Below are positions 1-64,000 of a DNA stretch of 64,000 nt, piece after piece. Under the pieces are notes generated by a model that did no database searches, was not told where the DNA came from, and worked only from the letters and a program-made list of their open reading frames with translations. Where the stretch lies: assembly GCA_022562295.1 (NCBI GenBank), contig JADFPO010000006.1, positions 4,477-68,476 of the forward strand. Direction: 5' to 3'. Source of the DNA: Gemmatimonadota bacterium. GTDB lineage: Bacteria > Gemmatimonadota > Gemmatimonadetes > Gemmatimonadales > GWC2-71-9. The position numbers and the translations under genes are program-made. Positions within the stretch are counted from its first letter, which is position 1. Each line of letters opens with the position of its first letter.

Positions 1-1065
1 GGTGGCTTGAGCCGTGCGATCGGCGGACCGGGTCTGCAGCAGGTACAGCTGACCGCATTCGACGGTGAACTCGATGTCCTGCATATCAAGAAAATGGCTC
101 TCGAGTTTTTGGGCCGTCTGGCGAAGCTGCTCGTAGGCTTGCGGGCAGGACACGGCCATCGTGCCGATCGGTTGCGGCGTTCTGATGCCGGCAACGACGT
201 CTTCGCCCTGCGCGTTGGTCAGGAACTCGCCGAAGAGTTCGGGTTTGCCCGTGGACGGATTACGGGTGAATGCGACGCCGGTGCCGGAGTCCTCCCCCAT
301 ATTGCCATACACCATCGCGACGACGTTGACGGCGGTCCCAAGATCGTCGGGAATCCTGTGCACGCGGCGGTACTCGATGGCCCGCTTCGTCTGCCAACTA
401 CGGAACACGGCCTCGATCGCACCCCACAGCTGGTCCCACGGATCCGTCGGAAACGCCCGGCCGCTCTGTCGCTCGACCACCGACTTGATCGTGGTGACGA
501 GCTCGCGGAGATCGTCTGGCTCGAGGTCGATCTCGCGTTCCACCTTGCGGGCGCGCATCATGCGTTCGGTGGCGGTCTCGATGGGATCCGCGCCGATTTC
601 CGGTTTCAGAGCGAACACGACGTCCGCGTACATATGGACGAGACGCCTGTAGCAGTCGTAGGCGAAACGATGGTTGTTCGTCTGCTCGCCTAGCGCGCGG
701 GCTGTGACGTCGTTGAGGCCGAGATTCAGAATCGTGTCCATCATCCCCGGCATCGAAACCGGGGCCCCGGAGCGGACGGAAACGAGCAGCGGGCTCGTTG
801 CGTCGCCGAAACGCCGGCCCGAGGTAGCCTCCAGCCGAGCCATGGCCTGCGTTACTTCGTTGCGGAGGCTGGCCGGCAGTGTGTGCTTGGCGAGATACGC
901 CTTGCAGAGGCGTGCCGAAATCGTAAACCCCGGAGGCACCGGGATTCCGAGTTGCGTCATCTCGTGGAGATTGGCCCCTTTGCCACCCAACACGGCACGC
1001 ATTTGTGCGGAGCCTTCGGCGTGTCCATCTCCGAAGGAAAAGACGTGTTGCTTGGTTTTCGTCAC
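1..1065 (-). CDS. ppdK: pyruvate, phosphate dikinase (N-terminal 355 codons; the gene continues beyond the window start)
   Basis: My own minus-strand translation from GTG at 1063-1065 gives VTKTKQHVFSFGDGHAEGSAQMRAVLGGKGANLHEMTQLGIPVPPGFTIS..., which matches the PPDK N-terminal ATP-grasp motifs. It is absent from the ORF track because the frame stays open to the window edge. Track ORFs 7..693(+) and 398..1192(-) are off-frame artefacts. Confidence 0.9.
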   Translation of the reverse strand, partial: MTKTKQHVFSFGDGHAEGSAQMRAVLGGKGANLHEMTQLGIPVPPGFTISARLCKAYLAKHTLPASLRNEVTQAMARLEATSGRRFGDATSPLLVSVRSGAPVSMPGMMDTILNLGLNDVTARALGEQTNNHRFAYDCYRRLVHMYADVVFALKPEIGADPIETATERMMRARKVEREIDLEPDDLRELVTTIKSVVERQSGRAFPTDPWDQLWGAIEAVFRSWQTKRAIEYRRVHRIPDDLGTAVNVVAMVYGNMGEDSGTGVAFTRNPSTGKPELFGEFLTNAQGEDVVAGIRTPQPIGTMAVSCPQAYEQLRQTAQKLESHFLDMQDIEFTVECGQLYLLQTRSADRTAQAT

Positions 1066-2462
1066 GTAGCGACGGCGGGTATCGCTGGGTTGACGTGGAG
1101 TTGCTCCGATCGCTCTCCCGGGGCGGCGGTGGGGTAGGCTCCCGAGAAACACGCGTCGCAGTAACCCGGCTTCCCGGAGATTGCGGCGTCATGCATACCT
1201 TCGAGGGACAGGTAGCCGAGCGTGTCGACTTCCAGATGCGCCCGAATCTCCTCGACCGAGTGCGTGGAGGCGATGAGTTCCTCGCGTGTGGGCGTGTCGA
1301 TGCCGTAGTAGCAGGGGCCGGTAATCGGGGGGGAGGCGATTCGCAGGTGGATCTTCGTGGCGCCGGCCTGACGAATCATGCTAATCAGGCTCTGCGATGT
1401 GGTCCCACGCACCAGCGAGTCGTCGACTACAACGACTTCCTTTTGGTCCACGACGTCCCGCACGGGGTTGAACTTGATGCGCGCCTTTTCGATGCGGGTC
1501 GACGGGCTCGGATTGATGAAGGTTCTGCCCACATAGTGATTCCGGATGAGTCCATGCTCCAGCTTGATCCCACTCTCTTCCGCATAACCCAGCGCCATGG
1601 CGTTGGACGAGTCGGGGACGGAGAACACACAATCCGCACCGGGGCTGGGGTGCTCGAGCGCAAGGCGGTGGCCTAGGTTGCGGCGCACGCGGTCTACCGA
1701 CTCACCGAACACCGTGCTGTCCGGTCGGGAGAAGTAGATCAATTCGAACACACATCGTTTCGGCGGGCTGGATGGCAGCGGCGGTAACTCCTGAACCCTA
1801 CCGTTCTCGATTCGCAGCCACTCCCCCGGGTTCAGTTCCTTGACGACTGACGCTCCGATGATATCGAGAGCACACGTCTCGGAGGCTACCACAAAACCTG
1901 CGCCGAGCTTGCCGAGGACGAGCGGGCGGAAGCCTCTTGGATCCACAATCGCGTACAGCGTCTTGCCGATCGTCATGACGAGGGTGTACGCGCCCTCGAC
2001 GCGCTCGAGCGCGTCGAGAATCTGATCTTCGGGTTCGCGTGCCTCAGAGCGTGCGATGAGGTGAACCAGAACCTCCGAGTCCGATGAGGTCTGGAAGATG
2101 GATCCCTTGCGAACCAAGTCTGCTCGCAGTTCGGCTGCGTTGGTGAGGTTCCCGTTGTGAGCCAACGCGAGGGACCCCGTGTGGTAATCGACCAGGCAAG
2201 GTTGTGCGTTGCTGAGCTCGGAGCTACCAGTGGTAGAGTATCGTGTGTGGCCGATGGCAACTTTTCCGGGCAGGGAATCGAGCACGGCGGGCGGGAAGAT
2301 GTCCTCCACCAATCCCATGCGGCGATGGCCGTGCGTCGTTGCGTCGTCGTCGACCGACACGATCCCGGCAGATTCCTGTCCTCGGTGCTGGAGCGCGTAG
2401 AGGCCGAGATAAACGTGGTGGGCTGCGTCAGAAATATTTGAAACGCCGAAAACGCCACACAT
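1062..2462 (-). CDS. purF: amidophosphoribosyltransferase
   Basis: 466-aa ORF with MCGVFG (Ntn cysteine), HRGQESAGI and the PRTase loop VVVVDDSLVRGTT. Its TGA stop overlaps the ppdK GTG (GTGA at 1062-1065). Confidence 0.95.
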   Translation of the reverse strand: MCGVFGVSNISDAAHHVYLGLYALQHRGQESAGIVSVDDDATTHGHRRMGLVEDIFPPAVLDSLPGKVAIGHTRYSTTGSSELSNAQPCLVDYHTGSLALAHNGNLTNAAELRADLVRKGSIFQTSSDSEVLVHLIARSEAREPEDQILDALERVEGAYTLVMTIGKTLYAIVDPRGFRPLVLGKLGAGFVVASETCALDIIGASVVKELNPGEWLRIENGRVQELPPLPSSPPKRCVFELIYFSRPDSTVFGESVDRVRRNLGHRLALEHPSPGADCVFSVPDSSNAMALGYAEESGIKLEHGLIRNHYVGRTFINPSPSTRIEKARIKFNPVRDVVDQKEVVVVDDSLVRGTTSQSLISMIRQAGATKIHLRIASPPITGPCYYGIDTPTREELIASTHSVEEIRAHLEVDTLGYLSLEGMHDAAISGKPGYCDACFSGAYPTAAPGERSEQLHVNPAIPAVAT

Positions 2463-2464
2463 GG

Positions 2465-4749
<2,285 letters not shown>

Positions 4750-4753
<4 letters not shown>

Positions 4754-5079
4754 TCGGCGGTGTTGGCTTTCTTGCCTCGGACGCCACGGACCACGGCGTC
4801 AAACACACTGGCCAGGATCCCTTCTTTTCCGTCACCGGCGAGTTGTTCGGCCTCGCCGGCATCGAACCACACACCGTTGCAGTTGGTGCACCGATCGATT
4901 TCGATTCCGTGGTACTGCTCGACGGTCAAGTCGTGCCCGCATTTTGGGCACTTCATGTAGTGGCTCTGGTGCTCGGCCTCTATGGAAGTCCGTTCCGCCT
5001 TTTCCCGGCGGGCCTTTAACAGCTCGGCTTCCTGCCGGGCAAAATACTCTTCCTCATTACGGCTGGGTTTTTCACTCAT
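4750..5079 (-). CDS. TFIIB-type zinc-ribbon domain protein
   Basis: 109 aa with CPKCGHDL...[13 protein letters not shown] (four-Cys zinc ribbon). ATGA overlaps occur at both ends, so it is translationally coupled inside the pur operon. Confidence 0.6.
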
Positions 5080-5621
5080 CCGATTATCCCGCTGGTGTCG
5101 GTGGGTGATGCGCTGGGAGTAAACTCTGCGAGCCGGCCGGGTGGCGACGACGACACTCCCGCATAGGTGTGACCCGTTCCTCGAACAATCGCATCCACAA
5201 CCTGATCGCGCTCCAAGATGACGAGGTCATACGTTCCACAGGCGCGTTCGCACCCGTTGCGGAAGTACATATATGTCCAGTCACCGACCGACCGCTCCAG
5301 CACGGGATCTCCCCACACGGAAACCACGTCTTCCGCGGTCCATCCAGGTTGGACCGTGCCGGTATCGGTGGGAAACCAAGGCTCTTCATCGATGGCCGCA
5401 AATGGCGAGACAACGGGCGGTGGTGTAACCCCGGGCTGCGGCGAGGGCAGCGTGGGGGTGGGCTGCGCTTGCGTCGTCACGGTGTCTGTGGGCGGTGCAG
5501 GTGCTGCCGTATCCGTTGTTTGCAGCTGCGCTGCGGGCGCCGCGGCCGGTGGGTCCGGGTCGCTGCAGGCCAACGCTGCAAGAGCGGCAAGCGTGGCAAT
5601 CGCTCGATTACGCCAAGTCAT
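5076..5621 (-). CDS. lipoprotein, BamE/SmpA_OmlA-like C-terminal domain (putative)
   Basis: I trimmed the track ORF to the internal ATG giving MTWRNRAIATLAALAALAC (lipobox LAAC). That ATG overlaps the purQ stop (ATGA at 5618-5621). A Pro/Thr-rich linker is followed by GWTAEDVVSVWGDP...WTYMYF...VILERDQVVDAI, which resembles BamE. Confidence 0.5.
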   Translation of the reverse strand: MTWRNRAIATLAALAALACSDPDPPAAAPAAQLQTTDTAAPAPPTDTVTTQAQPTPTLPSPQPGVTPPPVVSPFAAIDEEPWFPTDTGTVQPGWTAEDVVSVWGDPVLERSVGDWTYMYFRNGCERACGTYDLVILERDQVVDAIVRGTGHTYAGVSSSPPGRLAEFTPSASPTDTSGIIG

Positions 5622-6301
5622 TGCGGTCCTCCTGAAGAGTGAGCAATGCCGGCAAGTACGGACTCGAATACTCTGGCCCCCTCGGTTTCGCCCAAGGCGG
5701 GGTCGGCGGCGCGCTCGGGGTGGGGCATCATGCCAACGATGTTGCCCGCCGGATTGCACACCCCGGCAATTTCGTTGACCGAGCCGTTGGGGTTGTCGTC
5801 CACGTAGCGCAACACGACCCGCCCCTCGCGCTCGAGATCCGTGATGACGGCGTCAGAGGCAACGTAGCGTCCTTCGCCGTGCGCGACCGGCATTCGAAAG
5901 ATAGCACCGTTCGCGTACGCCGTCGTGAATGGAGTATCGGTGTTTTCTATCCGGACCGTGACCGGACGGGAGAGGAATCGCTGGCCTGCGTTCCGCATCA
6001 AGGCGCCGGGCAGCATCCCTGCCTCACAGAGGACCTGGAATCCGTTGCAGATTCCCAATACCGGTGCTCCGGCGTCGGCTAATTTGCGCACCGCTGCCAT
6101 TACGGGACTGAACCGTGCAATCGCGCCGGCGCGGAGGTGATCTCCATAGGCAAAGCCGCCCGGGACGATGACGGCGTCCGCGCCGTTCAGCGTGGTTTCG
6201 CGATGCCACACGTAGAATGCGTCCGCTCCGGCTTGGCGCGCCGCCCGTACGGTATCGGCGTCGCAATTCGACCCGGGAAATCTGACCACCGCCACCCGCA
6301 C
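5618..6301 (-). CDS. purQ: phosphoribosylformylglycinamidine synthase glutaminase subunit PurQ
   Basis: VAVVRFPGSNCD, GICNGFQVL (nucleophile Cys) and MPHPER. I placed the start at GTG 6299-6301, which shares one base with the purS TAG. A GTG two codons downstream is equally possible. Confidence 0.9.
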   Translation of the reverse strand: MRVAVVRFPGSNCDADTVRAARQAGADAFYVWHRETTLNGADAVIVPGGFAYGDHLRAGAIARFSPVMAAVRKLADAGAPVLGICNGFQVLCEAGMLPGALMRNAGQRFLSRPVTVRIENTDTPFTTAYANGAIFRMPVAHGEGRYVASDAVITDLEREGRVVLRYVDDNPNGSVNEIAGVCNPAGNIVGMMPHPERAADPALGETEGARVFESVLAGIAHSSGGPQ

Positions 6302-6558
6302 TAGGTGGCACCCTCCACGACAACGGTAAAGGCTTCGGTAACGGGGTTGGCCAAGAGACGCTCGCACATGGCTCGAGCGTCCCTTTTCGCTGCGTCCTCG
6401 TCAGGCCGGTCGAGCTGGAATGTCACCGCTTTGCCAACACGTACGTCGCCGATGCCGGCGAACCCGAGTGCGGTGAGCGCCTGACCGACCGCCTGGCCCT
6501 GCGGGTCGAGCAGAGTGTCTCGCGGCATCACCTGGACGAGTACGTCAAATCGGGTCAT
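6301..6558 (-). CDS. purS: phosphoribosylformylglycinamidine synthase subunit PurS
   Basis: 85-aa ORF immediately upstream of purQ with a PurS-like sequence (VMPRDTLLDPQGQAVGQALTALGF...). Confidence 0.85.
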   Translation of the reverse strand: MTRFDVLVQVMPRDTLLDPQGQAVGQALTALGFAGIGDVRVGKAVTFQLDRPDEDAAKRDARAMCERLLANPVTEAFTVVVEGAT

Positions 6559-6570
6559 GGCGAATTCCGG

Positions 6571-7416
6571 CTAGAGTTTGCGAGGAGACGCGTGGTGGGG
6601 GTCGGTCGTGTCGTGCAGCACGAGTTCCGGTTCTTCGACGGTCTCGTCGTAGTCACGGTCGTCGTCCCCCCGCCCGAGGATGGTAATAACCCACCGTACC
6701 AACCCATATGTGACGTAGGCGATCGCCAGGGGGAAAAAGAAAATATCCCGACTGAACGCCGAGAACCACAAAATGATAAGGTAGACTCCGATGCCCGCCA
6801 GTCCTCGGGCGGTGCGAACCCCGATATGAGGCAGGCGCGCGTACTCCACGTTGCTTACCATGGCGAGGCCGAGCGCGATGACGAGAAAGATCATCATTTG
6901 CGACCACGGGAGGGTGGCGAGCTGAACCTGGTACAGCGCCGTTTGGGTAAATGGATAATACCATGCGAGCGTCACGCCGGCGGCGGTGGATGGCAGGCCT
7001 GTAAAGTGATGTTCGTGCGGCTCTGCGGTCTGGGCGTTGAAACGCGCCAGGCGCAGCGCCACGCACACGGCGAACGCGTAAGAGAACACCCAGGCAAACG
7101 GTCCCTGCGTGGCGAAGAGCAGGCTGTACATCAGCACTCCGGGTGCGATTCCGAAGCTGACCATGTCGACCACGGAATCCAACTCGGCTCCGAATGTGGA
7201 TCCGGTTTTGCTTACACGTGCGGACAAACCGTCCAACACGTCGAGGACGGCCGCAATGACGATCCACCAACTGGCGCGGTAGAAGTCGCCTTGGATCGAC
7301 AGCACGATCGACCAGACACCAAAGAACAAACTGGCGAGCGTGAACAGACTCGGGACGACGACTACGACGCGTCGGACTTTTTCTCTGCGCGGTTGCCGGC
7401 TCTTCACTGTGGCCAC
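6571..7416 (-). CDS. pssA: CDP-diacylglycerol--serine O-phosphatidyltransferase
   Basis: CDP-alcohol phosphatidyltransferase motif DVLDGLSARVSKTGSTFGAELDSVVD plus multiple TM segments. I trimmed the start to GTG 7414-7416. The alternative GTG 7405-7407 gives a GTGA overlap with the psd stop. Confidence 0.8.
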   Translation of the reverse strand: MATVKSRQPRREKVRRVVVVVPSLFTLASLFFGVWSIVLSIQGDFYRASWWIVIAAVLDVLDGLSARVSKTGSTFGAELDSVVDMVSFGIAPGVLMYSLLFATQGPFAWVFSYAFAVCVALRLARFNAQTAEPHEHHFTGLPSTAAGVTLAWYYPFTQTALYQVQLATLPWSQMMIFLVIALGLAMVSNVEYARLPHIGVRTARGLAGIGVYLIILWFSAFSRDIFFFPLAIAYVTYGLVRWVITILGRGDDDRDYDETVEEPELVLHDTTDPHHASPRKL

Positions 7417-8051
7417 TCCGCCAGTATCGTTTTCCCGGCCACCGCCGTGTCTGACACGCGGACTTTGATCGAAACCCCTGGCGGCAGAAACGTGTCGACG
7501 CGCGACCCGAATCGGATCATCCCCAGCCGCCGACCTTGGTGTACGGCATCTCCGGGCACGTGGTCGGTGACGATCCTCCGCGCCACGAGGCCTGCGATCT
7601 GTCGGATCAGCACGGGGCCCCGCTCGCTGCGCACCCCCAGAGACATGCACTCGTTATCGGCACTTGCCTTGTCGAGAGTGGCATTCAAGAATTTCCCCGG
7701 CCGGTAATCGCGGTATTCCACCACTCCGGTGACCGGGTGGCGATTGACGTGCACACTGAAGATGTTCATGAAAACGGACACGCGGGTTGCCAATCCCCCC
7801 ATATAATCCGGCTCGTGTACCTGCTCGATACTAACAACTTTGCCGTCTGCCGGGGCGAGGACCAGCGCGGGACGCGGCGGTCCGGTGCGGACCGGGTCAC
7901 GAAAGAAGACGGGAACCCAAACGGCCAGCGGGGTCCACAGGGCCACTCCGATCCACCACAGTCCTCCGAAGGCAGCGGTGCCGGCCAGTAGGCCGCCGAG
8001 CACGGCGGCGCCGATGAGTACGAAGGGTCTGCCTTCGGGAGCCAACTTCAC
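7404..8051 (-). CDS. psd: phosphatidylserine decarboxylase family protein (short form)
   Basis: N-terminal TM segments and the Psd-like self-cleavage region MIRFGSRVDTFLP. The GTG start overlaps the purC stop (GTGA at 8048-8051). Confidence 0.8.
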   Translation of the reverse strand: MKLAPEGRPFVLIGAAVLGGLLAGTAAFGGLWWIGVALWTPLAVWVPVFFRDPVRTGPPRPALVLAPADGKVVSIEQVHEPDYMGGLATRVSVFMNIFSVHVNRHPVTGVVEYRDYRPGKFLNATLDKASADNECMSLGVRSERGPVLIRQIAGLVARRIVTDHVPGDAVHQGRRLGMIRFGSRVDTFLPPGVSIKVRVSDTAVAGKTILAEWPQ

Positions 8052-8959
8052 GGTGCCGTCGGCAGCGATTGGCCGGTGACCCGCTGGTAGGCGTCGAGAT
8101 ACCGATCGCTCGTCGCCTGAACGATCTCGGCGGACAGCGTCGGTGGTGGGGGGGTCGCATCCCACTTGCCGGCTTGGCGAAGCTCGTCGAGATAGTCACG
8201 CAGCGGTTGTTTGTCGAAACTGACCTGACTCCGGCCGGGTCGGTAATCGTCCGCGGGCCAGAAACGTGACGAATCGGGTGTCAGGAGCTCGTCTATCACA
8301 AGCAGTTCGCCGTCGTGCGTGTGACCGAATTCGAACTTCGTATCGGCGATGATGATGCCGTTGGCGGCCGCGCGCTCGCGGCCCGCCAAATACAATGCGA
8401 GGCTGCGAGACTGCAGGGTTTCGGTCAACTCGGGCCCGAGTGCGTTGCTGACATGATCTATCGTCACGTTCTCGTCGTGGCCCGTTTCAGCCTTCGTGGC
8501 CGGTGAAAAGATCGGCGGATCGAGCTTGTCGCTCTGCTCGAGGCCGCTCGGCAGAGGCTCGCCGGCGAGCGTGCCGCTGGCAGAATACTCTTTCCAGGCT
8601 GAACCTGATAGATACCCCCGCACCACGCACTCGAATGCCACGGGAGTGGTGCGTTTGGCTAACATCGCCCGTCCGGCCAACAGGGCCTCGTAATCGGCCA
8701 GGGCGGGAACTTCTTGGCAAATCTCGCGCGAGTCCGCGGTGAGGTAGTGGTTGGGCGCGATCGATGCGATGGTACGGAACCAGTAAGCGCTCATCTGCGT
8801 GAGGACCGCTCCCTTGTGCGGAATGGGCTCGTTCATCACGACGTCGAATGCGCTTATCCGGTCGCTCGCCACCAACAGGACCGTTGCTTCGTCCACGTCG
8901 TACACCTCCCGGACCTTGCCCTTCCGCAGCAGCGGTAGCGGGAGCTTGCTTTCCACCAT
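8048..8959 (-). CDS. purC: phosphoribosylaminoimidazole-succinocarboxamide synthase
   Basis: From the internal ATG at 8957-8959 the protein reads MVESKLPLPLLRKGKVREVYDV...LVASDRISAFDVVM. The upstream part of the 488-aa track ORF is Arg-rich read-through that overlaps purB. Confidence 0.9.
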   Translation of the reverse strand: MVESKLPLPLLRKGKVREVYDVDEATVLLVASDRISAFDVVMNEPIPHKGAVLTQMSAYWFRTIASIAPNHYLTADSREICQEVPALADYEALLAGRAMLAKRTTPVAFECVVRGYLSGSAWKEYSASGTLAGEPLPSGLEQSDKLDPPIFSPATKAETGHDENVTIDHVSNALGPELTETLQSRSLALYLAGRERAAANGIIIADTKFEFGHTHDGELLVIDELLTPDSSRFWPADDYRPGRSQVSFDKQPLRDYLDELRQAGKWDATPPPPTLSAEIVQATSDRYLDAYQRVTGQSLPTAP

Positions 8960-8970
8960 CGGCCCGACAG

Positions 8971-10407
8971 TCAAACCGTCACCTCCGTTTTTTCCACGGT
9001 GAATGTTTCGATAGAGCCGAGCAACGCGGCAAGCGGACCTCGTATGAACTCCACCACTTGCTCCGGGCATCGCCCAACATAACCGGCCGGATCCAGCTCG
9101 GCCTCTAGCGCCGCTCGGTCGACCGCGGCAAACGACTCGTGTCCCGCCAATCGATCCAGCAGGTCGTTGTCGGCTCCGTGCTCCATCGCTTCGCTGACCG
9201 CCCGGCTCGCCTGCCTGATCACCTCGTGCAACGCCTGCCGGTCGCCTCCGGCAGTGACGCCCAGCAAGAGCCAGCGCTCGGTGGCCATGAAGGGCATGAC
9301 CCGCTCGACGTTTCGGCGGGTCGTGGCTTCTCGCACCTCGAGACCCTGGGCTACGTTGGTCAGAAGGATGAGCAACGCATCGGCAGCCAGGAATGCATCG
9401 GGGAGCACGAGTCTCCGGTTGGCGCTGTCGTCGAGCGTGCGTTCGAGCCACTGGGTGGCTGCAGTGTACGCCGCGTTGTCTCGCAGCGCGATGACATATC
9501 GGGCCAACGCGCATACGCGCTCACAGCGCATCGGATTGCGTTTGTAGGGCATCGCACTCGATCCGATCTGATCCGGTTCGACCGGCTCGAGCACCTCTCC
9601 CTCGTGTTGCAGCAGCCTCAAATCCGTGGCCAGCTTGGATGCGGACTGTCCGATGCCCGATAACACGTCCATCACCCTACTGTCGATCTTGCGCGTGTAG
9701 GTTTGCCCGGTCACTGCGATCGACCCGGCGAAGTCGAAAGCTGCGGCGACGCCGCGATCCAACTCTCTCACCTTGTCATGATCCCCACCAAATAGCTCGA
9801 GATAACTTGCCTGCGTGCCCGTGGTGCCCTTACACCCTCGGAAGGGCAGGGTGGCGACGAGATCTCGCATCGATTCGGCGTCCATCATGAGGTCTTGCAG
9901 CCACATGGTGGCTCGCTTTCCCACAGTGGTCAGCTGGGCGGGCTGGAAATGTGTGTAGGCGACCGTCGGCCGTTCCCGATGCTCGTCGGCAAAGTCACGA
10001 AGCGCGGTGAGGACGGAGACGACCCGCGCCAGCAAGAGCCGAAGCGCGTCCCTCATGACGACGAGTTCGGCGTTGTCCGTGACGAACGCGCTCGTCGCAC
10101 CCAGATGAATGAATGGGCGGGCGGTGGGCGCCTGATCGCCGAAGTGGTGGATGTGTGCCATCACGTCGTGGCGAAAGCGTCGTTCGTACCCCGTTACCGC
10201 GTCTAAGTCGGCGTTGTCGACTTGCGCTCGCATCTCTGCGATGGCGGTGTCCGGTATATCGACGCCGAGACGGCGCTGCTGTTCGGCCAGCGCCACCCAA
10301 AGCCTGCGCCACAGGCGCGCGCGGCTCTCGGCGCTCCACACCTCCTGCATTTCCGCGGAGGCATAGCGCGTCGTGAGCGGAGACTGGTACTGAGCCGGGC
10401 TCGTCAT
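8971..10407 (-). CDS. purB: adenylosuccinate lyase
   Basis: 478 aa with the fumarate-lyase signature GSSAMPYKRNP and a PurB-type N-terminus (PLTTRYASAEM). Confidence 0.95.
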   Translation of the reverse strand: MTSPAQYQSPLTTRYASAEMQEVWSAESRARLWRRLWVALAEQQRRLGVDIPDTAIAEMRAQVDNADLDAVTGYERRFRHDVMAHIHHFGDQAPTARPFIHLGATSAFVTDNAELVVMRDALRLLLARVVSVLTALRDFADEHRERPTVAYTHFQPAQLTTVGKRATMWLQDLMMDAESMRDLVATLPFRGCKGTTGTQASYLELFGGDHDKVRELDRGVAAAFDFAGSIAVTGQTYTRKIDSRVMDVLSGIGQSASKLATDLRLLQHEGEVLEPVEPDQIGSSAMPYKRNPMRCERVCALARYVIALRDNAAYTAATQWLERTLDDSANRRLVLPDAFLAADALLILLTNVAQGLEVREATTRRNVERVMPFMATERWLLLGVTAGGDRQALHEVIRQASRAVSEAMEHGADNDLLDRLAGHESFAAVDRAALEAELDPAGYVGRCPEQVVEFIRGPLAALLGSIETFTVEKTEVTV

Positions 10408-10658
10408 CGTAGAGAGAAGTCCGTTCGCTGCCGTACCGCGTCTTGCGGGACCGGCACCGACACTGCTGGAACGGTTAGCTGCGCCCTATGGTTGGGCTGC
10501 GGTCGCGGATGCCAGCATGCTACGGTGACGAAGACGCTCAAGGCGACGATCAAGCGCGCATCCGTGGCCTGGTAGGAGCGCATCCCCCGGGTTGAAGGCT
10601 GGGTATGCCCCACCCCGCGTTGGGTCTCTCGACTCGCGTGCAGGAACGGCCTCCGTTC

Positions 10659-11453
10659 TCACTGTCGGTTGACGAATTCATTGATCTGTTGAAGTTCCGG
10701 TTGAGGATAGCGGGGCCCGACCATGTGGAGCCCTTGGGCCGGCGCGGGACTGCTGGTCCGCCGATTGTCCGTGCTGGCCAACAGCATCTCCATGTCGGTT
10801 AGCGGGCGGCGACCGCGGGCTATGTCAACCATGCTTCCCACCAGGAACCGCACCATCCGATGCAAGAAACGGTCGGCCTCTATAGTAAAAATAAACCCTT
10901 CGTCCGCCGGCCGCTCCCGCCATTCCGAAACTGCCACATTACACCGATAATGCGGTTTTTCCTGTCCTACGGCCGCAAACGCACTGAAATCGTGGGTCCC
11001 CACGATCAGCTTGGCGCTCGACGCCAATGCTGCGAAATCGACTTCCGCGCGGAGCGCCCACTCGTATGGGGAGCGGAACGGGGAGGCTGAGGCTGGATCG
11101 CATCCAAGGAGGAACCGGTAGCGTCGCGCCGAAGCGTGCTTCCTGGCGTGAAACCCTTGTGGGGCGACACCCACCTGGGCGATCCACAGATCCGCATCCG
11201 TTACAGCATCGAGAGCACGTTGGAGCTCGTCCGACCGCCACTTGACCGGTATCTGGAAGCTCACCACCTGGCCCCTCGCATGGACGCCGGCGTCCGTGCG
11301 GCCGGCCGCGTGCGTCACCACGCGATGCCCGACTATTCGCTCGAGCCCGTCCTCGACGACCCCCTGGACCGTGCGTTCGTTGGGCTGGCGCTGCCAGCCG
11401 GCAAAATAGCGGCCGCTATACTGAAGGATCGCGTAACGGGACTGGTTTGCCAT
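10659..11453 (-). CDS. truA: tRNA pseudouridine(38-40) synthase TruA
   Basis: 264 aa with YSGRYFAGWQRQP and the catalytic RTDAGVHA. Confidence 0.9.
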   Translation of the reverse strand: MANQSRYAILQYSGRYFAGWQRQPNERTVQGVVEDGLERIVGHRVVTHAAGRTDAGVHARGQVVSFQIPVKWRSDELQRALDAVTDADLWIAQVGVAPQGFHARKHASARRYRFLLGCDPASASPFRSPYEWALRAEVDFAALASSAKLIVGTHDFSAFAAVGQEKPHYRCNVAVSEWRERPADEGFIFTIEADRFLHRMVRFLVGSMVDIARGRRPLTDMEMLLASTDNRRTSSPAPAQGLHMVGPRYPQPELQQINEFVNRQ

Positions 11454-11458
11454 GTGAG

Positions 11459-11487
11459 ATGATACTACATATGAGGCGCCCTATCAA
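11459..11487 (-). promoter_or_regulatory. candidate sigma70-type promoter of truA (TTGATA-17 nt-TATCAT), which would give a near-leaderless mRNA
   Basis: The minus strand reads TTGATAgggcgcctcatatgtagTATCATctcacATG. The -10 element ends 5 nt before the truA ATG, in a locally AT-rich patch. Confidence 0.35.
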
Positions 11488-11533
11488 CAATCACCACAAT
11501 GGCTTACGATGTCTGCGCCGGTTGTCGACGGTT

Positions 11534-12142
11534 TCAGTACTTGCGGATCACCCCCACGACAACCCCCTGGATAATGAGATTGCTTTCGTGGGTTCTTATG
11601 GCTGGTAAGTCGCCGTTGGCTGGCTGGAGGCGGACCCATCCGCCACTCTCGCGATAGAGCCGCTTCACCGTGGCGGAAGTGCCATCCACCAATGCGATGA
11701 TGGTTTCGCCGTTATCGGCCGTATTGCGGCTATTGACCACGACATAATCGCCGTCGCAAATGTGTTCGTCGATCATGGAGTCGCCCCGCACCTTGAGCAC
11801 GTAGCTCGCCCCGCGGCGGGGGATCAAGTCGTTGGGGACGGCAATCGTCTCGGAAGTGGTGACCGCTTCAATCGGCTCGCCTGCCGCCACCTCGCCCAGC
11901 AGGGGCAATTCGGTCGCGCTCGCGTGACCGGGCTCGGGCACCAGCTCGATGCCTCGGCTCTCGTTGTGGTTGCGCCTGATAAACCCTTTTTGCTCCAGGT
12001 TAGTCAGGTGTTCGTGCACCGTTGCGAGGGAACTGAAAGAAAAATGCGCGGCAATTTCCTCAAACGAGGGCGCATATTGATGTTCCTCGATGTAATCGGC
12101 GAGGTACGTAAGGATTTGGCGTTGTCTGCGAGTAAGCGGCAT
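11534..12142 (-). CDS. lexA: LexA repressor
   Basis: 202 aa with a winged-HTH N-terminus, the Ala-Gly cleavage site (EVAAGEPIEA), and the S24 peptidase Ser (VRGDSM) and Lys (ATVKRL). Confidence 0.9.
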   Translation of the reverse strand: MPLTRRQRQILTYLADYIEEHQYAPSFEEIAAHFSFSSLATVHEHLTNLEQKGFIRRNHNESRGIELVPEPGHASATELPLLGEVAAGEPIEAVTTSETIAVPNDLIPRRGASYVLKVRGDSMIDEHICDGDYVVVNSRNTADNGETIIALVDGTSATVKRLYRESGGWVRLQPANGDLPAIRTHESNLIIQGVVVGVIRKY

Positions 12143-12171
12143 GGCGCGTTGCCCGAAAGAAGTCCGAAGCC

Positions 12172-12200
12172 ATTATACCCGAAGACATCCCGAAATGCAA
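12172..12200 (-). promoter_or_regulatory. candidate lexA promoter (TTGCAT-17 nt-TATAAT)
   Basis: The minus strand reads cTTGCAtttcgggatgtcttcgggTATAATggcttcgg. The -10 element is at 12172-12177 and the -35 at 12195-12200, about 30 nt upstream of the lexA ATG. Confidence 0.5.
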
Positions 12201-12351
12201 GGGAGGGGTAAGGCGGCTTGACCGTCTGGGCCACAGGAATTGTGTGATTGCCGACCGGAACAGCGCAAAGTACGGCGGTTATATTAGGGCCGTCGCATGA
12301 TTAGGGAATCTCGGGTGCGACTTTTCTGCTCCACGCATAGCGCGCCCGCAC

Positions 12352-14046
12352 TTGGAGGACATCCACCGCGTGACCGACACGGCGACAACTGAGGCAGCGG
12401 TCCAGCAGGCTGTCGGAGATGTGGTACACACGATCGTGAAGGGATTACGGGCCGTACAGCTGTACTTGCCCAATAATCCGATGTACGAGCAAGCGAAACA
12501 GAAAATAGTCGAGTCCTTCCGGGCCGCATGGCAAGTGACGCAGGAAATCGAACTCGAGGTGACCGACACCGAGATCCGCTGGCAGGGACAGCCCATGTCG
12601 TCGCAGCCGGAAGAAACGGAGCAGATCGCGCGTTTGCTCTTCGAAGACGGCATGCGCGAATTGCGATTCCTAGAGGGGGTCGAAGAGGAAGAGATCCTCA
12701 AGTTTCTCCTCGTGTTGACGAGGGTCCGCACGTTGCCACCAGATGCGGAAGACGATCTGATGACCCTGCTGTGGGATGAAGATTTCATGTACGTCCGCTA
12801 CGAGGTCATCGAGTTGGGGGACGAAGAAGGTGACAACATCGGGCCGGCCACGAGTTCACCGCCCAACGCCGGCAAGGTGCGAGAAGAGGTTGCGCAGGAA
12901 TTGGCCGAGGCGGAGCAGTCCTCGGAGGAGTTTACGTCCATCGAGACCTCCGATTCCACCCTGTACGAACTACAACCCGATGAAGTCGCCTACCTGAACC
13001 AAGAAATCGAACGCGAATACGATATCGACCTGCGGGCCAACGTCCTGGCCATACTGTTCGATATCTTCGAGGTACAAACGGGACACGATGTTCGCCATGA
13101 GCTGATCTCGATCCTGGAAGGCTTTCTGCCGCACCTCCTCGCCGCGCGTGACTTCGACTCGGTCATTTACTTGCTCCGCGAGGCGAGGATCGTTCGAGGG
13201 CGGGCGAAGGACCTGGTCGTCGACCAGGGGGAGCGCTTGGGCTCGCTTCCAAAACTGCTGCTCGAACCCGACAAGTTCGGACAGTTGCTGGAGGCGGTCG
13301 AACTGCGCGAGTCGAGCGCCAACGAAGCCGAACTCGAGCGGCTCTTCGGGGCGCTGCCGACCAATACGTTCGAAACGGCGTTGGAGTGGCTTCCCCGGCT
13401 CAAGATGGAGAGAACGAGGGACCTGCTCGAGGATGCCCTCCTTCAGATGGCGATCGCGCAGCCTGAGCTCGTGAAATCGGCACTGACGTCAAACAGCGAA
13501 GACGTCGTTCCGATGGCCGTCCGGTTCACCCAGACCTTAGGGCTTCCCCTCTTTGTGCCGAACCTCGGGGCGCTGTTGGTGCATGAAGACCACGAACTAC
13601 GGTCGCAAGTCGTCACCGCGCTCGAGGTGATCGGTACGTTGGACGCGTTCAAGGAATTGGTGAAGGCGCTCGACGACGGCGTCCGCGACATTCGGATTGC
13701 CGTGGTGCGAATCCTTTCCGAGCGCAAATACCAAGGCGCGTTCGACCAAGTGTATGCACGAGTGGTTGGCGGTGAGATCAAGGACGCTGATCTCACGGAG
13801 AAGAAGGCCTTCTTCGAAGCATACGGCGTGTTGTCTGGTCCGGACGGTGTGAGCCATCTCGTGCCCATGTTGCTGCCGCGGGGGTTCATGAAGCGGAAGG
13901 AAGACCCTGAGATCCGCGCTTGCGCCGCGATGGCGCTCGGGAAGATCGGGACACCCGATGCCGTCGCCGTCCTCGAGCAGGCGGCTCGTGACAAAGATCC
14001 GTTGGTGCGCAACGCGATAAAGCAGGCCATCCAGGAGGTCAAGTAA
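12352..14046 (+). CDS. HEAT-repeat protein
   Basis: 564 aa, acidic. The C-terminal third has clear HEAT/PBS-lyase-type repeats (DHELRSQVVTALEVIG, DPEIRACAAMALGKIGTPDAV, DKDPLVRNAIKQAI). The track start is a TTG and the true start is uncertain. Confidence 0.7.
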   Translation: MEDIHRVTDTATTEAAVQQAVGDVVHTIVKGLRAVQLYLPNNPMYEQAKQKIVESFRAAWQVTQEIELEVTDTEIRWQGQPMSSQPEETEQIARLLFEDGMRELRFLEGVEEEEILKFLLVLTRVRTLPPDAEDDLMTLLWDEDFMYVRYEVIELGDEEGDNIGPATSSPPNAGKVREEVAQELAEAEQSSEEFTSIETSDSTLYELQPDEVAYLNQEIEREYDIDLRANVLAILFDIFEVQTGHDVRHELISILEGFLPHLLAARDFDSVIYLLREARIVRGRAKDLVVDQGERLGSLPKLLLEPDKFGQLLEAVELRESSANEAELERLFGALPTNTFETALEWLPRLKMERTRDLLEDALLQMAIAQPELVKSALTSNSEDVVPMAVRFTQTLGLPLFVPNLGALLVHEDHELRSQVVTALEVIGTLDAFKELVKALDDGVRDIRIAVVRILSERKYQGAFDQVYARVVGGEIKDADLTEKKAFFEAYGVLSGPDGVSHLVPMLLPRGFMKRKEDPEIRACAAMALGKIGTPDAVAVLEQAARDKDPLVRNAIKQAIQEVK

Positions 14047-14047
14047 C

Positions 14048-15523
14048 GTGACCGGCCCCGAACGTGCTTCGCTCACGACGGCCGTCGATCATATCGAGTC
14101 GGTTCACCGGCTACAGGGGCGTGAATTCGTCGCGCATTTCGGAGCCACGCTTCGAATCCTCAAGATGTACCCCCTCGAAAACGCACAGGCACAACGGGCA
14201 CTGAGTCAATTGGCAGAAGCTGCACGGAAGCTGCTTCAGGTCGATGCCATTCTGGAAATGCAGGTAACCGGGGAGTTCGTCTTCATCAATCGCACCAGAC
14301 TCCGCTTGGCGTTGGATCAATCCGCTTCGCTCGGCAACGTGCTGAACACGTTTCGTCAGGGGGGGATCGGCATCATGACGATCGACGAGGCGGTGAGCCG
14401 AGAGGAATGGCAGGCTCTAGTGACCGTGCTCGTTGGAGTGCAACCGCGGGAAGACGATCCCGATTATGTGGGGGAACTTCAGGAGCAGTTGGCCAGTAAG
14501 GAAGTGGAGCATATTACCCTGGGAGCCCCGACCGCTCCACCGGAAGAAGAGGGGGAGCAACTCGACGCCGAAGAGCGGGCCAAGCAACTCGCGAAGCGGA
14601 CCTACCAGCGATCGGTTGCGGTGTCCAAGGCCGTGGTCAACAGCGTGCGGATGGGCAAGAGTGGTGCGGTCCCCAAGATGAAACGGGCGGTGCAGGGAAT
14701 CGTCGACCAAGTGCTGAACAACGAGTTATCGTTGGTCGGGCTCACCGCCATTCGTGACTACGACGAGTACACCTTCACGCATTCCGTCAACGTCTGCATC
14801 TTCTCTGTAGCCATCGGGAAACGGCTCGGGTTGCGTAAGCGCCAACTCTACGATTTGGGCATTGCCGCGTTGATGCATGACATCGGCAAGAGCAGGATCC
14901 CCCTGGAGATGATCACGAAGGCGGGGGCGCTCACGGAAGAAGAGTGGCAGATGATGCAGAACCATCCGTGGTATGGCGTGCTTGCGCTTTTTGGGATGCA
15001 GCGCGGGCGGGAAATTCAATACCGCGGGATCATCACGGCCTACGAGCACCACATGAAGGTCGACGTCACCGGGTACCCCAAACCCGTGCGCCGACGCAAC
15101 CTGACGCTCTTCTCGAAAATCGTGGCGGTCGCGGACGGATTCGACGCCGCCACAACTCGCCGTTCGTATCAAGATCCGATACAGCCGGACGATGTGTTGC
15201 GGGAAATGTGGAATAACCGCCGACGCGGGTTCGATCCGGTGTTGGTAAAGAATCTGGTGAACCTGGTTGGTGTGTATCCGGTGGGTACCTGCGTCATCCT
15301 CGACACACGAGAAATCGCTGTTGTGCAGGGTCGCGATCCCGATTCGGAGCACATGGACCGGCCGGTGGTGAAGGTGGTCCTGACGGTGGACGGGGAATAT
15401 TTGAATCCTGCACCTTCCGTGGACCTGTCGGAGCTAGGGCCCGGCGGCCGGTTCAAGCGGTCGATTCTCAAGGTGACCAATCCGGCAAAGTACGATATCA
15501 AACCCGGTGACGTGTTGAAGTGA
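14048..15523 (+). CDS. HD-GYP domain protein (putative c-di-GMP phosphodiesterase)
   Basis: 491 aa with HSVNV...LMHDIGKSRIP...YEHHMKVDVTGYPK (HD...HHE-like...GYP). The GTG start lies 1 nt after the HEAT gene stop. Confidence 0.8.
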   Translation: MTGPERASLTTAVDHIESVHRLQGREFVAHFGATLRILKMYPLENAQAQRALSQLAEAARKLLQVDAILEMQVTGEFVFINRTRLRLALDQSASLGNVLNTFRQGGIGIMTIDEAVSREEWQALVTVLVGVQPREDDPDYVGELQEQLASKEVEHITLGAPTAPPEEEGEQLDAEERAKQLAKRTYQRSVAVSKAVVNSVRMGKSGAVPKMKRAVQGIVDQVLNNELSLVGLTAIRDYDEYTFTHSVNVCIFSVAIGKRLGLRKRQLYDLGIAALMHDIGKSRIPLEMITKAGALTEEEWQMMQNHPWYGVLALFGMQRGREIQYRGIITAYEHHMKVDVTGYPKPVRRRNLTLFSKIVAVADGFDAATTRRSYQDPIQPDDVLREMWNNRRRGFDPVLVKNLVNLVGVYPVGTCVILDTREIAVVQGRDPDSEHMDRPVVKVVLTVDGEYLNPAPSVDLSELGPGGRFKRSILKVTNPAKYDIKPGDVLK

Positions 15524-15607
15524 GTCACTGACCGTGTTCTGGTAGGGCGGTCACACCTCTGCATCGTCCTGCAACGCGATACAACGCCATCGAGAGCGAG
15601 CCTCGAT

Positions 15608-15985
15608 ATGACCCAGGACTGCATTTCGCTGAAGGCGATGCGGTTTCATACATGCGTCGGTCTGCTTCCCCACGAAGAGCACGTGCCGCAGCCATTGGAA
15701 CTCGATCTCACGGTTTGGCTCTCATTGCGACAGGTGGGCGAGACCGATTCTCCTGACGCCCTGCTCGACTACCGGCGTCTCTACCAGATGGTCGCCGACA
15801 CCGTCGGGGAGAGCCACCATACGCTGCTCGAGGCGCTGTGCGAGAAGGTGGCCGCAAAGGCGTTAGAGATGGGCTTGGTGGAACGCGTGCGTATAGCCGC
15901 CCGCAAACCGCATGCACCCATCGACGGTCCGCTGGATTACGTGGAGGTCGTCGTCGACCGAGTCAACGATTCCGCCGGTGCTTGA
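15608..15985 (+). CDS. folB: dihydroneopterin aldolase
   Basis: 125 aa with a FolB-like sequence (LKAMRFHTCVGLLPHEEHVPQPLELDL...DYRRLYQ). Confidence 0.85.
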   Translation: MTQDCISLKAMRFHTCVGLLPHEEHVPQPLELDLTVWLSLRQVGETDSPDALLDYRRLYQMVADTVGESHHTLLEALCEKVAAKALEMGLVERVRIAARKPHAPIDGPLDYVEVVVDRVNDSAGA

Positions 15986-16925
15986 GTGGGCGTTCGTAGC
16001 GCTGGGTTCCAATCTCGGTGACCGGTTGCACAACTTGGCCCTGGGGCGCCGCAAGCTGGCGGGGCTTGTCGGCACCGCGGTGGTCGCTGAGAGCCGGGTT
16101 GAAGAAACCGAGCCCGTTGGCGGGGTGGCACAAGGGGATTTTCTCAACCAGATGGTCTTGCTGCGCACCGAGCGTTCCGCCGAGGAACTTCTGCGCGCCG
16201 GACATGAAGCGGAACGCGAAGCCGGGCGCGTCCCCTCCGAGCGGTGGGGCCCGCGAGCGCTTGACGTGGACATCGTGCGGTTTGGCGAGCACATCATCCG
16301 CGAACCCCACATTACCGTGCCACATCCGGAGCTGCCTCACCGGCCGTTCTGGCTTCGGGAATTGGCGGAACTGCTGCCACACGTGACGCAACTCGTCTTG
16401 CCCGTTTGGGCCCAGGTCGGGCCCAAGCGACGCGGACATATCCTCCGTGTGGCAGCGCTAGTAGAGACTTGGGCGATCGCGATGAGCCGGACGCCCGACG
16501 AACGATCGCGTTGGGTGCGTGCCGCACTGGGCCACGACGCTGTGCGCGATGCTCCTCCCGAAGATTTGGCGCGCTGGGCCGACGGCAAATGGGGCATACC
16601 GGCGCTGTACCATGGCGCCGCGGCTGCGCATGTGGCGCGAGACCACGGCGAAACCGATCCAGGCGTGCTGGATGCAATGACGTACCACAGCGTGGGGTAC
16701 GTCGGTTGGGACGAAGTTGGCCGTATGCTCTTCATGGCCGATTGTCTCGAGCCGGGCCGCAAGTTCAGGCGGCAGCGCCGCGCGGCACTCGCCGCACAGG
16801 TTCCGGACGATCCCGCAGGCGTGCTGGCTCACGTCGTGCGAATGCGCTTGAAGTGGGCGTTGAAGCACCGCCACCCCATCCTCCCCGAAGGAGCGGAGTT
16901 CTGGAACGACGTCCTCTCGTCGTAG
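15978..16925 (+). CDS. folK: HPPK (FolK) fused to a YqeK-like HD-domain hydrolase
   Basis: The N-terminal half is HPPK (AFVALGSNLGDR...GPRALDVDIV...VPHPELPHRPFWL). The C-terminal half aligns by eye to B. subtilis YqeK (GHD...LYHGAAAAHVARDHG...DAMTYHSVG...LFMADCLEPGR). It is one continuous frame, and the GTG start overlaps the folB end by 8 nt. Confidence 0.8.
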   Translation: MLEWAFVALGSNLGDRLHNLALGRRKLAGLVGTAVVAESRVEETEPVGGVAQGDFLNQMVLLRTERSAEELLRAGHEAEREAGRVPSERWGPRALDVDIVRFGEHIIREPHITVPHPELPHRPFWLRELAELLPHVTQLVLPVWAQVGPKRRGHILRVAALVETWAIAMSRTPDERSRWVRAALGHDAVRDAPPEDLARWADGKWGIPALYHGAAAAHVARDHGETDPGVLDAMTYHSVGYVGWDEVGRMLFMADCLEPGRKFRRQRRAALAAQVPDDPAGVLAHVVRMRLKWALKHRHPILPEGAEFWNDVLSS

Positions 16926-16933
16926 CTCTGGGT

Positions 16934-17329
16934 ATGACGACCGCCATCCTGCTCGTGGCCGGAACCTGGTGGGCCACCCACAGGACGCCGATGGAATTCC
17001 GTGGCCCGCGGATACCGGGAGACGAGGCGGAGCACCATGTCACCGTAGAGGTGCTGAACGGCACGACGATCGACGGACTAGCGAGCCGTGTGACTCGCCA
17101 GCTGCGGCAACAGGGGATCGACGTGGTGTTCTACGGATCGGCCGGTACGACCGAAGCCGGCTCGACGCTCATCGTGGCACGCAGGGGGGACATGACGGCT
17201 GCCCGCGAAGTACGCGACGCGCTCGGCCTAGGCACGGTGTCGAGCGATCCGCAGGCTCAGTTGCTGTTGGATGTCACCGTCATCCTCGGGCGCGATGCAG
17301 ATTCAGTTTCTCTTTCGACCCGCAACTGA
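16934..17329 (+). CDS. LytR_C (LytR cell-envelope-related C-terminal) domain protein
   Basis: From the internal ATG there is one TM segment (MTTAILLVAGTWWA), followed by VTVEVLNGTTIDGLASRVTRQLRQQGIDVV...VTVILGRD, which is typical of the LytR_C domain. Confidence 0.6.
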   Translation: MTTAILLVAGTWWATHRTPMEFRGPRIPGDEAEHHVTVEVLNGTTIDGLASRVTRQLRQQGIDVVFYGSAGTTEAGSTLIVARRGDMTAAREVRDALGLGTVSSDPQAQLLLDVTVILGRDADSVSLSTRN

Positions 17330-18324
17330 CCGCACGCAGCGCTGATATCCATGCCTCGACTGCGCCGCACCGTGACCCTCACGCCGAGGTCGCGCAGCCA
17401 GCGAGCGAAGCGCTTGATGTCGGCAGGCGGGGATGTATTGAACCCAGGCGCCCCACCGGGGTGGAGCGGGAGAAGGTTCACCAGGGCACCGACCTGGCGG
17501 GCGAGTTGTGCCAGTGTTGCGGCGTTCTCTCTTGAGTCGTTGACGTTTTCGATCATCACGTATTCGAAGGTCACGCGTCGGGAAAACGCGCTCAGGGCCG
17601 GGATCAGGTGATCCAGCGCATATTTGCGCTCCACCGGCATGAGACTCGCCCGTAGCTCGCTCGTAGCCGCGTGCAATGAAATCGCGAGCCGAAACTGCTC
17701 AGGACGGGCCGCGAGGCGTGCGAGGTTCGGGATGATTCCAACGGTGCTGACCGTGATATGACGTGCGCCGATGCCAAGTCCGGATGGATCGTTCAGAATC
17801 GTGAGCGCCGTGTCGACGGCCTTCCAGTTGTGGAGCGGTTCGCCCATCCCCATGAAAACGACGTTGGTCGGCTTTTCGAAGTCCGGCATCAGCCGCAGCT
17901 CTCGCAGTTGCGCCGCAATCTCCCATGGGTCGAGATTCCGCGTGAATCCCATGCGCCCTGTGGCACAAAACACACACCCGAAGGCACACCCTACCTGGGA
18001 GGATATGCACAGCGTGCGGCGCCTTCCCTCCGGGATCAAAACGGACTCCACGGACGAGCCGTCGGGCAATCGCCACAGGAACTTCACCGTCCCATCGGAC
18101 GAGGTTTGTCGCGTGTCGAGCTGGAGACGGGGAATCGGCGCCGCCTGGCCCAAAGCCGCGACCGTCGAGCTAGGAAGGTCAGTTGCATCCTCCCAACTCG
18201 CGACAGGCCGCTGCCACAGCCACGGGAATATCTGTCGCGCGCGGTAGGCCGGTTCTCCGCGTGCGGCGACCCAGGTGGCTATCAGTTGTTGCGCTTCGGA
18301 TGGCGCGACATCGAGCAAGTTCAC
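17257..18324 (-). CDS. rlmN: 23S rRNA/tRNA (adenine-C2)-methyltransferase RlmN
   Basis: 355 aa with the radical-SAM motif GCAFGCVFCATG, YRARQIF at the N-terminus and ACGQL near the C-terminus. The GTG start overlaps the upstream stop (GTGA at 18321-18324). Confidence 0.9.
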   Translation of the reverse strand: MNLLDVAPSEAQQLIATWVAARGEPAYRARQIFPWLWQRPVASWEDATDLPSSTVAALGQAAPIPRLQLDTRQTSSDGTVKFLWRLPDGSSVESVLIPEGRRRTLCISSQVGCAFGCVFCATGRMGFTRNLDPWEIAAQLRELRLMPDFEKPTNVVFMGMGEPLHNWKAVDTALTILNDPSGLGIGARHITVSTVGIIPNLARLAARPEQFRLAISLHAATSELRASLMPVERKYALDHLIPALSAFSRRVTFEYVMIENVNDSRENAATLAQLARQVGALVNLLPLHPGGAPGFNTSPPADIKRFARWLRDLGVRVTVRRSRGMDISAACGQLRVERETESASRPRMTVTSNSN

Positions 18325-19205
18325 TGTAGCACGACGTCGAGTGCGAACCGGTACAGGGCACCCAGACCGTTGAGCCCGTTACTTCTCGCCGCAGCGATGG
18401 AGTAGCGTCCGAGCCCCAAACCGATCTGGAGCGCGGGACGCCAAGCGGCATCGCCAAACGCCACCTCCCTGGTCACCGCGCCGTCGACCGTCAACAGATC
18501 GGCGATCAAGAGCCCTCCTCCGAAGGAGTGCTCCAGTCCATGGGGATCGCGGTAACTGGCGCCGTAGCGCGTTGTGACCTTCGTTCCATAGCCCCACAAC
18601 GAGATCTCGGCGGTGCGGTATTCGAGGGCCCCGTAATAATCGGTGGTGTTGTCCGCCCGGAATGTCACCGGAAAGAAATGCGTGGCACCTGCTATGATCA
18701 TCCGCTCTGAGGGCGCGAAGCGAAACCCAACGTCGACGGTCGCACCGGTGCTCCGGACGGCGTCGAACCTCGACTCGTGGCCTCGCAACGCCCCGCCGGC
18801 GCTCAAGGCCCCGAGTCGGACACCGACGTGTACCCCGGCGAGTTGCTCGTATACCGGAATGGATCCCAGTTCACTCAGCGGAGACGCGGTCGTTCGCACG
18901 AGGTCGCTCACTTCCACGCGGCCCAAGATGGCACCCACGAGCACCGCCCCATTCGCCTGGTGGCTAATGCCCGCAAGGATGCCCGACAGCGCCAGGGCAT
19001 CGGGAGTCTGAAGGATCTGGATGCCGACCCGCGTCGAACCGGTGGAGACCTGAGGTGCGGGGTTCCAGAATGCGCCGGTCGGCCCCCCCTGGAGCGCGGC
19101 GGGTGCCGCGAGTGTTGCCGTCGCCACTCGCCACATTTCGGCCGACAGTGGAGCCTGCGCCCGAACCGGAGCGGCCCATACCACGACTAGCACTGCCAAT
19201 TTCAT
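18321..19205 (-). CDS. secreted protein, putative outer-membrane beta-barrel
   Basis: I trimmed the start to MKLAVLVVVWAAPVRAQA (signal peptide). The rest is rich in alternating Gly/aromatic beta-strand-like segments. I do not recognise the family. Confidence 0.4.
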   Translation of the reverse strand: MKLAVLVVVWAAPVRAQAPLSAEMWRVATATLAAPAALQGGPTGAFWNPAPQVSTGSTRVGIQILQTPDALALSGILAGISHQANGAVLVGAILGRVEVSDLVRTTASPLSELGSIPVYEQLAGVHVGVRLGALSAGGALRGHESRFDAVRSTGATVDVGFRFAPSERMIIAGATHFFPVTFRADNTTDYYGALEYRTAEISLWGYGTKVTTRYGASYRDPHGLEHSFGGGLLIADLLTVDGAVTREVAFGDAAWRPALQIGLGLGRYSIAAARSNGLNGLGALYRFALDVVLQ

Positions 19206-19562
19206 CACGTCCGAAGCTCGATGGACCCCGCTCACGTGTCAAGCAGGATCGTGGCTGTCCGGCCGCGATTCGTCACCACCGCTTGGTGGAGCGGCACCGA
19301 AGGATCCCCGAGCTCACCGGGCATCCCGCTAACGGCTTGCTGGCTTTTCTGAGGGCCATTATGTTGAAGCGGTTACAGAACTTGGCTGGCCCCGTGGTCC
19401 GAAGGCTTCCCCGGCGTCGGACCAGAAAGCGTTAGCGTACGCAGATCATAGCTTCGAGCCGAACTCCCTGGCTCCACGGCGGCATATTCCGCGAACGGTG
19501 GTTCGAGGAGGCAGGGGATATTCGGTCCCCGTGCAGGCCGTGACGCAACAACCCGCGATCAT

Positions 19563-21332
19563 ATGAACACAACCGCGATGCGGACGCACCTCTGTGGGGC
19601 GCTCCGTATGAAACATGTGGCTGAACAGGTACGCTTGGGAGGTTGGGTGCATCGGCGCCGTGACCTCGGCGGCATCGTCTTCGTCGATCTGCGGGATCGA
19701 GAGGGGATCGTTCAGGTCGCGTTAGGCCCCGCGTGGGCGGAGCCGGACGTCATCGCCACGGCGCACGAGATTGGTGCGGAAAATGTTGTCGTGGTGGAGG
19801 GCACCGTCGCTGAGCGTCCGGAAAAAGCACGCAATCCAGACATGGCCACCGGCGACATCGAGGTGCAAGCATCGAGTTTCCGCGTGGTCGGCCCCGCGGA
19901 CACGCCAGCCATCCCCGTGTGGCGCACCAAGGGCGAACCCCCGCCATCGGAAGAACACCGCCTGGAACATCGCCACCTCGACCTACGTCGTCCGGAGATG
20001 CAACGGAACCTCGAACTCCGGCACCGGCTCCTCCAACGGGCGCGACGTTCGATGTCGGACATGGGATTTTACGAGATCGAGACTCCGATCCTCACGCGGC
20101 CCACTCCAGAAGGCGCCAGGGATTACTTGGTACCTTCGCGCGTGAATCCGGGTCAGTTCTTTGCCTTACCTCAGTCCCCTCAAATGTACAAGCAGGTTTT
20201 GATGGCGTGTGGCATGGACAGGTACTTTCAAATCGCCCGGTGTTTCCGTGATGAAGACCTCCGTGCCGATCGGCAGCCGGAATTCACCCAGATTGACATC
20301 GAGGCGTCGTTCGTGAGCGCGTCGGACGTGCATCGGACCGTGGAGTCCGTGTTGGTGGACCTGTGGGAGGAGGGTGGTCAGGTGATCGAAGCGCCCTTTC
20401 CAACGATGTCGCATGCTGATGCGATGGAGCGGTACGGCACGGACAAGCCCGACTTGCGCTACGGACTCACCATCGAAGACCTGGGCGCCGAACTAAGCGG
20501 GCGCGGGTTTGCGGCGTTCGACCAGGCGATCGAAGAGGGTGGGCGCATACGAGGTATCCGCGTGGAGGGTGGTGCGGTGCTGTCGCGCAAGCAGTTGGAT
20601 GTGCTCGCTACCGAAGCGCGCAAGGCCGGAGCAGGGGGGCTTGCGACCCTCAAGCGCAAAGACGACCAGCTCAGTGGCCCGCTGGCCCGCCTCGATGGAA
20701 TGGCCATCGAGAACTGCGGGCTCGATGAGGGTGGTTTGCTACTCGTCGCCGCGGGCGCCGACCAACTGACGTCCGTGGTGCTCGACCGCGTGCGCCTTGG
20801 TTTGATCGACCTCCTGCAGCCGACCCCGCGCACCGACCACGCGTTCACTTGGATCGACGAGTTCCCGCTGTTTGAGGCTACCAAAGACGGCACCGGCTGG
20901 CAACCGGCTCACCATCCGTTCACCGCACCCCGGGAGGAAGATGCGGAGCGGCTGCGGGCGGGTGAGGTCGCCGGACTGCGATCACAGCATTACGACGTGG
21001 TGTACAACGGGAACGAACTCGGGAGCGGATCGATCCGTATCGTTGATCCCGAGCTTCAGCTATGCGTGCTCGAGGCCATTGGGATGGGGCGCGAGGAAGC
21101 GTCGCGCCGGTTCGGCTTTCTCTTGCGCGCGTTGCGTAGTGGCGCACCGCCGCACGGAGGTTTCGCACTGGGTTTCGACCGAATAACCATGCTGCTGGCC
21201 GGCGCTGACAACCTGCGCGACGTGATTGCCTTTCCCAAGACCACGGCGGCTCGTGCCCTGTTCGAAGACACCCCCACCGCGGTGTCTCAAGACGAGTTGC
21301 GCGAGTTGGGAATCCGAGTGTTGCATGAGTGA
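19563..21332 (+). CDS. aspS: aspartate--tRNA ligase
   Basis: 589 aa with an OB-fold N-terminus (GWVHRRRDLGGIVFVDLRD) and class II motifs (FRDEDLRADRQPEFTQID, GGFALGFDR). Confidence 0.95.
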   Translation: MNTTAMRTHLCGALRMKHVAEQVRLGGWVHRRRDLGGIVFVDLRDREGIVQVALGPAWAEPDVIATAHEIGAENVVVVEGTVAERPEKARNPDMATGDIEVQASSFRVVGPADTPAIPVWRTKGEPPPSEEHRLEHRHLDLRRPEMQRNLELRHRLLQRARRSMSDMGFYEIETPILTRPTPEGARDYLVPSRVNPGQFFALPQSPQMYKQVLMACGMDRYFQIARCFRDEDLRADRQPEFTQIDIEASFVSASDVHRTVESVLVDLWEEGGQVIEAPFPTMSHADAMERYGTDKPDLRYGLTIEDLGAELSGRGFAAFDQAIEEGGRIRGIRVEGGAVLSRKQLDVLATEARKAGAGGLATLKRKDDQLSGPLARLDGMAIENCGLDEGGLLLVAAGADQLTSVVLDRVRLGLIDLLQPTPRTDHAFTWIDEFPLFEATKDGTGWQPAHHPFTAPREEDAERLRAGEVAGLRSQHYDVVYNGNELGSGSIRIVDPELQLCVLEAIGMGREEASRRFGFLLRALRSGAPPHGGFALGFDRITMLLAGADNLRDVIAFPKTTAARALFEDTPTAVSQDELRELGIRVLHE

Positions 21333-22290
21333 TCCCGTTATCCACCGACTCTCGGTCGAAGGAGCCGATCCCCTGACATTGGTGGGCGTGAACGACGCCA
21401 ATCTGCTTGCCTTGGAGCGTGTCACGGGTGTGCGTGTCTCGTTGCGGGGCGATCAGTTCACGCTCGCTGGCAGCGTCGAATCTGTCGAGAACGCAACATG
21501 GATTGCGTCGGCCATGATCGACGTGGCCCGGATGGACCGGCCGTTGACGCCTGAGGACGTCGAACGGTTGGCGGCCAACGGCGACAGACAGCGCGAGGTG
21601 TGGAGCGACGGAGTCGCCGCCGGAGGACCCAAGATCGTCCTTCCGGGCATGCGACGGGCCGTGCAGCCCAAGACACCAGGGCAGGCCGCGTACCTCAAGG
21701 CGATGAAAGAAGAGGACATCGTGGTGGGGATTGGACCGGCCGGCACTGGAAAGACTTATCTCGCAGTAGCAACCGGCGTCGAGGCGCTCACCCGTAAACA
21801 CGTGCGCCGCCTGGTGCTTGCAAGGCCGGCCGTCGAAGCAGGCGAGCGGTTGGGATTTCTGCCGGGGGATCTGCAGGCGAAGATCGACCCGTACCTCCGT
21901 CCGCTGTACGATGCCCTCGAGGAAATGATGCCGGACGGACGCGCACAGCGCGCGATCGAGAACCGGACGATCGAGATCGCGCCGTTGGGATACATGCGGG
22001 GCCGTACGCTGAGCGACGCGTTTGTCATTTTGGATGAGGCACAGAACGTCACGAGCGGTCAAATGAAAATGTTTCTCACCCGACTCGGCGTGAACTCGCG
22101 GGCAGTCGTAATCGGCGATAAGACACAGATCGACCTCGACCCCCGCGAGGAGTCAGGCTTGGTGCAGATCGAACGAATTCTCCCCGGTATTGACGGCGTG
22201 AAATTCTGCTACCTCGAAGAGTGCGACGTGGTCAGACACCGGTTGGTGCGGCATATCTTGCGGGCGTATCACGACAACAGCGGCGGATGA
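21325..22290 (+). CDS. phoH: PhoH-like ATPase
   Basis: Starts at ATG 21325 (MSDPVIHRL...) with Walker A GPAGTGKTYLAV and a PhoH-type C-terminal region. It overlaps the aspS end by 8 nt. Confidence 0.9.
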   Translation: MSDPVIHRLSVEGADPLTLVGVNDANLLALERVTGVRVSLRGDQFTLAGSVESVENATWIASAMIDVARMDRPLTPEDVERLAANGDRQREVWSDGVAAGGPKIVLPGMRRAVQPKTPGQAAYLKAMKEEDIVVGIGPAGTGKTYLAVATGVEALTRKHVRRLVLARPAVEAGERLGFLPGDLQAKIDPYLRPLYDALEEMMPDGRAQRAIENRTIEIAPLGYMRGRTLSDAFVILDEAQNVTSGQMKMFLTRLGVNSRAVVIGDKTQIDLDPREESGLVQIERILPGIDGVKFCYLEECDVVRHRLVRHILRAYHDNSGG

Positions 22291-24494
22291 ATCAGCAGCC
22301 ACTCGCCTCTGACGTGCCCAAAGTGAGGCGGAACCGGGGGAAGCGTGTCGCATACCACGCGGCTCGATGGCTGCCCTTGATGGGTATCGCGGGTCTCACG
22401 TATGCGCTCTTCCCGGCGGCTCAGGGACTAGAGGTGTTCGTCCCCGAAGTCGATAAGGTATCGGCTGTCGAAGTGGTCGCCCCGTTCGATTTTCTCGTAG
22501 TGAAAACGCAATCCGAGCGTGATCAAGATGCCGACGTGCGTGCGGCCCAGATCCGGCCCATTTACGAATATCAGGAGGGTGTGGCCGACTCGATCTTGGC
22601 GGTCGTGGACGCGCTGTTTGCGGCCCTCGATACCGCCGACCTCGCCAGCACAATGCTCGAGATCGCGGAGGAGTTCGGCGTGCGGCTCACCGGAGAGGAG
22701 GCCGGTTATCTGCAGGAAGGGGACGCGCTCAGCGCGTTCCGGGAGTCTCTCCGTCGGATGGTGCGGATCCACCTGGCGGCAGGCGTCACGGCACAGGGCG
22801 TCGTGGAAGCTGAGACCAACGACGAGATACTCTTGCGTCGAGGAGACAACGACACCCGGGTGAGCCGCGACTCGATCATGACGCAAACTCGCTTTTTCGA
22901 GCTTGGTTCGTCTGAGCTTCCCGATCCGAACTCTGCGGTGGCCGACCAGCTCTTCGTCAAACTGCTGAGCGAATTCTTCCAGCCGACGATCTTGCCCAAC
23001 GAAAGCGAGACGGAAGCCCGGCGGCTGGAGGTGCGCGCTGCCACGGTGGATTCGATCAAGGACCGAGTGCAGCGAGACGAGCGGATCATCAACACACACG
23101 AGATCGTGACGCCACGAGTCCGCGATCGCCTCGTGACATTACAACAAGAACTCCTCGACCGCGGGGGGCCCAACGAAGGAAGCGTACGAAGCGTGATCGG
23201 CCAGGTGTTGACGAATGGTCTCGTCGTCTCCGTGTTCTGGCTCTTGTTGATGATATACGTCCCGCAGACTTATGGGGAAATGCGGCACATGATGGTGTTC
23301 ACCGCGCTGTTCGCGATCGTGATCCTGGTGGCATCGGCAAACCACCGGTTCATCCACCCCAGCGCCGAACTCATCCCGATACCTTTTGCGGCGCTCGTGA
23401 TCACGGTGCTGTTCAACGGGCGCATCGCCATGGTAGCCGCCATCGTTCTCGCCGAGTTACTCGGTTCCCAGGTGGCATACGGTGGTCAGGACGCAATCTA
23501 TGTCGCGCTGCTCGGCGGCGTCGCGGCGGCGTTGAGCGTGCGGCGCATCAGCCGCCGTACCGGGATTCTCGGCTCAGCCGCGCTCGTGACCGCTGCCTTC
23601 GCTCTCGCCGCGGGAACCGTCGGACTTCGAGTTGGGTTGCCGCTCACCGAGGTGGGTTTGCGTGTGGTGCTCGGGGCCAGCAACGCCACCGTGTCGGCGG
23701 CACTCGTGTTCCTGGTTCTGCCAATCTTCGAACGCTGGACCCACATCAGCACCGACATGACGCTGCTGGAGCTTTCGGACCCCAATCAACCGCTGTTGCG
23801 GCGGTTGGCCACCGATGTGCCGGGGACCTATGCGCACAGTGTTGCGATGGCTAGCCTATGTGAAGGCGCCTGTGACGCCATTGGGGCGGATGGGTTGTTG
23901 GCCCGTGTGGGTTGCTATTACCACGATATAGGCAAGCTGAAAAAACCGCTGCACTTCGTGGAGAATCAGGGAGTCGGCGGCAACCCTCACGATCGACTGC
24001 CACCGGATGTTTCGGCACAGATCATCCGAAACCACGTGATCGAGGGGTTGGCGCTTGCAGAAGAGCACAGGCTCCCGCCGTCGATCAAGGCCTTCATTGC
24101 GGAGCACCACGGCACCGCTGAGATCTCCTATTTCCTGGATCGCGCCCGCAAGAACGGTCCTGTTTCGGAGGATGCGTTACAGCTCTTCAGTTACCCTGGT
24201 CCGAAGCCGCAGTCCGCTGAAACCGCGGTGTGCATGCTCGCTGATGGTGTGGAAGCAGCGCTGAGGGTGCTCGAGGAACCGTCGATAGAAAAGCTGCGCG
24301 GAGCGATCGATCACGTCGTCAAGCAGCGCATGGACATCGGCCAGCTCGACGAAGCACCGTTGACGATGGGCCAACTTGACCGCGTGAAGCAGGAATTCGT
24401 GCACCGACTGAGCGGCATGTATCACAGTCGACTAGAGTATCCAGAGGAGACAGGTGGCATCACGGCCAACTGGGGCGACGACTCCGGGGCGTGA
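22287..24494 (+). CDS. 7TM-HD membrane phosphohydrolase (PgpH/YqfF family)
   Basis: An extracellular N-terminal domain is followed by about 7 TM helices and an HD domain (YHDIGKLKKP, EHHGT). There is an ATGA overlap with phoH (22287-22290). Confidence 0.85.
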   Translation: MNQQPLASDVPKVRRNRGKRVAYHAARWLPLMGIAGLTYALFPAAQGLEVFVPEVDKVSAVEVVAPFDFLVVKTQSERDQDADVRAAQIRPIYEYQEGVADSILAVVDALFAALDTADLASTMLEIAEEFGVRLTGEEAGYLQEGDALSAFRESLRRMVRIHLAAGVTAQGVVEAETNDEILLRRGDNDTRVSRDSIMTQTRFFELGSSELPDPNSAVADQLFVKLLSEFFQPTILPNESETEARRLEVRAATVDSIKDRVQRDERIINTHEIVTPRVRDRLVTLQQELLDRGGPNEGSVRSVIGQVLTNGLVVSVFWLLLMIYVPQTYGEMRHMMVFTALFAIVILVASANHRFIHPSAELIPIPFAALVITVLFNGRIAMVAAIVLAELLGSQVAYGGQDAIYVALLGGVAAALSVRRISRRTGILGSAALVTAAFALAAGTVGLRVGLPLTEVGLRVVLGASNATVSAALVFLVLPIFERWTHISTDMTLLELSDPNQPLLRRLATDVPGTYAHSVAMASLCEGACDAIGADGLLARVGCYYHDIGKLKKPLHFVENQGVGGNPHDRLPPDVSAQIIRNHVIEGLALAEEHRLPPSIKAFIAEHHGTAEISYFLDRARKNGPVSEDALQLFSYPGPKPQSAETAVCMLADGVEAALRVLEEPSIEKLRGAIDHVVKQRMDIGQLDEAPLTMGQLDRVKQEFVHRLSGMYHSRLEYPEETGGITANWGDDSGA

Positions 24495-24501
24495 CATTCG
24501 G

Positions 24502-24921
24502 GTGTGCTATGCCGGTGACCGGCGGGCCCTCTCTCCAGCTACCGTTCGACGCGTGGTGCTCGCGGTACTGGACGGAGAGGGAGCCGGCGAGACGCGAATG
24601 ACGGTAACATTCCTTTCGTCTGCCAAGATGCGCGCGCTCAATCGACGGACTTTCCGTAGAGACCGAGCCACTGACGTTATCGGGTTCACCCTCCCCCACC
24701 CGGGCGCATTGGTGGGTGACGTGTACGTGTGTCCCGGTGTGGGGCGCCGCTCGGCGGTGCGATTCAAGGTGCCCGTGCAAGAGGAATTGATACGCTTGGT
24801 CGTGCATGGCACCCTCCATGTCCTCGGGTACGATCACCCGCCCGGTAAGGATCGGATCGAGTCTCCCATGTGGATGGCGCAGGAGCGCTACGTCGCGGTG
24901 GTGACTGGGAGTGCGGCATGA
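24502..24921 (+). CDS. ybeY: rRNA maturation endoribonuclease YbeY
   Basis: Zinc motif HGTLHVLGYDH. I placed the start at GTG 24502, just after the pgpH stop. The track start at 24454 would overlap pgpH by 41 nt. Confidence 0.85.
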   Translation: MCYAGDRRALSPATVRRVVLAVLDGEGAGETRMTVTFLSSAKMRALNRRTFRRDRATDVIGFTLPHPGALVGDVYVCPGVGRRSAVRFKVPVQEELIRLVVHGTLHVLGYDHPPGKDRIESPMWMAQERYVAVVTGSAA

Positions 24922-26117
24922 CGATTTCGGCCCTCGGTGCCACTGCACTGGTGATCTCACTGCTGGCCGCGTCATGGGCGGCGCTACTCTCGTTGGCGGA
25001 GGAATCGCCCAAGGTTGCGCGGACCTTGGTCGATACGGGCTCTGCGGAGCCCCATGAGCCGACGCGGTACCGGGTGATTCACGTGAGCCGCCTGGCGCTG
25101 TTGCTGATCGCCGCTGCTGCAGGCGCGGAGGCGCTGCAGTGGTGGCAACGCCCGTTGTTGGAGGGACTGGTCGCGTCTGGGATCGGCATTGGCTTTCTGT
25201 TCATGATCGCCGAAGCGCTGCCGCGTGCCGTAGGGGTTCTGGCTCCCGAAGTGGCCGCCGCCGCCGCCCCGACAGCGGAGCGGAGTGCGGCGCTGTTTCG
25301 TCCCCTCTTGGGGATCGTTACGGCGGTCGAGCGTTCCGTGCGCGCCGTTCTGCCGTCCACGCGGAGTGGGGACAGCGGGTTTTCGGCTCAACGCAATTTG
25401 TTGCTGGGTGTTTTTTCCCTCGGCGAGACAACCGTCGCCGAAATCATGACGCCGCGGCTCGACGTCGTGGCGCTGAACCATCGCGCCACGTGGCGGGAGG
25501 TGGTGGATCTGGTGCGGAGGAGCGAACACGCGCGCATCCCGGTCGTTACCGATACGCTCGACCACGTGGTGGGCTGTCTGAATGCGAAGGATCTGGTACC
25601 GGCCGTGGCGGGGGTGGCCTCCGTGCCCGATCGCTGGCAGGCGCTCATTCGGCCGGTGCAGTTCGTTCCCGAGTCTAAATCGCTCACCATGCAGCTACGC
25701 GATTTTCAGCGCGGGGCGTCGCATATCGCCGTGGTAGTCGATGAATTCGGCGGAACGTCCGGGGTGGTGACGCTGGAGGATATTCTCGAGGAGGTCGTTG
25801 GGGAGATTCACGATGAGTACGATGTCGATGAGCAACCGGACATCGTGCGGGAGGGAGCGGACAAGTTTTGGGTGGATGGCAAGATCACGCTCGACGAGCT
25901 GAGTGCGTTGCTGCAGACCGACATTGAGAAGCCGGAGGTCGGCACCGTGGGAGGGCTGGTATACGCCGAACTCGGTCGGGTTCCCGATCCGGGAGACGAG
26001 TTCCGACTGGGAGAATTCCGCGTCGTGGTGGAGCGCGTTACGCGGCGTCGAGTCCGGCGCGTGTATTTCGAACGAGCCACCGTGCGCGATACCGATCAGA
26101 GCGGAGCGGCCGGATGA
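24918..26117 (+). CDS. CNNM/CorC-type hemolysin-family protein (DUF21-CBS pair-CorC_HlyC)
   Basis: TM N-terminal domain, CBS pair (TVAEIMTPRLDVV...), HIAVVVDEFGGTSGVVTLEDILEEVVGEI, and a CorC C-terminal domain. There is an ATGA overlap with ybeY. Confidence 0.85.
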   Translation: MTISALGATALVISLLAASWAALLSLAEESPKVARTLVDTGSAEPHEPTRYRVIHVSRLALLLIAAAAGAEALQWWQRPLLEGLVASGIGIGFLFMIAEALPRAVGVLAPEVAAAAAPTAERSAALFRPLLGIVTAVERSVRAVLPSTRSGDSGFSAQRNLLLGVFSLGETTVAEIMTPRLDVVALNHRATWREVVDLVRRSEHARIPVVTDTLDHVVGCLNAKDLVPAVAGVASVPDRWQALIRPVQFVPESKSLTMQLRDFQRGASHIAVVVDEFGGTSGVVTLEDILEEVVGEIHDEYDVDEQPDIVREGADKFWVDGKITLDELSALLQTDIEKPEVGTVGGLVYAELGRVPDPGDEFRLGEFRVVVERVTRRRVRRVYFERATVRDTDQSGAAG

Positions 26118-27307
26118 ATATCTGGCTGGCCATCGTTGGCGGGCTCACGGCGGCAGCTCTGGGTACGACGGTGGCCGTGGCGGCGGCGGCCGTCAGCCGA
26201 TTGGAACTGACGCGCTGGATTTCACAGCGCCTCCGGGGTGCAGCAGTGGCCAGTGCCACGATCGCCAAGCCGGGAAGTTTGATGCGCGTTGCCTCTGCGG
26301 TCGCCGCGGTCGGAATCCTTACCGCGGGGCTCGGGCTTGCAGCCCTGGTGCGCGACCTATCCGGCATCATGAAGGTGGGACTACTGCTGTTCGGCGCCGT
26401 GCCGCTCGTGGCCGTGGTGTGCTACGCGGTGCCGCGAGCCGTGGGGCAGCAGTGGTGCGAGCCCATCGTGCGGCGCGCCGGACCTTGGATGCGCCGGTTG
26501 GCCGTGGTGGTCAGACCACTGATACCGGGGTCGTGGGAGGATAGAGCGACGGATTTCGCCGACATGCTCCGAGCCGGCAGTGCCGAGGACTTCCTCGAAC
26601 CCGAGGAAGTTTCGATCATCAGCGGCGTGCTCGACTTCACCCAACGGCCGGTCCGCGACGTCATGACGCCTCGAACCGATGTGGTTGCGCTGGAAGAGGG
26701 GGCGTTGCTGTCCGATGTTGGCAGGCTCTTCGATGAGTCGGGCTATTCGCGGCTGCCGGTATACCAAGACTCGTTCGACCATATCGTGGGAATGGTCTAT
26801 GCGTTCGACCTGCTCAAGGTCGAACCGGGCGGGCAGCTTCCCATCCGCCCCGTCGCCGTCACGCCTGGTTCCAAGCCGTGCGCGGAATTGCTCGTGCAGC
26901 TCCAGCGGGAGCGGCGCCAGCTGGCAGTCGTGCTCGACGAATTTGGCGGCACGGCAGGCATCGCGACTTTCGAGGATCTGCTCGAGGTGCTTGTTGGGGA
27001 CATCTTCGAGGAAGGGGAAGGGGCGTCGTTGCCGCCGGGATCGTCCGCAGACGTCGTCGAGTTGGACGGCTCGACCCTCAGCTCCGACGTGGCCAACCGT
27101 TTCGGCATCCGCCTCGCCGCAGATGTCGAGACGATCGGTGGTCTGTTGGCACGTGAGGCCGGACGGATTCCGAACGCCGGCGATCGCTTCATCTTGAAGG
27201 GGTTGGAGTTCGACGTCTTGGCGGCATCGCCGACCCGCGTAGAGCGGATCGCCGTGAGGCGTGGCCCGGTCAGGACCGAGAGGTTGACGTCCGGAACGCC
27301 GGACTGA
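26114..27307 (+). CDS. second CNNM/CorC-type hemolysin-family protein (tandem paralogue)
   Basis: Same architecture as the previous gene (VRDVMTPRTDVV, LAVVLDEFGGTAGIATFEDLLEVLVGDI). There is an ATGA overlap at 26114-26117. Confidence 0.8.
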   Translation: MNIWLAIVGGLTAAALGTTVAVAAAAVSRLELTRWISQRLRGAAVASATIAKPGSLMRVASAVAAVGILTAGLGLAALVRDLSGIMKVGLLLFGAVPLVAVVCYAVPRAVGQQWCEPIVRRAGPWMRRLAVVVRPLIPGSWEDRATDFADMLRAGSAEDFLEPEEVSIISGVLDFTQRPVRDVMTPRTDVVALEEGALLSDVGRLFDESGYSRLPVYQDSFDHIVGMVYAFDLLKVEPGGQLPIRPVAVTPGSKPCAELLVQLQRERRQLAVVLDEFGGTAGIATFEDLLEVLVGDIFEEGEGASLPPGSSADVVELDGSTLSSDVANRFGIRLAADVETIGGLLAREAGRIPNAGDRFILKGLEFDVLAASPTRVERIAVRRGPVRTERLTSGTPD

Positions 27308-27381
27308 CTTGCCAACCCTGTAGCTGATTAGTTTCCATTCCCGTCGTTTCGAGAACCCCACGTCCAACGGAAGCTCGACGA

Positions 27382-28719
27382 ATGACCGAACCGCGCATCC
27401 TCGTGGAAGAACTCACGCGCATCGCAGAGGCTGGCGACTTCGAGATGTTCCGCGAGCGAGCAGAACGGGTCCATCCGTCCGACTTGGCCGACGCATTTGC
27501 CGCGTTGGATGAGGACCTGAGGGTTCGGTTGATCGAACGGTTGCCGCCGGAACTCGTATCCCCCGCGTTGGCCGAGATGGAGCCGGAAGAGGGACCCCTC
27601 GAGGTGCTCGAGGCGCTGCCTGATGAGCGTGCGGCAGACATCGTAGAAGAACTGGCCGCAAACGACGCTGCCGACGTCATCGCCGACCTTCCTCCCGAAC
27701 GGGCCGATACCATCCTCAAGCTGGTCGACGATCGCGAAGAGATCGAAGACCTGCTGCGCTACGACGAGGACTCCGCCGGGGGCATTATGACGACGGAGCT
27801 CGTGTCCGTTCGTGACGACGCCACCGCCGGAGAGGCGATCGACGAGATTCGAAGGCAAGGCGAGCGGGTCGAAGACTTTTATCAGGTGTACTGCGTCGAC
27901 GCCCAGAAGAGGTTGGTCGGGTTGTTGCCGCTCCGTCGTATCGTGTGCATCCCACCGGACCGGCCCGTGACCGACGTGATGGAACCCGCCCCGGTGGTCG
28001 CACAGCCGGATTTGGACCAGGAGGAGGTCGCCAGGTTGATGTCACATTACAACTTGGCGGCCGTGCCAGTGGTGGACATTGGCGGACGACTCATCGGGCG
28101 GATCACCTTCGACGATGTCATCGACGTCGTCGAGGCCGAGCAGACCGAAGACCTGCTCAAATTCGGAGGTGCGTCGGGAGACGAGCTGCTGGGTGGTGAG
28201 TGGACAAGTTCGGTGCGAAAACGGCTCCCGTGGCTCTTGGTGAATCTGATCACCGCGTCGATGGCTGCGTTCATTATTCTCCTGTTCAAAGACGCCATCG
28301 AAGCAATCTTGATCCTGGCTGTGCTGGGACCCGTCATTGCCGGCATGGGTGGCAACGCCGCCACGCAGGCATTGGCGGTCACCGTGCGTCGGCTGGCGCT
28401 GGGCCAGATCCCACGCGAGCGGGCCGTGCGGGTCGTGGGGAAGGAATTGTTGGTGGGATTGACCAACGGCTTGGCTGTTGGTCTCATCGTCGGTGTTGTG
28501 GCCTCCTTTACCGGCAACGGCTACATGCTCGGCATTGTCGTCTTCCTGGCGGTGTGGGGCAACATCATGATCGCCGGCATTGCCGGCGCCTCGATTCCGC
28601 TGATGCTCGATCGGCTTGGACTCGATCCCGCCGTCGCGAGTTCTGTGTTCGTCACGGCGTTCACCGACATGTTCGGCTACTTCCTTATTCTTGGTCTCGC
28701 ATCCGTGATGATTCTGTGA
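27382..28719 (+). CDS. mgtE: magnesium transporter MgtE
   Basis: 445 aa with an acidic MgtE N-domain, two CBS domains and a TM domain carrying GMGGNAATQAL. Confidence 0.9.
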   Translation: MTEPRILVEELTRIAEAGDFEMFRERAERVHPSDLADAFAALDEDLRVRLIERLPPELVSPALAEMEPEEGPLEVLEALPDERAADIVEELAANDAADVIADLPPERADTILKLVDDREEIEDLLRYDEDSAGGIMTTELVSVRDDATAGEAIDEIRRQGERVEDFYQVYCVDAQKRLVGLLPLRRIVCIPPDRPVTDVMEPAPVVAQPDLDQEEVARLMSHYNLAAVPVVDIGGRLIGRITFDDVIDVVEAEQTEDLLKFGGASGDELLGGEWTSSVRKRLPWLLVNLITASMAAFIILLFKDAIEAILILAVLGPVIAGMGGNAATQALAVTVRRLALGQIPRERAVRVVGKELLVGLTNGLAVGLIVGVVASFTGNGYMLGIVVFLAVWGNIMIAGIAGASIPLMLDRLGLDPAVASSVFVTAFTDMFGYFLILGLASVMIL

Positions 28720-28807
28720 CCGGCGGCCGGGGTCCCCGACCCATCCCTCCCACCCGGATTCGCTTTACGGATTCCGCCGGTAACGATCCCGTCCGGGAAT
28801 CTGTCTC

Positions 28808-29581
28808 ATGACCGTTGACACCGTCACGTCCAACCTGATTGCCGAATTCCGGCGCGGCAGCACCGCTGCGCTAGCGCGGATGATCTCGATGGTGGAGAAC
28901 GGTGAGCCCGCCTCCGAGCGGATTCTGGCCGAGGTCCAATTCGGTGTAGGAGCGGCATACCGGATCGGCATCACCGGTGCGCCTGGGGTGGGAAAGTCGA
29001 CATTGACGGGGCGAGTGATCCAGGAGTACCGCCGCCGCGGCATGACGATCGGCTGTGTCGTGGTGGATCCAACGAGCCCTCTCTCCGGGGGGGCGCTGCT
29101 CGGGGATCGTATCCGGATGGCGGAGGTGGCGACGGATGAAGGGGTGTTCATCCGTTCGATGGCGACGCGGGGAGCGCTTGGCGGCCTGGCGAGTGCCACG
29201 CGTCAGGTGTGCGATGTTCTCGATGGGTTTGGGTTTGATAGGATCATCGTCGAGACGGTCGGTGTCGGTCAGTCGGATCTGACGGTGACCGAAGTGACAG
29301 ACACGACCGTGTTGCTGTTGGTCCCGGAGTCCGGGGACAGCGTACAGGTTCTGAAAGCCGGTATTTTGGAAGTGGCCGATCTGTTCGTCGTCAACAAGGC
29401 GGATCGCTCGGGCGCCGATTATTTGGCAAAGGAGTTGCGTGGATTGGCGGAGATTCGCGAGGCGGCGGCGAGTCCCCCTCGCCCCGGGGGAGGAAGGAAC
29501 CCCCAGGTGTTGAAGACGGTTGCTACTGAGAACACAGGCGTTGTCGAGCTGGTTGACGCGCTGGAAACTCTCCGAGAATAG
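28808..29581 (+). CDS. meaB: methylmalonyl-CoA mutase-associated GTPase MeaB/ArgK (short form)
   Basis: P-loop GAPGVGKST, DPTSPLSGGALLGDRIRM, ETVGVGQS and NKAD. It ends soon after the G-domain at 257 aa. Confidence 0.85.
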   Translation: MTVDTVTSNLIAEFRRGSTAALARMISMVENGEPASERILAEVQFGVGAAYRIGITGAPGVGKSTLTGRVIQEYRRRGMTIGCVVVDPTSPLSGGALLGDRIRMAEVATDEGVFIRSMATRGALGGLASATRQVCDVLDGFGFDRIIVETVGVGQSDLTVTEVTDTTVLLLVPESGDSVQVLKAGILEVADLFVVNKADRSGADYLAKELRGLAEIREAAASPPRPGGGRNPQVLKTVATENTGVVELVDALETLRE

Positions 29582-29735
29582 TCCGTGGGAGCGCGCCACA
29601 CGAGAGCCGCGGGGGACGGGCGGACTCCCATGCCGACGTACCAAGGCCGCGTCAGCGATCTGAGGCTGTGAGACTCGGACTGTTCCACCAGAACAGCTTG
29701 TCTGCCCCAAAATGCGGCACTAGCTTCCCGACACG

Positions 29736-30179
29736 ATGGGGACGAATGCGACAAACAATACGCGCGTCGATCAAATCGACGGGCCCATTCGGGTCCTGGT
29801 GGCCAAACCGGGACTGGACGGCCACGATCGGGGGGCAAGAATCGTCGCCACGGCGCTGCGTGATGCAGGAATGGAGGTCATCTATACGGGGCTGCATCAA
29901 ACGCCCGAGATGATTGTCAACGCTGCGGTGCACGAAGACGTCGATGTTGTCGGGCTCTCGATACTGTCGGGGGCGCACATGACATTGGTACCGCGAATCC
30001 GGGAACTGCTCGCCGACGAGGGGCGGGAAGACGTGTTGCTGGTTGTCGGAGGGATCGTGCCCCAAGATGACGCCGAGCGCCTCGAGCGAAACGGTGTGTC
30101 GAAACTCTTTGGACCGGGCACGCGAACGGGAGAAATCATCGAGTACATCACGAATTGGGCGGAGCAGCGTCGCCGGTGA
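29736..30179 (+). CDS. methylmalonyl-CoA mutase-type cobalamin-binding small subunit
   Basis: 147 aa reading [35 protein letters not shown]...[11 protein letters not shown] (DxHxxG B12-binding motif). Confidence 0.85.
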
Positions 30180-31789
30180 CCAGCGCCGCCAAGACGAAGA
30201 AGAATCGGCTGCGAGATCTCACGGACGAGTATCTCGAGTTGGCGATCCGCCTGCGCCAGGGTGGCGGCGCCGCCAAGATCGAGAAGCAGCACAAAGCGGG
30301 TAAGCTCACCGCGCGTGAGCGGGTCACCGCCCTACGTGATCCAGGCAGCACGTGGCTCGAGATCGGCTTGCTTGTGGCGTACGACCAATACGATGGCAAC
30401 GCGCCCTCAGTAGGCGTGGTGACGGGCGTGGGAATTGTACACGACAGGCCAGTCGTTGTGGTTGCGAACGATGCCACGGTGAAGGCCGGTTCGTGGTGGC
30501 CCGAGACGATCAAAAAGATTTTGCGGGCGCAAGAAGTGGCGATGCGTCAGCACATACCAATCATCTATCTAGTGGATTCGGCGGGAGTGAATCTGCCGTA
30601 TCAAGGCGGTGTGTTCCCTGGTCAGTACGGGGCGGCCCGGATATTCTACTATAACTCCATCATGCGGCGTTATCTGCACGTTCCCCAGATTTCGGCCGTC
30701 ATGGGGCCGTGCATTGCGGGTGGCGCGTACTTGCCGGCGCTGTCCAACGTCATCTTCATGGTCGATGGCACGTCGTTCATGGGTTTGGGCGGACCAAACC
30801 TCGTCAAAGGCGCTACAGGCCAGGATGTCGATGCGGAGGCGTTAGGGGGCGCACGCACTCATACGACGAAGAGCGGGGTCGCCCACTATCGGGCGAAGAG
30901 CGACGAAGATTGTATCGAACGAATTCGTGATTACGTTGCTCGGCTGCCACCGGGCGGAACCGGCGACGCGACCCGCCCCCGGCACTCCATGCCGGGTCGT
31001 CCTGCATCAGATCTCTACGACATCCTGCCGTCGGACCACCGCATGGCCTACGATATGCGTGCCGTACTGGCCTGTCTGCTCGACGACGGCGTGATCGACG
31101 AGTTTCAGCAGGACATTGGCGGCGAAATGCTGTGCGGCCACGGCGCCATCGAGGGCTACACCGTGGCGGTCATAGCCAACCAACGAGGGATAATCAAAGG
31201 ACGGGACGAGGAGCCTCCTCGGTCTGGCGGCATCGTGTACACGGAGAGCGCCGAGAAGGTGGCGTATTTCATCGAAACGGCCAATCGAGAGGGGATACCT
31301 ATTCTGTTCGTTCAGGACGTGAGCGGATTCATGGTCGGTCCCGAGGCCGAACACTCGGGGATTATTCGGGCAGGGGCGCGGTTGGTAGAGGCGATGGCAA
31401 CGACACTGGTGCCGAAGATCGTCCTCACGGTCAATCACGCATCCGGTGCCGGATACTACGCCATGGCGGGACAGGGCTTCGACCCCGACTTCATCTTTTC
31501 CTGGCCAACAGGCCGCATGGCAGTTATGGAAGGTGAATCGGCGGTTGCGGCGGTGTTCGGCGAAAAGGTGGACGACCCGGAATTATCAGACGATATAGAA
31601 AAGATGCGACAAGACTACGAACATCAGCTCGACGCGAAGTTCGCCGCCGCTCGCGGTTACGTGGACGCGATCGTCACGCCGGAAGAGACACGCGATCAAT
31701 TGGCGCTGGCACTCCGAGCGGCGGCGCAATGGTCGGGCCCGCACCTCGGGGCCTTCGTGCTGCCACCTTTCGACCGACGGCAACCATGA
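30176..31789 (+). CDS. acyl-CoA carboxylase carboxyltransferase (beta) subunit
   Basis: About 537 aa with [22 protein letters not shown] and two crotonase-like CT domains. The GTG start overlaps the upstream stop (GTGA at 30176-30179). The substrate (propionyl-, methylcrotonyl- or geranyl-CoA) cannot be decided by eye. Confidence 0.85.
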
Positions 31790-34752
31790 AGTCAACTCCT
31801 CCGACCAAGCCCTACCTGTTCTGGCTCGTGATGGTCCTGCTCAGTATCGGAGCATGCGCCAGGCCGGGAGCCGAGCCCACAGATCCCGCGCCGATAAACG
31901 GTGAGGAAAACGAATCGGCCGATACACCAGACGAATCCGAAGAAGACGAAGAGCCGGCCCCACGGCCCACGGAGCCGTTCCTGCCGGCTCGTACGGCGCA
32001 GCTGGCCGGCCTGATGCCGCTCAGGAGCACAGGTGTCGAGGCGTTCGTGGCCGAAGATTCCACGTACGACGGTCGAGGCGTCCTGATCGGCATCCTCGAC
32101 AGCGGGCTCGATCTGGGCCTGCCGGGTCTCGCAACCACGACCACCGGCGAGCGAAAAGTACTGGACGTGCGGGACTTCTCGGGCGAAGGCCATGTGGAAC
32201 TGGAGGAAATCACCGTTGCCGGAGATACTGTTTCGTTCGGCGGCGCCACGCTTACCGGCTTTGGGCGTGTCGCGAGCTACGCGACCCCTCCTTTCTACGC
32301 AGGCTTGTTTCGGGAGCTTCCCCTCGGAGACGTTCCCGCCGCCGACGTGAACGGCAACGGCACCAACACGGACGAGTTGCCGGTGTTCGTCGTGAGAACA
32401 CCGACCGCGTGGGGTGTAGTGACTGACACCGATGGCGACGGCCGGCTCGACGATGAGGTGCCGACGCACGACTTCGCGATTGCTGCCGAAACATTCACGT
32501 ACGGACGCAAGGACGGCGACCACGATGGCGGCCCGATTACGATCGCTGTCAACCTCCAAGAGCGCGACGGCCGACCGGCGCTCACGCTGTTCTTCGACAA
32601 TTCCGCGCACGGGAGTCACGTTGCCGGTATCGCAGCCGGCCACAACATGTTCGGCGTCGACGGGTTCAACGGCGTTGCCCCGGGCGCCAAACTGATCAGT
32701 CTAAAGATTGCCAACAACGCGAGGGGCGGCCTGTCGGTTACCGGCAGCATGCTGCGCGCCATGAACTATGCCGCCGACTTCGCGCAGCAGCGGGGGTTGC
32801 CGCTCATACTCAACATGAGCTTCGGCGTCGGCAACGAGGTCGAGGGCCACGCCGCCATCGATTCGCTCGTCAGTGAGTTCGCACTCAAGCATCCCGATGT
32901 GCTGTTCGTGATAAGTGCGGGCAACGAAGGCCCCGGCGTGTCGACACTGGGATTTCCGGGATCGGCGGAGCACATCTTGTCCGTCTGCGCGCTGTTCCCC
33001 GGCGCGTTCTCCGGGCCTCGCCCGCCTGGTTTGGCCATCGACTCGGATGTGATCGCCGAGTTTAGCTCCCGGGGCGGCGAGGTCGCACGACCAGACCTGT
33101 GTGCCCCGGGATTGGCCTATTCCAATGTGCCGAAGTGGAACCTGGGCGAGGAGATATCGGGTGGGACGAGCATGGCCGCCCCGCAGGTGGCAGGTGCGGC
33201 CGCGCTGCTGCAATCGGCCATGCTGCAGAACAATCGGGTCGCGCGGGCAACGGATTTGCGGCAGGCGCTGATCGCTTCCGCGCAGCCGGCGCGCGGAGGC
33301 ACGTTTGTCGATATGGGAGCCGGCGTGCCCTGGGTTCCTCGAGCCTACAGATGGTTGATGGCGGGTCATCAGGCCGGCGTGTACTCAATAAGGGCCCAGC
33401 CCGACGGTGGCAACACGTCAGTCTCCGACGGAGCCTACCGACGCAACGGACTGCAATCCCCTGGAGATACCATTCAACGATTCGTAGTGCGCTCGGTGGC
33501 GGGGCAGCCCGCTGCGCGCCTGTGGCTGAAGTCCGATCAGCGGTGGCTCCGCACGCCGGAGTCGGTGGAGTTTGCCGGCGGTCCGGCAACGATCGAGTTG
33601 ACATACGATGCCCGGCGGCTCCGCACGCCTGGTCTGTACGTCGGAACCGTGTCCGCCACGCCGGCGAGCGACACGTTGGCGGGTCCCGCCTTTTGGCTCA
33701 GTAACACGATCATCGTTCCGCAGCGTCTCGACCAACCGTTCGTCGAAGGAAGGGACCTCGGCCCGGGGCGTCTGCAACGGTATTTCTTTGACGTTCCCGA
33801 AGACGCCGGCGGGCTAACGGTGGAGATGGAATTGCGGTACCAGATGCAGCGCGGATCGTTATTCCTCTTCGAACCGGATGGCCAGCCGTTTCGTGGCGGA
33901 AGCAAAGAAGATGCGGGCCGCGGATCCAGCAAAGTCATCATGGTTGTCCGCGGAGAAGACCTCGTTCCGGGTGTGTATGAAGCGGTCATCGCCGCGCCCT
34001 CCACGAGCGCGCTGACCTATGACATTCGAGCCGGATTGCCGCGGTTTACGATCGATCCCCCGAACGCGGAGCCTCGCGTCACCATTCGAAAGCGGGAGGG
34101 CGCGCCAGAACTCATACAAGACGCCGCTGTGTTCCAAAAGGAAGCCAAAGATTCCACGCGCAATGACGTGGATGATGTAGAGGTGTCCGCAAGCGATATC
34201 GGTGCGGTGCGTACGGTTCGGGTGTCTGGTGAGGCGTCGGTGCCACAGCACATAGCGGTGCCGGTACCGGACTGGGTGGGTGACATGGTCGTCGATGTGG
34301 AGCTTCCCGAGGGCACGTGGAGTCAGATGACGGACTTCGGGGTCACGCTCTTCGATTCCGCCGGCGCACAGGTTGGGCTGGGACCCTTGACCTACGGATT
34401 CGGCCGACACGAGTTCGAGCTCCGCCGCCGGCACCGCGGCCAGACACTCGACATCGAGCTGTTCCCGGCGTTTGCCCACATGGAGGCTCCACCAGCCTGG
34501 AGTGCCGTGGTCACAATTTATCTGATAGCGCGCAGAGCGACCGATCTCAAATCGCCGGCCGCCGACAGCTCGGGAGTTGTCCGCACCTCGCAAGACATCA
34601 CCGAAGTCGTCTTCGTCCTCCCCGAGGAAGAACGCGAGATGCCGGATGGGTTTGAGCGGCTCGTCGAGATCCTCGCGAGCCCGGCGGCGGGAGCGTCCTC
34701 ACGACGGTGGGCGCGGTGGGGGCGCGGGGCCGCTGGGGCACGGGAGCGCTGA
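31786..34752 (+). CDS. S8 subtilase, tripeptidyl-peptidase-II-like lipoprotein
   Basis: Lipoprotein signal [24 protein letters not shown]. Catalytic Asp (GILDSGLD), His (HGSHVAGIAAG) and Ser (GGTSMAAPQVAGAAALL) are present. A roughly 175-aa insert separates Asp from His and there is a long C-terminal extension, as in TPPII-type enzymes. There is an ATGA overlap with the upstream gene. Confidence 0.85.
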   Translation: MKSTPPTKPYLFWLVMVLLSIGACARPGAEPTDPAPINGEENESADTPDESEEDEEPAPRPTEPFLPARTAQLAGLMPLRSTGVEAFVAEDSTYDGRGVLIGILDSGLDLGLPGLATTTTGERKVLDVRDFSGEGHVELEEITVAGDTVSFGGATLTGFGRVASYATPPFYAGLFRELPLGDVPAADVNGNGTNTDELPVFVVRTPTAWGVVTDTDGDGRLDDEVPTHDFAIAAETFTYGRKDGDHDGGPITIAVNLQERDGRPALTLFFDNSAHGSHVAGIAAGHNMFGVDGFNGVAPGAKLISLKIANNARGGLSVTGSMLRAMNYAADFAQQRGLPLILNMSFGVGNEVEGHAAIDSLVSEFALKHPDVLFVISAGNEGPGVSTLGFPGSAEHILSVCALFPGAFSGPRPPGLAIDSDVIAEFSSRGGEVARPDLCAPGLAYSNVPKWNLGEEISGGTSMAAPQVAGAAALLQSAMLQNNRVARATDLRQALIASAQPARGGTFVDMGAGVPWVPRAYRWLMAGHQAGVYSIRAQPDGGNTSVSDGAYRRNGLQSPGDTIQRFVVRSVAGQPAARLWLKSDQRWLRTPESVEFAGGPATIELTYDARRLRTPGLYVGTVSATPASDTLAGPAFWLSNTIIVPQRLDQPFVEGRDLGPGRLQRYFFDVPEDAGGLTVEMELRYQMQRGSLFLFEPDGQPFRGGSKEDAGRGSSKVIMVVRGEDLVPGVYEAVIAAPSTSALTYDIRAGLPRFTIDPPNAEPRVTIRKREGAPELIQDAAVFQKEAKDSTRNDVDDVEVSASDIGAVRTVRVSGEASVPQHIAVPVPDWVGDMVVDVELPEGTWSQMTDFGVTLFDSAGAQVGLGPLTYGFGRHEFELRRRHRGQTLDIELFPAFAHMEAPPAWSAVVTIYLIARRATDLKSPAADSSGVVRTSQDITEVVFVLPEEEREMPDGFERLVEILASPAAGASSRRWARWGRGAAGARER

Positions 34753-34910
34753 CCCTCACCTCACGCAGCTGACCGGCGCCACGGTCCTGTCCGCCGACCC
34801 GCCCCAAATCTTCATCGCCAGAGCCGCGCGGCACGCGCGGGTCTCAAAGAGGAAACATTGCCCTTGAGCCAGAGGCGTAGCATCCGGACCAACCTGCGGA
34901 GGGTCGAGGC

Positions 34911-36302
34911 GTGAAGCAAATGGTTCGCATCGCTTCGGGGCAGGGTTTTTGGGGTGACTGGCTCGAAGCGCCTGTCCGCCAGGTCGAGGGCGGAGCCATC
35001 GACTACCTCATGATGGATTATCTGGCCGAAGTGACGATGTCCATCATGCAAAAGCAGCGCGCCCGCAACCCCGATCTGGGATACGCCACGGATTTCGTTC
35101 CGCTGATGGAGCGGCTGCTCCCACTGCTGGTTCGGAACGGCGTCCGCGTCATCGCAAACGCAGGCGGAGTCAACCCGCGCGCCTGTGCGACCGCCGTGTG
35201 CGATCGTGCGCGCGAGCTCGGTCTCGGGGGCGGGGGGCGGGGACGGGGGCGGGGCCGGGTCAAGATCGGCGTTGTGACAGGAGACGACATACTGGAGCGA
35301 TTGCCCGACTTGCTAGCGGCGGGGCATTCGCTGGCGAACATGGACACCGGAGAGCCGCTCGAGGCGGTGCTAGGGTTGGTGCAGAGCGCCAACGCATACC
35401 TCGGCGCGTGGCCCCTGGTGGCCGGGCTGCGCTTGGGTGCCAACGTTCTCATCACCGGCCGCGTCACGGACACGGGATTGACCCTGGCTCCCATGATCCA
35501 CGAGTTCGGTTGGGCGAAGGACGACTGGAACAAGCTCGCCGCGGGCACGGTGGCCGGACATATCAACGAATGTGGAGCGCAGTCCTCGGGCGGCAACTGT
35601 ATGTATCAATGGGAGCGGATTCCCGGGATGGACGACCCCGGGTATCCGATTATCGAGGCTAGCGCGGACGGATCGTTCACGGTGACCAAGCACGCTGGAA
35701 CCGGTGGGCGCGTTTCGATACCGAGCGTCACCGAGCAACTGCTCTACGAGATGGGCGATCCCGAGAACTACATCACGCCGGATTGCATAGCCGACTTCAC
35801 GACGATTTCGTTGAGCAAGGCCGGCAAAGATCGTGTCAGGGTGTCGGGCGTGCGGGGGCGCGCGGCTACGGACTCGCTCAAGGTGTCGGTGTCGTATTCC
35901 TATGGATACAAGGCCGTGGGCACACTCGTGTACGCGTGGCCGGACGCGGTGAAGAAAGCGAAGCGGGCGGATCGCATACTGCGCACCCGGCTGGAGCGGC
36001 TCGGATTGACCTTCGAGGAGATCCTCACGGAGTTGGTGGGTGTTGACGCGACACATGGCCGGCTTGCCGGCAAACCCGATCCGGAGATCGCCGAGGTGCA
36101 GCTACGTGTCGCGGTGCGCGCCCGTGATGCGGCTCCCGTCGAGCGATTCTCCCGCGAAATTGCACCGTTGATTTTGAACGGCCCGCCCAGCGTGACTGGT
36201 TTTGCAGGTGGTCGGCCCAAGGTAGAGGAAATCGTGGCGTACTGGCCGGCGTTGATTCCGAGGACCGAAGTCCAGTCGTCGGTGGAGATCATCGAGGTAT
36301 AG
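34911..36302 (+). CDS. atuA: acyclic terpene utilisation AtuA-family protein (DUF1446)
   Basis: 463 aa reading [13 protein letters not shown]...[16 protein letters not shown]. It contains an in-frame Gly/Arg low-complexity insert ([13 protein letters not shown]). Confidence 0.8.
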
Positions 36303-36653
36303 GTGGAGACGAAGAAGAAAACCAAGAAGGTCCAGCTCGTGAAGCTCGCGCACGCCCGGAGCGGTGACAAAGGGGATACGGCCAACGTCGGACTGATCGC
36401 CCTGAAGCCGGAATTCTATCCCTTGCTCGCCAAACAAGTCACGGCGGCTCGGGTGGCTCGGCATTTTCGCGGGCTGATCCGTGGTGGTGTCGAGCGGTAC
36501 GAACTACCCAACCTCAACTCGCTCAATTTCCTGCTCCATGGAGCGCTGGGGGGCGGGGGCACGATTTCGCTCAAGACCGACGCACAAGGCAAAGTGTTCT
36601 CGACGGCTCTGCTCAGAATGGAGATCGCGGTGCCGAGAGGTCTCCGTGTCTGA
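36303..36653 (+). CDS. small AtuA-associated protein (DUF4387-like)
   Basis: 116 aa, starting at a GTG directly after the atuA stop. It reads AHARSGDKGDTANVGLIA...NFLLHGALGGGG. I recognise this as the separate C-terminal module found with split AtuA genes, from memory only. Confidence 0.6.
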   Translation: METKKKTKKVQLVKLAHARSGDKGDTANVGLIALKPEFYPLLAKQVTAARVARHFRGLIRGGVERYELPNLNSLNFLLHGALGGGGTISLKTDAQGKVFSTALLRMEIAVPRGLRV

Positions 36654-37407
36654 ACGGCTGGTGGTAGGCCTCGGGCCGGACGGAGTACTGACCGTCACAC
36701 TCAATCGGCCGGATAAGCGGAACGCCATCGATTCAGAAATGGTAGGTGCTCTGTCAGCGGAGTTGGAGCGCGCCGAGTTGGATCAAGATGTGGCGGTGGT
36801 CGTGATACGGGGCGCCGGCAAGGACTTTTGCGCGGGCGCCGATTTGGCGGAACTGCTCGCCTCCGTGGACCAGACGCTGGAGCAGAACAACGCAGATGCG
36901 GCACGTCTGGGAGCCGTGTTTACCAGCTTGCGCAGTTTGCCGAAGCCGGTCGTCGCGGTGGTGCACGGGCGTGCGCTGGCCGGCGGCTGTGGTCTGGCCG
37001 GCGCGTGCGACATGGTGCTGGCGCACGAGGATGCCGTCTTCGGGTACCCGGAGATCCAGCGTGGCTTCGTGCCGGCCATGGTCATGGCGATGTTGACGCG
37101 TTCGGTCGGAGAGAAGGTGGCTTTCGACCTCGTCGCAACGGGCCGCCTGCTTTCCGCCTCGGCCGCGATGGACATAGGATTGGTGTCGCGCGTCGTCGGT
37201 GCGGCGTCGTTCGACGAGGAAGTGGCCGGAATCGTGGGCCAACTCGCCTCGTCCAGTCCGACGGCGCTCGCGCTCATCAAGAAACAGCTTCACGAACTGG
37301 AAGGCCGTTCGTTCGACGATGCCATCGCGCTCGGCGCCAAGGTCAATGCCGTTGCGCGCAGCACGCCAGACTTCAAGGAGGCAGTGTCGAGGTTCTTGAA
37401 GAAATGA
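36646..37407 (+). CDS. enoyl-CoA hydratase/isomerase family protein
   Basis: From GTG 36646 it reads LTVTLNRPDKRNAID...GAGKDFCAGADL...VVAVVHGRALAGG (crotonase fold). It overlaps the upstream gene by 8 nt. Confidence 0.85.
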   Translation: MSERLVVGLGPDGVLTVTLNRPDKRNAIDSEMVGALSAELERAELDQDVAVVVIRGAGKDFCAGADLAELLASVDQTLEQNNADAARLGAVFTSLRSLPKPVVAVVHGRALAGGCGLAGACDMVLAHEDAVFGYPEIQRGFVPAMVMAMLTRSVGEKVAFDLVATGRLLSASAAMDIGLVSRVVGAASFDEEVAGIVGQLASSSPTALALIKKQLHELEGRSFDDAIALGAKVNAVARSTPDFKEAVSRFLKK

Positions 37408-37432
37408 ATCCCAATCGAGAGATCTCCCGCTC

Positions 37433-37759
37433 GTGTCGTTGATCGATTGCCCCGAGTGTGACGGGACCGTGTCGAACCTGGCCAGTGCATGCCCACACTG
37501 CGGGTTTCCCGTCGCCATGGGAATCAGACAGACCGTGGCGGAGGTTACCGAGACGGAGGGCGCCAGATCGGCGAGGCAGCAACAGGCCGCTGCCAAGTTA
37601 CGCGTGTGGGGTGAGCGCTACGAGCATCCCGAAAAGGCGAGGGATCAATCGTCCGCGGACGATACGTTCCTCGACCGGCATTGGAAAACGATCATGGTCT
37701 TCTTCGTCGCGATCATCGTGATCCTGCAGCTGGCCTGGGTGTTCTCGCTGTTTCAGTGA
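37433..37759 (+). CDS. zinc-ribbon protein with a C-terminal TM anchor
   Basis: 108 aa with CPECDGTVSNLASACPHCGF and a C-terminal hydrophobic helix (IMVFFVAIIVILQLAWVFSLF). Confidence 0.5.
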   Translation: MSLIDCPECDGTVSNLASACPHCGFPVAMGIRQTVAEVTETEGARSARQQQAAAKLRVWGERYEHPEKARDQSSADDTFLDRHWKTIMVFFVAIIVILQLAWVFSLFQ

Positions 37760-38428
37760 TCAACGGGCGCCGCCTGCCCGTTCTTGGTATCCGCCCGCAT
37801 AAACGATGACACACATGACCTCATAGGTTGCGTGCGTGCCGCACGCGACCCCGGCGACCCGAAAATCCTGGTTGAATATGTTGGATCGGTGCCCGCGCTC
37901 AGGGACCCCGTCGTCGACCAATAATTGCATCACGATCCGACGTCCGCTGTCGTCGTCGTAGGTGCCAAACGCGATGTTCTCTCCCACACTGCCGAGCCAG
38001 GTGCCGTAGCGGCTGCTCCGGTCCCACGGTTTGGAACCGTCGGATCCGTCATGGCCGATGGCACCCAGCGGGCCCTGGTCGGACACGTGGTCGGCGGCGG
38101 CGCGCGACAACCCGCGCGAGGTACGAAGAGTGTCGATCCGCGGTACACTCTTCAAGAAATCAGCCGCCTCCTCTACTGCTGTGGCGCCCTCTTGTGTGCG
38201 CAGTGGTATCTCCCCCGGAAACTGCAATAACGTGCCCTCGAAATACTGCAGCCACGCCTCGAGATGGGCGGCATACTCACGCGGGTTCTCTCTCACGAGG
38301 TTGTGTTCGGTGAGGATGCCGGTTTCAAGTCGCGACAGGTACGCAGCCTGGTGGGAGGACGCGACCGACAGGGGGAAGGGGAGGGGAAACAAAGCAAGAA
38401 GGGTTACGAGACAGCGGATTGAGGGCAC
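37760..38428 (-). CDS. CAP (SCP/PR-1-like) domain secreted protein
   Basis: I trimmed the start to GTG 38426-38428, which is preceded by GGAGG. A signal peptide is followed by CAP motifs (HNLVRENP...GHDGSDGS...GENIAFG...GHRSNI). Confidence 0.75.
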   Translation of the reverse strand: MPSIRCLVTLLALFPLPFPLSVASSHQAAYLSRLETGILTEHNLVRENPREYAAHLEAWLQYFEGTLLQFPGEIPLRTQEGATAVEEAADFLKSVPRIDTLRTSRGLSRAAADHVSDQGPLGAIGHDGSDGSKPWDRSSRYGTWLGSVGENIAFGTYDDDSGRRIVMQLLVDDGVPERGHRSNIFNQDFRVAGVACGTHATYEVMCVIVYAGGYQERAGGAR

Positions 38429-38584
38429 GTGACCTCCGTAGGAGCCGAATGATGGCTGCAATGTACGGCGCGGTGCGGACCGTAAGAAGCTTCCCGCACG
38501 TATCGACCTCATAGGCTTGGCCGCCGCAATGTTCTGACCATTACCCCAATTTTTTGGTGACGTACCGCGGTCGAGGCCGCGGTA

Positions 38585-39835
38585 TTGTCGGAGGTGTGCA
38601 GCAAACCGACGCTCGACGCGGCCCGCGATATGCTCGCGCGCGTGTGGGGATATGACGACTTCCGGTGGGCGCAGCGGCGAATCGTCGTCGGTGCTCTCCG
38701 CGGCCGTGATGTCCTCGCCGTATTGCCCACGGGTGGCGGGAAGTCGCTGTGTTTCCAGGTGCCGGCGCTGCTGCTTCCCGGCACCACGATCGTGGTGTCA
38801 CCACTCATCTCCTTGATGCAGGACCAAGTTGCCACGCTGCGACGCAGAGGCGTGGCAGCGGCATACCTGAGCAGCTCGCAACCGTCTCATGAACAACGGA
38901 AGGTGTGGCGCGCGTACGAACAGGGACATCTGAAGCTCCTCTACGTGGCCCCGGAGCGGATGGCGCAACTGGTGGACCGACGGGCTCCACTACCAACGCC
39001 GCTGCTCGCGATCGATGAGGCACACTGTATCAGCGAATGGGGCCACGACTTCCGGCCACATTACCGATCGCTCGGCCGCCATCGTATTGCTCTGGGCAAC
39101 CCACCGACGATTGCACTCACGGCCTCCGCCACACCGGCCACCAGGGCCGACATCGTTCGCATCCTGCGTATGCGGCGAGTCGTCACTGCCGTGAATTCAT
39201 TCGATCGGCCCAACCTTTTCTTCAGCGTACAACGTGCCAAGGACGAGGTGACACGTCTGCGGCAAACGGCTGCCCTCCTCAAGCGGCACAAACAGACTGC
39301 TATTGTCTACGTGCCGACCCGGAACCGGACGGACGGCGTGACCGCCGTGTTGCGAGGTTGGGGAGTTCCCGCGTCACCGTACCACGCCGGACTCCCCTCG
39401 ACGGACCGAACGGCATTGCTCGAAAAATTTCTCGACGGCCGCATCCGTGTCATGGTGGCGACGAACGCTTTTGGGATGGGCATCGACAAGAGCGATGTGC
39501 GGTTCGTGATCCACCTAGGAATTCCCACGCGGCCCGAGGCGTACTACCAGGAGGCAGGCCGGGCCGGGCGCGACGGTGAGCGGGCATGGTGCAAGCTGCT
39601 GTGGTTGAAGGAGGATCTTCAATTGGCCAAGTCGATGGCCGCGGAAAAGCCGTCTACGCGCGTGGGCAACTCGCCGGCCTATCTACGGGCGCGAAAGGCG
39701 GGGCTCGACACGATGCGTCGGTACGTATCCAGTCGCGGGTGCCGCCGAGAAATCCTCCTCGGCTACCTCGGCGAGGAGGAGGTGCGCTGCAGTGGGTGCG
39801 ATCGCTGTGTCAGGGGTGGCGACGGCGACGTTTGA
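38585..39835 (+). CDS. recQ: RecQ-family DNA helicase, short form (helicase core plus Zn subdomain only)
   Basis: PTGGGKSLCFQ, DEAHCISEWGHDFRP, ALTASAT, ATNAFGMGIDK, QEAGRAGRDG and the C-terminal Cys cluster CRREILLGYLGEEEVRCSGCDRC. There is no RQC or HRDC region. The start is uncertain (TTG 38585, GTG 38594 or ATG 38630). Confidence 0.85.
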   Translation: MSEVCSKPTLDAARDMLARVWGYDDFRWAQRRIVVGALRGRDVLAVLPTGGGKSLCFQVPALLLPGTTIVVSPLISLMQDQVATLRRRGVAAAYLSSSQPSHEQRKVWRAYEQGHLKLLYVAPERMAQLVDRRAPLPTPLLAIDEAHCISEWGHDFRPHYRSLGRHRIALGNPPTIALTASATPATRADIVRILRMRRVVTAVNSFDRPNLFFSVQRAKDEVTRLRQTAALLKRHKQTAIVYVPTRNRTDGVTAVLRGWGVPASPYHAGLPSTDRTALLEKFLDGRIRVMVATNAFGMGIDKSDVRFVIHLGIPTRPEAYYQEAGRAGRDGERAWCKLLWLKEDLQLAKSMAAEKPSTRVGNSPAYLRARKAGLDTMRRYVSSRGCRREILLGYLGEEEVRCSGCDRCVRGGDGDV

Positions 39836-39959
39836 GGCTTGGGCGCTTCGATGTGACCGATCCGGTTGTGGAGGAGGTGTTCGCACAAGTTATCGACCAC
39901 GACTGCTCGCTCTACAACCGCTTCGTTACGCGCGTTTCCGTGCCGATCCGTGGCTACGA

Positions 39960-40874
39960 CTACCGTTTCTCGAGGATGCCGTGCTCCGCGAGGAAGTCCA
40001 TGATCGCCGCATATGCGCGGGCTGATTGCTCCGCGCTGAACCCGCCGTGACCACCGCCGGGGATGGTCACGAGCTTGTTCGGCACGCCCGCCTCATCGAG
40101 AGCCTCCTGTAACCGGGTAGCGTGCGAATACGGTACTACGCCATCCGCATCGCCGTGAATCGTGATCGTGGGGGGTAATCCGCGCCGAATGTACGTGAGC
40201 GGTGACACCCGCTGGGCGATGGCCTCCCGATCGGGCATGCTGCCCAGCCACTCCACCGCATAACTCTTGGTGTTGGGCCCATCGATCAGATCGGCTACGT
40301 CGGTGATACCGTACCAATTGACGATGGCCGCCACGCTCACGTCGTCCAGGCCGACGCACTGCCGGTCGAGCCCCGCCGAGGCCGGTAGCATTCCGGTGGT
40401 CAGCGAAAGATGCCCGCCCGCCGAGTGACCCGTCACGATGATTCTGCTGGTGTCGATGTCGTAGTCTTCGGCGTTTTGGAGAACCCAACGCAACGCACAC
40501 CGCGTGTCTTCCACCGCAGCCGGTGCGAGAGAGACGCGCCCCAGCCGGTATTGCACGTTCACTGCGACAAACCCGTTCGCCAGATACGGCATCAGCCGAA
40601 ACGCAGCTCCTTCCTTGCTGCCGCCTACCCATCCACCACCATGAAAGTAGATCACCGTCGGTTGTGGGCCGTCGGCACCCAGCGGCCGGTAGATGTCGAG
40701 TTTGACCTGGAGGTTGTTGGCCGTGAGGTACGGAATATTGGAATAGATCCGATAGTGCCGCGAGAGATCGAGGGCCCATTGTGTGTGCTCGTCGAGCTGG
40801 GCGTGGGCGGGCAGCGCGACCGCGCAGAAGACAACGGTAAGCAGTCCGACGATTGGACTAGCGTGACGTCTCAT
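39960..40874 (-). CDS. secreted alpha/beta hydrolase (esterase/lipase, Abhydrolase_3-like)
   Basis: Signal peptide MRRHASPIVGLLTVVFCAVALPAHA, oxyanion motif FHGGGW and nucleophile elbow GHSAGG. The track ORF extends to an upstream ATG at 40925. Confidence 0.8.
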   Translation of the reverse strand: MRRHASPIVGLLTVVFCAVALPAHAQLDEHTQWALDLSRHYRIYSNIPYLTANNLQVKLDIYRPLGADGPQPTVIYFHGGGWVGGSKEGAAFRLMPYLANGFVAVNVQYRLGRVSLAPAAVEDTRCALRWVLQNAEDYDIDTSRIIVTGHSAGGHLSLTTGMLPASAGLDRQCVGLDDVSVAAIVNWYGITDVADLIDGPNTKSYAVEWLGSMPDREAIAQRVSPLTYIRRGLPPTITIHGDADGVVPYSHATRLQEALDEAGVPNKLVTIPGGGHGGFSAEQSARAYAAIMDFLAEHGILEKR

Positions 40875-40925
40875 GAATTCCTCTCTACAGTGTGGTTCGC
40901 CCAGATGATATCTCGCGTCCGTCAT

Positions 40926-40995
40926 AGGACGATCGAAGACGATCGAGGACGGGGTCGATTCAAGGTCGTCCTGGGTCGTCCCGGTTCGTCTTCAT
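40926..40995. repeat. imperfect ~10-bp periodic / inverted-repeat element related to the sequence upstream of the kinase stubs
   Basis: GACGATCGAAGACGATCGAGGACGGGGTCGATTCAAGGTCGTCCTGGGTCGTCCCGGTTCGTCTTC. It shares the cores GACGATCGAAGACG and GGTCGAYTCRAGGTCGTCC with 42251-42284. Confidence 0.6.
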
Positions 40996-41157
40996 CTCCC
41001 CACCCTCGCCTTCAACTCCTCGAACCAATTCACCACGACCCGTACCGGGATGATTGGATGCCAACTTCAGTTTCCGCGGTGGATGGTCTCCCAACGGCCA
41101 CGACCGACCGACCGTCCGGGATGCGGCATTTGTGACACGGCCTCAGCTGATTGCTGA

Positions 41158-41241
41158 TTACCAGGCCACGTGGCCGAGGTGGCGCTCGATCTTGTAGTGG
41201 TCGGCGAGGGCCGTCGAGAGTTTCCCCGTGATCTCAGACAT
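41158..41241 (-). pseudogene. truncated 5' stub of a Ser/Thr protein kinase gene (copy 1)
   Basis: Minus-strand translation gives MSEITGKLSTALADHYKIERHLG|HVAW*. It matches the kinase N-terminal leader up to the Gly-rich loop and then terminates. Confidence 0.55.
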
Positions 41242-41346
41242 GGATCAAGAGACGGTCGAATACGCTCTGCTGATTGCAGATCGGGACAGCCACTAAATCG
41301 CCAATCTGCCATCGTCCATCCGCAAGCTGAAATTATCACATCCAAA

Positions 41347-41381
41347 CGCTCGTAGCTTGCGGTCGGTAGCTCGTAGCTCAA
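41347..41381. repeat. heptanucleotide tandem array (5 units, RGCTCRT on the + strand)
   Basis: CGCTCGT AGCTTGC GGTCGGT AGCTCGT AGCTCAA. Confidence 0.7.
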
Positions 41382-41420
41382 AAAACGCGGCTCGCCGCAT
41401 TCATGCGGTGGTGCCGAGCC
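41380..41420 (-). terminator. candidate Rho-independent terminator of the mntA-hepT operon
   Basis: The minus strand reads GGCTCGgcaccaCCGCAtgaaTGCGGCGAGCCgcgTTTTTT. It begins 34 nt after the hepT stop. Confidence 0.55.
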
Positions 41421-41453
41421 GGCGTTCAGCGCACGGATACGAAGACAAGGCGG

Positions 41454-41801
41454 CTATAACTCGCGTGCCTCAAGCTGGTCCAATATTTCGTTCACTTGCT
41501 GCTTCAAAATAGGTAGGTCTCGTTCGACGACCTGCCACACAATATCGAGGTTCACACCAAAGTACTCGTGGATCAACTTGTCTCGCATACCCGCAAGACG
41601 GCGCCAAGAAACGTTCTCGTGCGTTTGGCGCAATTCACCCGACACATTCTTGGCTGCTTCGCCCAGAATCTCAAGATTGCGAACGACCGCGTCCTGAGTC
41701 TTCGTGTCACCGAGGAAATGACTTCTTCCCATTGCCGTGTAATCGATGATCCGGTCGATGGCATCCCGCAGATGAGCGAGATACACTCGGTCGTCTTTCA
41801 A
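41454..41801 (-). CDS. hepT: HepT-like (DUF86, HEPN) ribonuclease toxin
   Basis: 115 aa with the Rx4HxY motif (RDKLIHEY). There is an ATGA overlap with mntA. Local GC looks lower by eye. Confidence 0.85.
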   Translation of the reverse strand: MKDDRVYLAHLRDAIDRIIDYTAMGRSHFLGDTKTQDAVVRNLEILGEAAKNVSGELRQTHENVSWRRLAGMRDKLIHEYFGVNLDIVWQVVERDLPILKQQVNEILDQLEAREL

Positions 41802-42088
41802 AGGGGGACGGCCTCAGCAAGGATTTTGTCCCGGAGGTAAGGACTCATGCCCCCTTCCGAAATGACGTCCACACTTTGGCCAAGCAGGTCTTCCAGATCT
41901 TGCCAAAGTCCCACTAGGTCGAGCAGACTACGGTCCGCTTCCATATCGACAAGGAAGTCGACATCGCTTCCCGGTGTAGCATCTTCCCGCGCCATCGATC
42001 CGAACACTCTGACGTTCGCTGCCCCGTGCTGGGCGGCGAGCTGCAAAATGGCTTCACGATTCTCGGAAAGTAGTCCAACGAACTCCAT
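41798..42088 (-). CDS. mntA: MntA-type minimal nucleotidyltransferase antitoxin
   Basis: 96 aa with FGSMAREDATPGSDVDFLV (GSx10DxD pol-beta NTase motif). AGGA lies 7 nt upstream of the ATG. Confidence 0.85.
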   Translation of the reverse strand: MEFVGLLSENREAILQLAAQHGAANVRVFGSMAREDATPGSDVDFLVDMEADRSLLDLVGLWQDLEDLLGQSVDVISEGGMSPYLRDKILAEAVPL

Positions 42089-42103
42089 CAGTATCCTCTG
42101 AAG

Positions 42104-42241
42104 TTACTCTCTAGTAAATATAGACTTTGAAAGATGGCTAAGCGAGGGGAGCCCTGAGAACGCCATGCCACCTTTGCCGAGGTGACGCTCGATCCGGTAG
42201 CGGTCGGCGAGGGCGATGAGTTTCCCCGTGATTTTAGACAT
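42104..42241 (-). pseudogene. truncated 5' stub of a Ser/Thr protein kinase gene (copy 2)
   Basis: Minus-strand translation gives MSKITGKLIALADRYRIERHLGKGGMA|FSGLPSLSHLSKSIFTRE*. Kinase similarity ends inside the Gly-rich loop at about 42161, and the rest runs into the TA promoter region. Confidence 0.6.
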
Positions 42242-42559
42242 GGATTACGAGACGATCGAAGACGCGGTCGACTCGAGGTCGTCCTTGACGAGGGCCATCG
42301 GGGAGCCGGGCGGTCATTTCGCACCTGGGGCTAAGATGGGCCGTCTACGAGGGTTTCGCGAGTAAGGCCGCGGTGGACCACGGACCGAGTGCTGAATCTC
42401 GCGGATTGTCGATCTGGCAGACGACGATGGAGTTCGCAGGCCAACGCGGCAATGCATTGAGAGCGTTCGATTCGCGTACATCCCCAATTCGTCCGCGTTC
42501 ATCAGCAGCTATCCTTGACTTCGCTCGCGGTGGCACCGAGTTGGGTATAGGTTGAGTCC

Positions 42560-43492
42560 ATGCGCTCACATGCTTTGCGCGTGGCCGTGGCACTCCCGTT
42601 TCTCACGAGCTGTTGGGACCAACCTTGGCCCCGCCCCGCTGCCGTGCCGTTCGAGCAGTTCGCCGTCGAGCACCAGGAATGGCGCGATGGGCGCCGCTCA
42701 CGCCTAGTGGCTTCGGGGTCAGGCCCGGTACTCTGGATCGGCCTTTGGGAGCTGCAGCAAGGCGCCACCGCACTCGGCGCGGATTCCACGCTCCCCATCG
42801 TGTTGCCGGCCTCCGATTCCCCCCGCTTGGTCGGAACGCTTCACAGATCGGGACAAGAGGTCCGGTTCGAAACCGCTCCGGGCGGGGGCGCCACGGTGCT
42901 ACTGGCAGACAGCACACCGGTTGATGGATCGTTGACATTGCACAGCGACCGGACGGATTCCGTCACGGTTTTGGTTCTGGGGTCGCTGCGTCTTCGTCTG
43001 CACGGTGAGCGGGGCACCGACCGGCTCTGGCTCCGCGTATGGGATGAGGAACTTCCGGCGCGGGAGACGTTCACACTACCGGACGAGTTTCCGCTGGACA
43101 CCAACTGGTGGGTGGCGGCTCGGTTCCGGGAGTATGCGGAGCCACGCGACTTTCGCGTGGTGGACGTCGTCGGAGGCCCGCAGGAGTTCTCTTCGCCGGG
43201 AGAGCTGATCTTTCGCGTCGGCCAGCAAGAGCACCGCCTTGTGGCTTTCGCCAGCTCGACCAGCACCGATTTCTTCGTGATATTCAGGGACTCCACGGCC
43301 GCTACGACTACTTACGAGTTGGGTCGGTATCTCCACGTGCCCTTCGCAGATGAGGACGGCTGGACTGCAATCGATTTCAACAGAGCGTACAACCCACCCT
43401 GTGTCTTCACCGCCTACTCGACGTGCGCTCTTCCACCGCCCGAGAACCGCCTCGCGCTTGCCGTTCAGGCTGGAGAGAAGCGGGGGCATTGA
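42560..43492 (+). CDS. DUF1684 domain lipoprotein
   Basis: Lipobox MRSHALRVAVALPFLTSC. The C-terminal signature is YELGRYLHVPF...IDFNRAYNPPCVFTAYSTCALPPPENRL. Confidence 0.8.
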   Translation: MRSHALRVAVALPFLTSCWDQPWPRPAAVPFEQFAVEHQEWRDGRRSRLVASGSGPVLWIGLWELQQGATALGADSTLPIVLPASDSPRLVGTLHRSGQEVRFETAPGGGATVLLADSTPVDGSLTLHSDRTDSVTVLVLGSLRLRLHGERGTDRLWLRVWDEELPARETFTLPDEFPLDTNWWVAARFREYAEPRDFRVVDVVGGPQEFSSPGELIFRVGQQEHRLVAFASSTSTDFFVIFRDSTAATTTYELGRYLHVPFADEDGWTAIDFNRAYNPPCVFTAYSTCALPPPENRLALAVQAGEKRGH

Positions 43493-43606
43493 GCGAGCCC
43501 TCTAACAGGAACCGCGCCCGCGCCGCTTCCGGCGGAGCTCGCGGAGCGGCCAAACCGTTCTGAATCAGACCCGGGCTAGCAACCCTGACCGGGTACACCG
43601 GAGGCA

Positions 43607-45025
43607 ATGATGATGAGTGCAACGTCAGTTCGGCGAAGTGCCCTTGCGGGAGCAAGAGATCTTGGAGCCTCGCTCGCGATGTTGGCTATCGCATCCGTCG
43701 TCGGGCTGACCGTTTCGGCCGATGAGGTCGCGGGGCAGGCGACCTTCACCGAGGAGGGTGGTACGCTGCCCGACGGAACGGTCTACTTGATGCGGGTTCC
43801 ATCCAACTGGAACAACACGCTCATCAGGGATCTGGATTATGCCTCCCGCGCCGGCGCAGATCGCTACCTACACATGCTCGAACAGGGTTATGCCGTGGCG
43901 GGCACGCGCCGGCATCGGCTCCGAACATTCCAATACGACCCCGCGCGGGAGATTGCGAATCTCGATACAGTGCTTGACAAATTCCAAGCGCGATTCGGTG
44001 AGCCGACCCGCGTCATCCAGTATGGATGTTCTGGCGGGGGCCACGTGTCGCTCGCCGTGGCGGAGAGTTTCTCCGACCGAGTTGACGGTGTGATCGCTCT
44101 GGCCGCACATACTCCCGTGTGGCTCATGAACACGTTCTTGGACGGATGGTTTTCCCTCAAGGCGCTGATCGCTCCCGACCTGGCGATCGTGGACATACCC
44201 GTCGATCAGTCCGGTGGCAGGAGCCACGGCCTAGAGGGCCCACTCACTGTCGCGTGGACGCGAGCCATAAACGCGGCACAACAGACCCGCGAGGGTCGTG
44301 CGCGTATTGCGCTGGCCTTTACGATCGGACAGTGGCCGGCTTGGGTGAACCGACTAACACCGCAGCCGAGTCTGGACGACGTCGTTGCGCTTCAGCACAG
44401 CATGTATCACACCGTCCTCCAGAACACTCGAAGCCCCGGTGGAGAAGCGCGAATCTTGTTCGAGAGTGCGGCAAACGGGCAACAGTTGTCGTGGAACACC
44501 GGCCTGGACTACGGCGAGTTGTTCGAGAACGGCAACGAGTTCTTCAAGCGGGCGGTTTACGAGCTATACCAGGAGGCTGGAGTCGATCTCGAGGCGGATA
44601 TCGCGCGAATCAACACGTTTCCCCGTATTGAGGCGGCTCCCCACGCTCTGAATTACTGGAAAGCGCCGGGGCGCAACGTGACGGGCGATCCGAAGGTACC
44701 GCTTCTTCGCATGCACGAGATCGGCGATTATCAGGTTCCCGTCAGCCTGGTCCAGGGCTATGACGATCAGATCCGTGCCAACGGTAAAGGGGATCTGTAC
44801 CGCACCGCATTTGTGGATGCGCCCGGGCACTGCGGATTCACCGCCGCGGAGAGCGCGGCTGCGATTGAGACCATGATGCGTCGGTTGGACACCGGCGAAT
44901 GGGGGAGCACCGACCCGGAGCAGCTCAATGATCTGGCAGCGTCGTTGGACGACAGCCCCGCGCGCTTCGTCCACCTCGGTGACTACGCGCAGGCCAAGTA
45001 CAACCGCGTGTGGGTGCCGAAGTAG
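43607..45025 (+). CDS. secreted alpha/beta hydrolase with a tannase/feruloyl-esterase-like CS-D-HC signature (putative)
   Basis: Signal peptide, nucleophile elbow GCSGGG, and a C-terminal PGHCGF. A Cys next to the Ser and a Cys next to the His are the hallmark of the tannase/MHETase family. Assigned by motif only. Confidence 0.5.
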   Translation: MMMSATSVRRSALAGARDLGASLAMLAIASVVGLTVSADEVAGQATFTEEGGTLPDGTVYLMRVPSNWNNTLIRDLDYASRAGADRYLHMLEQGYAVAGTRRHRLRTFQYDPAREIANLDTVLDKFQARFGEPTRVIQYGCSGGGHVSLAVAESFSDRVDGVIALAAHTPVWLMNTFLDGWFSLKALIAPDLAIVDIPVDQSGGRSHGLEGPLTVAWTRAINAAQQTREGRARIALAFTIGQWPAWVNRLTPQPSLDDVVALQHSMYHTVLQNTRSPGGEARILFESAANGQQLSWNTGLDYGELFENGNEFFKRAVYELYQEAGVDLEADIARINTFPRIEAAPHALNYWKAPGRNVTGDPKVPLLRMHEIGDYQVPVSLVQGYDDQIRANGKGDLYRTAFVDAPGHCGFTAAESAAAIETMMRRLDTGEWGSTDPEQLNDLAASLDDSPARFVHLGDYAQAKYNRVWVPK

Positions 45026-45055
45026 TCGAGCGGAGGGCGGTCAAGGACGGACGTC

Positions 45056-46237
45056 CTAGTCTTCCTCGACCGTAACTTCGTGGTGCTCCCCAACCCGAGG
45101 CGCCCGTCTGACCGCCAGCCGCTCACCGTCTACGATGGCAAAGCCACCTGGGACGGTGCCTTCCCGCTCGGTATCGAGGGAAATCTTCCGCCAGAAGTCG
45201 CGCGCCTGCAGCTGGGGATCCGCGAGAAGGTCTGCGACTGTTGAGACCGGGTACCCGAGCATACCTCGGGACGTTACTCCGTCGTAGAACTCTCGCTTGG
45301 TGAGTGTCGCGAGAAACTCGCCGATCGGTCGCTCGAGGCGGTCGACGTCATCCTGGGTGAGCGGTGGCACCTGAAAGTTTTCCCAGTCCATCCGTAGCAG
45401 AGACTCGGGCGCCATGCCCGCCTCGTGCATCCAGCTCACCAACTGGCGATTGGTCTCGCGGCCGGCCGCGCCTCCGTACACGATGAAATTGATCCAGCCG
45501 TCGCGACACGGCCACAGCGCCCGCATGCGCGCACCCGTGAGAGTGCGGCCGGTGACGAACGTCCCGGCACGCCCCGGGTTCTCACGATTCAAGTCCCAGA
45601 ACGCGGGAGCGTGAGAGACCGCAGCCATCACCGCAACCTGGGCGGACACGTCCACGTGCTGTCCCCGCCCGGTCACGGCGCGCGCGGCGAGTGCCGAGAG
45701 CGCACCCATCGCCGCTTCGAGCCCCGCAAACATCGGTGATTGTGGCACGCTCACCCGCATGGGTTCCCCGTCGGCTTCACCCGCCAGCGACATGGCACCG
45801 CTCAACGCCATGATTTCTAGATCGGAGGCGCGGAAGTCCCGGTATGGACCGTCCTGTCCGAATGGAGTAACCGACACCATGATCAATCCCGGATTGAACC
45901 GGCTCAAATCGACGTATCCAAGTCCCCATTTCTCGAGGGTGCCGGGCGCGTAGCTCTCGAGCACGAAGTCGGCTTTGGCCGCAAGCCGCCGGAACAGTGC
46001 CTGGCCTCGTGCCTGCGACACATCGATCACCACGCTCTTCTTGTTTGCGTTGCCCGTCAACCAAAACACGCTTTGGGGACCGACCGCCGTCTCTACCGTT
46101 GGCGGCGTGCGACGCGCGGGATCGCCTCCGGGCGGTTCGATCTTGACGACGTCCGCACCGAGGTCGGCTAGAACTCGGCCCGCCATGAACCCGAGCGGCC
46201 CCGTGAGGTCGAGTACCCGGTAAGGGGCGAGGAGCAC
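45056..46237 (-). CDS. family III CoA-transferase (CaiB/BaiF type)
   Basis: 393 aa reading YRVLDLTGPLGFMAGRVLADLGADVVKIEPPGGDP. Confidence 0.85.
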   Translation of the reverse strand: MLLAPYRVLDLTGPLGFMAGRVLADLGADVVKIEPPGGDPARRTPPTVETAVGPQSVFWLTGNANKKSVVIDVSQARGQALFRRLAAKADFVLESYAPGTLEKWGLGYVDLSRFNPGLIMVSVTPFGQDGPYRDFRASDLEIMALSGAMSLAGEADGEPMRVSVPQSPMFAGLEAAMGALSALAARAVTGRGQHVDVSAQVAVMAAVSHAPAFWDLNRENPGRAGTFVTGRTLTGARMRALWPCRDGWINFIVYGGAAGRETNRQLVSWMHEAGMAPESLLRMDWENFQVPPLTQDDVDRLERPIGEFLATLTKREFYDGVTSRGMLGYPVSTVADLLADPQLQARDFWRKISLDTEREGTVPGGFAIVDGERLAVRRAPRVGEHHEVTVEED

Positions 46238-46243
46238 GTAACT

Positions 46244-47821
46244 TCAGCGTCCCGTCCGCGCGAGCACTTCAACCCAACCGCGCATGCGCTGCTTGGCCCG
46301 GGCTATTTCGTCGTCGGAAAAGAACTTGCGAGGATCGACGCGGTCCACCGGGTAGACGGGACGGTGAAAGTCTTGTTCGTAACCGTAGGGGACAGTCGCG
46401 TCGATTCCCATGCCGCCTTCGAAACGCGTGTTCGACGCCGTCCACGGTTTGTCGCCCGCGCTCATCCGCTCCTCGGGCTGGAAGGTCTGGCCCACTCCCC
46501 CGGGGAGAGGATTCAGGATGTCGGTGTGGGGATTCACTCGCGTCGTGAGACACCACATGATGTCATCCATGCTGTAGATGTCCACGTCCTCGCTGACGGC
46601 GATCGCCAGCCGCATCCCCTGATTGCATGCGAGGGTCGCGGCCAGGAAGTTTCGTTGCCAACCTTCTTCGATCCGATTCCGTTTCTTCACCTGAATGATG
46701 CAGCCGCCCCAATCGGTCATGCAGAACGGGATGTTGACGTCCTGAACGATTCCGGGTTGCAGCCGTTCACACAGCTCGAGGATGGCCGACTCGCGCAACG
46801 TCGTGTCGATGTTGTTGCAGTCGGCCATGTGGACGCCGAGTAGATACACGAGTGGTTTCGTTTCGCGTTTCCGCATAGTGATGCCGGTGACGTGGAACGT
46901 CGGCGCCTTGTATGCCTTACCCATGTAACCGGCCCACTCCGGATGGAAGAAATATTTCCCCTGAATGTCGGCCTCCTCGGCCTCTTTCGTTTCATAACGC
47001 TTGTCGCGCGGGTGGAGGTATCCTTCCAGCACGTACTCCGACTCGGCGATGGCGTACGCGTCGACAGTTCGCGCTTTCACGATCGAAACCGGCGATCCCT
47101 GCATGGCCCCAGCGACTCCGATCTCATCACAACCCTTGGGCAGCACGACGTAGTCGAACCCGCCACCGGCAACCATGGTGCAGGCGGGCGGCACGCCGAA
47201 GCACATGGTTAGCGGGATCGGTTGGTCGTCGCGGTAGTGCGCTGTGATGATCTGCCACATGTGCGATCCCGGGGACGCCTGCAACGTCCCCACGTTGCCC
47301 CAGCGGAAGTTCATGCGGTTGTAGCCAATGTGACTCCCTCCCCAAAAGTACGGACCCACCACGCAACTGATCCCGCTGCCGATGGTGAGTTCGGTCTCGA
47401 GTTCTGTGTGTCTGATTGCGGTGATGTACTTGTTGACATCCAGGTCATCCGTGATCACTTCCTCCTGGCAGGGTGCATCGCTTTGCGCGACCTCTACGGG
47501 CTTTATCGGGTTCACCATGGAGTGCGCGATCTTTCGGGTCCGATCCTGCGCGTCGATGAAGCCGAACAGCTTGTCGATGACCGCAAAGTCGGCGAGCAGG
47601 TTCGTGACGGCGCGGACATTCGGTCGCCCCTTCACGTTGTTGAACAGGATCACGGGACCGCCGTCGAGATGCTTTTGGATTCCGGTAATCTCGAGGTCAG
47701 GATCGACCTCGACGTCGGTGGACAAGACGTCGCCCTGGGACGCGAGCCAGGCGAGCGCCGCGCGCAACGAAGTGATGTCCCGGTCGGTGTCGGTCGTTGG
47801 CGTCGTCGCGGTGGTGGCCAT
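46244..47821 (-). CDS. UbiD-family (prFMN-dependent) decarboxylase
   Basis: 525 aa with a UbiD-like N-terminus (LRAALAWLASQGDVLSTDVEVDPDLEITGIQKHLDGGPVILFNNVKG) and matching length. Confidence 0.85.
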   Translation of the reverse strand: MATTATTPTTDTDRDITSLRAALAWLASQGDVLSTDVEVDPDLEITGIQKHLDGGPVILFNNVKGRPNVRAVTNLLADFAVIDKLFGFIDAQDRTRKIAHSMVNPIKPVEVAQSDAPCQEEVITDDLDVNKYITAIRHTELETELTIGSGISCVVGPYFWGGSHIGYNRMNFRWGNVGTLQASPGSHMWQIITAHYRDDQPIPLTMCFGVPPACTMVAGGGFDYVVLPKGCDEIGVAGAMQGSPVSIVKARTVDAYAIAESEYVLEGYLHPRDKRYETKEAEEADIQGKYFFHPEWAGYMGKAYKAPTFHVTGITMRKRETKPLVYLLGVHMADCNNIDTTLRESAILELCERLQPGIVQDVNIPFCMTDWGGCIIQVKKRNRIEEGWQRNFLAATLACNQGMRLAIAVSEDVDIYSMDDIMWCLTTRVNPHTDILNPLPGGVGQTFQPEERMSAGDKPWTASNTRFEGGMGIDATVPYGYEQDFHRPVYPVDRVDPRKFFSDDEIARAKQRMRGWVEVLARTGR

Positions 47822-47894
47822 CTGTTGCTCCTTTAGGATTGACGTTACGGGGCTGGTGTCGTGCGCGGCAGCGGGAAGGGACGTCGCCGCCGGT

Positions 47895-49115
47895 TTACGA
47901 GAATGCCTCGGCTGCCTCTGCCTGCTTCAACTCCTGAGTGCTCACGCCGAGCCAATCGCGAAAAATGTGATCGTTGTGTTGGCCGAGGCATGGAGCGGGA
48001 CTCCGCACGCGCCCCGGGGAATCGTGCAGTTGATACGCAACCATTCGGTAGTGATGGCGGCCGATCTCCGGATGGACTTGTTCCTGCCAGATGTTTCGTG
48101 CCGCCAGTTGTGGGTCGGAGAACAAGTCGGCGATCGAGTTCACCACGGCTGCGTGAACACCCGCCCGCTGAAGCCGAAGCATCAACACAGTTCCATCTTC
48201 GCCGAGTACCTGTGCTGCGATGGCGTCGTTGAGATCGGACTCGTGTCGCCGTCGTTGGGAGGCAGTGCCGAAGCGCTGATCCGTTTGCCAATCGGGCCGG
48301 CTCACTGCGTCACAGAACCGCCCCCACTCGGCGTCGTCCCAGCAGCTGATCACGCACCACCTCTCGTCGCGCACGCGATAACATCCGTGCGGAATGGCGA
48401 GCGTGTCGTGATTGCCGCAGCGTTGCTCCACGCCTCCGTTCACGGCGTGGTCGAGTACCGTCCCACCGAGGAACTGCAATCCGGTCTCGTATTGTGAGAG
48501 ATCGATGAACGCGCCTTGGTTCGTGCGCCGCTGCCGATCGAGTGCGGCGAGAACCGCAGCCCCGCCGAACACCACGGCTACGAAGTCGATGTACGGTCCG
48601 TACAGCAGTTGTGGCGGACCATCGGTCGTTCCCGTAAGGTGCGTGAACCCGCACAGCGACGATAGTTGCGAACCGAAACCCGGATGCGTGGCATACCGAC
48701 CGGTCTGCCCCAGGTTGCTGGTGCTGAGCATGACGAGCGAGGGGTTTACCCGACGCAGTCGATCATAACCCAGTCCGAGTCTGTCGATGACACCGGGCCG
48801 CATGTTTTCGATCACGATCTGAGCCTTCTCAACCAGCCGGCAGGCGAGAGCGACACCGGCCGGGTTCTTGAGATTCAAGGTCACGCCGAATTTCGAGTCG
48901 TTGAAGATAGCGAAACACCCAGATCGGTTGACGCCTACCCGATCAGACGGGTACGGCGGATATTGCAACCGGAACCCGTCCGGCCGCGTTTGGGATTCGA
49001 CGTGGATCACCCGCGCGCCGAAGTTGGCGAGATATTTCCCAATCGCCGGTCCCGCCGCGTAACCGCCGAACTCGACAACGGTGACCCCCCCAAGCGCGTC
49101 CATCCCGTCCGCCAT
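47895..49115 (-). CDS. family III CoA-transferase (second paralogue)
   Basis: 406 aa reading VTVVEFGGYAAGPAIGKYLANFGARVIHVES. Confidence 0.85.
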   Translation of the reverse strand: MADGMDALGGVTVVEFGGYAAGPAIGKYLANFGARVIHVESQTRPDGFRLQYPPYPSDRVGVNRSGCFAIFNDSKFGVTLNLKNPAGVALACRLVEKAQIVIENMRPGVIDRLGLGYDRLRRVNPSLVMLSTSNLGQTGRYATHPGFGSQLSSLCGFTHLTGTTDGPPQLLYGPYIDFVAVVFGGAAVLAALDRQRRTNQGAFIDLSQYETGLQFLGGTVLDHAVNGGVEQRCGNHDTLAIPHGCYRVRDERWCVISCWDDAEWGRFCDAVSRPDWQTDQRFGTASQRRRHESDLNDAIAAQVLGEDGTVLMLRLQRAGVHAAVVNSIADLFSDPQLAARNIWQEQVHPEIGRHHYRMVAYQLHDSPGRVRSPAPCLGQHNDHIFRDWLGVSTQELKQAEAAEAFS

Positions 49116-49121
49116 GTCCCC

Positions 49122-49313
49122 CTAATCCGCCAATGGCCCGGCCGTTGGTGCTACCTCGTCCGCTGCTGCCTCCGTGCTCACCCCACCCGCGGCCATCCGG
49201 CCGTTCCATCGAGGCATGAGGACCGGGTGGATCCCCAACCGGTTCGACACGCGTCCAACGGTGTTGCCCACGAGATGCTCGATTACGAGCTTGCGACCTT
49301 CCTTGAGCGTCAC
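49122..49313 (-). CDS. small hypothetical protein (63 aa)
   Basis: A GTG at 49311-49313 overlaps the upstream stop (GTGA), which is the coupling pattern seen throughout this window. It ends 6 nt before the CoA-transferase ATG. I do not recognise a family. Confidence 0.35.
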   Translation of the reverse strand: MTLKEGRKLVIEHLVGNTVGRVSNRLGIHPVLMPRWNGRMAAGGVSTEAAADEVAPTAGPLAD

Positions 49314-49795
49314 GCCAACATCTCCTCGAATATCGAAGTGGCGCACGCAAGCTTGGTGGCCAGGTTCGGGTCACGGTAGGTCATGCCACTCGTAATGACA
49401 GGCTCACCCTCCCGCTCTACATCCACATGGTCCGCCAACACCTGCTCGACTCGAAAGTTGAGCAACGCGTTGTGTGGAGCCAACTTCATGCTCGGGAGCA
49501 GTTCCTCCACGGTTCCCTTGAGGTAGTAGGCAATGCCTGCGTCCACCACGACGATGGTGAGCCGACCGGTTCGCCGCATGTTGCCGGTCGTGCGGCTGTC
49601 GGCGGAGATGGCGAGTCGGAGGTTTTGCGCATCACGCGCGACGATCTCGAAATGACTCAGCATCGCCGGATGCGGCCACCCATCTTCCCCCTCCGTGATG
49701 ATGGGCACGACGTTCTGCGCATAGCGTTCGAGGGTCTTCGCGCTGAAACGCCGAACGAGGTCGGGTGGTAATTCTGAGCCGACGAGCCGCGTCAT
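49310..49795 (-). CDS. split-barrel (pyridoxamine 5'-phosphate oxidase-like) protein (putative)
   Basis: 161 aa. The pattern VPIITEGEDGWPHPAMLSHFEI...GRLTIVVVD resembles PNPOx/flavin-reductase-like barrels. This is a weak assignment made by eye. Confidence 0.4.
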   Translation of the reverse strand: MTRLVGSELPPDLVRRFSAKTLERYAQNVVPIITEGEDGWPHPAMLSHFEIVARDAQNLRLAISADSRTTGNMRRTGRLTIVVVDAGIAYYLKGTVEELLPSMKLAPHNALLNFRVEQVLADHVDVEREGEPVITSGMTYRDPNLATKLACATSIFEEMLA

Positions 49796-49806
49796 CCGCT
49801 AGTACG

Positions 49807-49861
49807 CGTTGTCACAAATACGACCACAGATGGCAACGAGCAGCGTCATGTGGTGACAACG
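49807..49861. promoter_or_regulatory. nested inverted repeat upstream of the catabolic operon (candidate operator or 5' structure)
   Basis: CGTTGTCAC-N8-CCACA-N20-TGTGGTGACAACG. It lies 12-66 nt upstream of the ATG at 49795. Confidence 0.35.
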
Positions 49862-49920
49862 GGACACGACAAAGCGACGACGCTCCAATCACGTCGGGCG
49901 CCTGGCAGCTGGAATCCCAA

Positions 49921-49948
49921 AGCTCATAGCTCACGGCTCATAGCTCAA
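49921..49948. repeat. heptanucleotide tandem array (4 units)
   Basis: AGCTCAT AGCTCAC GGCTCAT AGCTCAA. Confidence 0.7.
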
Positions 49949-49998
49949 AGTCCATTCACAATATCCCGTGTGTCCTGTCCAAAACAAGAAGCGTTCAT

Positions 49999-51909
49999 CT
50001 ATCCTGAACTCGACATCTGCGTACGCGCGCGCACCGACTGCCGACTGACCGCAAGAACTCCCAGCACTACGCCGGCAACATCGGTGCCCCATCCCGGAAA
50101 AATCAAACAGAGGCCCGAGGCGAGCATGAGCATACGTTCCTGCCACACGAGTGACACCTGCATGAAACCCTCTAGCGCCGACGCCAACAGGATCACGCCG
50201 GCGGCTGAAGTAAGTAGAGCCAGCAGAATCGACAGCGGAGAGCCCACGAGCAACAATTCGGGTCGATACACAAAGAAATAGGGAATCACGAAAGCCACGA
50301 GCCCGAGCCGAACGGCCTGCGCGGCCACACGGCCCGGATTCTCCTGCGCGATGCTAGCCGCAGCGTAAGCGGCCACCGCTACCGGCGGCGTGATCGCCGA
50401 GAGAACGGCGAAGTACAAGATAAAAAGATGAGCGCTGAGTTCGGGCAATCCGAGCATAGCCAGGGGCGGCCCGGCCAGCACAGCGGTGAGCACGTACGCC
50501 GAAGGAACCGGCATCCCCATGCCCAACAACACGCACACGATCATGGTCGCGAACAGGGCCAAGAACATCGAACCGCCAGCGTACGCGAAGATGAGGCTGC
50601 TGACCTTTCCTCCGAGCCCGGTAACCGCGATTGCTCCGACGACCAGACCGGCCGCAGCACAAGCTACCGTGACCAGCATCGAGCGCCGGGCCCCCAGTTC
50701 CAAGACCTGGAGTATGCGCTTCAGCCCCATGCGAGTATCGGGCCGAATCCAGCTCACGGCGACCGTGAGAACCAGCGCCGCTCCGGCGGCGGTGATCGGA
50801 GTGGATCCTCCCGCCAGGAGGAGTACCAGGGTCAACAGCGGGACAAGGTGATGTGCTCCCTCGCGCAATACCGCCCAGAAGGAGTGCGCGACGGCTGGGA
50901 CCCGATCGATACCCAACCGCCCTGCCCCCCAGTGGAGCTGCATGAAAATGCTGAGATAGAACAGCATGGCGGGAAACAGCGCTGCAAGGCAGATCTCGAG
51001 GTAGGGAATCCCGGTCAGCTCCACCATCAGGAAAGCGGCGGACCCCATCACGGGAGGCAGCAATCCACCGCCGGTGGATGCAACCGCCTCCACCGCCGCC
51101 GCGACGTCCCCCCTCAATCCTGCCCGCTTCATCATCGGGATCGTGAAGAGACCCGTAGTGACCACGTTGGAGGTGGGGCTCCCAGTGATCGTGCCATATA
51201 GTGCGCTGGATGCCACCGCTACCTTGGCCGGTCCTCCTCGGGTGCGCCCGGCAAGCGAACTGGCCAGCCGAAAGATGAAATCGCCAGCTCCGGACACCTC
51301 GAGCGCGGTGCCGAACAACACGAAGACGTATACGTACGTGGCGGCCACGGCGATGGGCGCGCTGAATAGGCCGTTGGTGGTGAAGATGATCTGATCGATC
51401 ACGTCCTCGAGTGTCAGCAATCGGTGATAGAACAGCCCCGTCATCAAATGACCGGCCAACGCGTACACGAGAAATGCCATGATGACGGCAAACAAGAGCC
51501 ACCCGATGATCCGCCGAGTCGCATCGAGGACCGCGAACAACAAGACGAGCCCGCACACCATGCCGGCCAAGGGCAGCAATTCTACCTGGGGCCAGCGCGC
51601 TCTGATCCATTCGAATCGGGCCAGAAAAAACATACCTGCCGCGAGGGACGATACGACCCAGAACCAGGACAGGATACGGGACATGCGTTGCCGAGGTCCA
51701 CGCTGCGACCGATCCGCGGCGGCAGTGAGAAAGACCAGGCACAGCACCATGCTGAGAAACAGCGCGCGGTGGAGCAGGGGGTCGAGCGTTGCTACGAAGA
51801 TGGCCCAGAGCTGGAAAGTCGACAGGCCAATGCACAGCCATCGGACGGAGGTGGCTAGGCCTCCGGTCGGCGACGCTTCACTGCCCGCCGTTTCCGTCGC
51901 AGCGGTCAC
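49999..51909 (-). CDS. TRAP transporter fused permease (TAXI-associated DctQM-type)
   Basis: 636 aa and highly hydrophobic along its whole length. The GTG start overlaps the stop of the TAXI binding-protein gene (GTGA at 51906-51909). Confidence 0.85.
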   Translation of the reverse strand: MTAATETAGSEASPTGGLATSVRWLCIGLSTFQLWAIFVATLDPLLHRALFLSMVLCLVFLTAAADRSQRGPRQRMSRILSWFWVVSSLAAGMFFLARFEWIRARWPQVELLPLAGMVCGLVLLFAVLDATRRIIGWLLFAVIMAFLVYALAGHLMTGLFYHRLLTLEDVIDQIIFTTNGLFSAPIAVAATYVYVFVLFGTALEVSGAGDFIFRLASSLAGRTRGGPAKVAVASSALYGTITGSPTSNVVTTGLFTIPMMKRAGLRGDVAAAVEAVASTGGGLLPPVMGSAAFLMVELTGIPYLEICLAALFPAMLFYLSIFMQLHWGAGRLGIDRVPAVAHSFWAVLREGAHHLVPLLTLVLLLAGGSTPITAAGAALVLTVAVSWIRPDTRMGLKRILQVLELGARRSMLVTVACAAAGLVVGAIAVTGLGGKVSSLIFAYAGGSMFLALFATMIVCVLLGMGMPVPSAYVLTAVLAGPPLAMLGLPELSAHLFILYFAVLSAITPPVAVAAYAAASIAQENPGRVAAQAVRLGLVAFVIPYFFVYRPELLLVGSPLSILLALLTSAAGVILLASALEGFMQVSLVWQERMLMLASGLCLIFPGWGTDVAGVVLGVLAVSRQSVRARTQMSSSG

Positions 51910-52910
51910 CGGACACCGATCTCCCGGTAGAAGAGCGCCGCCCCTTCATGTAGAGGCACCCCGCCGACCTCGGACATTGTCGCGGGTGTTAGTGCCCTCA
52001 ACGAGCCGTGTGCGCGCCTCAGCCGGGCGAGATTGTCGTGCAGGGTTCGGGTGATTTGGTAAATCTGTTCTTCGGGAACGAAGCGGTGAGTTATCAGGAT
52101 CACGCGCCCCGCAAACGTTCGGACGTCGTGATCCAAGAAATCGTACGCGGCGCGCGGTATTGTGGTCGTGTCGGTGCCGAGACGCTCATTGGCGAGCGCA
52201 ATGACCTCGTCCGAAAGGGACAGAATGTCGAGGTCAATCGTACGGCTCGCATCCACGGCGTGTCGCGACGGCACTTGCACCGTCGTGCCAATGGCGTCGA
52301 TCCGTCCGTTTTTCATCATCTCATAGGATTCGTTGAAGGGGAAAAACAGAATGTCGCCCCCATACTCTCTGATGTCGTCGAACTGCAGCCCATAGGCATC
52401 AAACACGGTGCGGGTCGCAAGTTCCATCAGCGAGCCCCGGGTATTCACACTCACTCGTACCGGCGAACGACGCCGCAGAATGTCCGCTATGTCGGTGAGA
52501 CCAGACCGGCGGTCGACGATGAAGTGAAATGGCGCGTCGCCGTAGATCAACATGACGGCGCGGACGTCCGGTTGTGGCGCATCGAACGGCGAGGTCCCGC
52601 GCAGAGCTGCGAGGGCCAGGGAGGAGTGTACCAGACCCAGCTCCACCTTCTGTTGCTGCACGAGCACGGCGTTGGCGCCGTCCTGGCCGGGCTCGAGGGT
52701 GAACGAGGAAGAGGCAATCCCGCGCCGCAGCTCGTCGGTGATCGCTTCACCGATTGCGGACCACGCCCCGCCGGGAGATGCGCCCACGAGCGTCATCCGC
52801 CATGATTTATCGGCAGCCTCGCAGCCACTGAGGGCTGCTAGCCATGTGCTAATGAATACGATCTTCCGGCGGTGCGCGGTCGAACGCCGCCGTCGCGGTC
52901 GCGACATCAT
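51906..52910 (-). CDS. TAXI-family TRAP solute-binding lipoprotein
   Basis: I trimmed the start to MMSRPRRRRSTAHRRKIVFISTWLAALSGC (lipobox). The TAXI-like body ends ...GVPLHEGAALFYREIGV. Confidence 0.8.
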   Translation of the reverse strand: MMSRPRRRRSTAHRRKIVFISTWLAALSGCEAADKSWRMTLVGASPGGAWSAIGEAITDELRRGIASSSFTLEPGQDGANAVLVQQQKVELGLVHSSLALAALRGTSPFDAPQPDVRAVMLIYGDAPFHFIVDRRSGLTDIADILRRRSPVRVSVNTRGSLMELATRTVFDAYGLQFDDIREYGGDILFFPFNESYEMMKNGRIDAIGTTVQVPSRHAVDASRTIDLDILSLSDEVIALANERLGTDTTTIPRAAYDFLDHDVRTFAGRVILITHRFVPEEQIYQITRTLHDNLARLRRAHGSLRALTPATMSEVGGVPLHEGAALFYREIGVR

Positions 52911-53129
52911 ATCAACTTTTGGGTCAAGGTACCGCAGCATACTAGCATTGGCTAGGTGCACTGGGAAGAAGACCTGGCCCAGACCGGATTGCAGCGAGAC
53001 CGGAGTGAGTGTTGACATCATGCCGCCGCCCCATAGAAAGCATTTTCAATCGGCCGTCCAAAGTAGAGCTGGGTGAGTGGACCGTCCAGGGAGCCTGATG
53101 TTGTAGCCCACCCGCTGCCTACGGTCGTG

Positions 53130-53234
53130 TGCCGGTGCCACCGAGACATTCTCCTAGGCTACCTCGGCGAGGAGGTGGTGCGATGCGGTGGGTGTGATCG
53201 CTGCCGTAGGAGCGGCGACGGCGACGGTGTTTGA
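53130..53234 (+). pseudogene. orphan 3' fragment of a recQ-like gene
   Basis: It reads in frame as CRCHRDILLGYLGEEVVRCGGCDRCRRSGDGDGV*. It is nucleotide-similar to recQ 39741-39835, and the similarity continues past the stop codon. Confidence 0.65.
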
Positions 53235-53355
53235 GGCCCGGGCGTTCCGGGGCGTCCGGTGGCTCGCTCGTCAGCTCAACACCAACATCCCGGCGGCCTG
53301 GCCACCGCTCGTCCCACCGCATATGCTTGGCCGACACTGCCACCGGAGACCGCCC

Positions 53356-54642
53356 ATGTCAAAACGGGACACACCCGACACCGACGAGGGGAATGTGCGG
53401 AAGTCCAAGATCACCCGCCGCTCGCTTCTTGCGGGTGCCGCAGGCGCTGCCGGGGCCGCCATCCTGAAAAATTCGACCGCTACCGCTGACGAACCACCGA
53501 CTCCGTCGCCACAGCAAGCGAGTCCCGATCCAACAAAAGCCTATGGCCGACCGGCGACCCCAGTCGGAGCGCGCTCCACCTTCGAACGGCCCGAGCGCTC
53601 GGTTTCGAATTCCCCGGGCGGCGTGTCGCGCACACCGTTGCAGGATCTGAACGGGATGATCACGCCCTCGGACCTGCACTTCGAACGCCATCACGCCGGT
53701 GTCCCCCGAATCGATCCGGCAGACTATTCGCTCCTGATCCACGGCATGGTCGAGCGGCCGATGAAGTTCTCACTCGACGACCTCAAACGTTTCCCGTCGC
53801 GCACGCAGATCTGCTTCATCGAGTGCGCGGGCAACGGGGGTGCAGCGTACACGACGACTCCAAACCCACAGCGCTCACCGCAGCAGGTCGACGGACTCGT
53901 CAGCACGAGCGAATGGACGGGCGTACCGCTGGCGACGCTCTTCAGGGAGGTGGGCCTCAGCGACGACGCCAGCTGGTTTCTCGCCGAGGGGATGGACGCT
54001 TCCGTCATGACGAGGAGCATACCCACCGACAAAGCGTGGGACGACGCGCTCATCGCGTACGGACAAAACGGCGAAGCGATTCGACCAGAGCAGGGATATC
54101 CGGCTCGCCTGCTCCTCCCGGGGTGGGAGGGCAACGCCAACGTCAAATGGATTCGCCGCATCGATGTGTCGGATCGTCCGTTCATGACACGGTGGGAAAC
54201 TTCCAAGTACTCCGATCCGCTGGCAGACGGGACGGCGCGCATCTTCAGCTTTACGATGGACGCCAAGTCGCTCATTACCTCTCCCTGCTATCCGTCCGTG
54301 CTGCGGGCGCCGGGTTGGTGGCAGATTTCTGGCGTGGCATGGAGTGGTCGCGGCAAGATCGATCGAGTAGACGTCAGCACCGACGGTGGACAACGCTGGG
54401 AGCCCGCAGAGCTGGAGGACCCTGTGTTACCCAAGTGTCAGACCCGGTTCCGCTACCTGTGGAATTGGTCGGGAGACGAAGCCGTGCTCATGAGTCGAGC
54501 GGTTGATGAGACGGGTTACGTACAACCCACCGTCGAGCAAGTGCAACAAGCACGTGGGGTATTCAGCCGGTATCACTACAACAGCATCCGTGCATGGACG
54601 GTTAAGCCCGACGGCGCTGTGTTATTCGGAGCGGGGGCCTGA
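53356..54642 (+). CDS. soxC: molybdopterin sulfite dehydrogenase subunit (SoxC/SorA-like)
   Basis: From ATG 53356 there is a Tat signal (ITRRSLLAGAAGAAGAA), then a sulfite-oxidase-type Moco domain (FIECAGNGG) and a dimerisation domain. Confidence 0.8.
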   Translation: MSKRDTPDTDEGNVRKSKITRRSLLAGAAGAAGAAILKNSTATADEPPTPSPQQASPDPTKAYGRPATPVGARSTFERPERSVSNSPGGVSRTPLQDLNGMITPSDLHFERHHAGVPRIDPADYSLLIHGMVERPMKFSLDDLKRFPSRTQICFIECAGNGGAAYTTTPNPQRSPQQVDGLVSTSEWTGVPLATLFREVGLSDDASWFLAEGMDASVMTRSIPTDKAWDDALIAYGQNGEAIRPEQGYPARLLLPGWEGNANVKWIRRIDVSDRPFMTRWETSKYSDPLADGTARIFSFTMDAKSLITSPCYPSVLRAPGWWQISGVAWSGRGKIDRVDVSTDGGQRWEPAELEDPVLPKCQTRFRYLWNWSGDEAVLMSRAVDETGYVQPTVEQVQQARGVFSRYHYNSIRAWTVKPDGAVLFGAGA

Positions 54643-54645
54643 GCG

Positions 54646-55242
54646 ATGGTGCGGCTTCGACGGACCTTTTCGAAATACGCCTTGCCGGCAGCCGCCGTGG
54701 TGATGCTCGGCTGCGCTTCGGGGCAGGGGGAGTCTCCGCGGCACGATGCACCCGACTCGTTCGGGTTCGGACAACTCGCAACCGACGACGACATTCGGGC
54801 TTTGGACATCGACATCATGCCCGACGGTACCGGTTTGCCGCCTGGGAGCGGCAGTGTCGAGCATGGCCAGCGCATATACGCCGCGAAATGTGCCTCGTGC
54901 CACGGCCCGACCGGAGTCGAAGGGCCGTACGACGTCCTCGTCGGAAGAATCCCGAACGACGAATTCCCGTTTGCCAACGATCGGTCGTTCAGGTCGACGA
55001 TCGGAAACTACTGGCCCTACGCAACCACGCTGTACGACTACATCTACCGGACTATGCCCTTCGAGGCCCCAGGGTCGCTCGCGACGGACGAGATCTACAG
55101 CTTGGTTGCGGCACTGCTGTTCATGAACGACCTCGTGCCGGCAGACGCCGTGATGGACGCCGAAACGCTGCCACAGGTCGTCATGCCGTCGCGCGATCGG
55201 TTTGTCGCGGACAACCGCCGCGGCGGCCCGGAGATTCGCTAG
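54646..55242 (+). CDS. monohaem cytochrome c lipoprotein (SoxD/SorB-like partner)
   Basis: Lipobox VVMLGCAS and haem motif CASCHG. It lies 3 nt downstream of the SoxC-like gene. Confidence 0.75.
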   Translation: MVRLRRTFSKYALPAAAVVMLGCASGQGESPRHDAPDSFGFGQLATDDDIRALDIDIMPDGTGLPPGSGSVEHGQRIYAAKCASCHGPTGVEGPYDVLVGRIPNDEFPFANDRSFRSTIGNYWPYATTLYDYIYRTMPFEAPGSLATDEIYSLVAALLFMNDLVPADAVMDAETLPQVVMPSRDRFVADNRRGGPEIR

Positions 55243-55256
55243 AGCGGCAACCAGCT

Positions 55257-55305
55257 ACCCCGACACCTGCCACCTATCCCCTGACACCTATCCCCTATCC
55301 CCTAC
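55257..55305. repeat. heptanucleotide tandem array (~7 units, CMCCTAT-type)
   Basis: ACCCCGA CACCTGC CACCTAT CCCCTGA CACCTAT CCCCTAT CCCCTAC. It fills the gap between two convergent stop codons. Confidence 0.7.
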
Positions 55306-56168
55306 CCCCCAAACACCTCCACATGCTCTCTCACGTAGTCGTCGAACGTGCGGGGAATCTGACCTACGACTTGCGCAAACACGTCGGTCACACGGTCCTG
55401 ATCTCCCGCACGAATCGAGTCGAACAACTGTAGCACGAGCGGTATCTCGCGCGACGACAGATCGGTCATGGTTTTGAGTAACAGCCCGGTGAGGATCCGC
55501 GGCGGATTGATGTGAGTTACTTGTTTTCCGGTGACGTGCGAGATGATGTGAGTCGCCCGAGCGAAGGAGAGGGCCTCGGGACCACTGACCTCGTATGTCT
55601 TGTCACCATGATGATCCTCGGTTAGCGCTCGCACCGCCACAGCCGCGACGTCGCGCATGTCGACCATCGCGATGCCGGCGTCCTTGACGGGAGCGATGAC
55701 CATGCCGCGCGACACGATCTTGAGCGCGAATCGCACGAAGTTTTGCATGAAGAGATACGGCCGAACGATGGTCCATGAGAGTCCGGAACGCTGGACCTGC
55801 TCCTCGATGGCGTGATGCGCCACCCCAAAACTCACCGGCGGCGTCAATCCCGCGCTATGGGCAGATACCATGACCACGTGTCGCACGCCGGCGGCCACGG
55901 CCGCATCGATGAGGGTGCGTTGCGCCGCTACCTGGTGGGGATCGTTGCCGGACCACAGCAGTATCCTATCGACGCCGTCGATGGCGGCCGGCAGGGATTC
56001 GGGCTCGGTCAGATCTCCAGCCACTATCTCGAATCCGAGGTCGGAGAGCGACTCGGCACGATCCGGACCCCGTACGAGAGCCTTGCCGGTGACGCCGGAC
56101 TCCGCCAGCTGACGAGCGATCGTTCCGCCGAATGTACCGGTTCCGCCGGTTATGAGCAGTCTGGGCAC
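55302..56168 (-). CDS. NmrA-like / atypical SDR NAD(P)-binding protein
   Basis: I trimmed the start to GTG 56166-56168 so that the Rossmann motif LLITGGTGTFGG sits at the N-terminus. The longer track ORF would translate through the tandem repeat arrays. Confidence 0.75.
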   Translation of the reverse strand: MPRLLITGGTGTFGGTIARQLAESGVTGKALVRGPDRAESLSDLGFEIVAGDLTEPESLPAAIDGVDRILLWSGNDPHQVAAQRTLIDAAVAAGVRHVVMVSAHSAGLTPPVSFGVAHHAIEEQVQRSGLSWTIVRPYLFMQNFVRFALKIVSRGMVIAPVKDAGIAMVDMRDVAAVAVRALTEDHHGDKTYEVSGPEALSFARATHIISHVTGKQVTHINPPRILTGLLLKTMTDLSSREIPLVLQLFDSIRAGDQDRVTDVFAQVVGQIPRTFDDYVREHVEVFGG

Positions 56169-56234
56169 GCGGGCAGATGGGCAGATGGGCAGTTGGGCAG
56201 GCGGGCAAACGGACAGGCGGGCAGGCGGGCAGGA
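56163..56234. repeat. octanucleotide tandem array (9 units, GGGCAGNN)
   Basis: GGGCACGC GGGCAGAT GGGCAGAT GGGCAGTT GGGCAGGC GGGCAAAC GGACAGGC GGGCAGGC GGGCAGGA. Confidence 0.75.
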
Positions 56235-56261
56235 GGACGAAGCCGGTCCAAGACGGAGTTT

Positions 56262-56317
56262 CGCTCGTGGCTCGCGGCTCGTAGCTCGTGGCTCATAGCC
56301 CATAGCCCATAGCTCAT
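56262..56317. repeat. heptanucleotide tandem array (8 units, RGCYCRT)
   Basis: CGCTCGT GGCTCGC GGCTCGT AGCTCGT GGCTCAT AGCCCAT AGCCCAT AGCTCAT. The last unit contains the stop codon of the LytTR regulator. Confidence 0.75.
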
Positions 56318-57063
56318 GCCTCCAAGACCCGACGCACCTCTGCCGCCCGCCGCCGAGTGACGTGGATGGTCATGCCGTCGCGCATCGTGAGCGTGGCCGA
56401 CCCGTCGCCATTGCTGGCTATCCTGTCGATGTGCTCGACGTTGACCAGCTCGGACCGGTTGGGCCGAACAAAGGCAGGACCAAACCGGTCGGCCAGATCG
56501 GCGAGCGTGTAGTCCGTAGGGTGCTCGGTCTGGCCGGTCGACGCGCGCACGACGCCCTCGTGCGCGCGAAACAAGACGATATCGCCATGGGGCACGAGGC
56601 GGTGTCCGGCGCCATCTCGAACGAGAATACGTGAACGAGCCCCGGCAGAGGTCTGCAGCGATGCGCGGAGCTGCCTCAAAACATCCTCACCAATCGTCTG
56701 GCTTCGGGCGTTGTCGAGGTACTCCCGGGCCCGGTCGATGGACCGCTGGAGTTTCGGCAGGGTGACGGGCTTGACGAGGTAGTCGATTGCATTGTGATCG
56801 AACGCCTGCAGCGCGTACTCGTCGAACGCGGTCTGAAATACGATCAGGGGTTTTGGGTCCGGTAGGTGCTGAGCGACGTCGAATCCGTCCACCTCGGGCA
56901 TCGTGATGTCGAGCAGGATGACGCTGGGTTGCCGTTCCCGCACCAGCTTGAGTGCCTCCAGTCCGTTCTCGGCCTCGCCGACGACCTCGACGTCGAGTTC
57001 GGCCAGCATGATCGCCAATCGGTGCCGCGCGGCAGCTTCGTCGTCGACGATGAGCACGCGCAC
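56314..57063 (-). CDS. LytTR-family two-component response regulator
   Basis: REC domain (MRVLIVDDE...ILLDITMPEVDG) followed by a LytTR DNA-binding domain. Confidence 0.9.
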   Translation of the reverse strand: MRVLIVDDEAAARHRLAIMLAELDVEVVGEAENGLEALKLVRERQPSVILLDITMPEVDGFDVAQHLPDPKPLIVFQTAFDEYALQAFDHNAIDYLVKPVTLPKLQRSIDRAREYLDNARSQTIGEDVLRQLRASLQTSAGARSRILVRDGAGHRLVPHGDIVLFRAHEGVVRASTGQTEHPTDYTLADLADRFGPAFVRPNRSELVNVEHIDRIASNGDGSATLTMRDGMTIHVTRRRAAEVRRVLEA

Positions 57064-57067
57064 CGAT

Positions 57068-58255
57068 CTACCCGACCTCTTTGCTCGCCGTGGGAATCCT
57101 GACCGTCACCGTTGCCCCCGCCCCCGCCCCGTCTCCATTGCCGGCCACGAGCAAGGCCGATTCATCTCCGTACAGCGTGGCCAGGCGCTCCCGCAGGTTG
57201 CGTAATCCTGTGCCCTCACGATGGTGCGGGAGGAAGCCCGCTCCGTCGTCCGCAACCTCCAGCACCAAAGTGGTGTCTTCCAGGCGAGAGCGAATGACCA
57301 GCGTCCCGCCCTGCAATCGGCCTCCGATCCCGTGTTTGAGCGAATTCTCCACCAGCGGTTGCAGCGTCATCGGCGGGATCTTGAGGCTGCCGGTGTTCGC
57401 GTCGATGGACCACTCCACGGTCAGCCGGTCGCCGAACCGCTCCTGCTCGACCGACAGGTATGCTTTGAGGTAATCCACCTCGTCATCCAGCGTGCACAGC
57501 GTGCGTCGCGAACGATCGAGGGTGCGTCGCAGCACTTGAGCGAGATTGTCGACCGTGGTCTCGGCCGACCGCGGGTTGGACCGCACCAACGCGGCTACTG
57601 TGTTCAGTGCATTGAACAGAAAATGCGGGTTCAACTGCGCGTGCAGCGCGGATAGTTGAGCCTCTGTCGCCTGCACCCGCGCGCGGGCGGCGGCATCGGC
57701 CTGCTCGTGGGCGTAGCCATAGAGAAACCGCATCGAGTCGCTTACGGTGCGAACCGACAACACCACGAAAAAGGCGTACAGCAATGCCGGTACGAGCAGG
57801 CGCGGTGATTGCGGGATCGCCGGCAGCAGAATGCCGCTGGCGGCGGCGAGCAAACATCCCGCGGCCACCGCGATGATAGGCAGCACGAGCACGACGTCGT
57901 GTAGCTTCTGTCGCTGCTCTTCCGGATACAGCTTGGAGGTAAACTGCAGGAAACTCAACCAGATTTGCCTGAACAGTTCGTTGGCCTTGGATGTGTCCGT
58001 GCGGTGAGGGGAGGAGACCGACGCCTCGTAGAGCACCGCGGCGAGGCTCCAGAGGAGTAGTCCCGCATTGCCCAAGATGAGGCTCCACACCTGTACGCGA
58101 GCGGACGGGCTGTCGCTGCCGACGAGGTCCACGACCACGATCCCGGTGAGCACGAACAACAGCACGGGCGTGAGCGTCACCAACACCTTCGTGTGCCGGG
58201 GAGCGGTGCGAAGCACCGTCGCAACGATTTTTAGAAGACTTTGCTCTTGCACCAC
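57068..58255 (-). CDS. LytS/YehU-type sensor histidine kinase
   Basis: TM N-terminal region, His_kinase motif LNPHFLFNALNTV, and a HATPase_c domain (VADDGAGF). Confidence 0.85.
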   Translation of the reverse strand: MVQEQSLLKIVATVLRTAPRHTKVLVTLTPVLLFVLTGIVVVDLVGSDSPSARVQVWSLILGNAGLLLWSLAAVLYEASVSSPHRTDTSKANELFRQIWLSFLQFTSKLYPEEQRQKLHDVVLVLPIIAVAAGCLLAAASGILLPAIPQSPRLLVPALLYAFFVVLSVRTVSDSMRFLYGYAHEQADAAARARVQATEAQLSALHAQLNPHFLFNALNTVAALVRSNPRSAETTVDNLAQVLRRTLDRSRRTLCTLDDEVDYLKAYLSVEQERFGDRLTVEWSIDANTGSLKIPPMTLQPLVENSLKHGIGGRLQGGTLVIRSRLEDTTLVLEVADDGAGFLPHHREGTGLRNLRERLATLYGDESALLVAGNGDGAGAGATVTVRIPTASKEVG

Positions 58256-58501
58256 CGGCTACCTTCGACGATCCCACCAATCGTAGACTCGGTCGAGGTC
58301 GGTTCGCGAGGCAACCGCCTCGTGACGAGCGGTCAAAAACCGGCGACGAACGGTCATCCGCGTGGCCGCACGGACCGAATCTGCGGGGCGTCACCAATCT
58401 ATATACTTTACGGTGAGAATGGCGGCGGGCACTCACCGCCAACGGATGGCCCGACAACACCTCGTCAGACACGGGCCTCGAACTCGATCCCGGAGGCGGG
58501 C

Positions 58502-59812
58502 ATGATGCGCCGAACAATCGGGTTGTTTGCCGTCGCGGCCGCAGTTCTTCCTGCAACGGCGACAGCGCAGAGAGATACAGTCGTACGCGTGCATGTCAGT
58601 GGCGTGATCGAACTCGGCTTGGCGCCCTTCATCGGCCGCGCGATTCGTGAAGCGGAAGAGGCCGGAGCCCAAGCCGTCATTCTCGAGTTGGAGACTCCCG
58701 GCGGTCGCGTCGATGCCGCCCAACAGATCGTGAAGGTGGTGTCGGCATCCACTGTTCCGGTGTATGCGTACGTCAATGCGCACGCGTGGAGTGCCGGTGC
58801 GATGATCGCCCTGGCCGCCGATTCGATCTACATGGGTCCGGTTTCGTCGATAGGCGCGGCTACTCCCGTGATCGGTGACGGTAAGAAAGCCTCCGAAAAA
58901 ATCGTGAGTGCGATGCGTGGTGAGTTTCGCGCGCTCGCCGAAGCGCGAGGTTTGGATCCGCGTTTGGCGGAGGCGATGGTGGACGAGTCGATCGTGGTCG
59001 ACGGAGTGATAGAGGAGGGCAAACTGCTCACCCTCACCGGCGGCGAGGCGGTGGAACTCGGCTTCGCGAGCGCGGAAGTGACATCGCTCGACGACTTGTT
59101 GGCGCGTGTGGGGCTGGCCAACGCGGATGTAGTGACAGCATCTATCAATTGGGCCGAGCGGCTGGTGCGCTTTCTGTCCCATCCGATCGTCGCACCGATC
59201 CTGCTGTCGATGGGGACGCTCGGACTCATCATCGAGATCAAGACTCCCTCCTTTGGCTTGGCCGGTCTGGTGGGGCTCACGTCTTTTGCGGCGTTCTTTG
59301 GGAGCCATCTCCTGATCGGGTTGGCCGGGTGGGAGGAGATCATCCTGTTGGGAGCCGGTGTCGTCGCACTGGGCATCGAGGTGTTCGTCGTGCCGGGGTT
59401 TGGGATCGCCGGGGCGATCAGCATCCTCTGCATCGGCGGCGCCGTTTTCTTGGCACTGATCGGTAACCTGCCAATCTGGAAGGACGTCGTCCAGGCGGCC
59501 AGCATCTTGTCAATGGCTTCGTTGCTGGTCATCGCAGCCGTGTACACGCTCGTTCGACAGCTTCCGAGTCGCGCAGGCGGCATCTTCTTGATGGCTTCAG
59601 CCGACAGAGCAACCGGTTACGTGGCGGCCCCAGTTCGGGTCGATCTGGTTGGGATGGAAGGAGTGGCCCATACGGACCTCCATCCGGCGGGCACGGCGAT
59701 CCTGGGATCGGAAAGACTGGACGTGGTGTCGGAGGGAGGATTTATTAACCGAGGGGATCGCGTGAGAGTCGTGCGCTCCGAGGGATACCGCCACATCGTC
59801 GAGCCTGTGTAA
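58502..59812 (+). CDS. nfeD: NfeD-family membrane-bound ClpP-class serine protease
   Basis: From ATG 58502 there is a signal peptide, a ClpP-like domain (ILELETPGGRVDAA...AWSAGAMIALA), TM helices and a C-terminal NfeD OB domain. Confidence 0.85.
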   Translation: MMRRTIGLFAVAAAVLPATATAQRDTVVRVHVSGVIELGLAPFIGRAIREAEEAGAQAVILELETPGGRVDAAQQIVKVVSASTVPVYAYVNAHAWSAGAMIALAADSIYMGPVSSIGAATPVIGDGKKASEKIVSAMRGEFRALAEARGLDPRLAEAMVDESIVVDGVIEEGKLLTLTGGEAVELGFASAEVTSLDDLLARVGLANADVVTASINWAERLVRFLSHPIVAPILLSMGTLGLIIEIKTPSFGLAGLVGLTSFAAFFGSHLLIGLAGWEEIILLGAGVVALGIEVFVVPGFGIAGAISILCIGGAVFLALIGNLPIWKDVVQAASILSMASLLVIAAVYTLVRQLPSRAGGIFLMASADRATGYVAAPVRVDLVGMEGVAHTDLHPAGTAILGSERLDVVSEGGFINRGDRVRVVRSEGYRHIVEPV

Positions 59813-59896
59813 CGACCCCACCGAAAACCGCTTGCGCGATTGGCTGGGGTCCGGCACAATCGAACAACACAAAACAATTCGCACAGAGAGGTCTGA

Positions 59897-60922
59897 ATGG
59901 ACTTCACCGAAATCCTGGGGCCGGTAGCCATCTTCGGTCTGTTCCTCGTGGTCGTTCTCTTGTGGATGCTGTTTGCGTTCGTCCCCGTCCGGCTGTGGAT
60001 CGAGGCCTGGGCGGCCGATGTGAAGATCACGCTGGGGACGTTGATCGGCATGCGGCTCCGGAAGGTTGCCCCGGCGGGCGTGGTGCGGCCCCTGATCAAC
60101 GCCACCAAAGCCGGCCTTCACCTCGACATCAACGGACTCGAGGCGCACTACTTGGCCGGTGGGGACGTGCACAACGTAGTTCGCGCGCTCATCTCGGCGG
60201 ACAAGGCGGGCATCGAATTGGGGTTCCAACAAGCGGCAGCCATTGACCTCGCGGGACGTGACGTGCATGAGGCCGTTCAGGTTTCGGTGAACCCCAAAGT
60301 CATTCAAACCCCACGGGTAGCCGCCATGGCCAAAGATGGCATCCAGCTCATCGCGATTGCGCGTGTTACCGTGCGGGCCAACATCCAGCGGCTCGTGGGT
60401 GGAGCGGGTGAGGAGACGATCCTGGCACGGGTCGGAGAGGGGATCGTGTCAACGATCGGATCGGCGTCGGGTCATGAGGTGGTACTGGAAAACCCCGACG
60501 CAATCTCCAAGACGGTGCTGGCCAAGGGACTCGACGCCGGCACCGCCTACGAGATTCTCTCGATCGATATCGCGGACGTGGACGTCGGAAAGAACATCGG
60601 CGCCGAGCTGCAGACCGATCAGGCCGAGGCCGACAAGCGTATCGCTCAGGCCAGAGCCGAGGAACGCCGGGCGATGGCGGTCGCCGTCGAGCAGGAAATG
60701 GTGGCCAGGGTTCAGGAGATGAGGGCCAAAGTGGTGGAGGCCGAGGCGCAGGTGCCGTTGGCGATGGCGGATGCGCTGCGTTCCGGCAACCTGGGTGTCA
60801 TGGATCTGTTGCGGTACCGCAACGTCGAGAGTGACACCGCCATGAGGCGCAGCCTTGCGGCCGAGCCCAAAGAATCCGATCAGAGCGATGGGGGTGGGAA
60901 GAGCGATCAGGGTGGGAACTGA
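59897..60922 (+). CDS. floA: flotillin-like protein FloA (SPFH domain, YqfA/UPF0365)
   Basis: 341 aa reading [29 protein letters not shown]...[11 protein letters not shown]. It sits in the classic NfeD-FloA gene pair. Confidence 0.9.
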
Positions 60923-60925
60923 CCG

Positions 60926-61498
60926 ATGGATTTCGGGGATCTTCTGCTCCTGATCTTCATAGTTTTCGGGTTGTTGTCATCGCTGGCAGGGGGCAAGAAG
61001 AAGCGTAAAGGCGTTGCGCAGGCCCGCGCCCGGACTCGAGCCCGTCCCGATCCCCGTCCCCGGCCGCAGCCCTCCCCGCGCGACCCGGGTGGAACCGCAA
61101 GCCCTCGGGAAGCGCCGCGGCCGGAACCATCGCTCGATCCCGGTGCCGGGCCGGTCCCGACGCAAATGGAGCAAATTCTCCGGCAGCTCGGTCTGGATGT
61201 CGGGCAGGAGCCAGAGGTAGAGGAGCCGGAACCGGCCGTCGAACTAGCAGCGGAGGCCCAGTCGATCCCACTGCGGGAGGAACCCCGCGTCGTGTCGCTG
61301 GAAGAAGCGGCGCTGAATCTGCCCGACGCCGATCGGGAGCAGCTTCATTCGGAGTTTCACGAGAAGTACATCCGTCCGCTCGAGTCTGTGGATCGCGGCC
61401 CGCGCTCCTCGCGGGCCCGGCTGCGATTGAATCCCACAACACTGCGTGAAGCCATCATCCTGCGAGAGATCCTCGGGCCGCCAAAGGGGCTCCGGTAG
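60926..61498 (+). CDS. hypothetical membrane-anchored Pro/Arg-rich protein
   Basis: 190 aa with an N-terminal TM segment (LLLLIFIVFGLLSSLAG) and a low-complexity RPDPRPRPQP region. It lies 3 nt after floA. Confidence 0.45.
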   Translation: MDFGDLLLLIFIVFGLLSSLAGGKKKRKGVAQARARTRARPDPRPRPQPSPRDPGGTASPREAPRPEPSLDPGAGPVPTQMEQILRQLGLDVGQEPEVEEPEPAVELAAEAQSIPLREEPRVVSLEEAALNLPDADREQLHSEFHEKYIRPLESVDRGPRSSRARLRLNPTTLREAIILREILGPPKGLR

Positions 61499-61504
61499 TC
61501 GGGC

Positions 61505-62740
61505 ATGACGGATCTTCCCTATTTCACCGACGACCACGGCCGAGTGCGCGAGATCGTCCGGCATTTTGCGGACAAGGAGGTCCGGCCCATTGCAAGGGAG
61601 CACGACGAGAACAGTCGGTTCCCGTGGCAAACCGTCAAAAAGATGGGCGAGCTCGGGTTTCTAGGCGCGCCGTGGCCGGAGGTTCTCGGTGGCGCGGGCA
61701 TGGACTACACGTCCTACTTGATCATCATCGAGGAGCTGGCCAAGGTGGATGCCAGCCACGCGATCACCGTTTCGGCTCACACGACCCTCGGTACGTCCCC
61801 CATCATGAACTTTGGGACGGAGGAGCAAAAGGAAAGATTCGTTCCCCATCTGGCCACGGGCCGGGTGCTCGGCGGCTTCGGGCTCACGGAGGCCGGGGCG
61901 GGCTCTGATGCCGGCGGCACGCAGACCGTTGCCGAAGAAAAGAGCGACCATTATGTGCTGAACGGCGCCAAGTTGTTCATCACCCATGCGGGTGTCGGCG
62001 AGATTCTCCTGGTGACCGCTCGGACGAAGTCCAATGGCAGCAAACAGAGCGGCGGCATCACGTCGTTCATAGTCACAAAAGACACCGTCGACCTCGAGGA
62101 AACCCGCGCGCTCGGGATAGGGCACGCCGAAGAGTTGGTAAAGACTCCCGGCGTGCGCGCCGGAAAGAAAGAGGACAAGCTCGGTTGGCGCTCGTCGGAC
62201 ACCAGGGAACTCATTCTCGAGGATGCGATCGTCCCCAAGGAAAACGTTTTGGGCGAGCCCGGCAAAGGCTTCGTCAACTTCTTGAAGACGCTCGATTCCG
62301 GCCGGATCGGCCTGGGAGCCCTGTCGCTGGGAATCGCAGAAGGGGCATTGAACGAGAGCGTTGCCTACACCTCGCAGCGCAAACAATTCGGCAAGCCGGT
62401 GGCCTCCTTCCAGGGAGTCCATTTCCAGCTCGCCGACATGGCAACCGAGATCGAGGCGGCGCGGCACCTGGTGTACCATGCGGCGTGGCTCCTCCAGAAC
62501 GGGAAGCCCTACAAACGGGAAGCAGCCATGGCCAAGCTGTTCGCGTCCGAGTTGGCCATGCGTGCAGCCGTGACGGCGGTCCAGCTGCACGGCGCGTACG
62601 GCTACACCACCGAGTACCCTGTGGAGCGGATGATGCGGGATGCCAAAGTGTGTGAGATCGGGGAGGGCACGAGCCAGATCCAGCGGATCGTGATTGCCCG
62701 CCACCTACTGGGCGACATCGTACCGAATTTGGGCAGCTAA
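61505..62740 (+). CDS. acyl-CoA dehydrogenase
   Basis: 411 aa. ACAD motifs include GLTEAGAGSD, and the C-terminal catalytic region reads CEIGEGTSQIQRIVIAR. Confidence 0.9.
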   Translation: MTDLPYFTDDHGRVREIVRHFADKEVRPIAREHDENSRFPWQTVKKMGELGFLGAPWPEVLGGAGMDYTSYLIIIEELAKVDASHAITVSAHTTLGTSPIMNFGTEEQKERFVPHLATGRVLGGFGLTEAGAGSDAGGTQTVAEEKSDHYVLNGAKLFITHAGVGEILLVTARTKSNGSKQSGGITSFIVTKDTVDLEETRALGIGHAEELVKTPGVRAGKKEDKLGWRSSDTRELILEDAIVPKENVLGEPGKGFVNFLKTLDSGRIGLGALSLGIAEGALNESVAYTSQRKQFGKPVASFQGVHFQLADMATEIEAARHLVYHAAWLLQNGKPYKREAAMAKLFASELAMRAAVTAVQLHGAYGYTTEYPVERMMRDAKVCEIGEGTSQIQRIVIARHLLGDIVPNLGS

Positions 62741-62830
62741 CGCTATACCCGGCGTGAACTTACCGGCGCCGCCCGAACCGAGTGGCTGGGGTGGCGCTAA
62801 GTTCGTTCCCTGCTTATTCTTAGGCTGATC

Positions 62831-64000
62831 ATGAAGACTGCCGTCCGCCCTCACACGGACTTCTTCCAAACCCTCACCGACGAAATCCTACCGCTCGTCT
62901 CCAAGCCCAACCGCTACGTCGGGAACGAGCTCGGCTTGGCTCACAAGGATTGGGACGCATCGCTGGTACGAATGGCTCTGTGCTACCCGGATGCCTACGA
63001 GGTAGGCATGAGCCATACCGGGACGCAGATCCTGTACCACATCGTCAACCGCGACCCGCGCTGGTTGCTCGACCGCGTGTACGCTCCCTGGCCTGATATG
63101 GAAGACCAGTTGCGGAAGCGGGGGTTCCCGCTCTGGGGCTTGGAGTATCGGCGTCCGATTGTGGAGTACGATATTCTGGGCTTTACGCTGCAATCCGAGC
63201 TGACATACACCAATCTCCTCAACGTCCTCGACATGTGCGGCCTCCCAATCCGGCAGGCCGATCGGCGGGAGTCAGATCCTCTCGTGTGTGTGGGTGGGCC
63301 CTGTGCCTCGAATCCCGAGCCTCTCGCTCCCTTTATCGACTTCGCACTGATTGGAGACGCGGAGGACGCGTTGTGCGAGGTGTTGGAGCTGGTTGGCGAG
63401 TGGAAGCAGAACAGCGCCGCGGGGGGCGGGGGCGAGTCCCGCTCCGATCTACTCCGCCGTCTGGCTGTCGAAGTGTCCGGGATCTACGTCCCGTCGCTGT
63501 ATCAGGTGCCGGAGAACAGTCGGATGCCACGACCGAGGGTCGATGCGCCGGATGGACTGCCGGAGTTGATTGTGGCGCGGAAGGTACCGGTCCTGCGGGC
63601 TGAAGATCACCCGCACGAGATGGTGGTGAGCCTCACCGAAACGACTCATGATCGCCTTCCGATCGAGGTGATGCGCGGGTGTATGCGCGGGTGTCGGTTC
63701 TGTCAGGCCGGATATCTCTACCGGCCCGCTCGCGAGCGCGATGTAGACGAGACCATGGAAATCGCGCGGCGGGGCATCAAGCACTCGGGTTGGCAGGAAG
63801 TGTCCCTGCTGTCGCTCTCCACCGCCGACTATTCACAGGCGGTGGAACTCACCGACCGGATGAGCCGCGCGTTCGTCAGTCGAGGTGTCGGAGTCAGCCT
63901 GCCGTCGCTGCGCGCGGACGCATTCAGCGTCGGCTTGGCGGAGAGCGTGAGTCGCGTCCGTAAGTCGGGATTCACGTTTGCTCCGGAGGCCGGCAGCCAG
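62831..64000 (+). CDS. radical SAM protein (TIGR03960-like, N-terminal 390 codons; continues beyond the window end)
   Basis: My own translation from ATG 62831 gives MKTAVRPHTDFFQTLTDEILPLVSKPNRYVGNELG...EVMRGCMRGCRFCQAGYLY (CX3CX2C). The frame is open to the window end, so it is absent from the ORF track. Confidence 0.8.
   Translation, partial: MKTAVRPHTDFFQTLTDEILPLVSKPNRYVGNELGLAHKDWDASLVRMALCYPDAYEVGMSHTGTQILYHIVNRDPRWLLDRVYAPWPDMEDQLRKRGFPLWGLEYRRPIVEYDILGFTLQSELTYTNLLNVLDMCGLPIRQADRRESDPLVCVGGPCASNPEPLAPFIDFALIGDAEDALCEVLELVGEWKQNSAAGGGGESRSDLLRRLAVEVSGIYVPSLYQVPENSRMPRPRVDAPDGLPELIVARKVPVLRAEDHPHEMVVSLTETTHDRLPIEVMRGCMRGCRFCQAGYLYRPARERDVDETMEIARRGIKHSGWQEVSLLSLSTADYSQAVELTDRMSRAFVSRGVGVSLPSLRADAFSVGLAESVSRVRKSGFTFAPEAGSQ

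Follow-up and report, generated by a model that had tools for sequence, protein, structure and literature searches.

A displaced recQ 3′ end marks the far edge of a 13.3-kb accessory gene patchwork in a Gemmatimonadota bacterium

The window, a 64,000-nucleotide stretch of Gemmatimonadota DNA, holds a live recQ gene whose 3′ end recurs 13 kb downstream, and the 13.3 kb between the two copies is an accessory gene patchwork of which the second copy (copy B) is the far edge. We put at about 0.5 the probability that copy B comes from another recQ allele, whose 3′ end was stranded by recombination between diverged versions of the locus. The segment is a genuine though fairly unremarkable scar left by genome plasticity and not a self-mobile island; the first-pass annotation had proposed either an integrated island or a scar, and of these the scar of recombination fits best what we found. 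The defining features are:

38585–39835, plus strand: intact gene for a short RecQ-family helicase, 416 aa (Pfam DEAD, Helicase_C, RecQ_Zn_bind)
39735–39860, plus strand: repeat copy A, made up of the ~34 terminal codons of the live recQ with the stop codon and ~25 nt past it
53131–53258, plus strand: repeat copy B, a displaced, non-functional recQ 3′ end of 34 codons, a stop codon and ~25 nt
53357–54642, plus strand: SoxC-like molybdopterin oxidoreductase (Pfam Oxidored_molyb, Mo-co_dimer)
54646–58255: cytochrome c, NmrA-like protein, LytTR response regulator and histidine kinase (Pfam; collinear with relative L001)

A repeat search paired 39735–39830 with 53131–53226 (96 nt, 84% identical, same orientation, spacing 13,396 nt), and global alignment of 39735–39861 with 53131–53260 gave 103 matches in 130 columns (79%; 81% of ungapped columns) with a single 3-nt indel (GGT), in line with the earlier by-eye estimate of roughly four-fifths identity and one such indel. 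The longest exact block common to both copies is 19 nt (GGCTACCTCGGCGAGGAGG), and, as first reported, similarity continues ~25 nt beyond the stop codon, where 17/26 nt match. This similarity is far above chance (local alignment score 74 versus 9.9 ± 1.5 for the shuffled target, maximum 18; BLAST E = 3e-27). The left edge of copy B is sharp, at 53131, and no recQ similarity was found to its left (score 11 versus 9.8 ± 1.3 for shuffles). Copy B, ~100 nt upstream of the SoxC-like start codon, is dead and has no function of its own; its in-frame translation, CRCHRDILLGYLGEEVVRCGGCDRCRRSGDGDGV and a stop, is the one given originally.

The live RecQ protein ends just past its zinc-binding motif, and Gemmatimonadota orthologues are ~400–440 aa long. 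Residues past CDRC are different in each orthologue examined, so the tails of copies A and B are specifically related; they are closer to each other than to the tail of any orthologue. Copy B carries H for an R that is otherwise invariant in the CRR motif. Differences between the copies fall 4, 3 and 8 by codon position, which is not significant alone (p = 0.25), but together with those of a similar recQ repeat in an independent genome, L002 (11, 3 and 13), they avoid second codon positions (combined chi-square p = 0.017), which suggests divergence in different genomes, with both copies still coding at the time. Among the RecQ homologues searched we found no live RecQ with a B-type tail, and no mosaic break was detected in RecQ (C-part/N-part identity ratio 0.91 versus 0.94 ± 0.05, all pairs).

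The segment between the copies carries the following features, the kinase stubs being identified by sequence reading:

39960–40925, minus strand: secreted alpha/beta hydrolase, BD-FAE type (Pfam BD-FAE, E = 1e-55)
40937–40972, no strand: first of two direct copies of a 36-nt motif, 89% identical to 42250–42285
40993–41054, minus strand: C-terminal stub of a Ser/Thr-kinase/PD40-type gene (translation ending VVVNWFEELKARVGR and a stop)
41161–41265, minus strand: kinase N-terminal stub 1 (MSEITGKLSTALADHYKIERHLGHVAW and a stop) with upstream sequence
41454–42088, minus strand: HepT/MntA toxin-antitoxin pair, HepT at 41454–41801 and MntA at 41798–42088 (Pfam HepT-like, NTP_transf_2)
42104–42285, minus strand: kinase N-terminal stub 2 (beginning MSKITGKLIALADRYRIERHLGKGGMA), upstream sequence and the second 36-nt motif copy
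42560–43492, plus strand: DUF1684 protein gene (Pfam)
43607–45025, plus strand: 472-aa secreted hydrolase-like protein with no family match (sequence reading)
45056–53021, minus strand: CoA-transferase/UbiD/TRAP-TAXI operon (Pfam), made up of the six genes below
45056–46237, minus strand: CoA-transferase III (Pfam)
46244–47821, minus strand: UbiD (Pfam)
47895–49115, minus strand: second CoA-transferase III (Pfam)
49310–49795, minus strand: PNPOx-like (Pfam)
49999–51909, minus strand: fused TRAP permease (Pfam)
51906 to ~52910, minus strand: TAXI receptor (Pfam; the ORF extends to 53021, and homologues are 323–334 aa)

Pfam matches and our reading of the 472-aa protein agree with the gene list of the first-pass annotation. 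That protein is not an integrase. The DNA between the copies is a mosaic and not a single mobile element, containing kinase stubs, a permuted transporter/decarboxylase module and a HepT/MntA cassette that has diverged repeats of its own. The cassette, which is lower in GC (0.586–0.589), is bracketed by direct repeats of the kinase 5′ end, 88–90% identical (stub 1 pairs with 42176–42265), and is a smaller-scale version of the recQ-repeat architecture. Contigs L104–L106 carry the same TAXI operon with a homologue of the 472-aa protein (79% identical at the protein level) adjoining the TAXI gene, and the order of that gene and the operon in the window is circularly permuted relative to theirs.

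Content also varies between strains. The BD-FAE hydrolase gene lies directly 3′ of recQ in strain contigs L004, L085 and L089 too. L089 (97–98% identical) has the left part of the segment; it is without 40975–42249 and 43547–53228, with a 1.4-kb segment in place of the latter. Strain insertions and deletions end in short repeats: the 36-nt motif is the breakpoint of a strain-level indel, with the L089 indel ends falling in its two copies. The DUF1684 gene is only 92% identical to that of L089, against 97–98% in its flanks. No integrase, transposase or tRNA was present in the large ORFs searched (0.4–28.7 and 34.9–56.3 kb), confirming what had been seen by eye for integrases and transposases, and the rest of the window matches ordinary L001 genes; within the 13.3 kb there was no excisionase, phage or conjugation gene, and no Rfam family turned up there or in the other ORFs searched. 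GC and tetranucleotide composition, the suggested check for foreign origin, are the same in the segment as in the flanks (tetranucleotide distance 0.010–0.0125 versus a window mean of 0.0121 ± 0.0014). The missing mobility genes, the flank-like composition and the partial presence in L089 all speak against a single integrated island.

The segment's accessory character, as originally proposed, is borne out by relatives. L001 (RecQ 80% identical; contig collinear with 28.8–61.8 kb) passes from recQ to the SoxC-like gene in ~340 bp, and in the more distant L111–L114 nfeD lies directly 3′ of recQ. L001 supplies the predicted empty site, though not a clean one: a homologue of the kinase C-terminal stub sits right after its recQ. 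Because L001 has this stub, at least part of the bracketed DNA is old recQ-downstream sequence and not incoming cargo. The left part of the segment resembles the relative's native recQ-downstream DNA, as it should if the recQ locus of another chromosome served as donor.

Across eight lineages (RecQ identity at least 66%), seven different genes lie directly downstream of recQ: the hydrolase in the window, the kinase stub and then SoxC in L001, an amidohydrolase in L002, FG-GAP in L003, a 364-aa protein in L109, nfeD in L111–L114 and Big_2 in L202. The recQ–nfeD slot is therefore a recombination hot spot, with AtuA, ECH and a Zn-ribbon protein conserved upstream and nfeD/floA, beginning at ~58.2 kb in the window, conserved downstream. 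The genes at 54646–58255, absent from L111–L114, are the remainder of the variable slot common to L001. Integration hot spots between core genes have conserved flanks and variable content, usually without core-gene fragments; here too the recQ and nfeD/floA flanks are conserved and content differs in nearly every lineage, but the locus has kept a recQ tail and kinase stubs, making the joints readable.

The same architecture occurs with other cargo in L002, where the recQ 3′ 375 nt, including 24 nt beyond the stop, appear again 3.4 kb downstream (92.8% identical); an integrase was looked for in this cargo and none was found. L002 also has a tandem-duplication joint within recQ, at which a recQ fragment (5819–6102), with 98.6% identity to the resident gene, lies directly against the beginning of a duplicated Fe-repressor segment. 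In L089, recQ homology begins abruptly at codon ~295 (GGCATCGACAAG, encoding GIDK), and upstream of this junction lies foreign DNA with a terminase-small-subunit-like protein (phrog_606, E = 3.7e-5). Because the displaced recQ ends of L002 and L089 begin at the identical nucleotide, with ATTA preceding both, the shared junction points to site-specific recombination in these two genomes, and by analogy such recombination could have acted in the window as well; the sequences left of the junction are otherwise unrelated.

If copy B is the stranded end of a second allele, two diverged locus versions would have recombined before the split of the sampled strains. The donor would have been a related Gemmatimonadota bacterium, with homologous pairing at one end (in recQ or towards SoxC) and illegitimate joining at recQ codon ~383 at the other, a process known as homology-facilitated illegitimate recombination; a circular DNA fragment that bears a recQ end would, through a single crossover, produce an identical structure. 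The complete recQ, ending in copy A, would have been kept and the other allele's tail stranded before the SoxC-like gene, with the cargo and the SoxC side both possible as the incoming DNA. Events of the same type repeatedly remodelled the intervening mosaic. This mechanism has been proposed for orphaned 3′ gene ends at T6SS effector and Rhs loci (PMC5361080). As in the T6SS effector-immunity arrays of Vibrio cholerae and in Rhs/CDI loci, a conserved upstream gene would be the homologous anchor, variable DNA lies just downstream, the old 3′ end is displaced in the same orientation and there is no integrase (PMC5361080); such fragments have a sharp, non-homologous 5′ edge, as copy B does. The recQ locus differs in its anchor (a helicase gene of housekeeping type in place of a polymorphic toxin), in its cargo (metabolic, transport and toxin-antitoxin genes, not toxin tips and immunity genes) and in having one displaced end in the window rather than an array, and here we infer the mechanism from structure only.

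The main rival, possible but doubtful, is that an old integrase-driven element, either prophage or integrative island, entered the recQ 3′ end and has the copies as its attL and attR; it would have brought a replacement recQ end and later lost its integrase and mobility genes while its interior was overwritten. An intact gene, a same-orientation displaced C-terminal pseudogene and homology running slightly past the stop all resemble e14 (and phage 21) in E. coli icd, where the element sits in a protein-coding 3′ end, the gene stays intact through a replacement end, a slightly diverged C-terminal pseudogene (icdC) lies at the far junction, and recombination between the two icd-end copies excises the segment (PMC13626634). 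Yet e14 can be recognised as a prophage, encodes an integrase and is retained or lost whole, whereas the recQ segment has no recombinase or phage gene, is native in composition and varies piecemeal between strains. The phage-like DNA in L089 indicates that recQ is an insertion target in this clade, the displaced recQ ends of L002 and L089 share their first nucleotide, and the L002 cargo means that integrase-less, repeat-flanked segments exist at recQ. Against this, copy B starts at codon ~383 instead of the GIDK site, the 19-nt block has homology to its left and right with no clear core, the interior kinase stub is native recQ-downstream sequence in L001, the sequences left of the L002/L089 junction are otherwise unrelated, and a search of IMG/VR gave no phage with a recQ-like attP. 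CIMEs of Streptococcus thermophilus ICEs are integrase-less, att-flanked remnants that can be mobilised in cis. The recQ segment likewise lies between direct repeats of a gene 3′ end and has no recombinase of its own, but no cognate integrase or autonomous element was found for the codon ~383 site, and the clade's sole observed phage-like junction lies at codon ~295. Were the copies att sites, the remnant would be an att-flanked segment, possibly mobilised in trans by a related integrase.

An origin within one genome is unlikely, whether by tandem duplication from the recQ 3′ end with most of the second copy deleted or, as the first-pass annotation had also suggested, by decay of a second recQ beside the SoxC-like gene. 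The mutual closeness of the two tails, the illegitimate tandem-duplication joint at L002 5819–6102 and the H in the CRR motif, which fits relaxed constraint, would all suit it. Yet a full-length second recQ is absent from the distal position in every relative examined, the duplication route requires 13 kb to have been duplicated and then almost all of it removed by a neatly placed deletion, and the ~19% divergence with its third-position excess, weak evidence in so short a repeat, fits coding divergence over neutral decay. Least probable is that copy B is an assembly chimera, two strain haplotypes mis-joined in metagenome assembly, one of them with recQ adjoining the SoxC-like gene: the stretch from the TAXI upstream region into copy B (52980–53228) is seen in the window only, with L103 (96% identical across the TAXI gene) diverging at 52979/52980 and L089 at 53228/53229, but a mis-join would require a k-mer common to the TAXI upstream region and recQ codon 383, of which none was seen, L089 independently has GTTTGA and a post-stop remnant before its SoxC-like gene with no adjacent recQ, and the unrelated L002 assembly has the same architecture.

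Both direct-repeat pairs, at recQ and around the cassette, could still promote deletion or excision of the intervening DNA. The mechanical ORF of the SoxC-like gene starts at 53188, inside copy B; its true start is likely the ATG at 53357, followed by a twin-arginine signal, and the corresponding ORF in L089 opens MSKRDTPD.

The gene recQ ends ~13.3 kb upstream of a second, displaced copy of its own 3′ end, and the DNA between the two copies (the segment) carries the genes listed here together with those at either edge.

38585–39835: recQ, an intact ORF encoding a 416-aa helicase that stops just after the zinc-binding motif
39735–39860: copy A, the 3′ end of the live recQ
between the copies: BD-FAE-type hydrolase (from Pfam and sequence reading)
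between the copies: Ser/Thr-kinase gene stubs, one C-terminal and two N-terminal
41454–41801: HepT-like protein (Pfam HepT-like, E = 9e-29)
41798–42088: MntA-type nucleotidyltransferase (Pfam NTP_transf_2, E = 7e-13)
between the copies: DUF1684 protein
between the copies: 472-aa secreted, hydrolase-like protein (read from sequence)
between the copies: operon of two CoA-transferases, UbiD, a PNPOx-like protein, a fused TRAP permease and a TAXI receptor
53131–53258: copy B, the displaced recQ 3′ end
after copy B: SoxC-like oxidoreductase, cytochrome c and NmrA-like protein

We read and aligned both sites and found a same-orientation repeat, 79–84% identical, with a core of 96 nt at 84% identity. 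Aligned over their full length, the copies give 130 columns, 103 matches and a single 3-nt indel; the local alignment scores 74, against 9.9 ± 1.5 for shuffled targets. Copy B retains the four zinc-finger cysteines and the stop codon, and the C-terminal tail that it encodes (the B-type tail) ends in CDRCRRSGDGDGV. Directly past the stop codon 17 of 26 nt are identical; moreover, because the residues after CDRC vary among all orthologues examined, the tails of the two copies are specifically related to each other at the DNA level. The first-pass annotation had proposed a DNA-level duplication of the recQ end, and both observations bear this out. The best RecQ matches bear Gemmatimonadota names in their source records, which places the organism in that phylum. 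The short form of RecQ is conserved in the clade (orthologues of ~400–440 aa); this form seems to be without winged-helix and HRDC domains, and its C-terminal tail is different in each lineage.

The 5′ edge of copy B, at 53131, is an abrupt non-homologous joint. The copy starts at recQ codon ~383, RecQ residues 386–410 gave the sole tblastn match there, and left of 53131 residual recQ similarity was absent (score 11, shuffles 9.8 ± 1.3). The recQ-like stretch is a pseudogene fragment. The copies share no identical block longer than 19 nt, diverged homology flanks that block to the left and right, and the ~19% divergence blurs any core. Differences between copies A and B fell 4, 3 and 8 times at first, second and third codon positions (p = 0.25, not significant alone). 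A comparable repeat in the relative L002 gave 11, 3 and 13, and the pooled counts (15, 6 and 21; p = 0.017) had a third-position excess and a second-position deficit. This pattern, to which the window's counts contribute without being significant alone, suggests that the repeat copies may have diverged as coding genes in separate genomes.

We then compared the locus with related contigs. L001, whose RecQ is 80% identical, is collinear with the window over 28.8–61.8 kb except that a short stretch (L001 11185–11529) stands in place of window 39775–53404, and on this basis the 13.3 kb is accessory. Nor is the site in L001 cleanly empty: directly past its recQ stop lies a minus-strand stub ending in VVENFFEELKEKVGR, homologous to window 40989–41038, so that it retains a kinase stub lying inside the window's segment. 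Elsewhere nfeD directly follows recQ (L111–L114), or the stretch between recQ and nfeD/floA holds a distinct set of genes in each contig (L109, L003, L002 and L202), and an upstream run of AtuA, AtuA-ferredoxin, ECH and Zn-ribbon protein genes is conserved across lineages. With seven different downstream neighbours of recQ in eight lineages, the downstream slot is a hot spot. The upstream slot is variable too (window 37760–38512, L001 8982–9752, L003 2513–9890), with a CAP-family secreted protein in the window and L003 and a cytochrome c in L001; L003 has an additional 7.5 kb there encoding a DUF5916 protein, a Tricorn-like protein and an HTH protein. recQ is therefore conserved in isolation, with a variable slot on either side. 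A scan for a consensus terminator after recQ gave no match. A separate scan with universal RecQ motifs yielded 80 loci, all of them distant RecQ genes (38–53% identity) from other phyla or paralogues and useless for synteny.

Within the window's own lineage the segment varies piecemeal. The near-identical strain contigs L004/L097 and L085 (97.6% identical) have the window's left junction. A further strain contig, L089 (97–98% identical), carries recQ tail A, the hydrolase and DUF1684, the last at 92% identity to the window between flanks at 97–98%; it is without 40975–42249, the joint lying within a 36-nt direct repeat (40937–40972 / 42250–42285), and has a different 1.4 kb of kinase fragments and a 271-aa ORF in place of 43547–53228. 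It rejoins the window at 53229, with copy B reduced to GTTTGA and the nucleotides past the stop. L103, which is 96% identical over the TAXI gene, departs from the window at 52979/52980 and has the TAXI operon in another context; the junction between the DNA upstream of TAXI and copy B was seen in the window only, among the contigs compared. L104–L106 place a 474-aa homologue of the 472-aa gene (79% protein identity) divergently beside the TAXI gene, while in the window the 472-aa gene and the operon's far end converge. Judged from gene order, the module of this gene and the TAXI/TRAP/PNPOx/CoA-transferase/UbiD operon is circularly permuted between window 43607–53021 and L104 4154–11441. The segment is thus not present or absent as a unit: L001 keeps a stub, L089 the left part only, and L103 the operon in another context.

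The accessory genes that the first-pass annotation had listed between the copies were all assigned by Pfam and sequence reading. Pfam placed the large ORFs of 39.8–53.2 kb in non-integrase families, with the 472-aa protein read as hydrolase-like, and no integrase or transposase domain was found in the segment or in the other window ORFs searched; the ORFs outside the scan (~28.9–34.8 kb and 56.3–63.6 kb) are collinear with ordinary L001 genes. The window parts searched held no tRNA or Rfam family. The hepT- and mntA-like genes overlap by 4 nt and have the features of a type VII toxin-antitoxin pair. They are bracketed by direct repeats (41161–41265 / 42104–42285, 88–90% identical) made of the 5′ end of a Ser/Thr-kinase gene and its upstream sequence, and the cassette is the recQ pattern at small scale. 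Compositional foreignness of the segment was rejected, as the GC content and tetranucleotide usage of 39.8–53.2 kb agree with those of the flanks, save for a dip to GC 0.59 in the toxin-antitoxin patch.

Together, these results are best read as the scar of recombination between diverged chromosomal haplotypes of the recQ locus, to which we assign a probability of about 0.5. A single event, homologous on one side and illegitimate on the other, would give the structure in one step; one crossover with a circular DNA fragment that carries an end of recQ would lead by another route to the same product, in which a complete recQ precedes the insert and the insert is followed by a stranded tail of recQ, sharply joined at its 5′ side. 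Homology would stop where the two versions of the locus cease to match, ~25 nt past the stop. Recombination of diverged loci is preferred over a self-mobile element because no recombinase was found, because composition is native and strains vary piecemeal, and because the segment holds some DNA that lies natively downstream of recQ in L001. The locus has the features of an orphan 3′ end, with variable DNA downstream of a conserved anchor gene and a same-orientation fragment with an abrupt 5′ joint. At T6SS and Rhs loci, homology-facilitated illegitimate recombination is the mechanism put forward for such orphaned 3′ ends (PMC5361080). The earlier interpretation is borne out in part: the accessory nature of the segment and the scar of recombination stand, and the single integrated island is not supported. 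A chimeric 53-aa query for a live RecQ with a B-type tail returned no candidate, the tail peptide alone being too short to search. A metagenome scan with the B-type tail motif gave 18 matches, of which three (L085, L089 and L097, all of the window's own lineage) agree with the window beyond the motif; L098, considered as a B-type recQ, was a chance match and not recQ.

The chief rival, a decayed att-flanked element of the kind known from e14/icd/icdC (PMC13626634), would likewise leave a direct repeat of the target-gene end at both junctions with recQ intact, as seen here. Yet the segment is not inherited as a unit and no integrase was found within it, and we hold this explanation to be possible but somewhat unlikely. 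What keeps it alive is a coincidence of breakpoints at recQ codon ~295 in two other contigs. In L089, recQ homology starts abruptly at GGCATCGACAAG, encoding GIDK (L089 7244–7561, numbered in the direction opposite to the window; the junction is equivalent to window 39468). Upstream of that codon is foreign DNA with a terminase-small-subunit-like ORF (phrog_606, E = 3.7e-5) and the tandem 12-mer GTGTGCGAACTT ×2. In L002, whose RecQ is 76% identical, the terminal 351 nt of recQ and 24 nt post-stop recur 3.4 kb downstream at 92.8% identity, with two unrelated genes and no integrase between. The displaced L002 end (junction at 14716–14719) begins at the exact nucleotide of the L089 breakpoint, and ATTA precedes both; beyond ATTA we found no similarity left of the two junctions.

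The agreement of two independent breakpoints to the nucleotide suggests that recombination at the GIDK position was site-specific, and the shared breakpoint may be a new phage attachment site inside recQ. Searches for a matching phage gave little: the RecQ C-terminus against IMG/VR recovered generic viral RecQ only (≤45% identity, full length), L195, which encodes a relative of the terminase-like protein, had no recQ fragment, and junction-pattern searches for a phage attP returned zero or chance matches only. No signal of a mosaic break was found at codon 295 of the window RecQ, and copy B (codon ~383) starts at a different place from the GIDK breakpoint. A broader proposal, which we consider doubtful, is that recQ serves as a dedicated docking gene for elements that supply a replacement recQ end, at GIDK GGCATCGACAAG in L002 and L089 and at the zinc-finger codons in the window; the 13.3 kb would then be an integrase-less att-flanked island, movable in trans by a temperate-phage integrase like that implied by L089. 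The shared breakpoint beside phage DNA most deserves to be followed up, and is perhaps more interesting than the main finding.

Duplication in place, or decay of a second recQ paralogue, is improbable: none of the relatives examined carries a second complete recQ at the distal site, and tblastn with RecQ proteins found no second full-length gene in L001, L003, L089 or L109–L114, the extra copies in L002 being fragments. An assembly chimera is very improbable. L002 (2903–7237 and 10178–10460) also shows a recent segmental duplication, whose two copies of the Fe-dependent repressor region are 98.4% identical. Upstream, an internal recQ fragment (5819–6102), which matches the resident gene at 98.6% identity, runs straight into the start of the second duplicate, and this is a tandem-duplication joint inside recQ.

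The locus offers a readable record, its joints preserved, of how accessory genes build up beside a core gene. Genome scars of this kind at hot spots are already known, and the case adds one more to them without defining a new system type. To our knowledge, few members of the Gemmatimonadota have been cultured, and the mobile genetics of the phylum is almost unstudied. The stranded recQ tail, the kinase stubs and the repeat-flanked toxin-antitoxin cassette suggest that recombination between chromosomal haplotypes, and not mobile elements of the classical sort, brings in many of the genes gained here.

The sole clear compositional outlier in the window lies at 11000–16000 (GC 0.59; tetranucleotide distance 0.0155–0.0163, mean 0.0121) and covers lexA, a 564-aa HEAT-repeat protein and a 491-aa HD-domain protein. 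In L103, positions 1–208 contain a string that looks like the T-arm and acceptor end of a tRNA, CCGGTTCGAATCCGGCCCCCCC, which we rejected as a tRNA or att site since neither ARAGORN nor Rfam called it. An exact-sequence look-up of the window TAXI protein returned no database record, the mechanical ORF start being too far upstream. The mechanical ORF of the SoxC-like gene likewise begins too early, at a GTG within copy B, and takes in window 53188–53356. Position 53188 is not the true start, which is probably the ATG at 53357, followed by the twin-arginine signal RRSLLAGAAGAAGAA; automatic annotation could wrongly extend the gene across the recQ relic.
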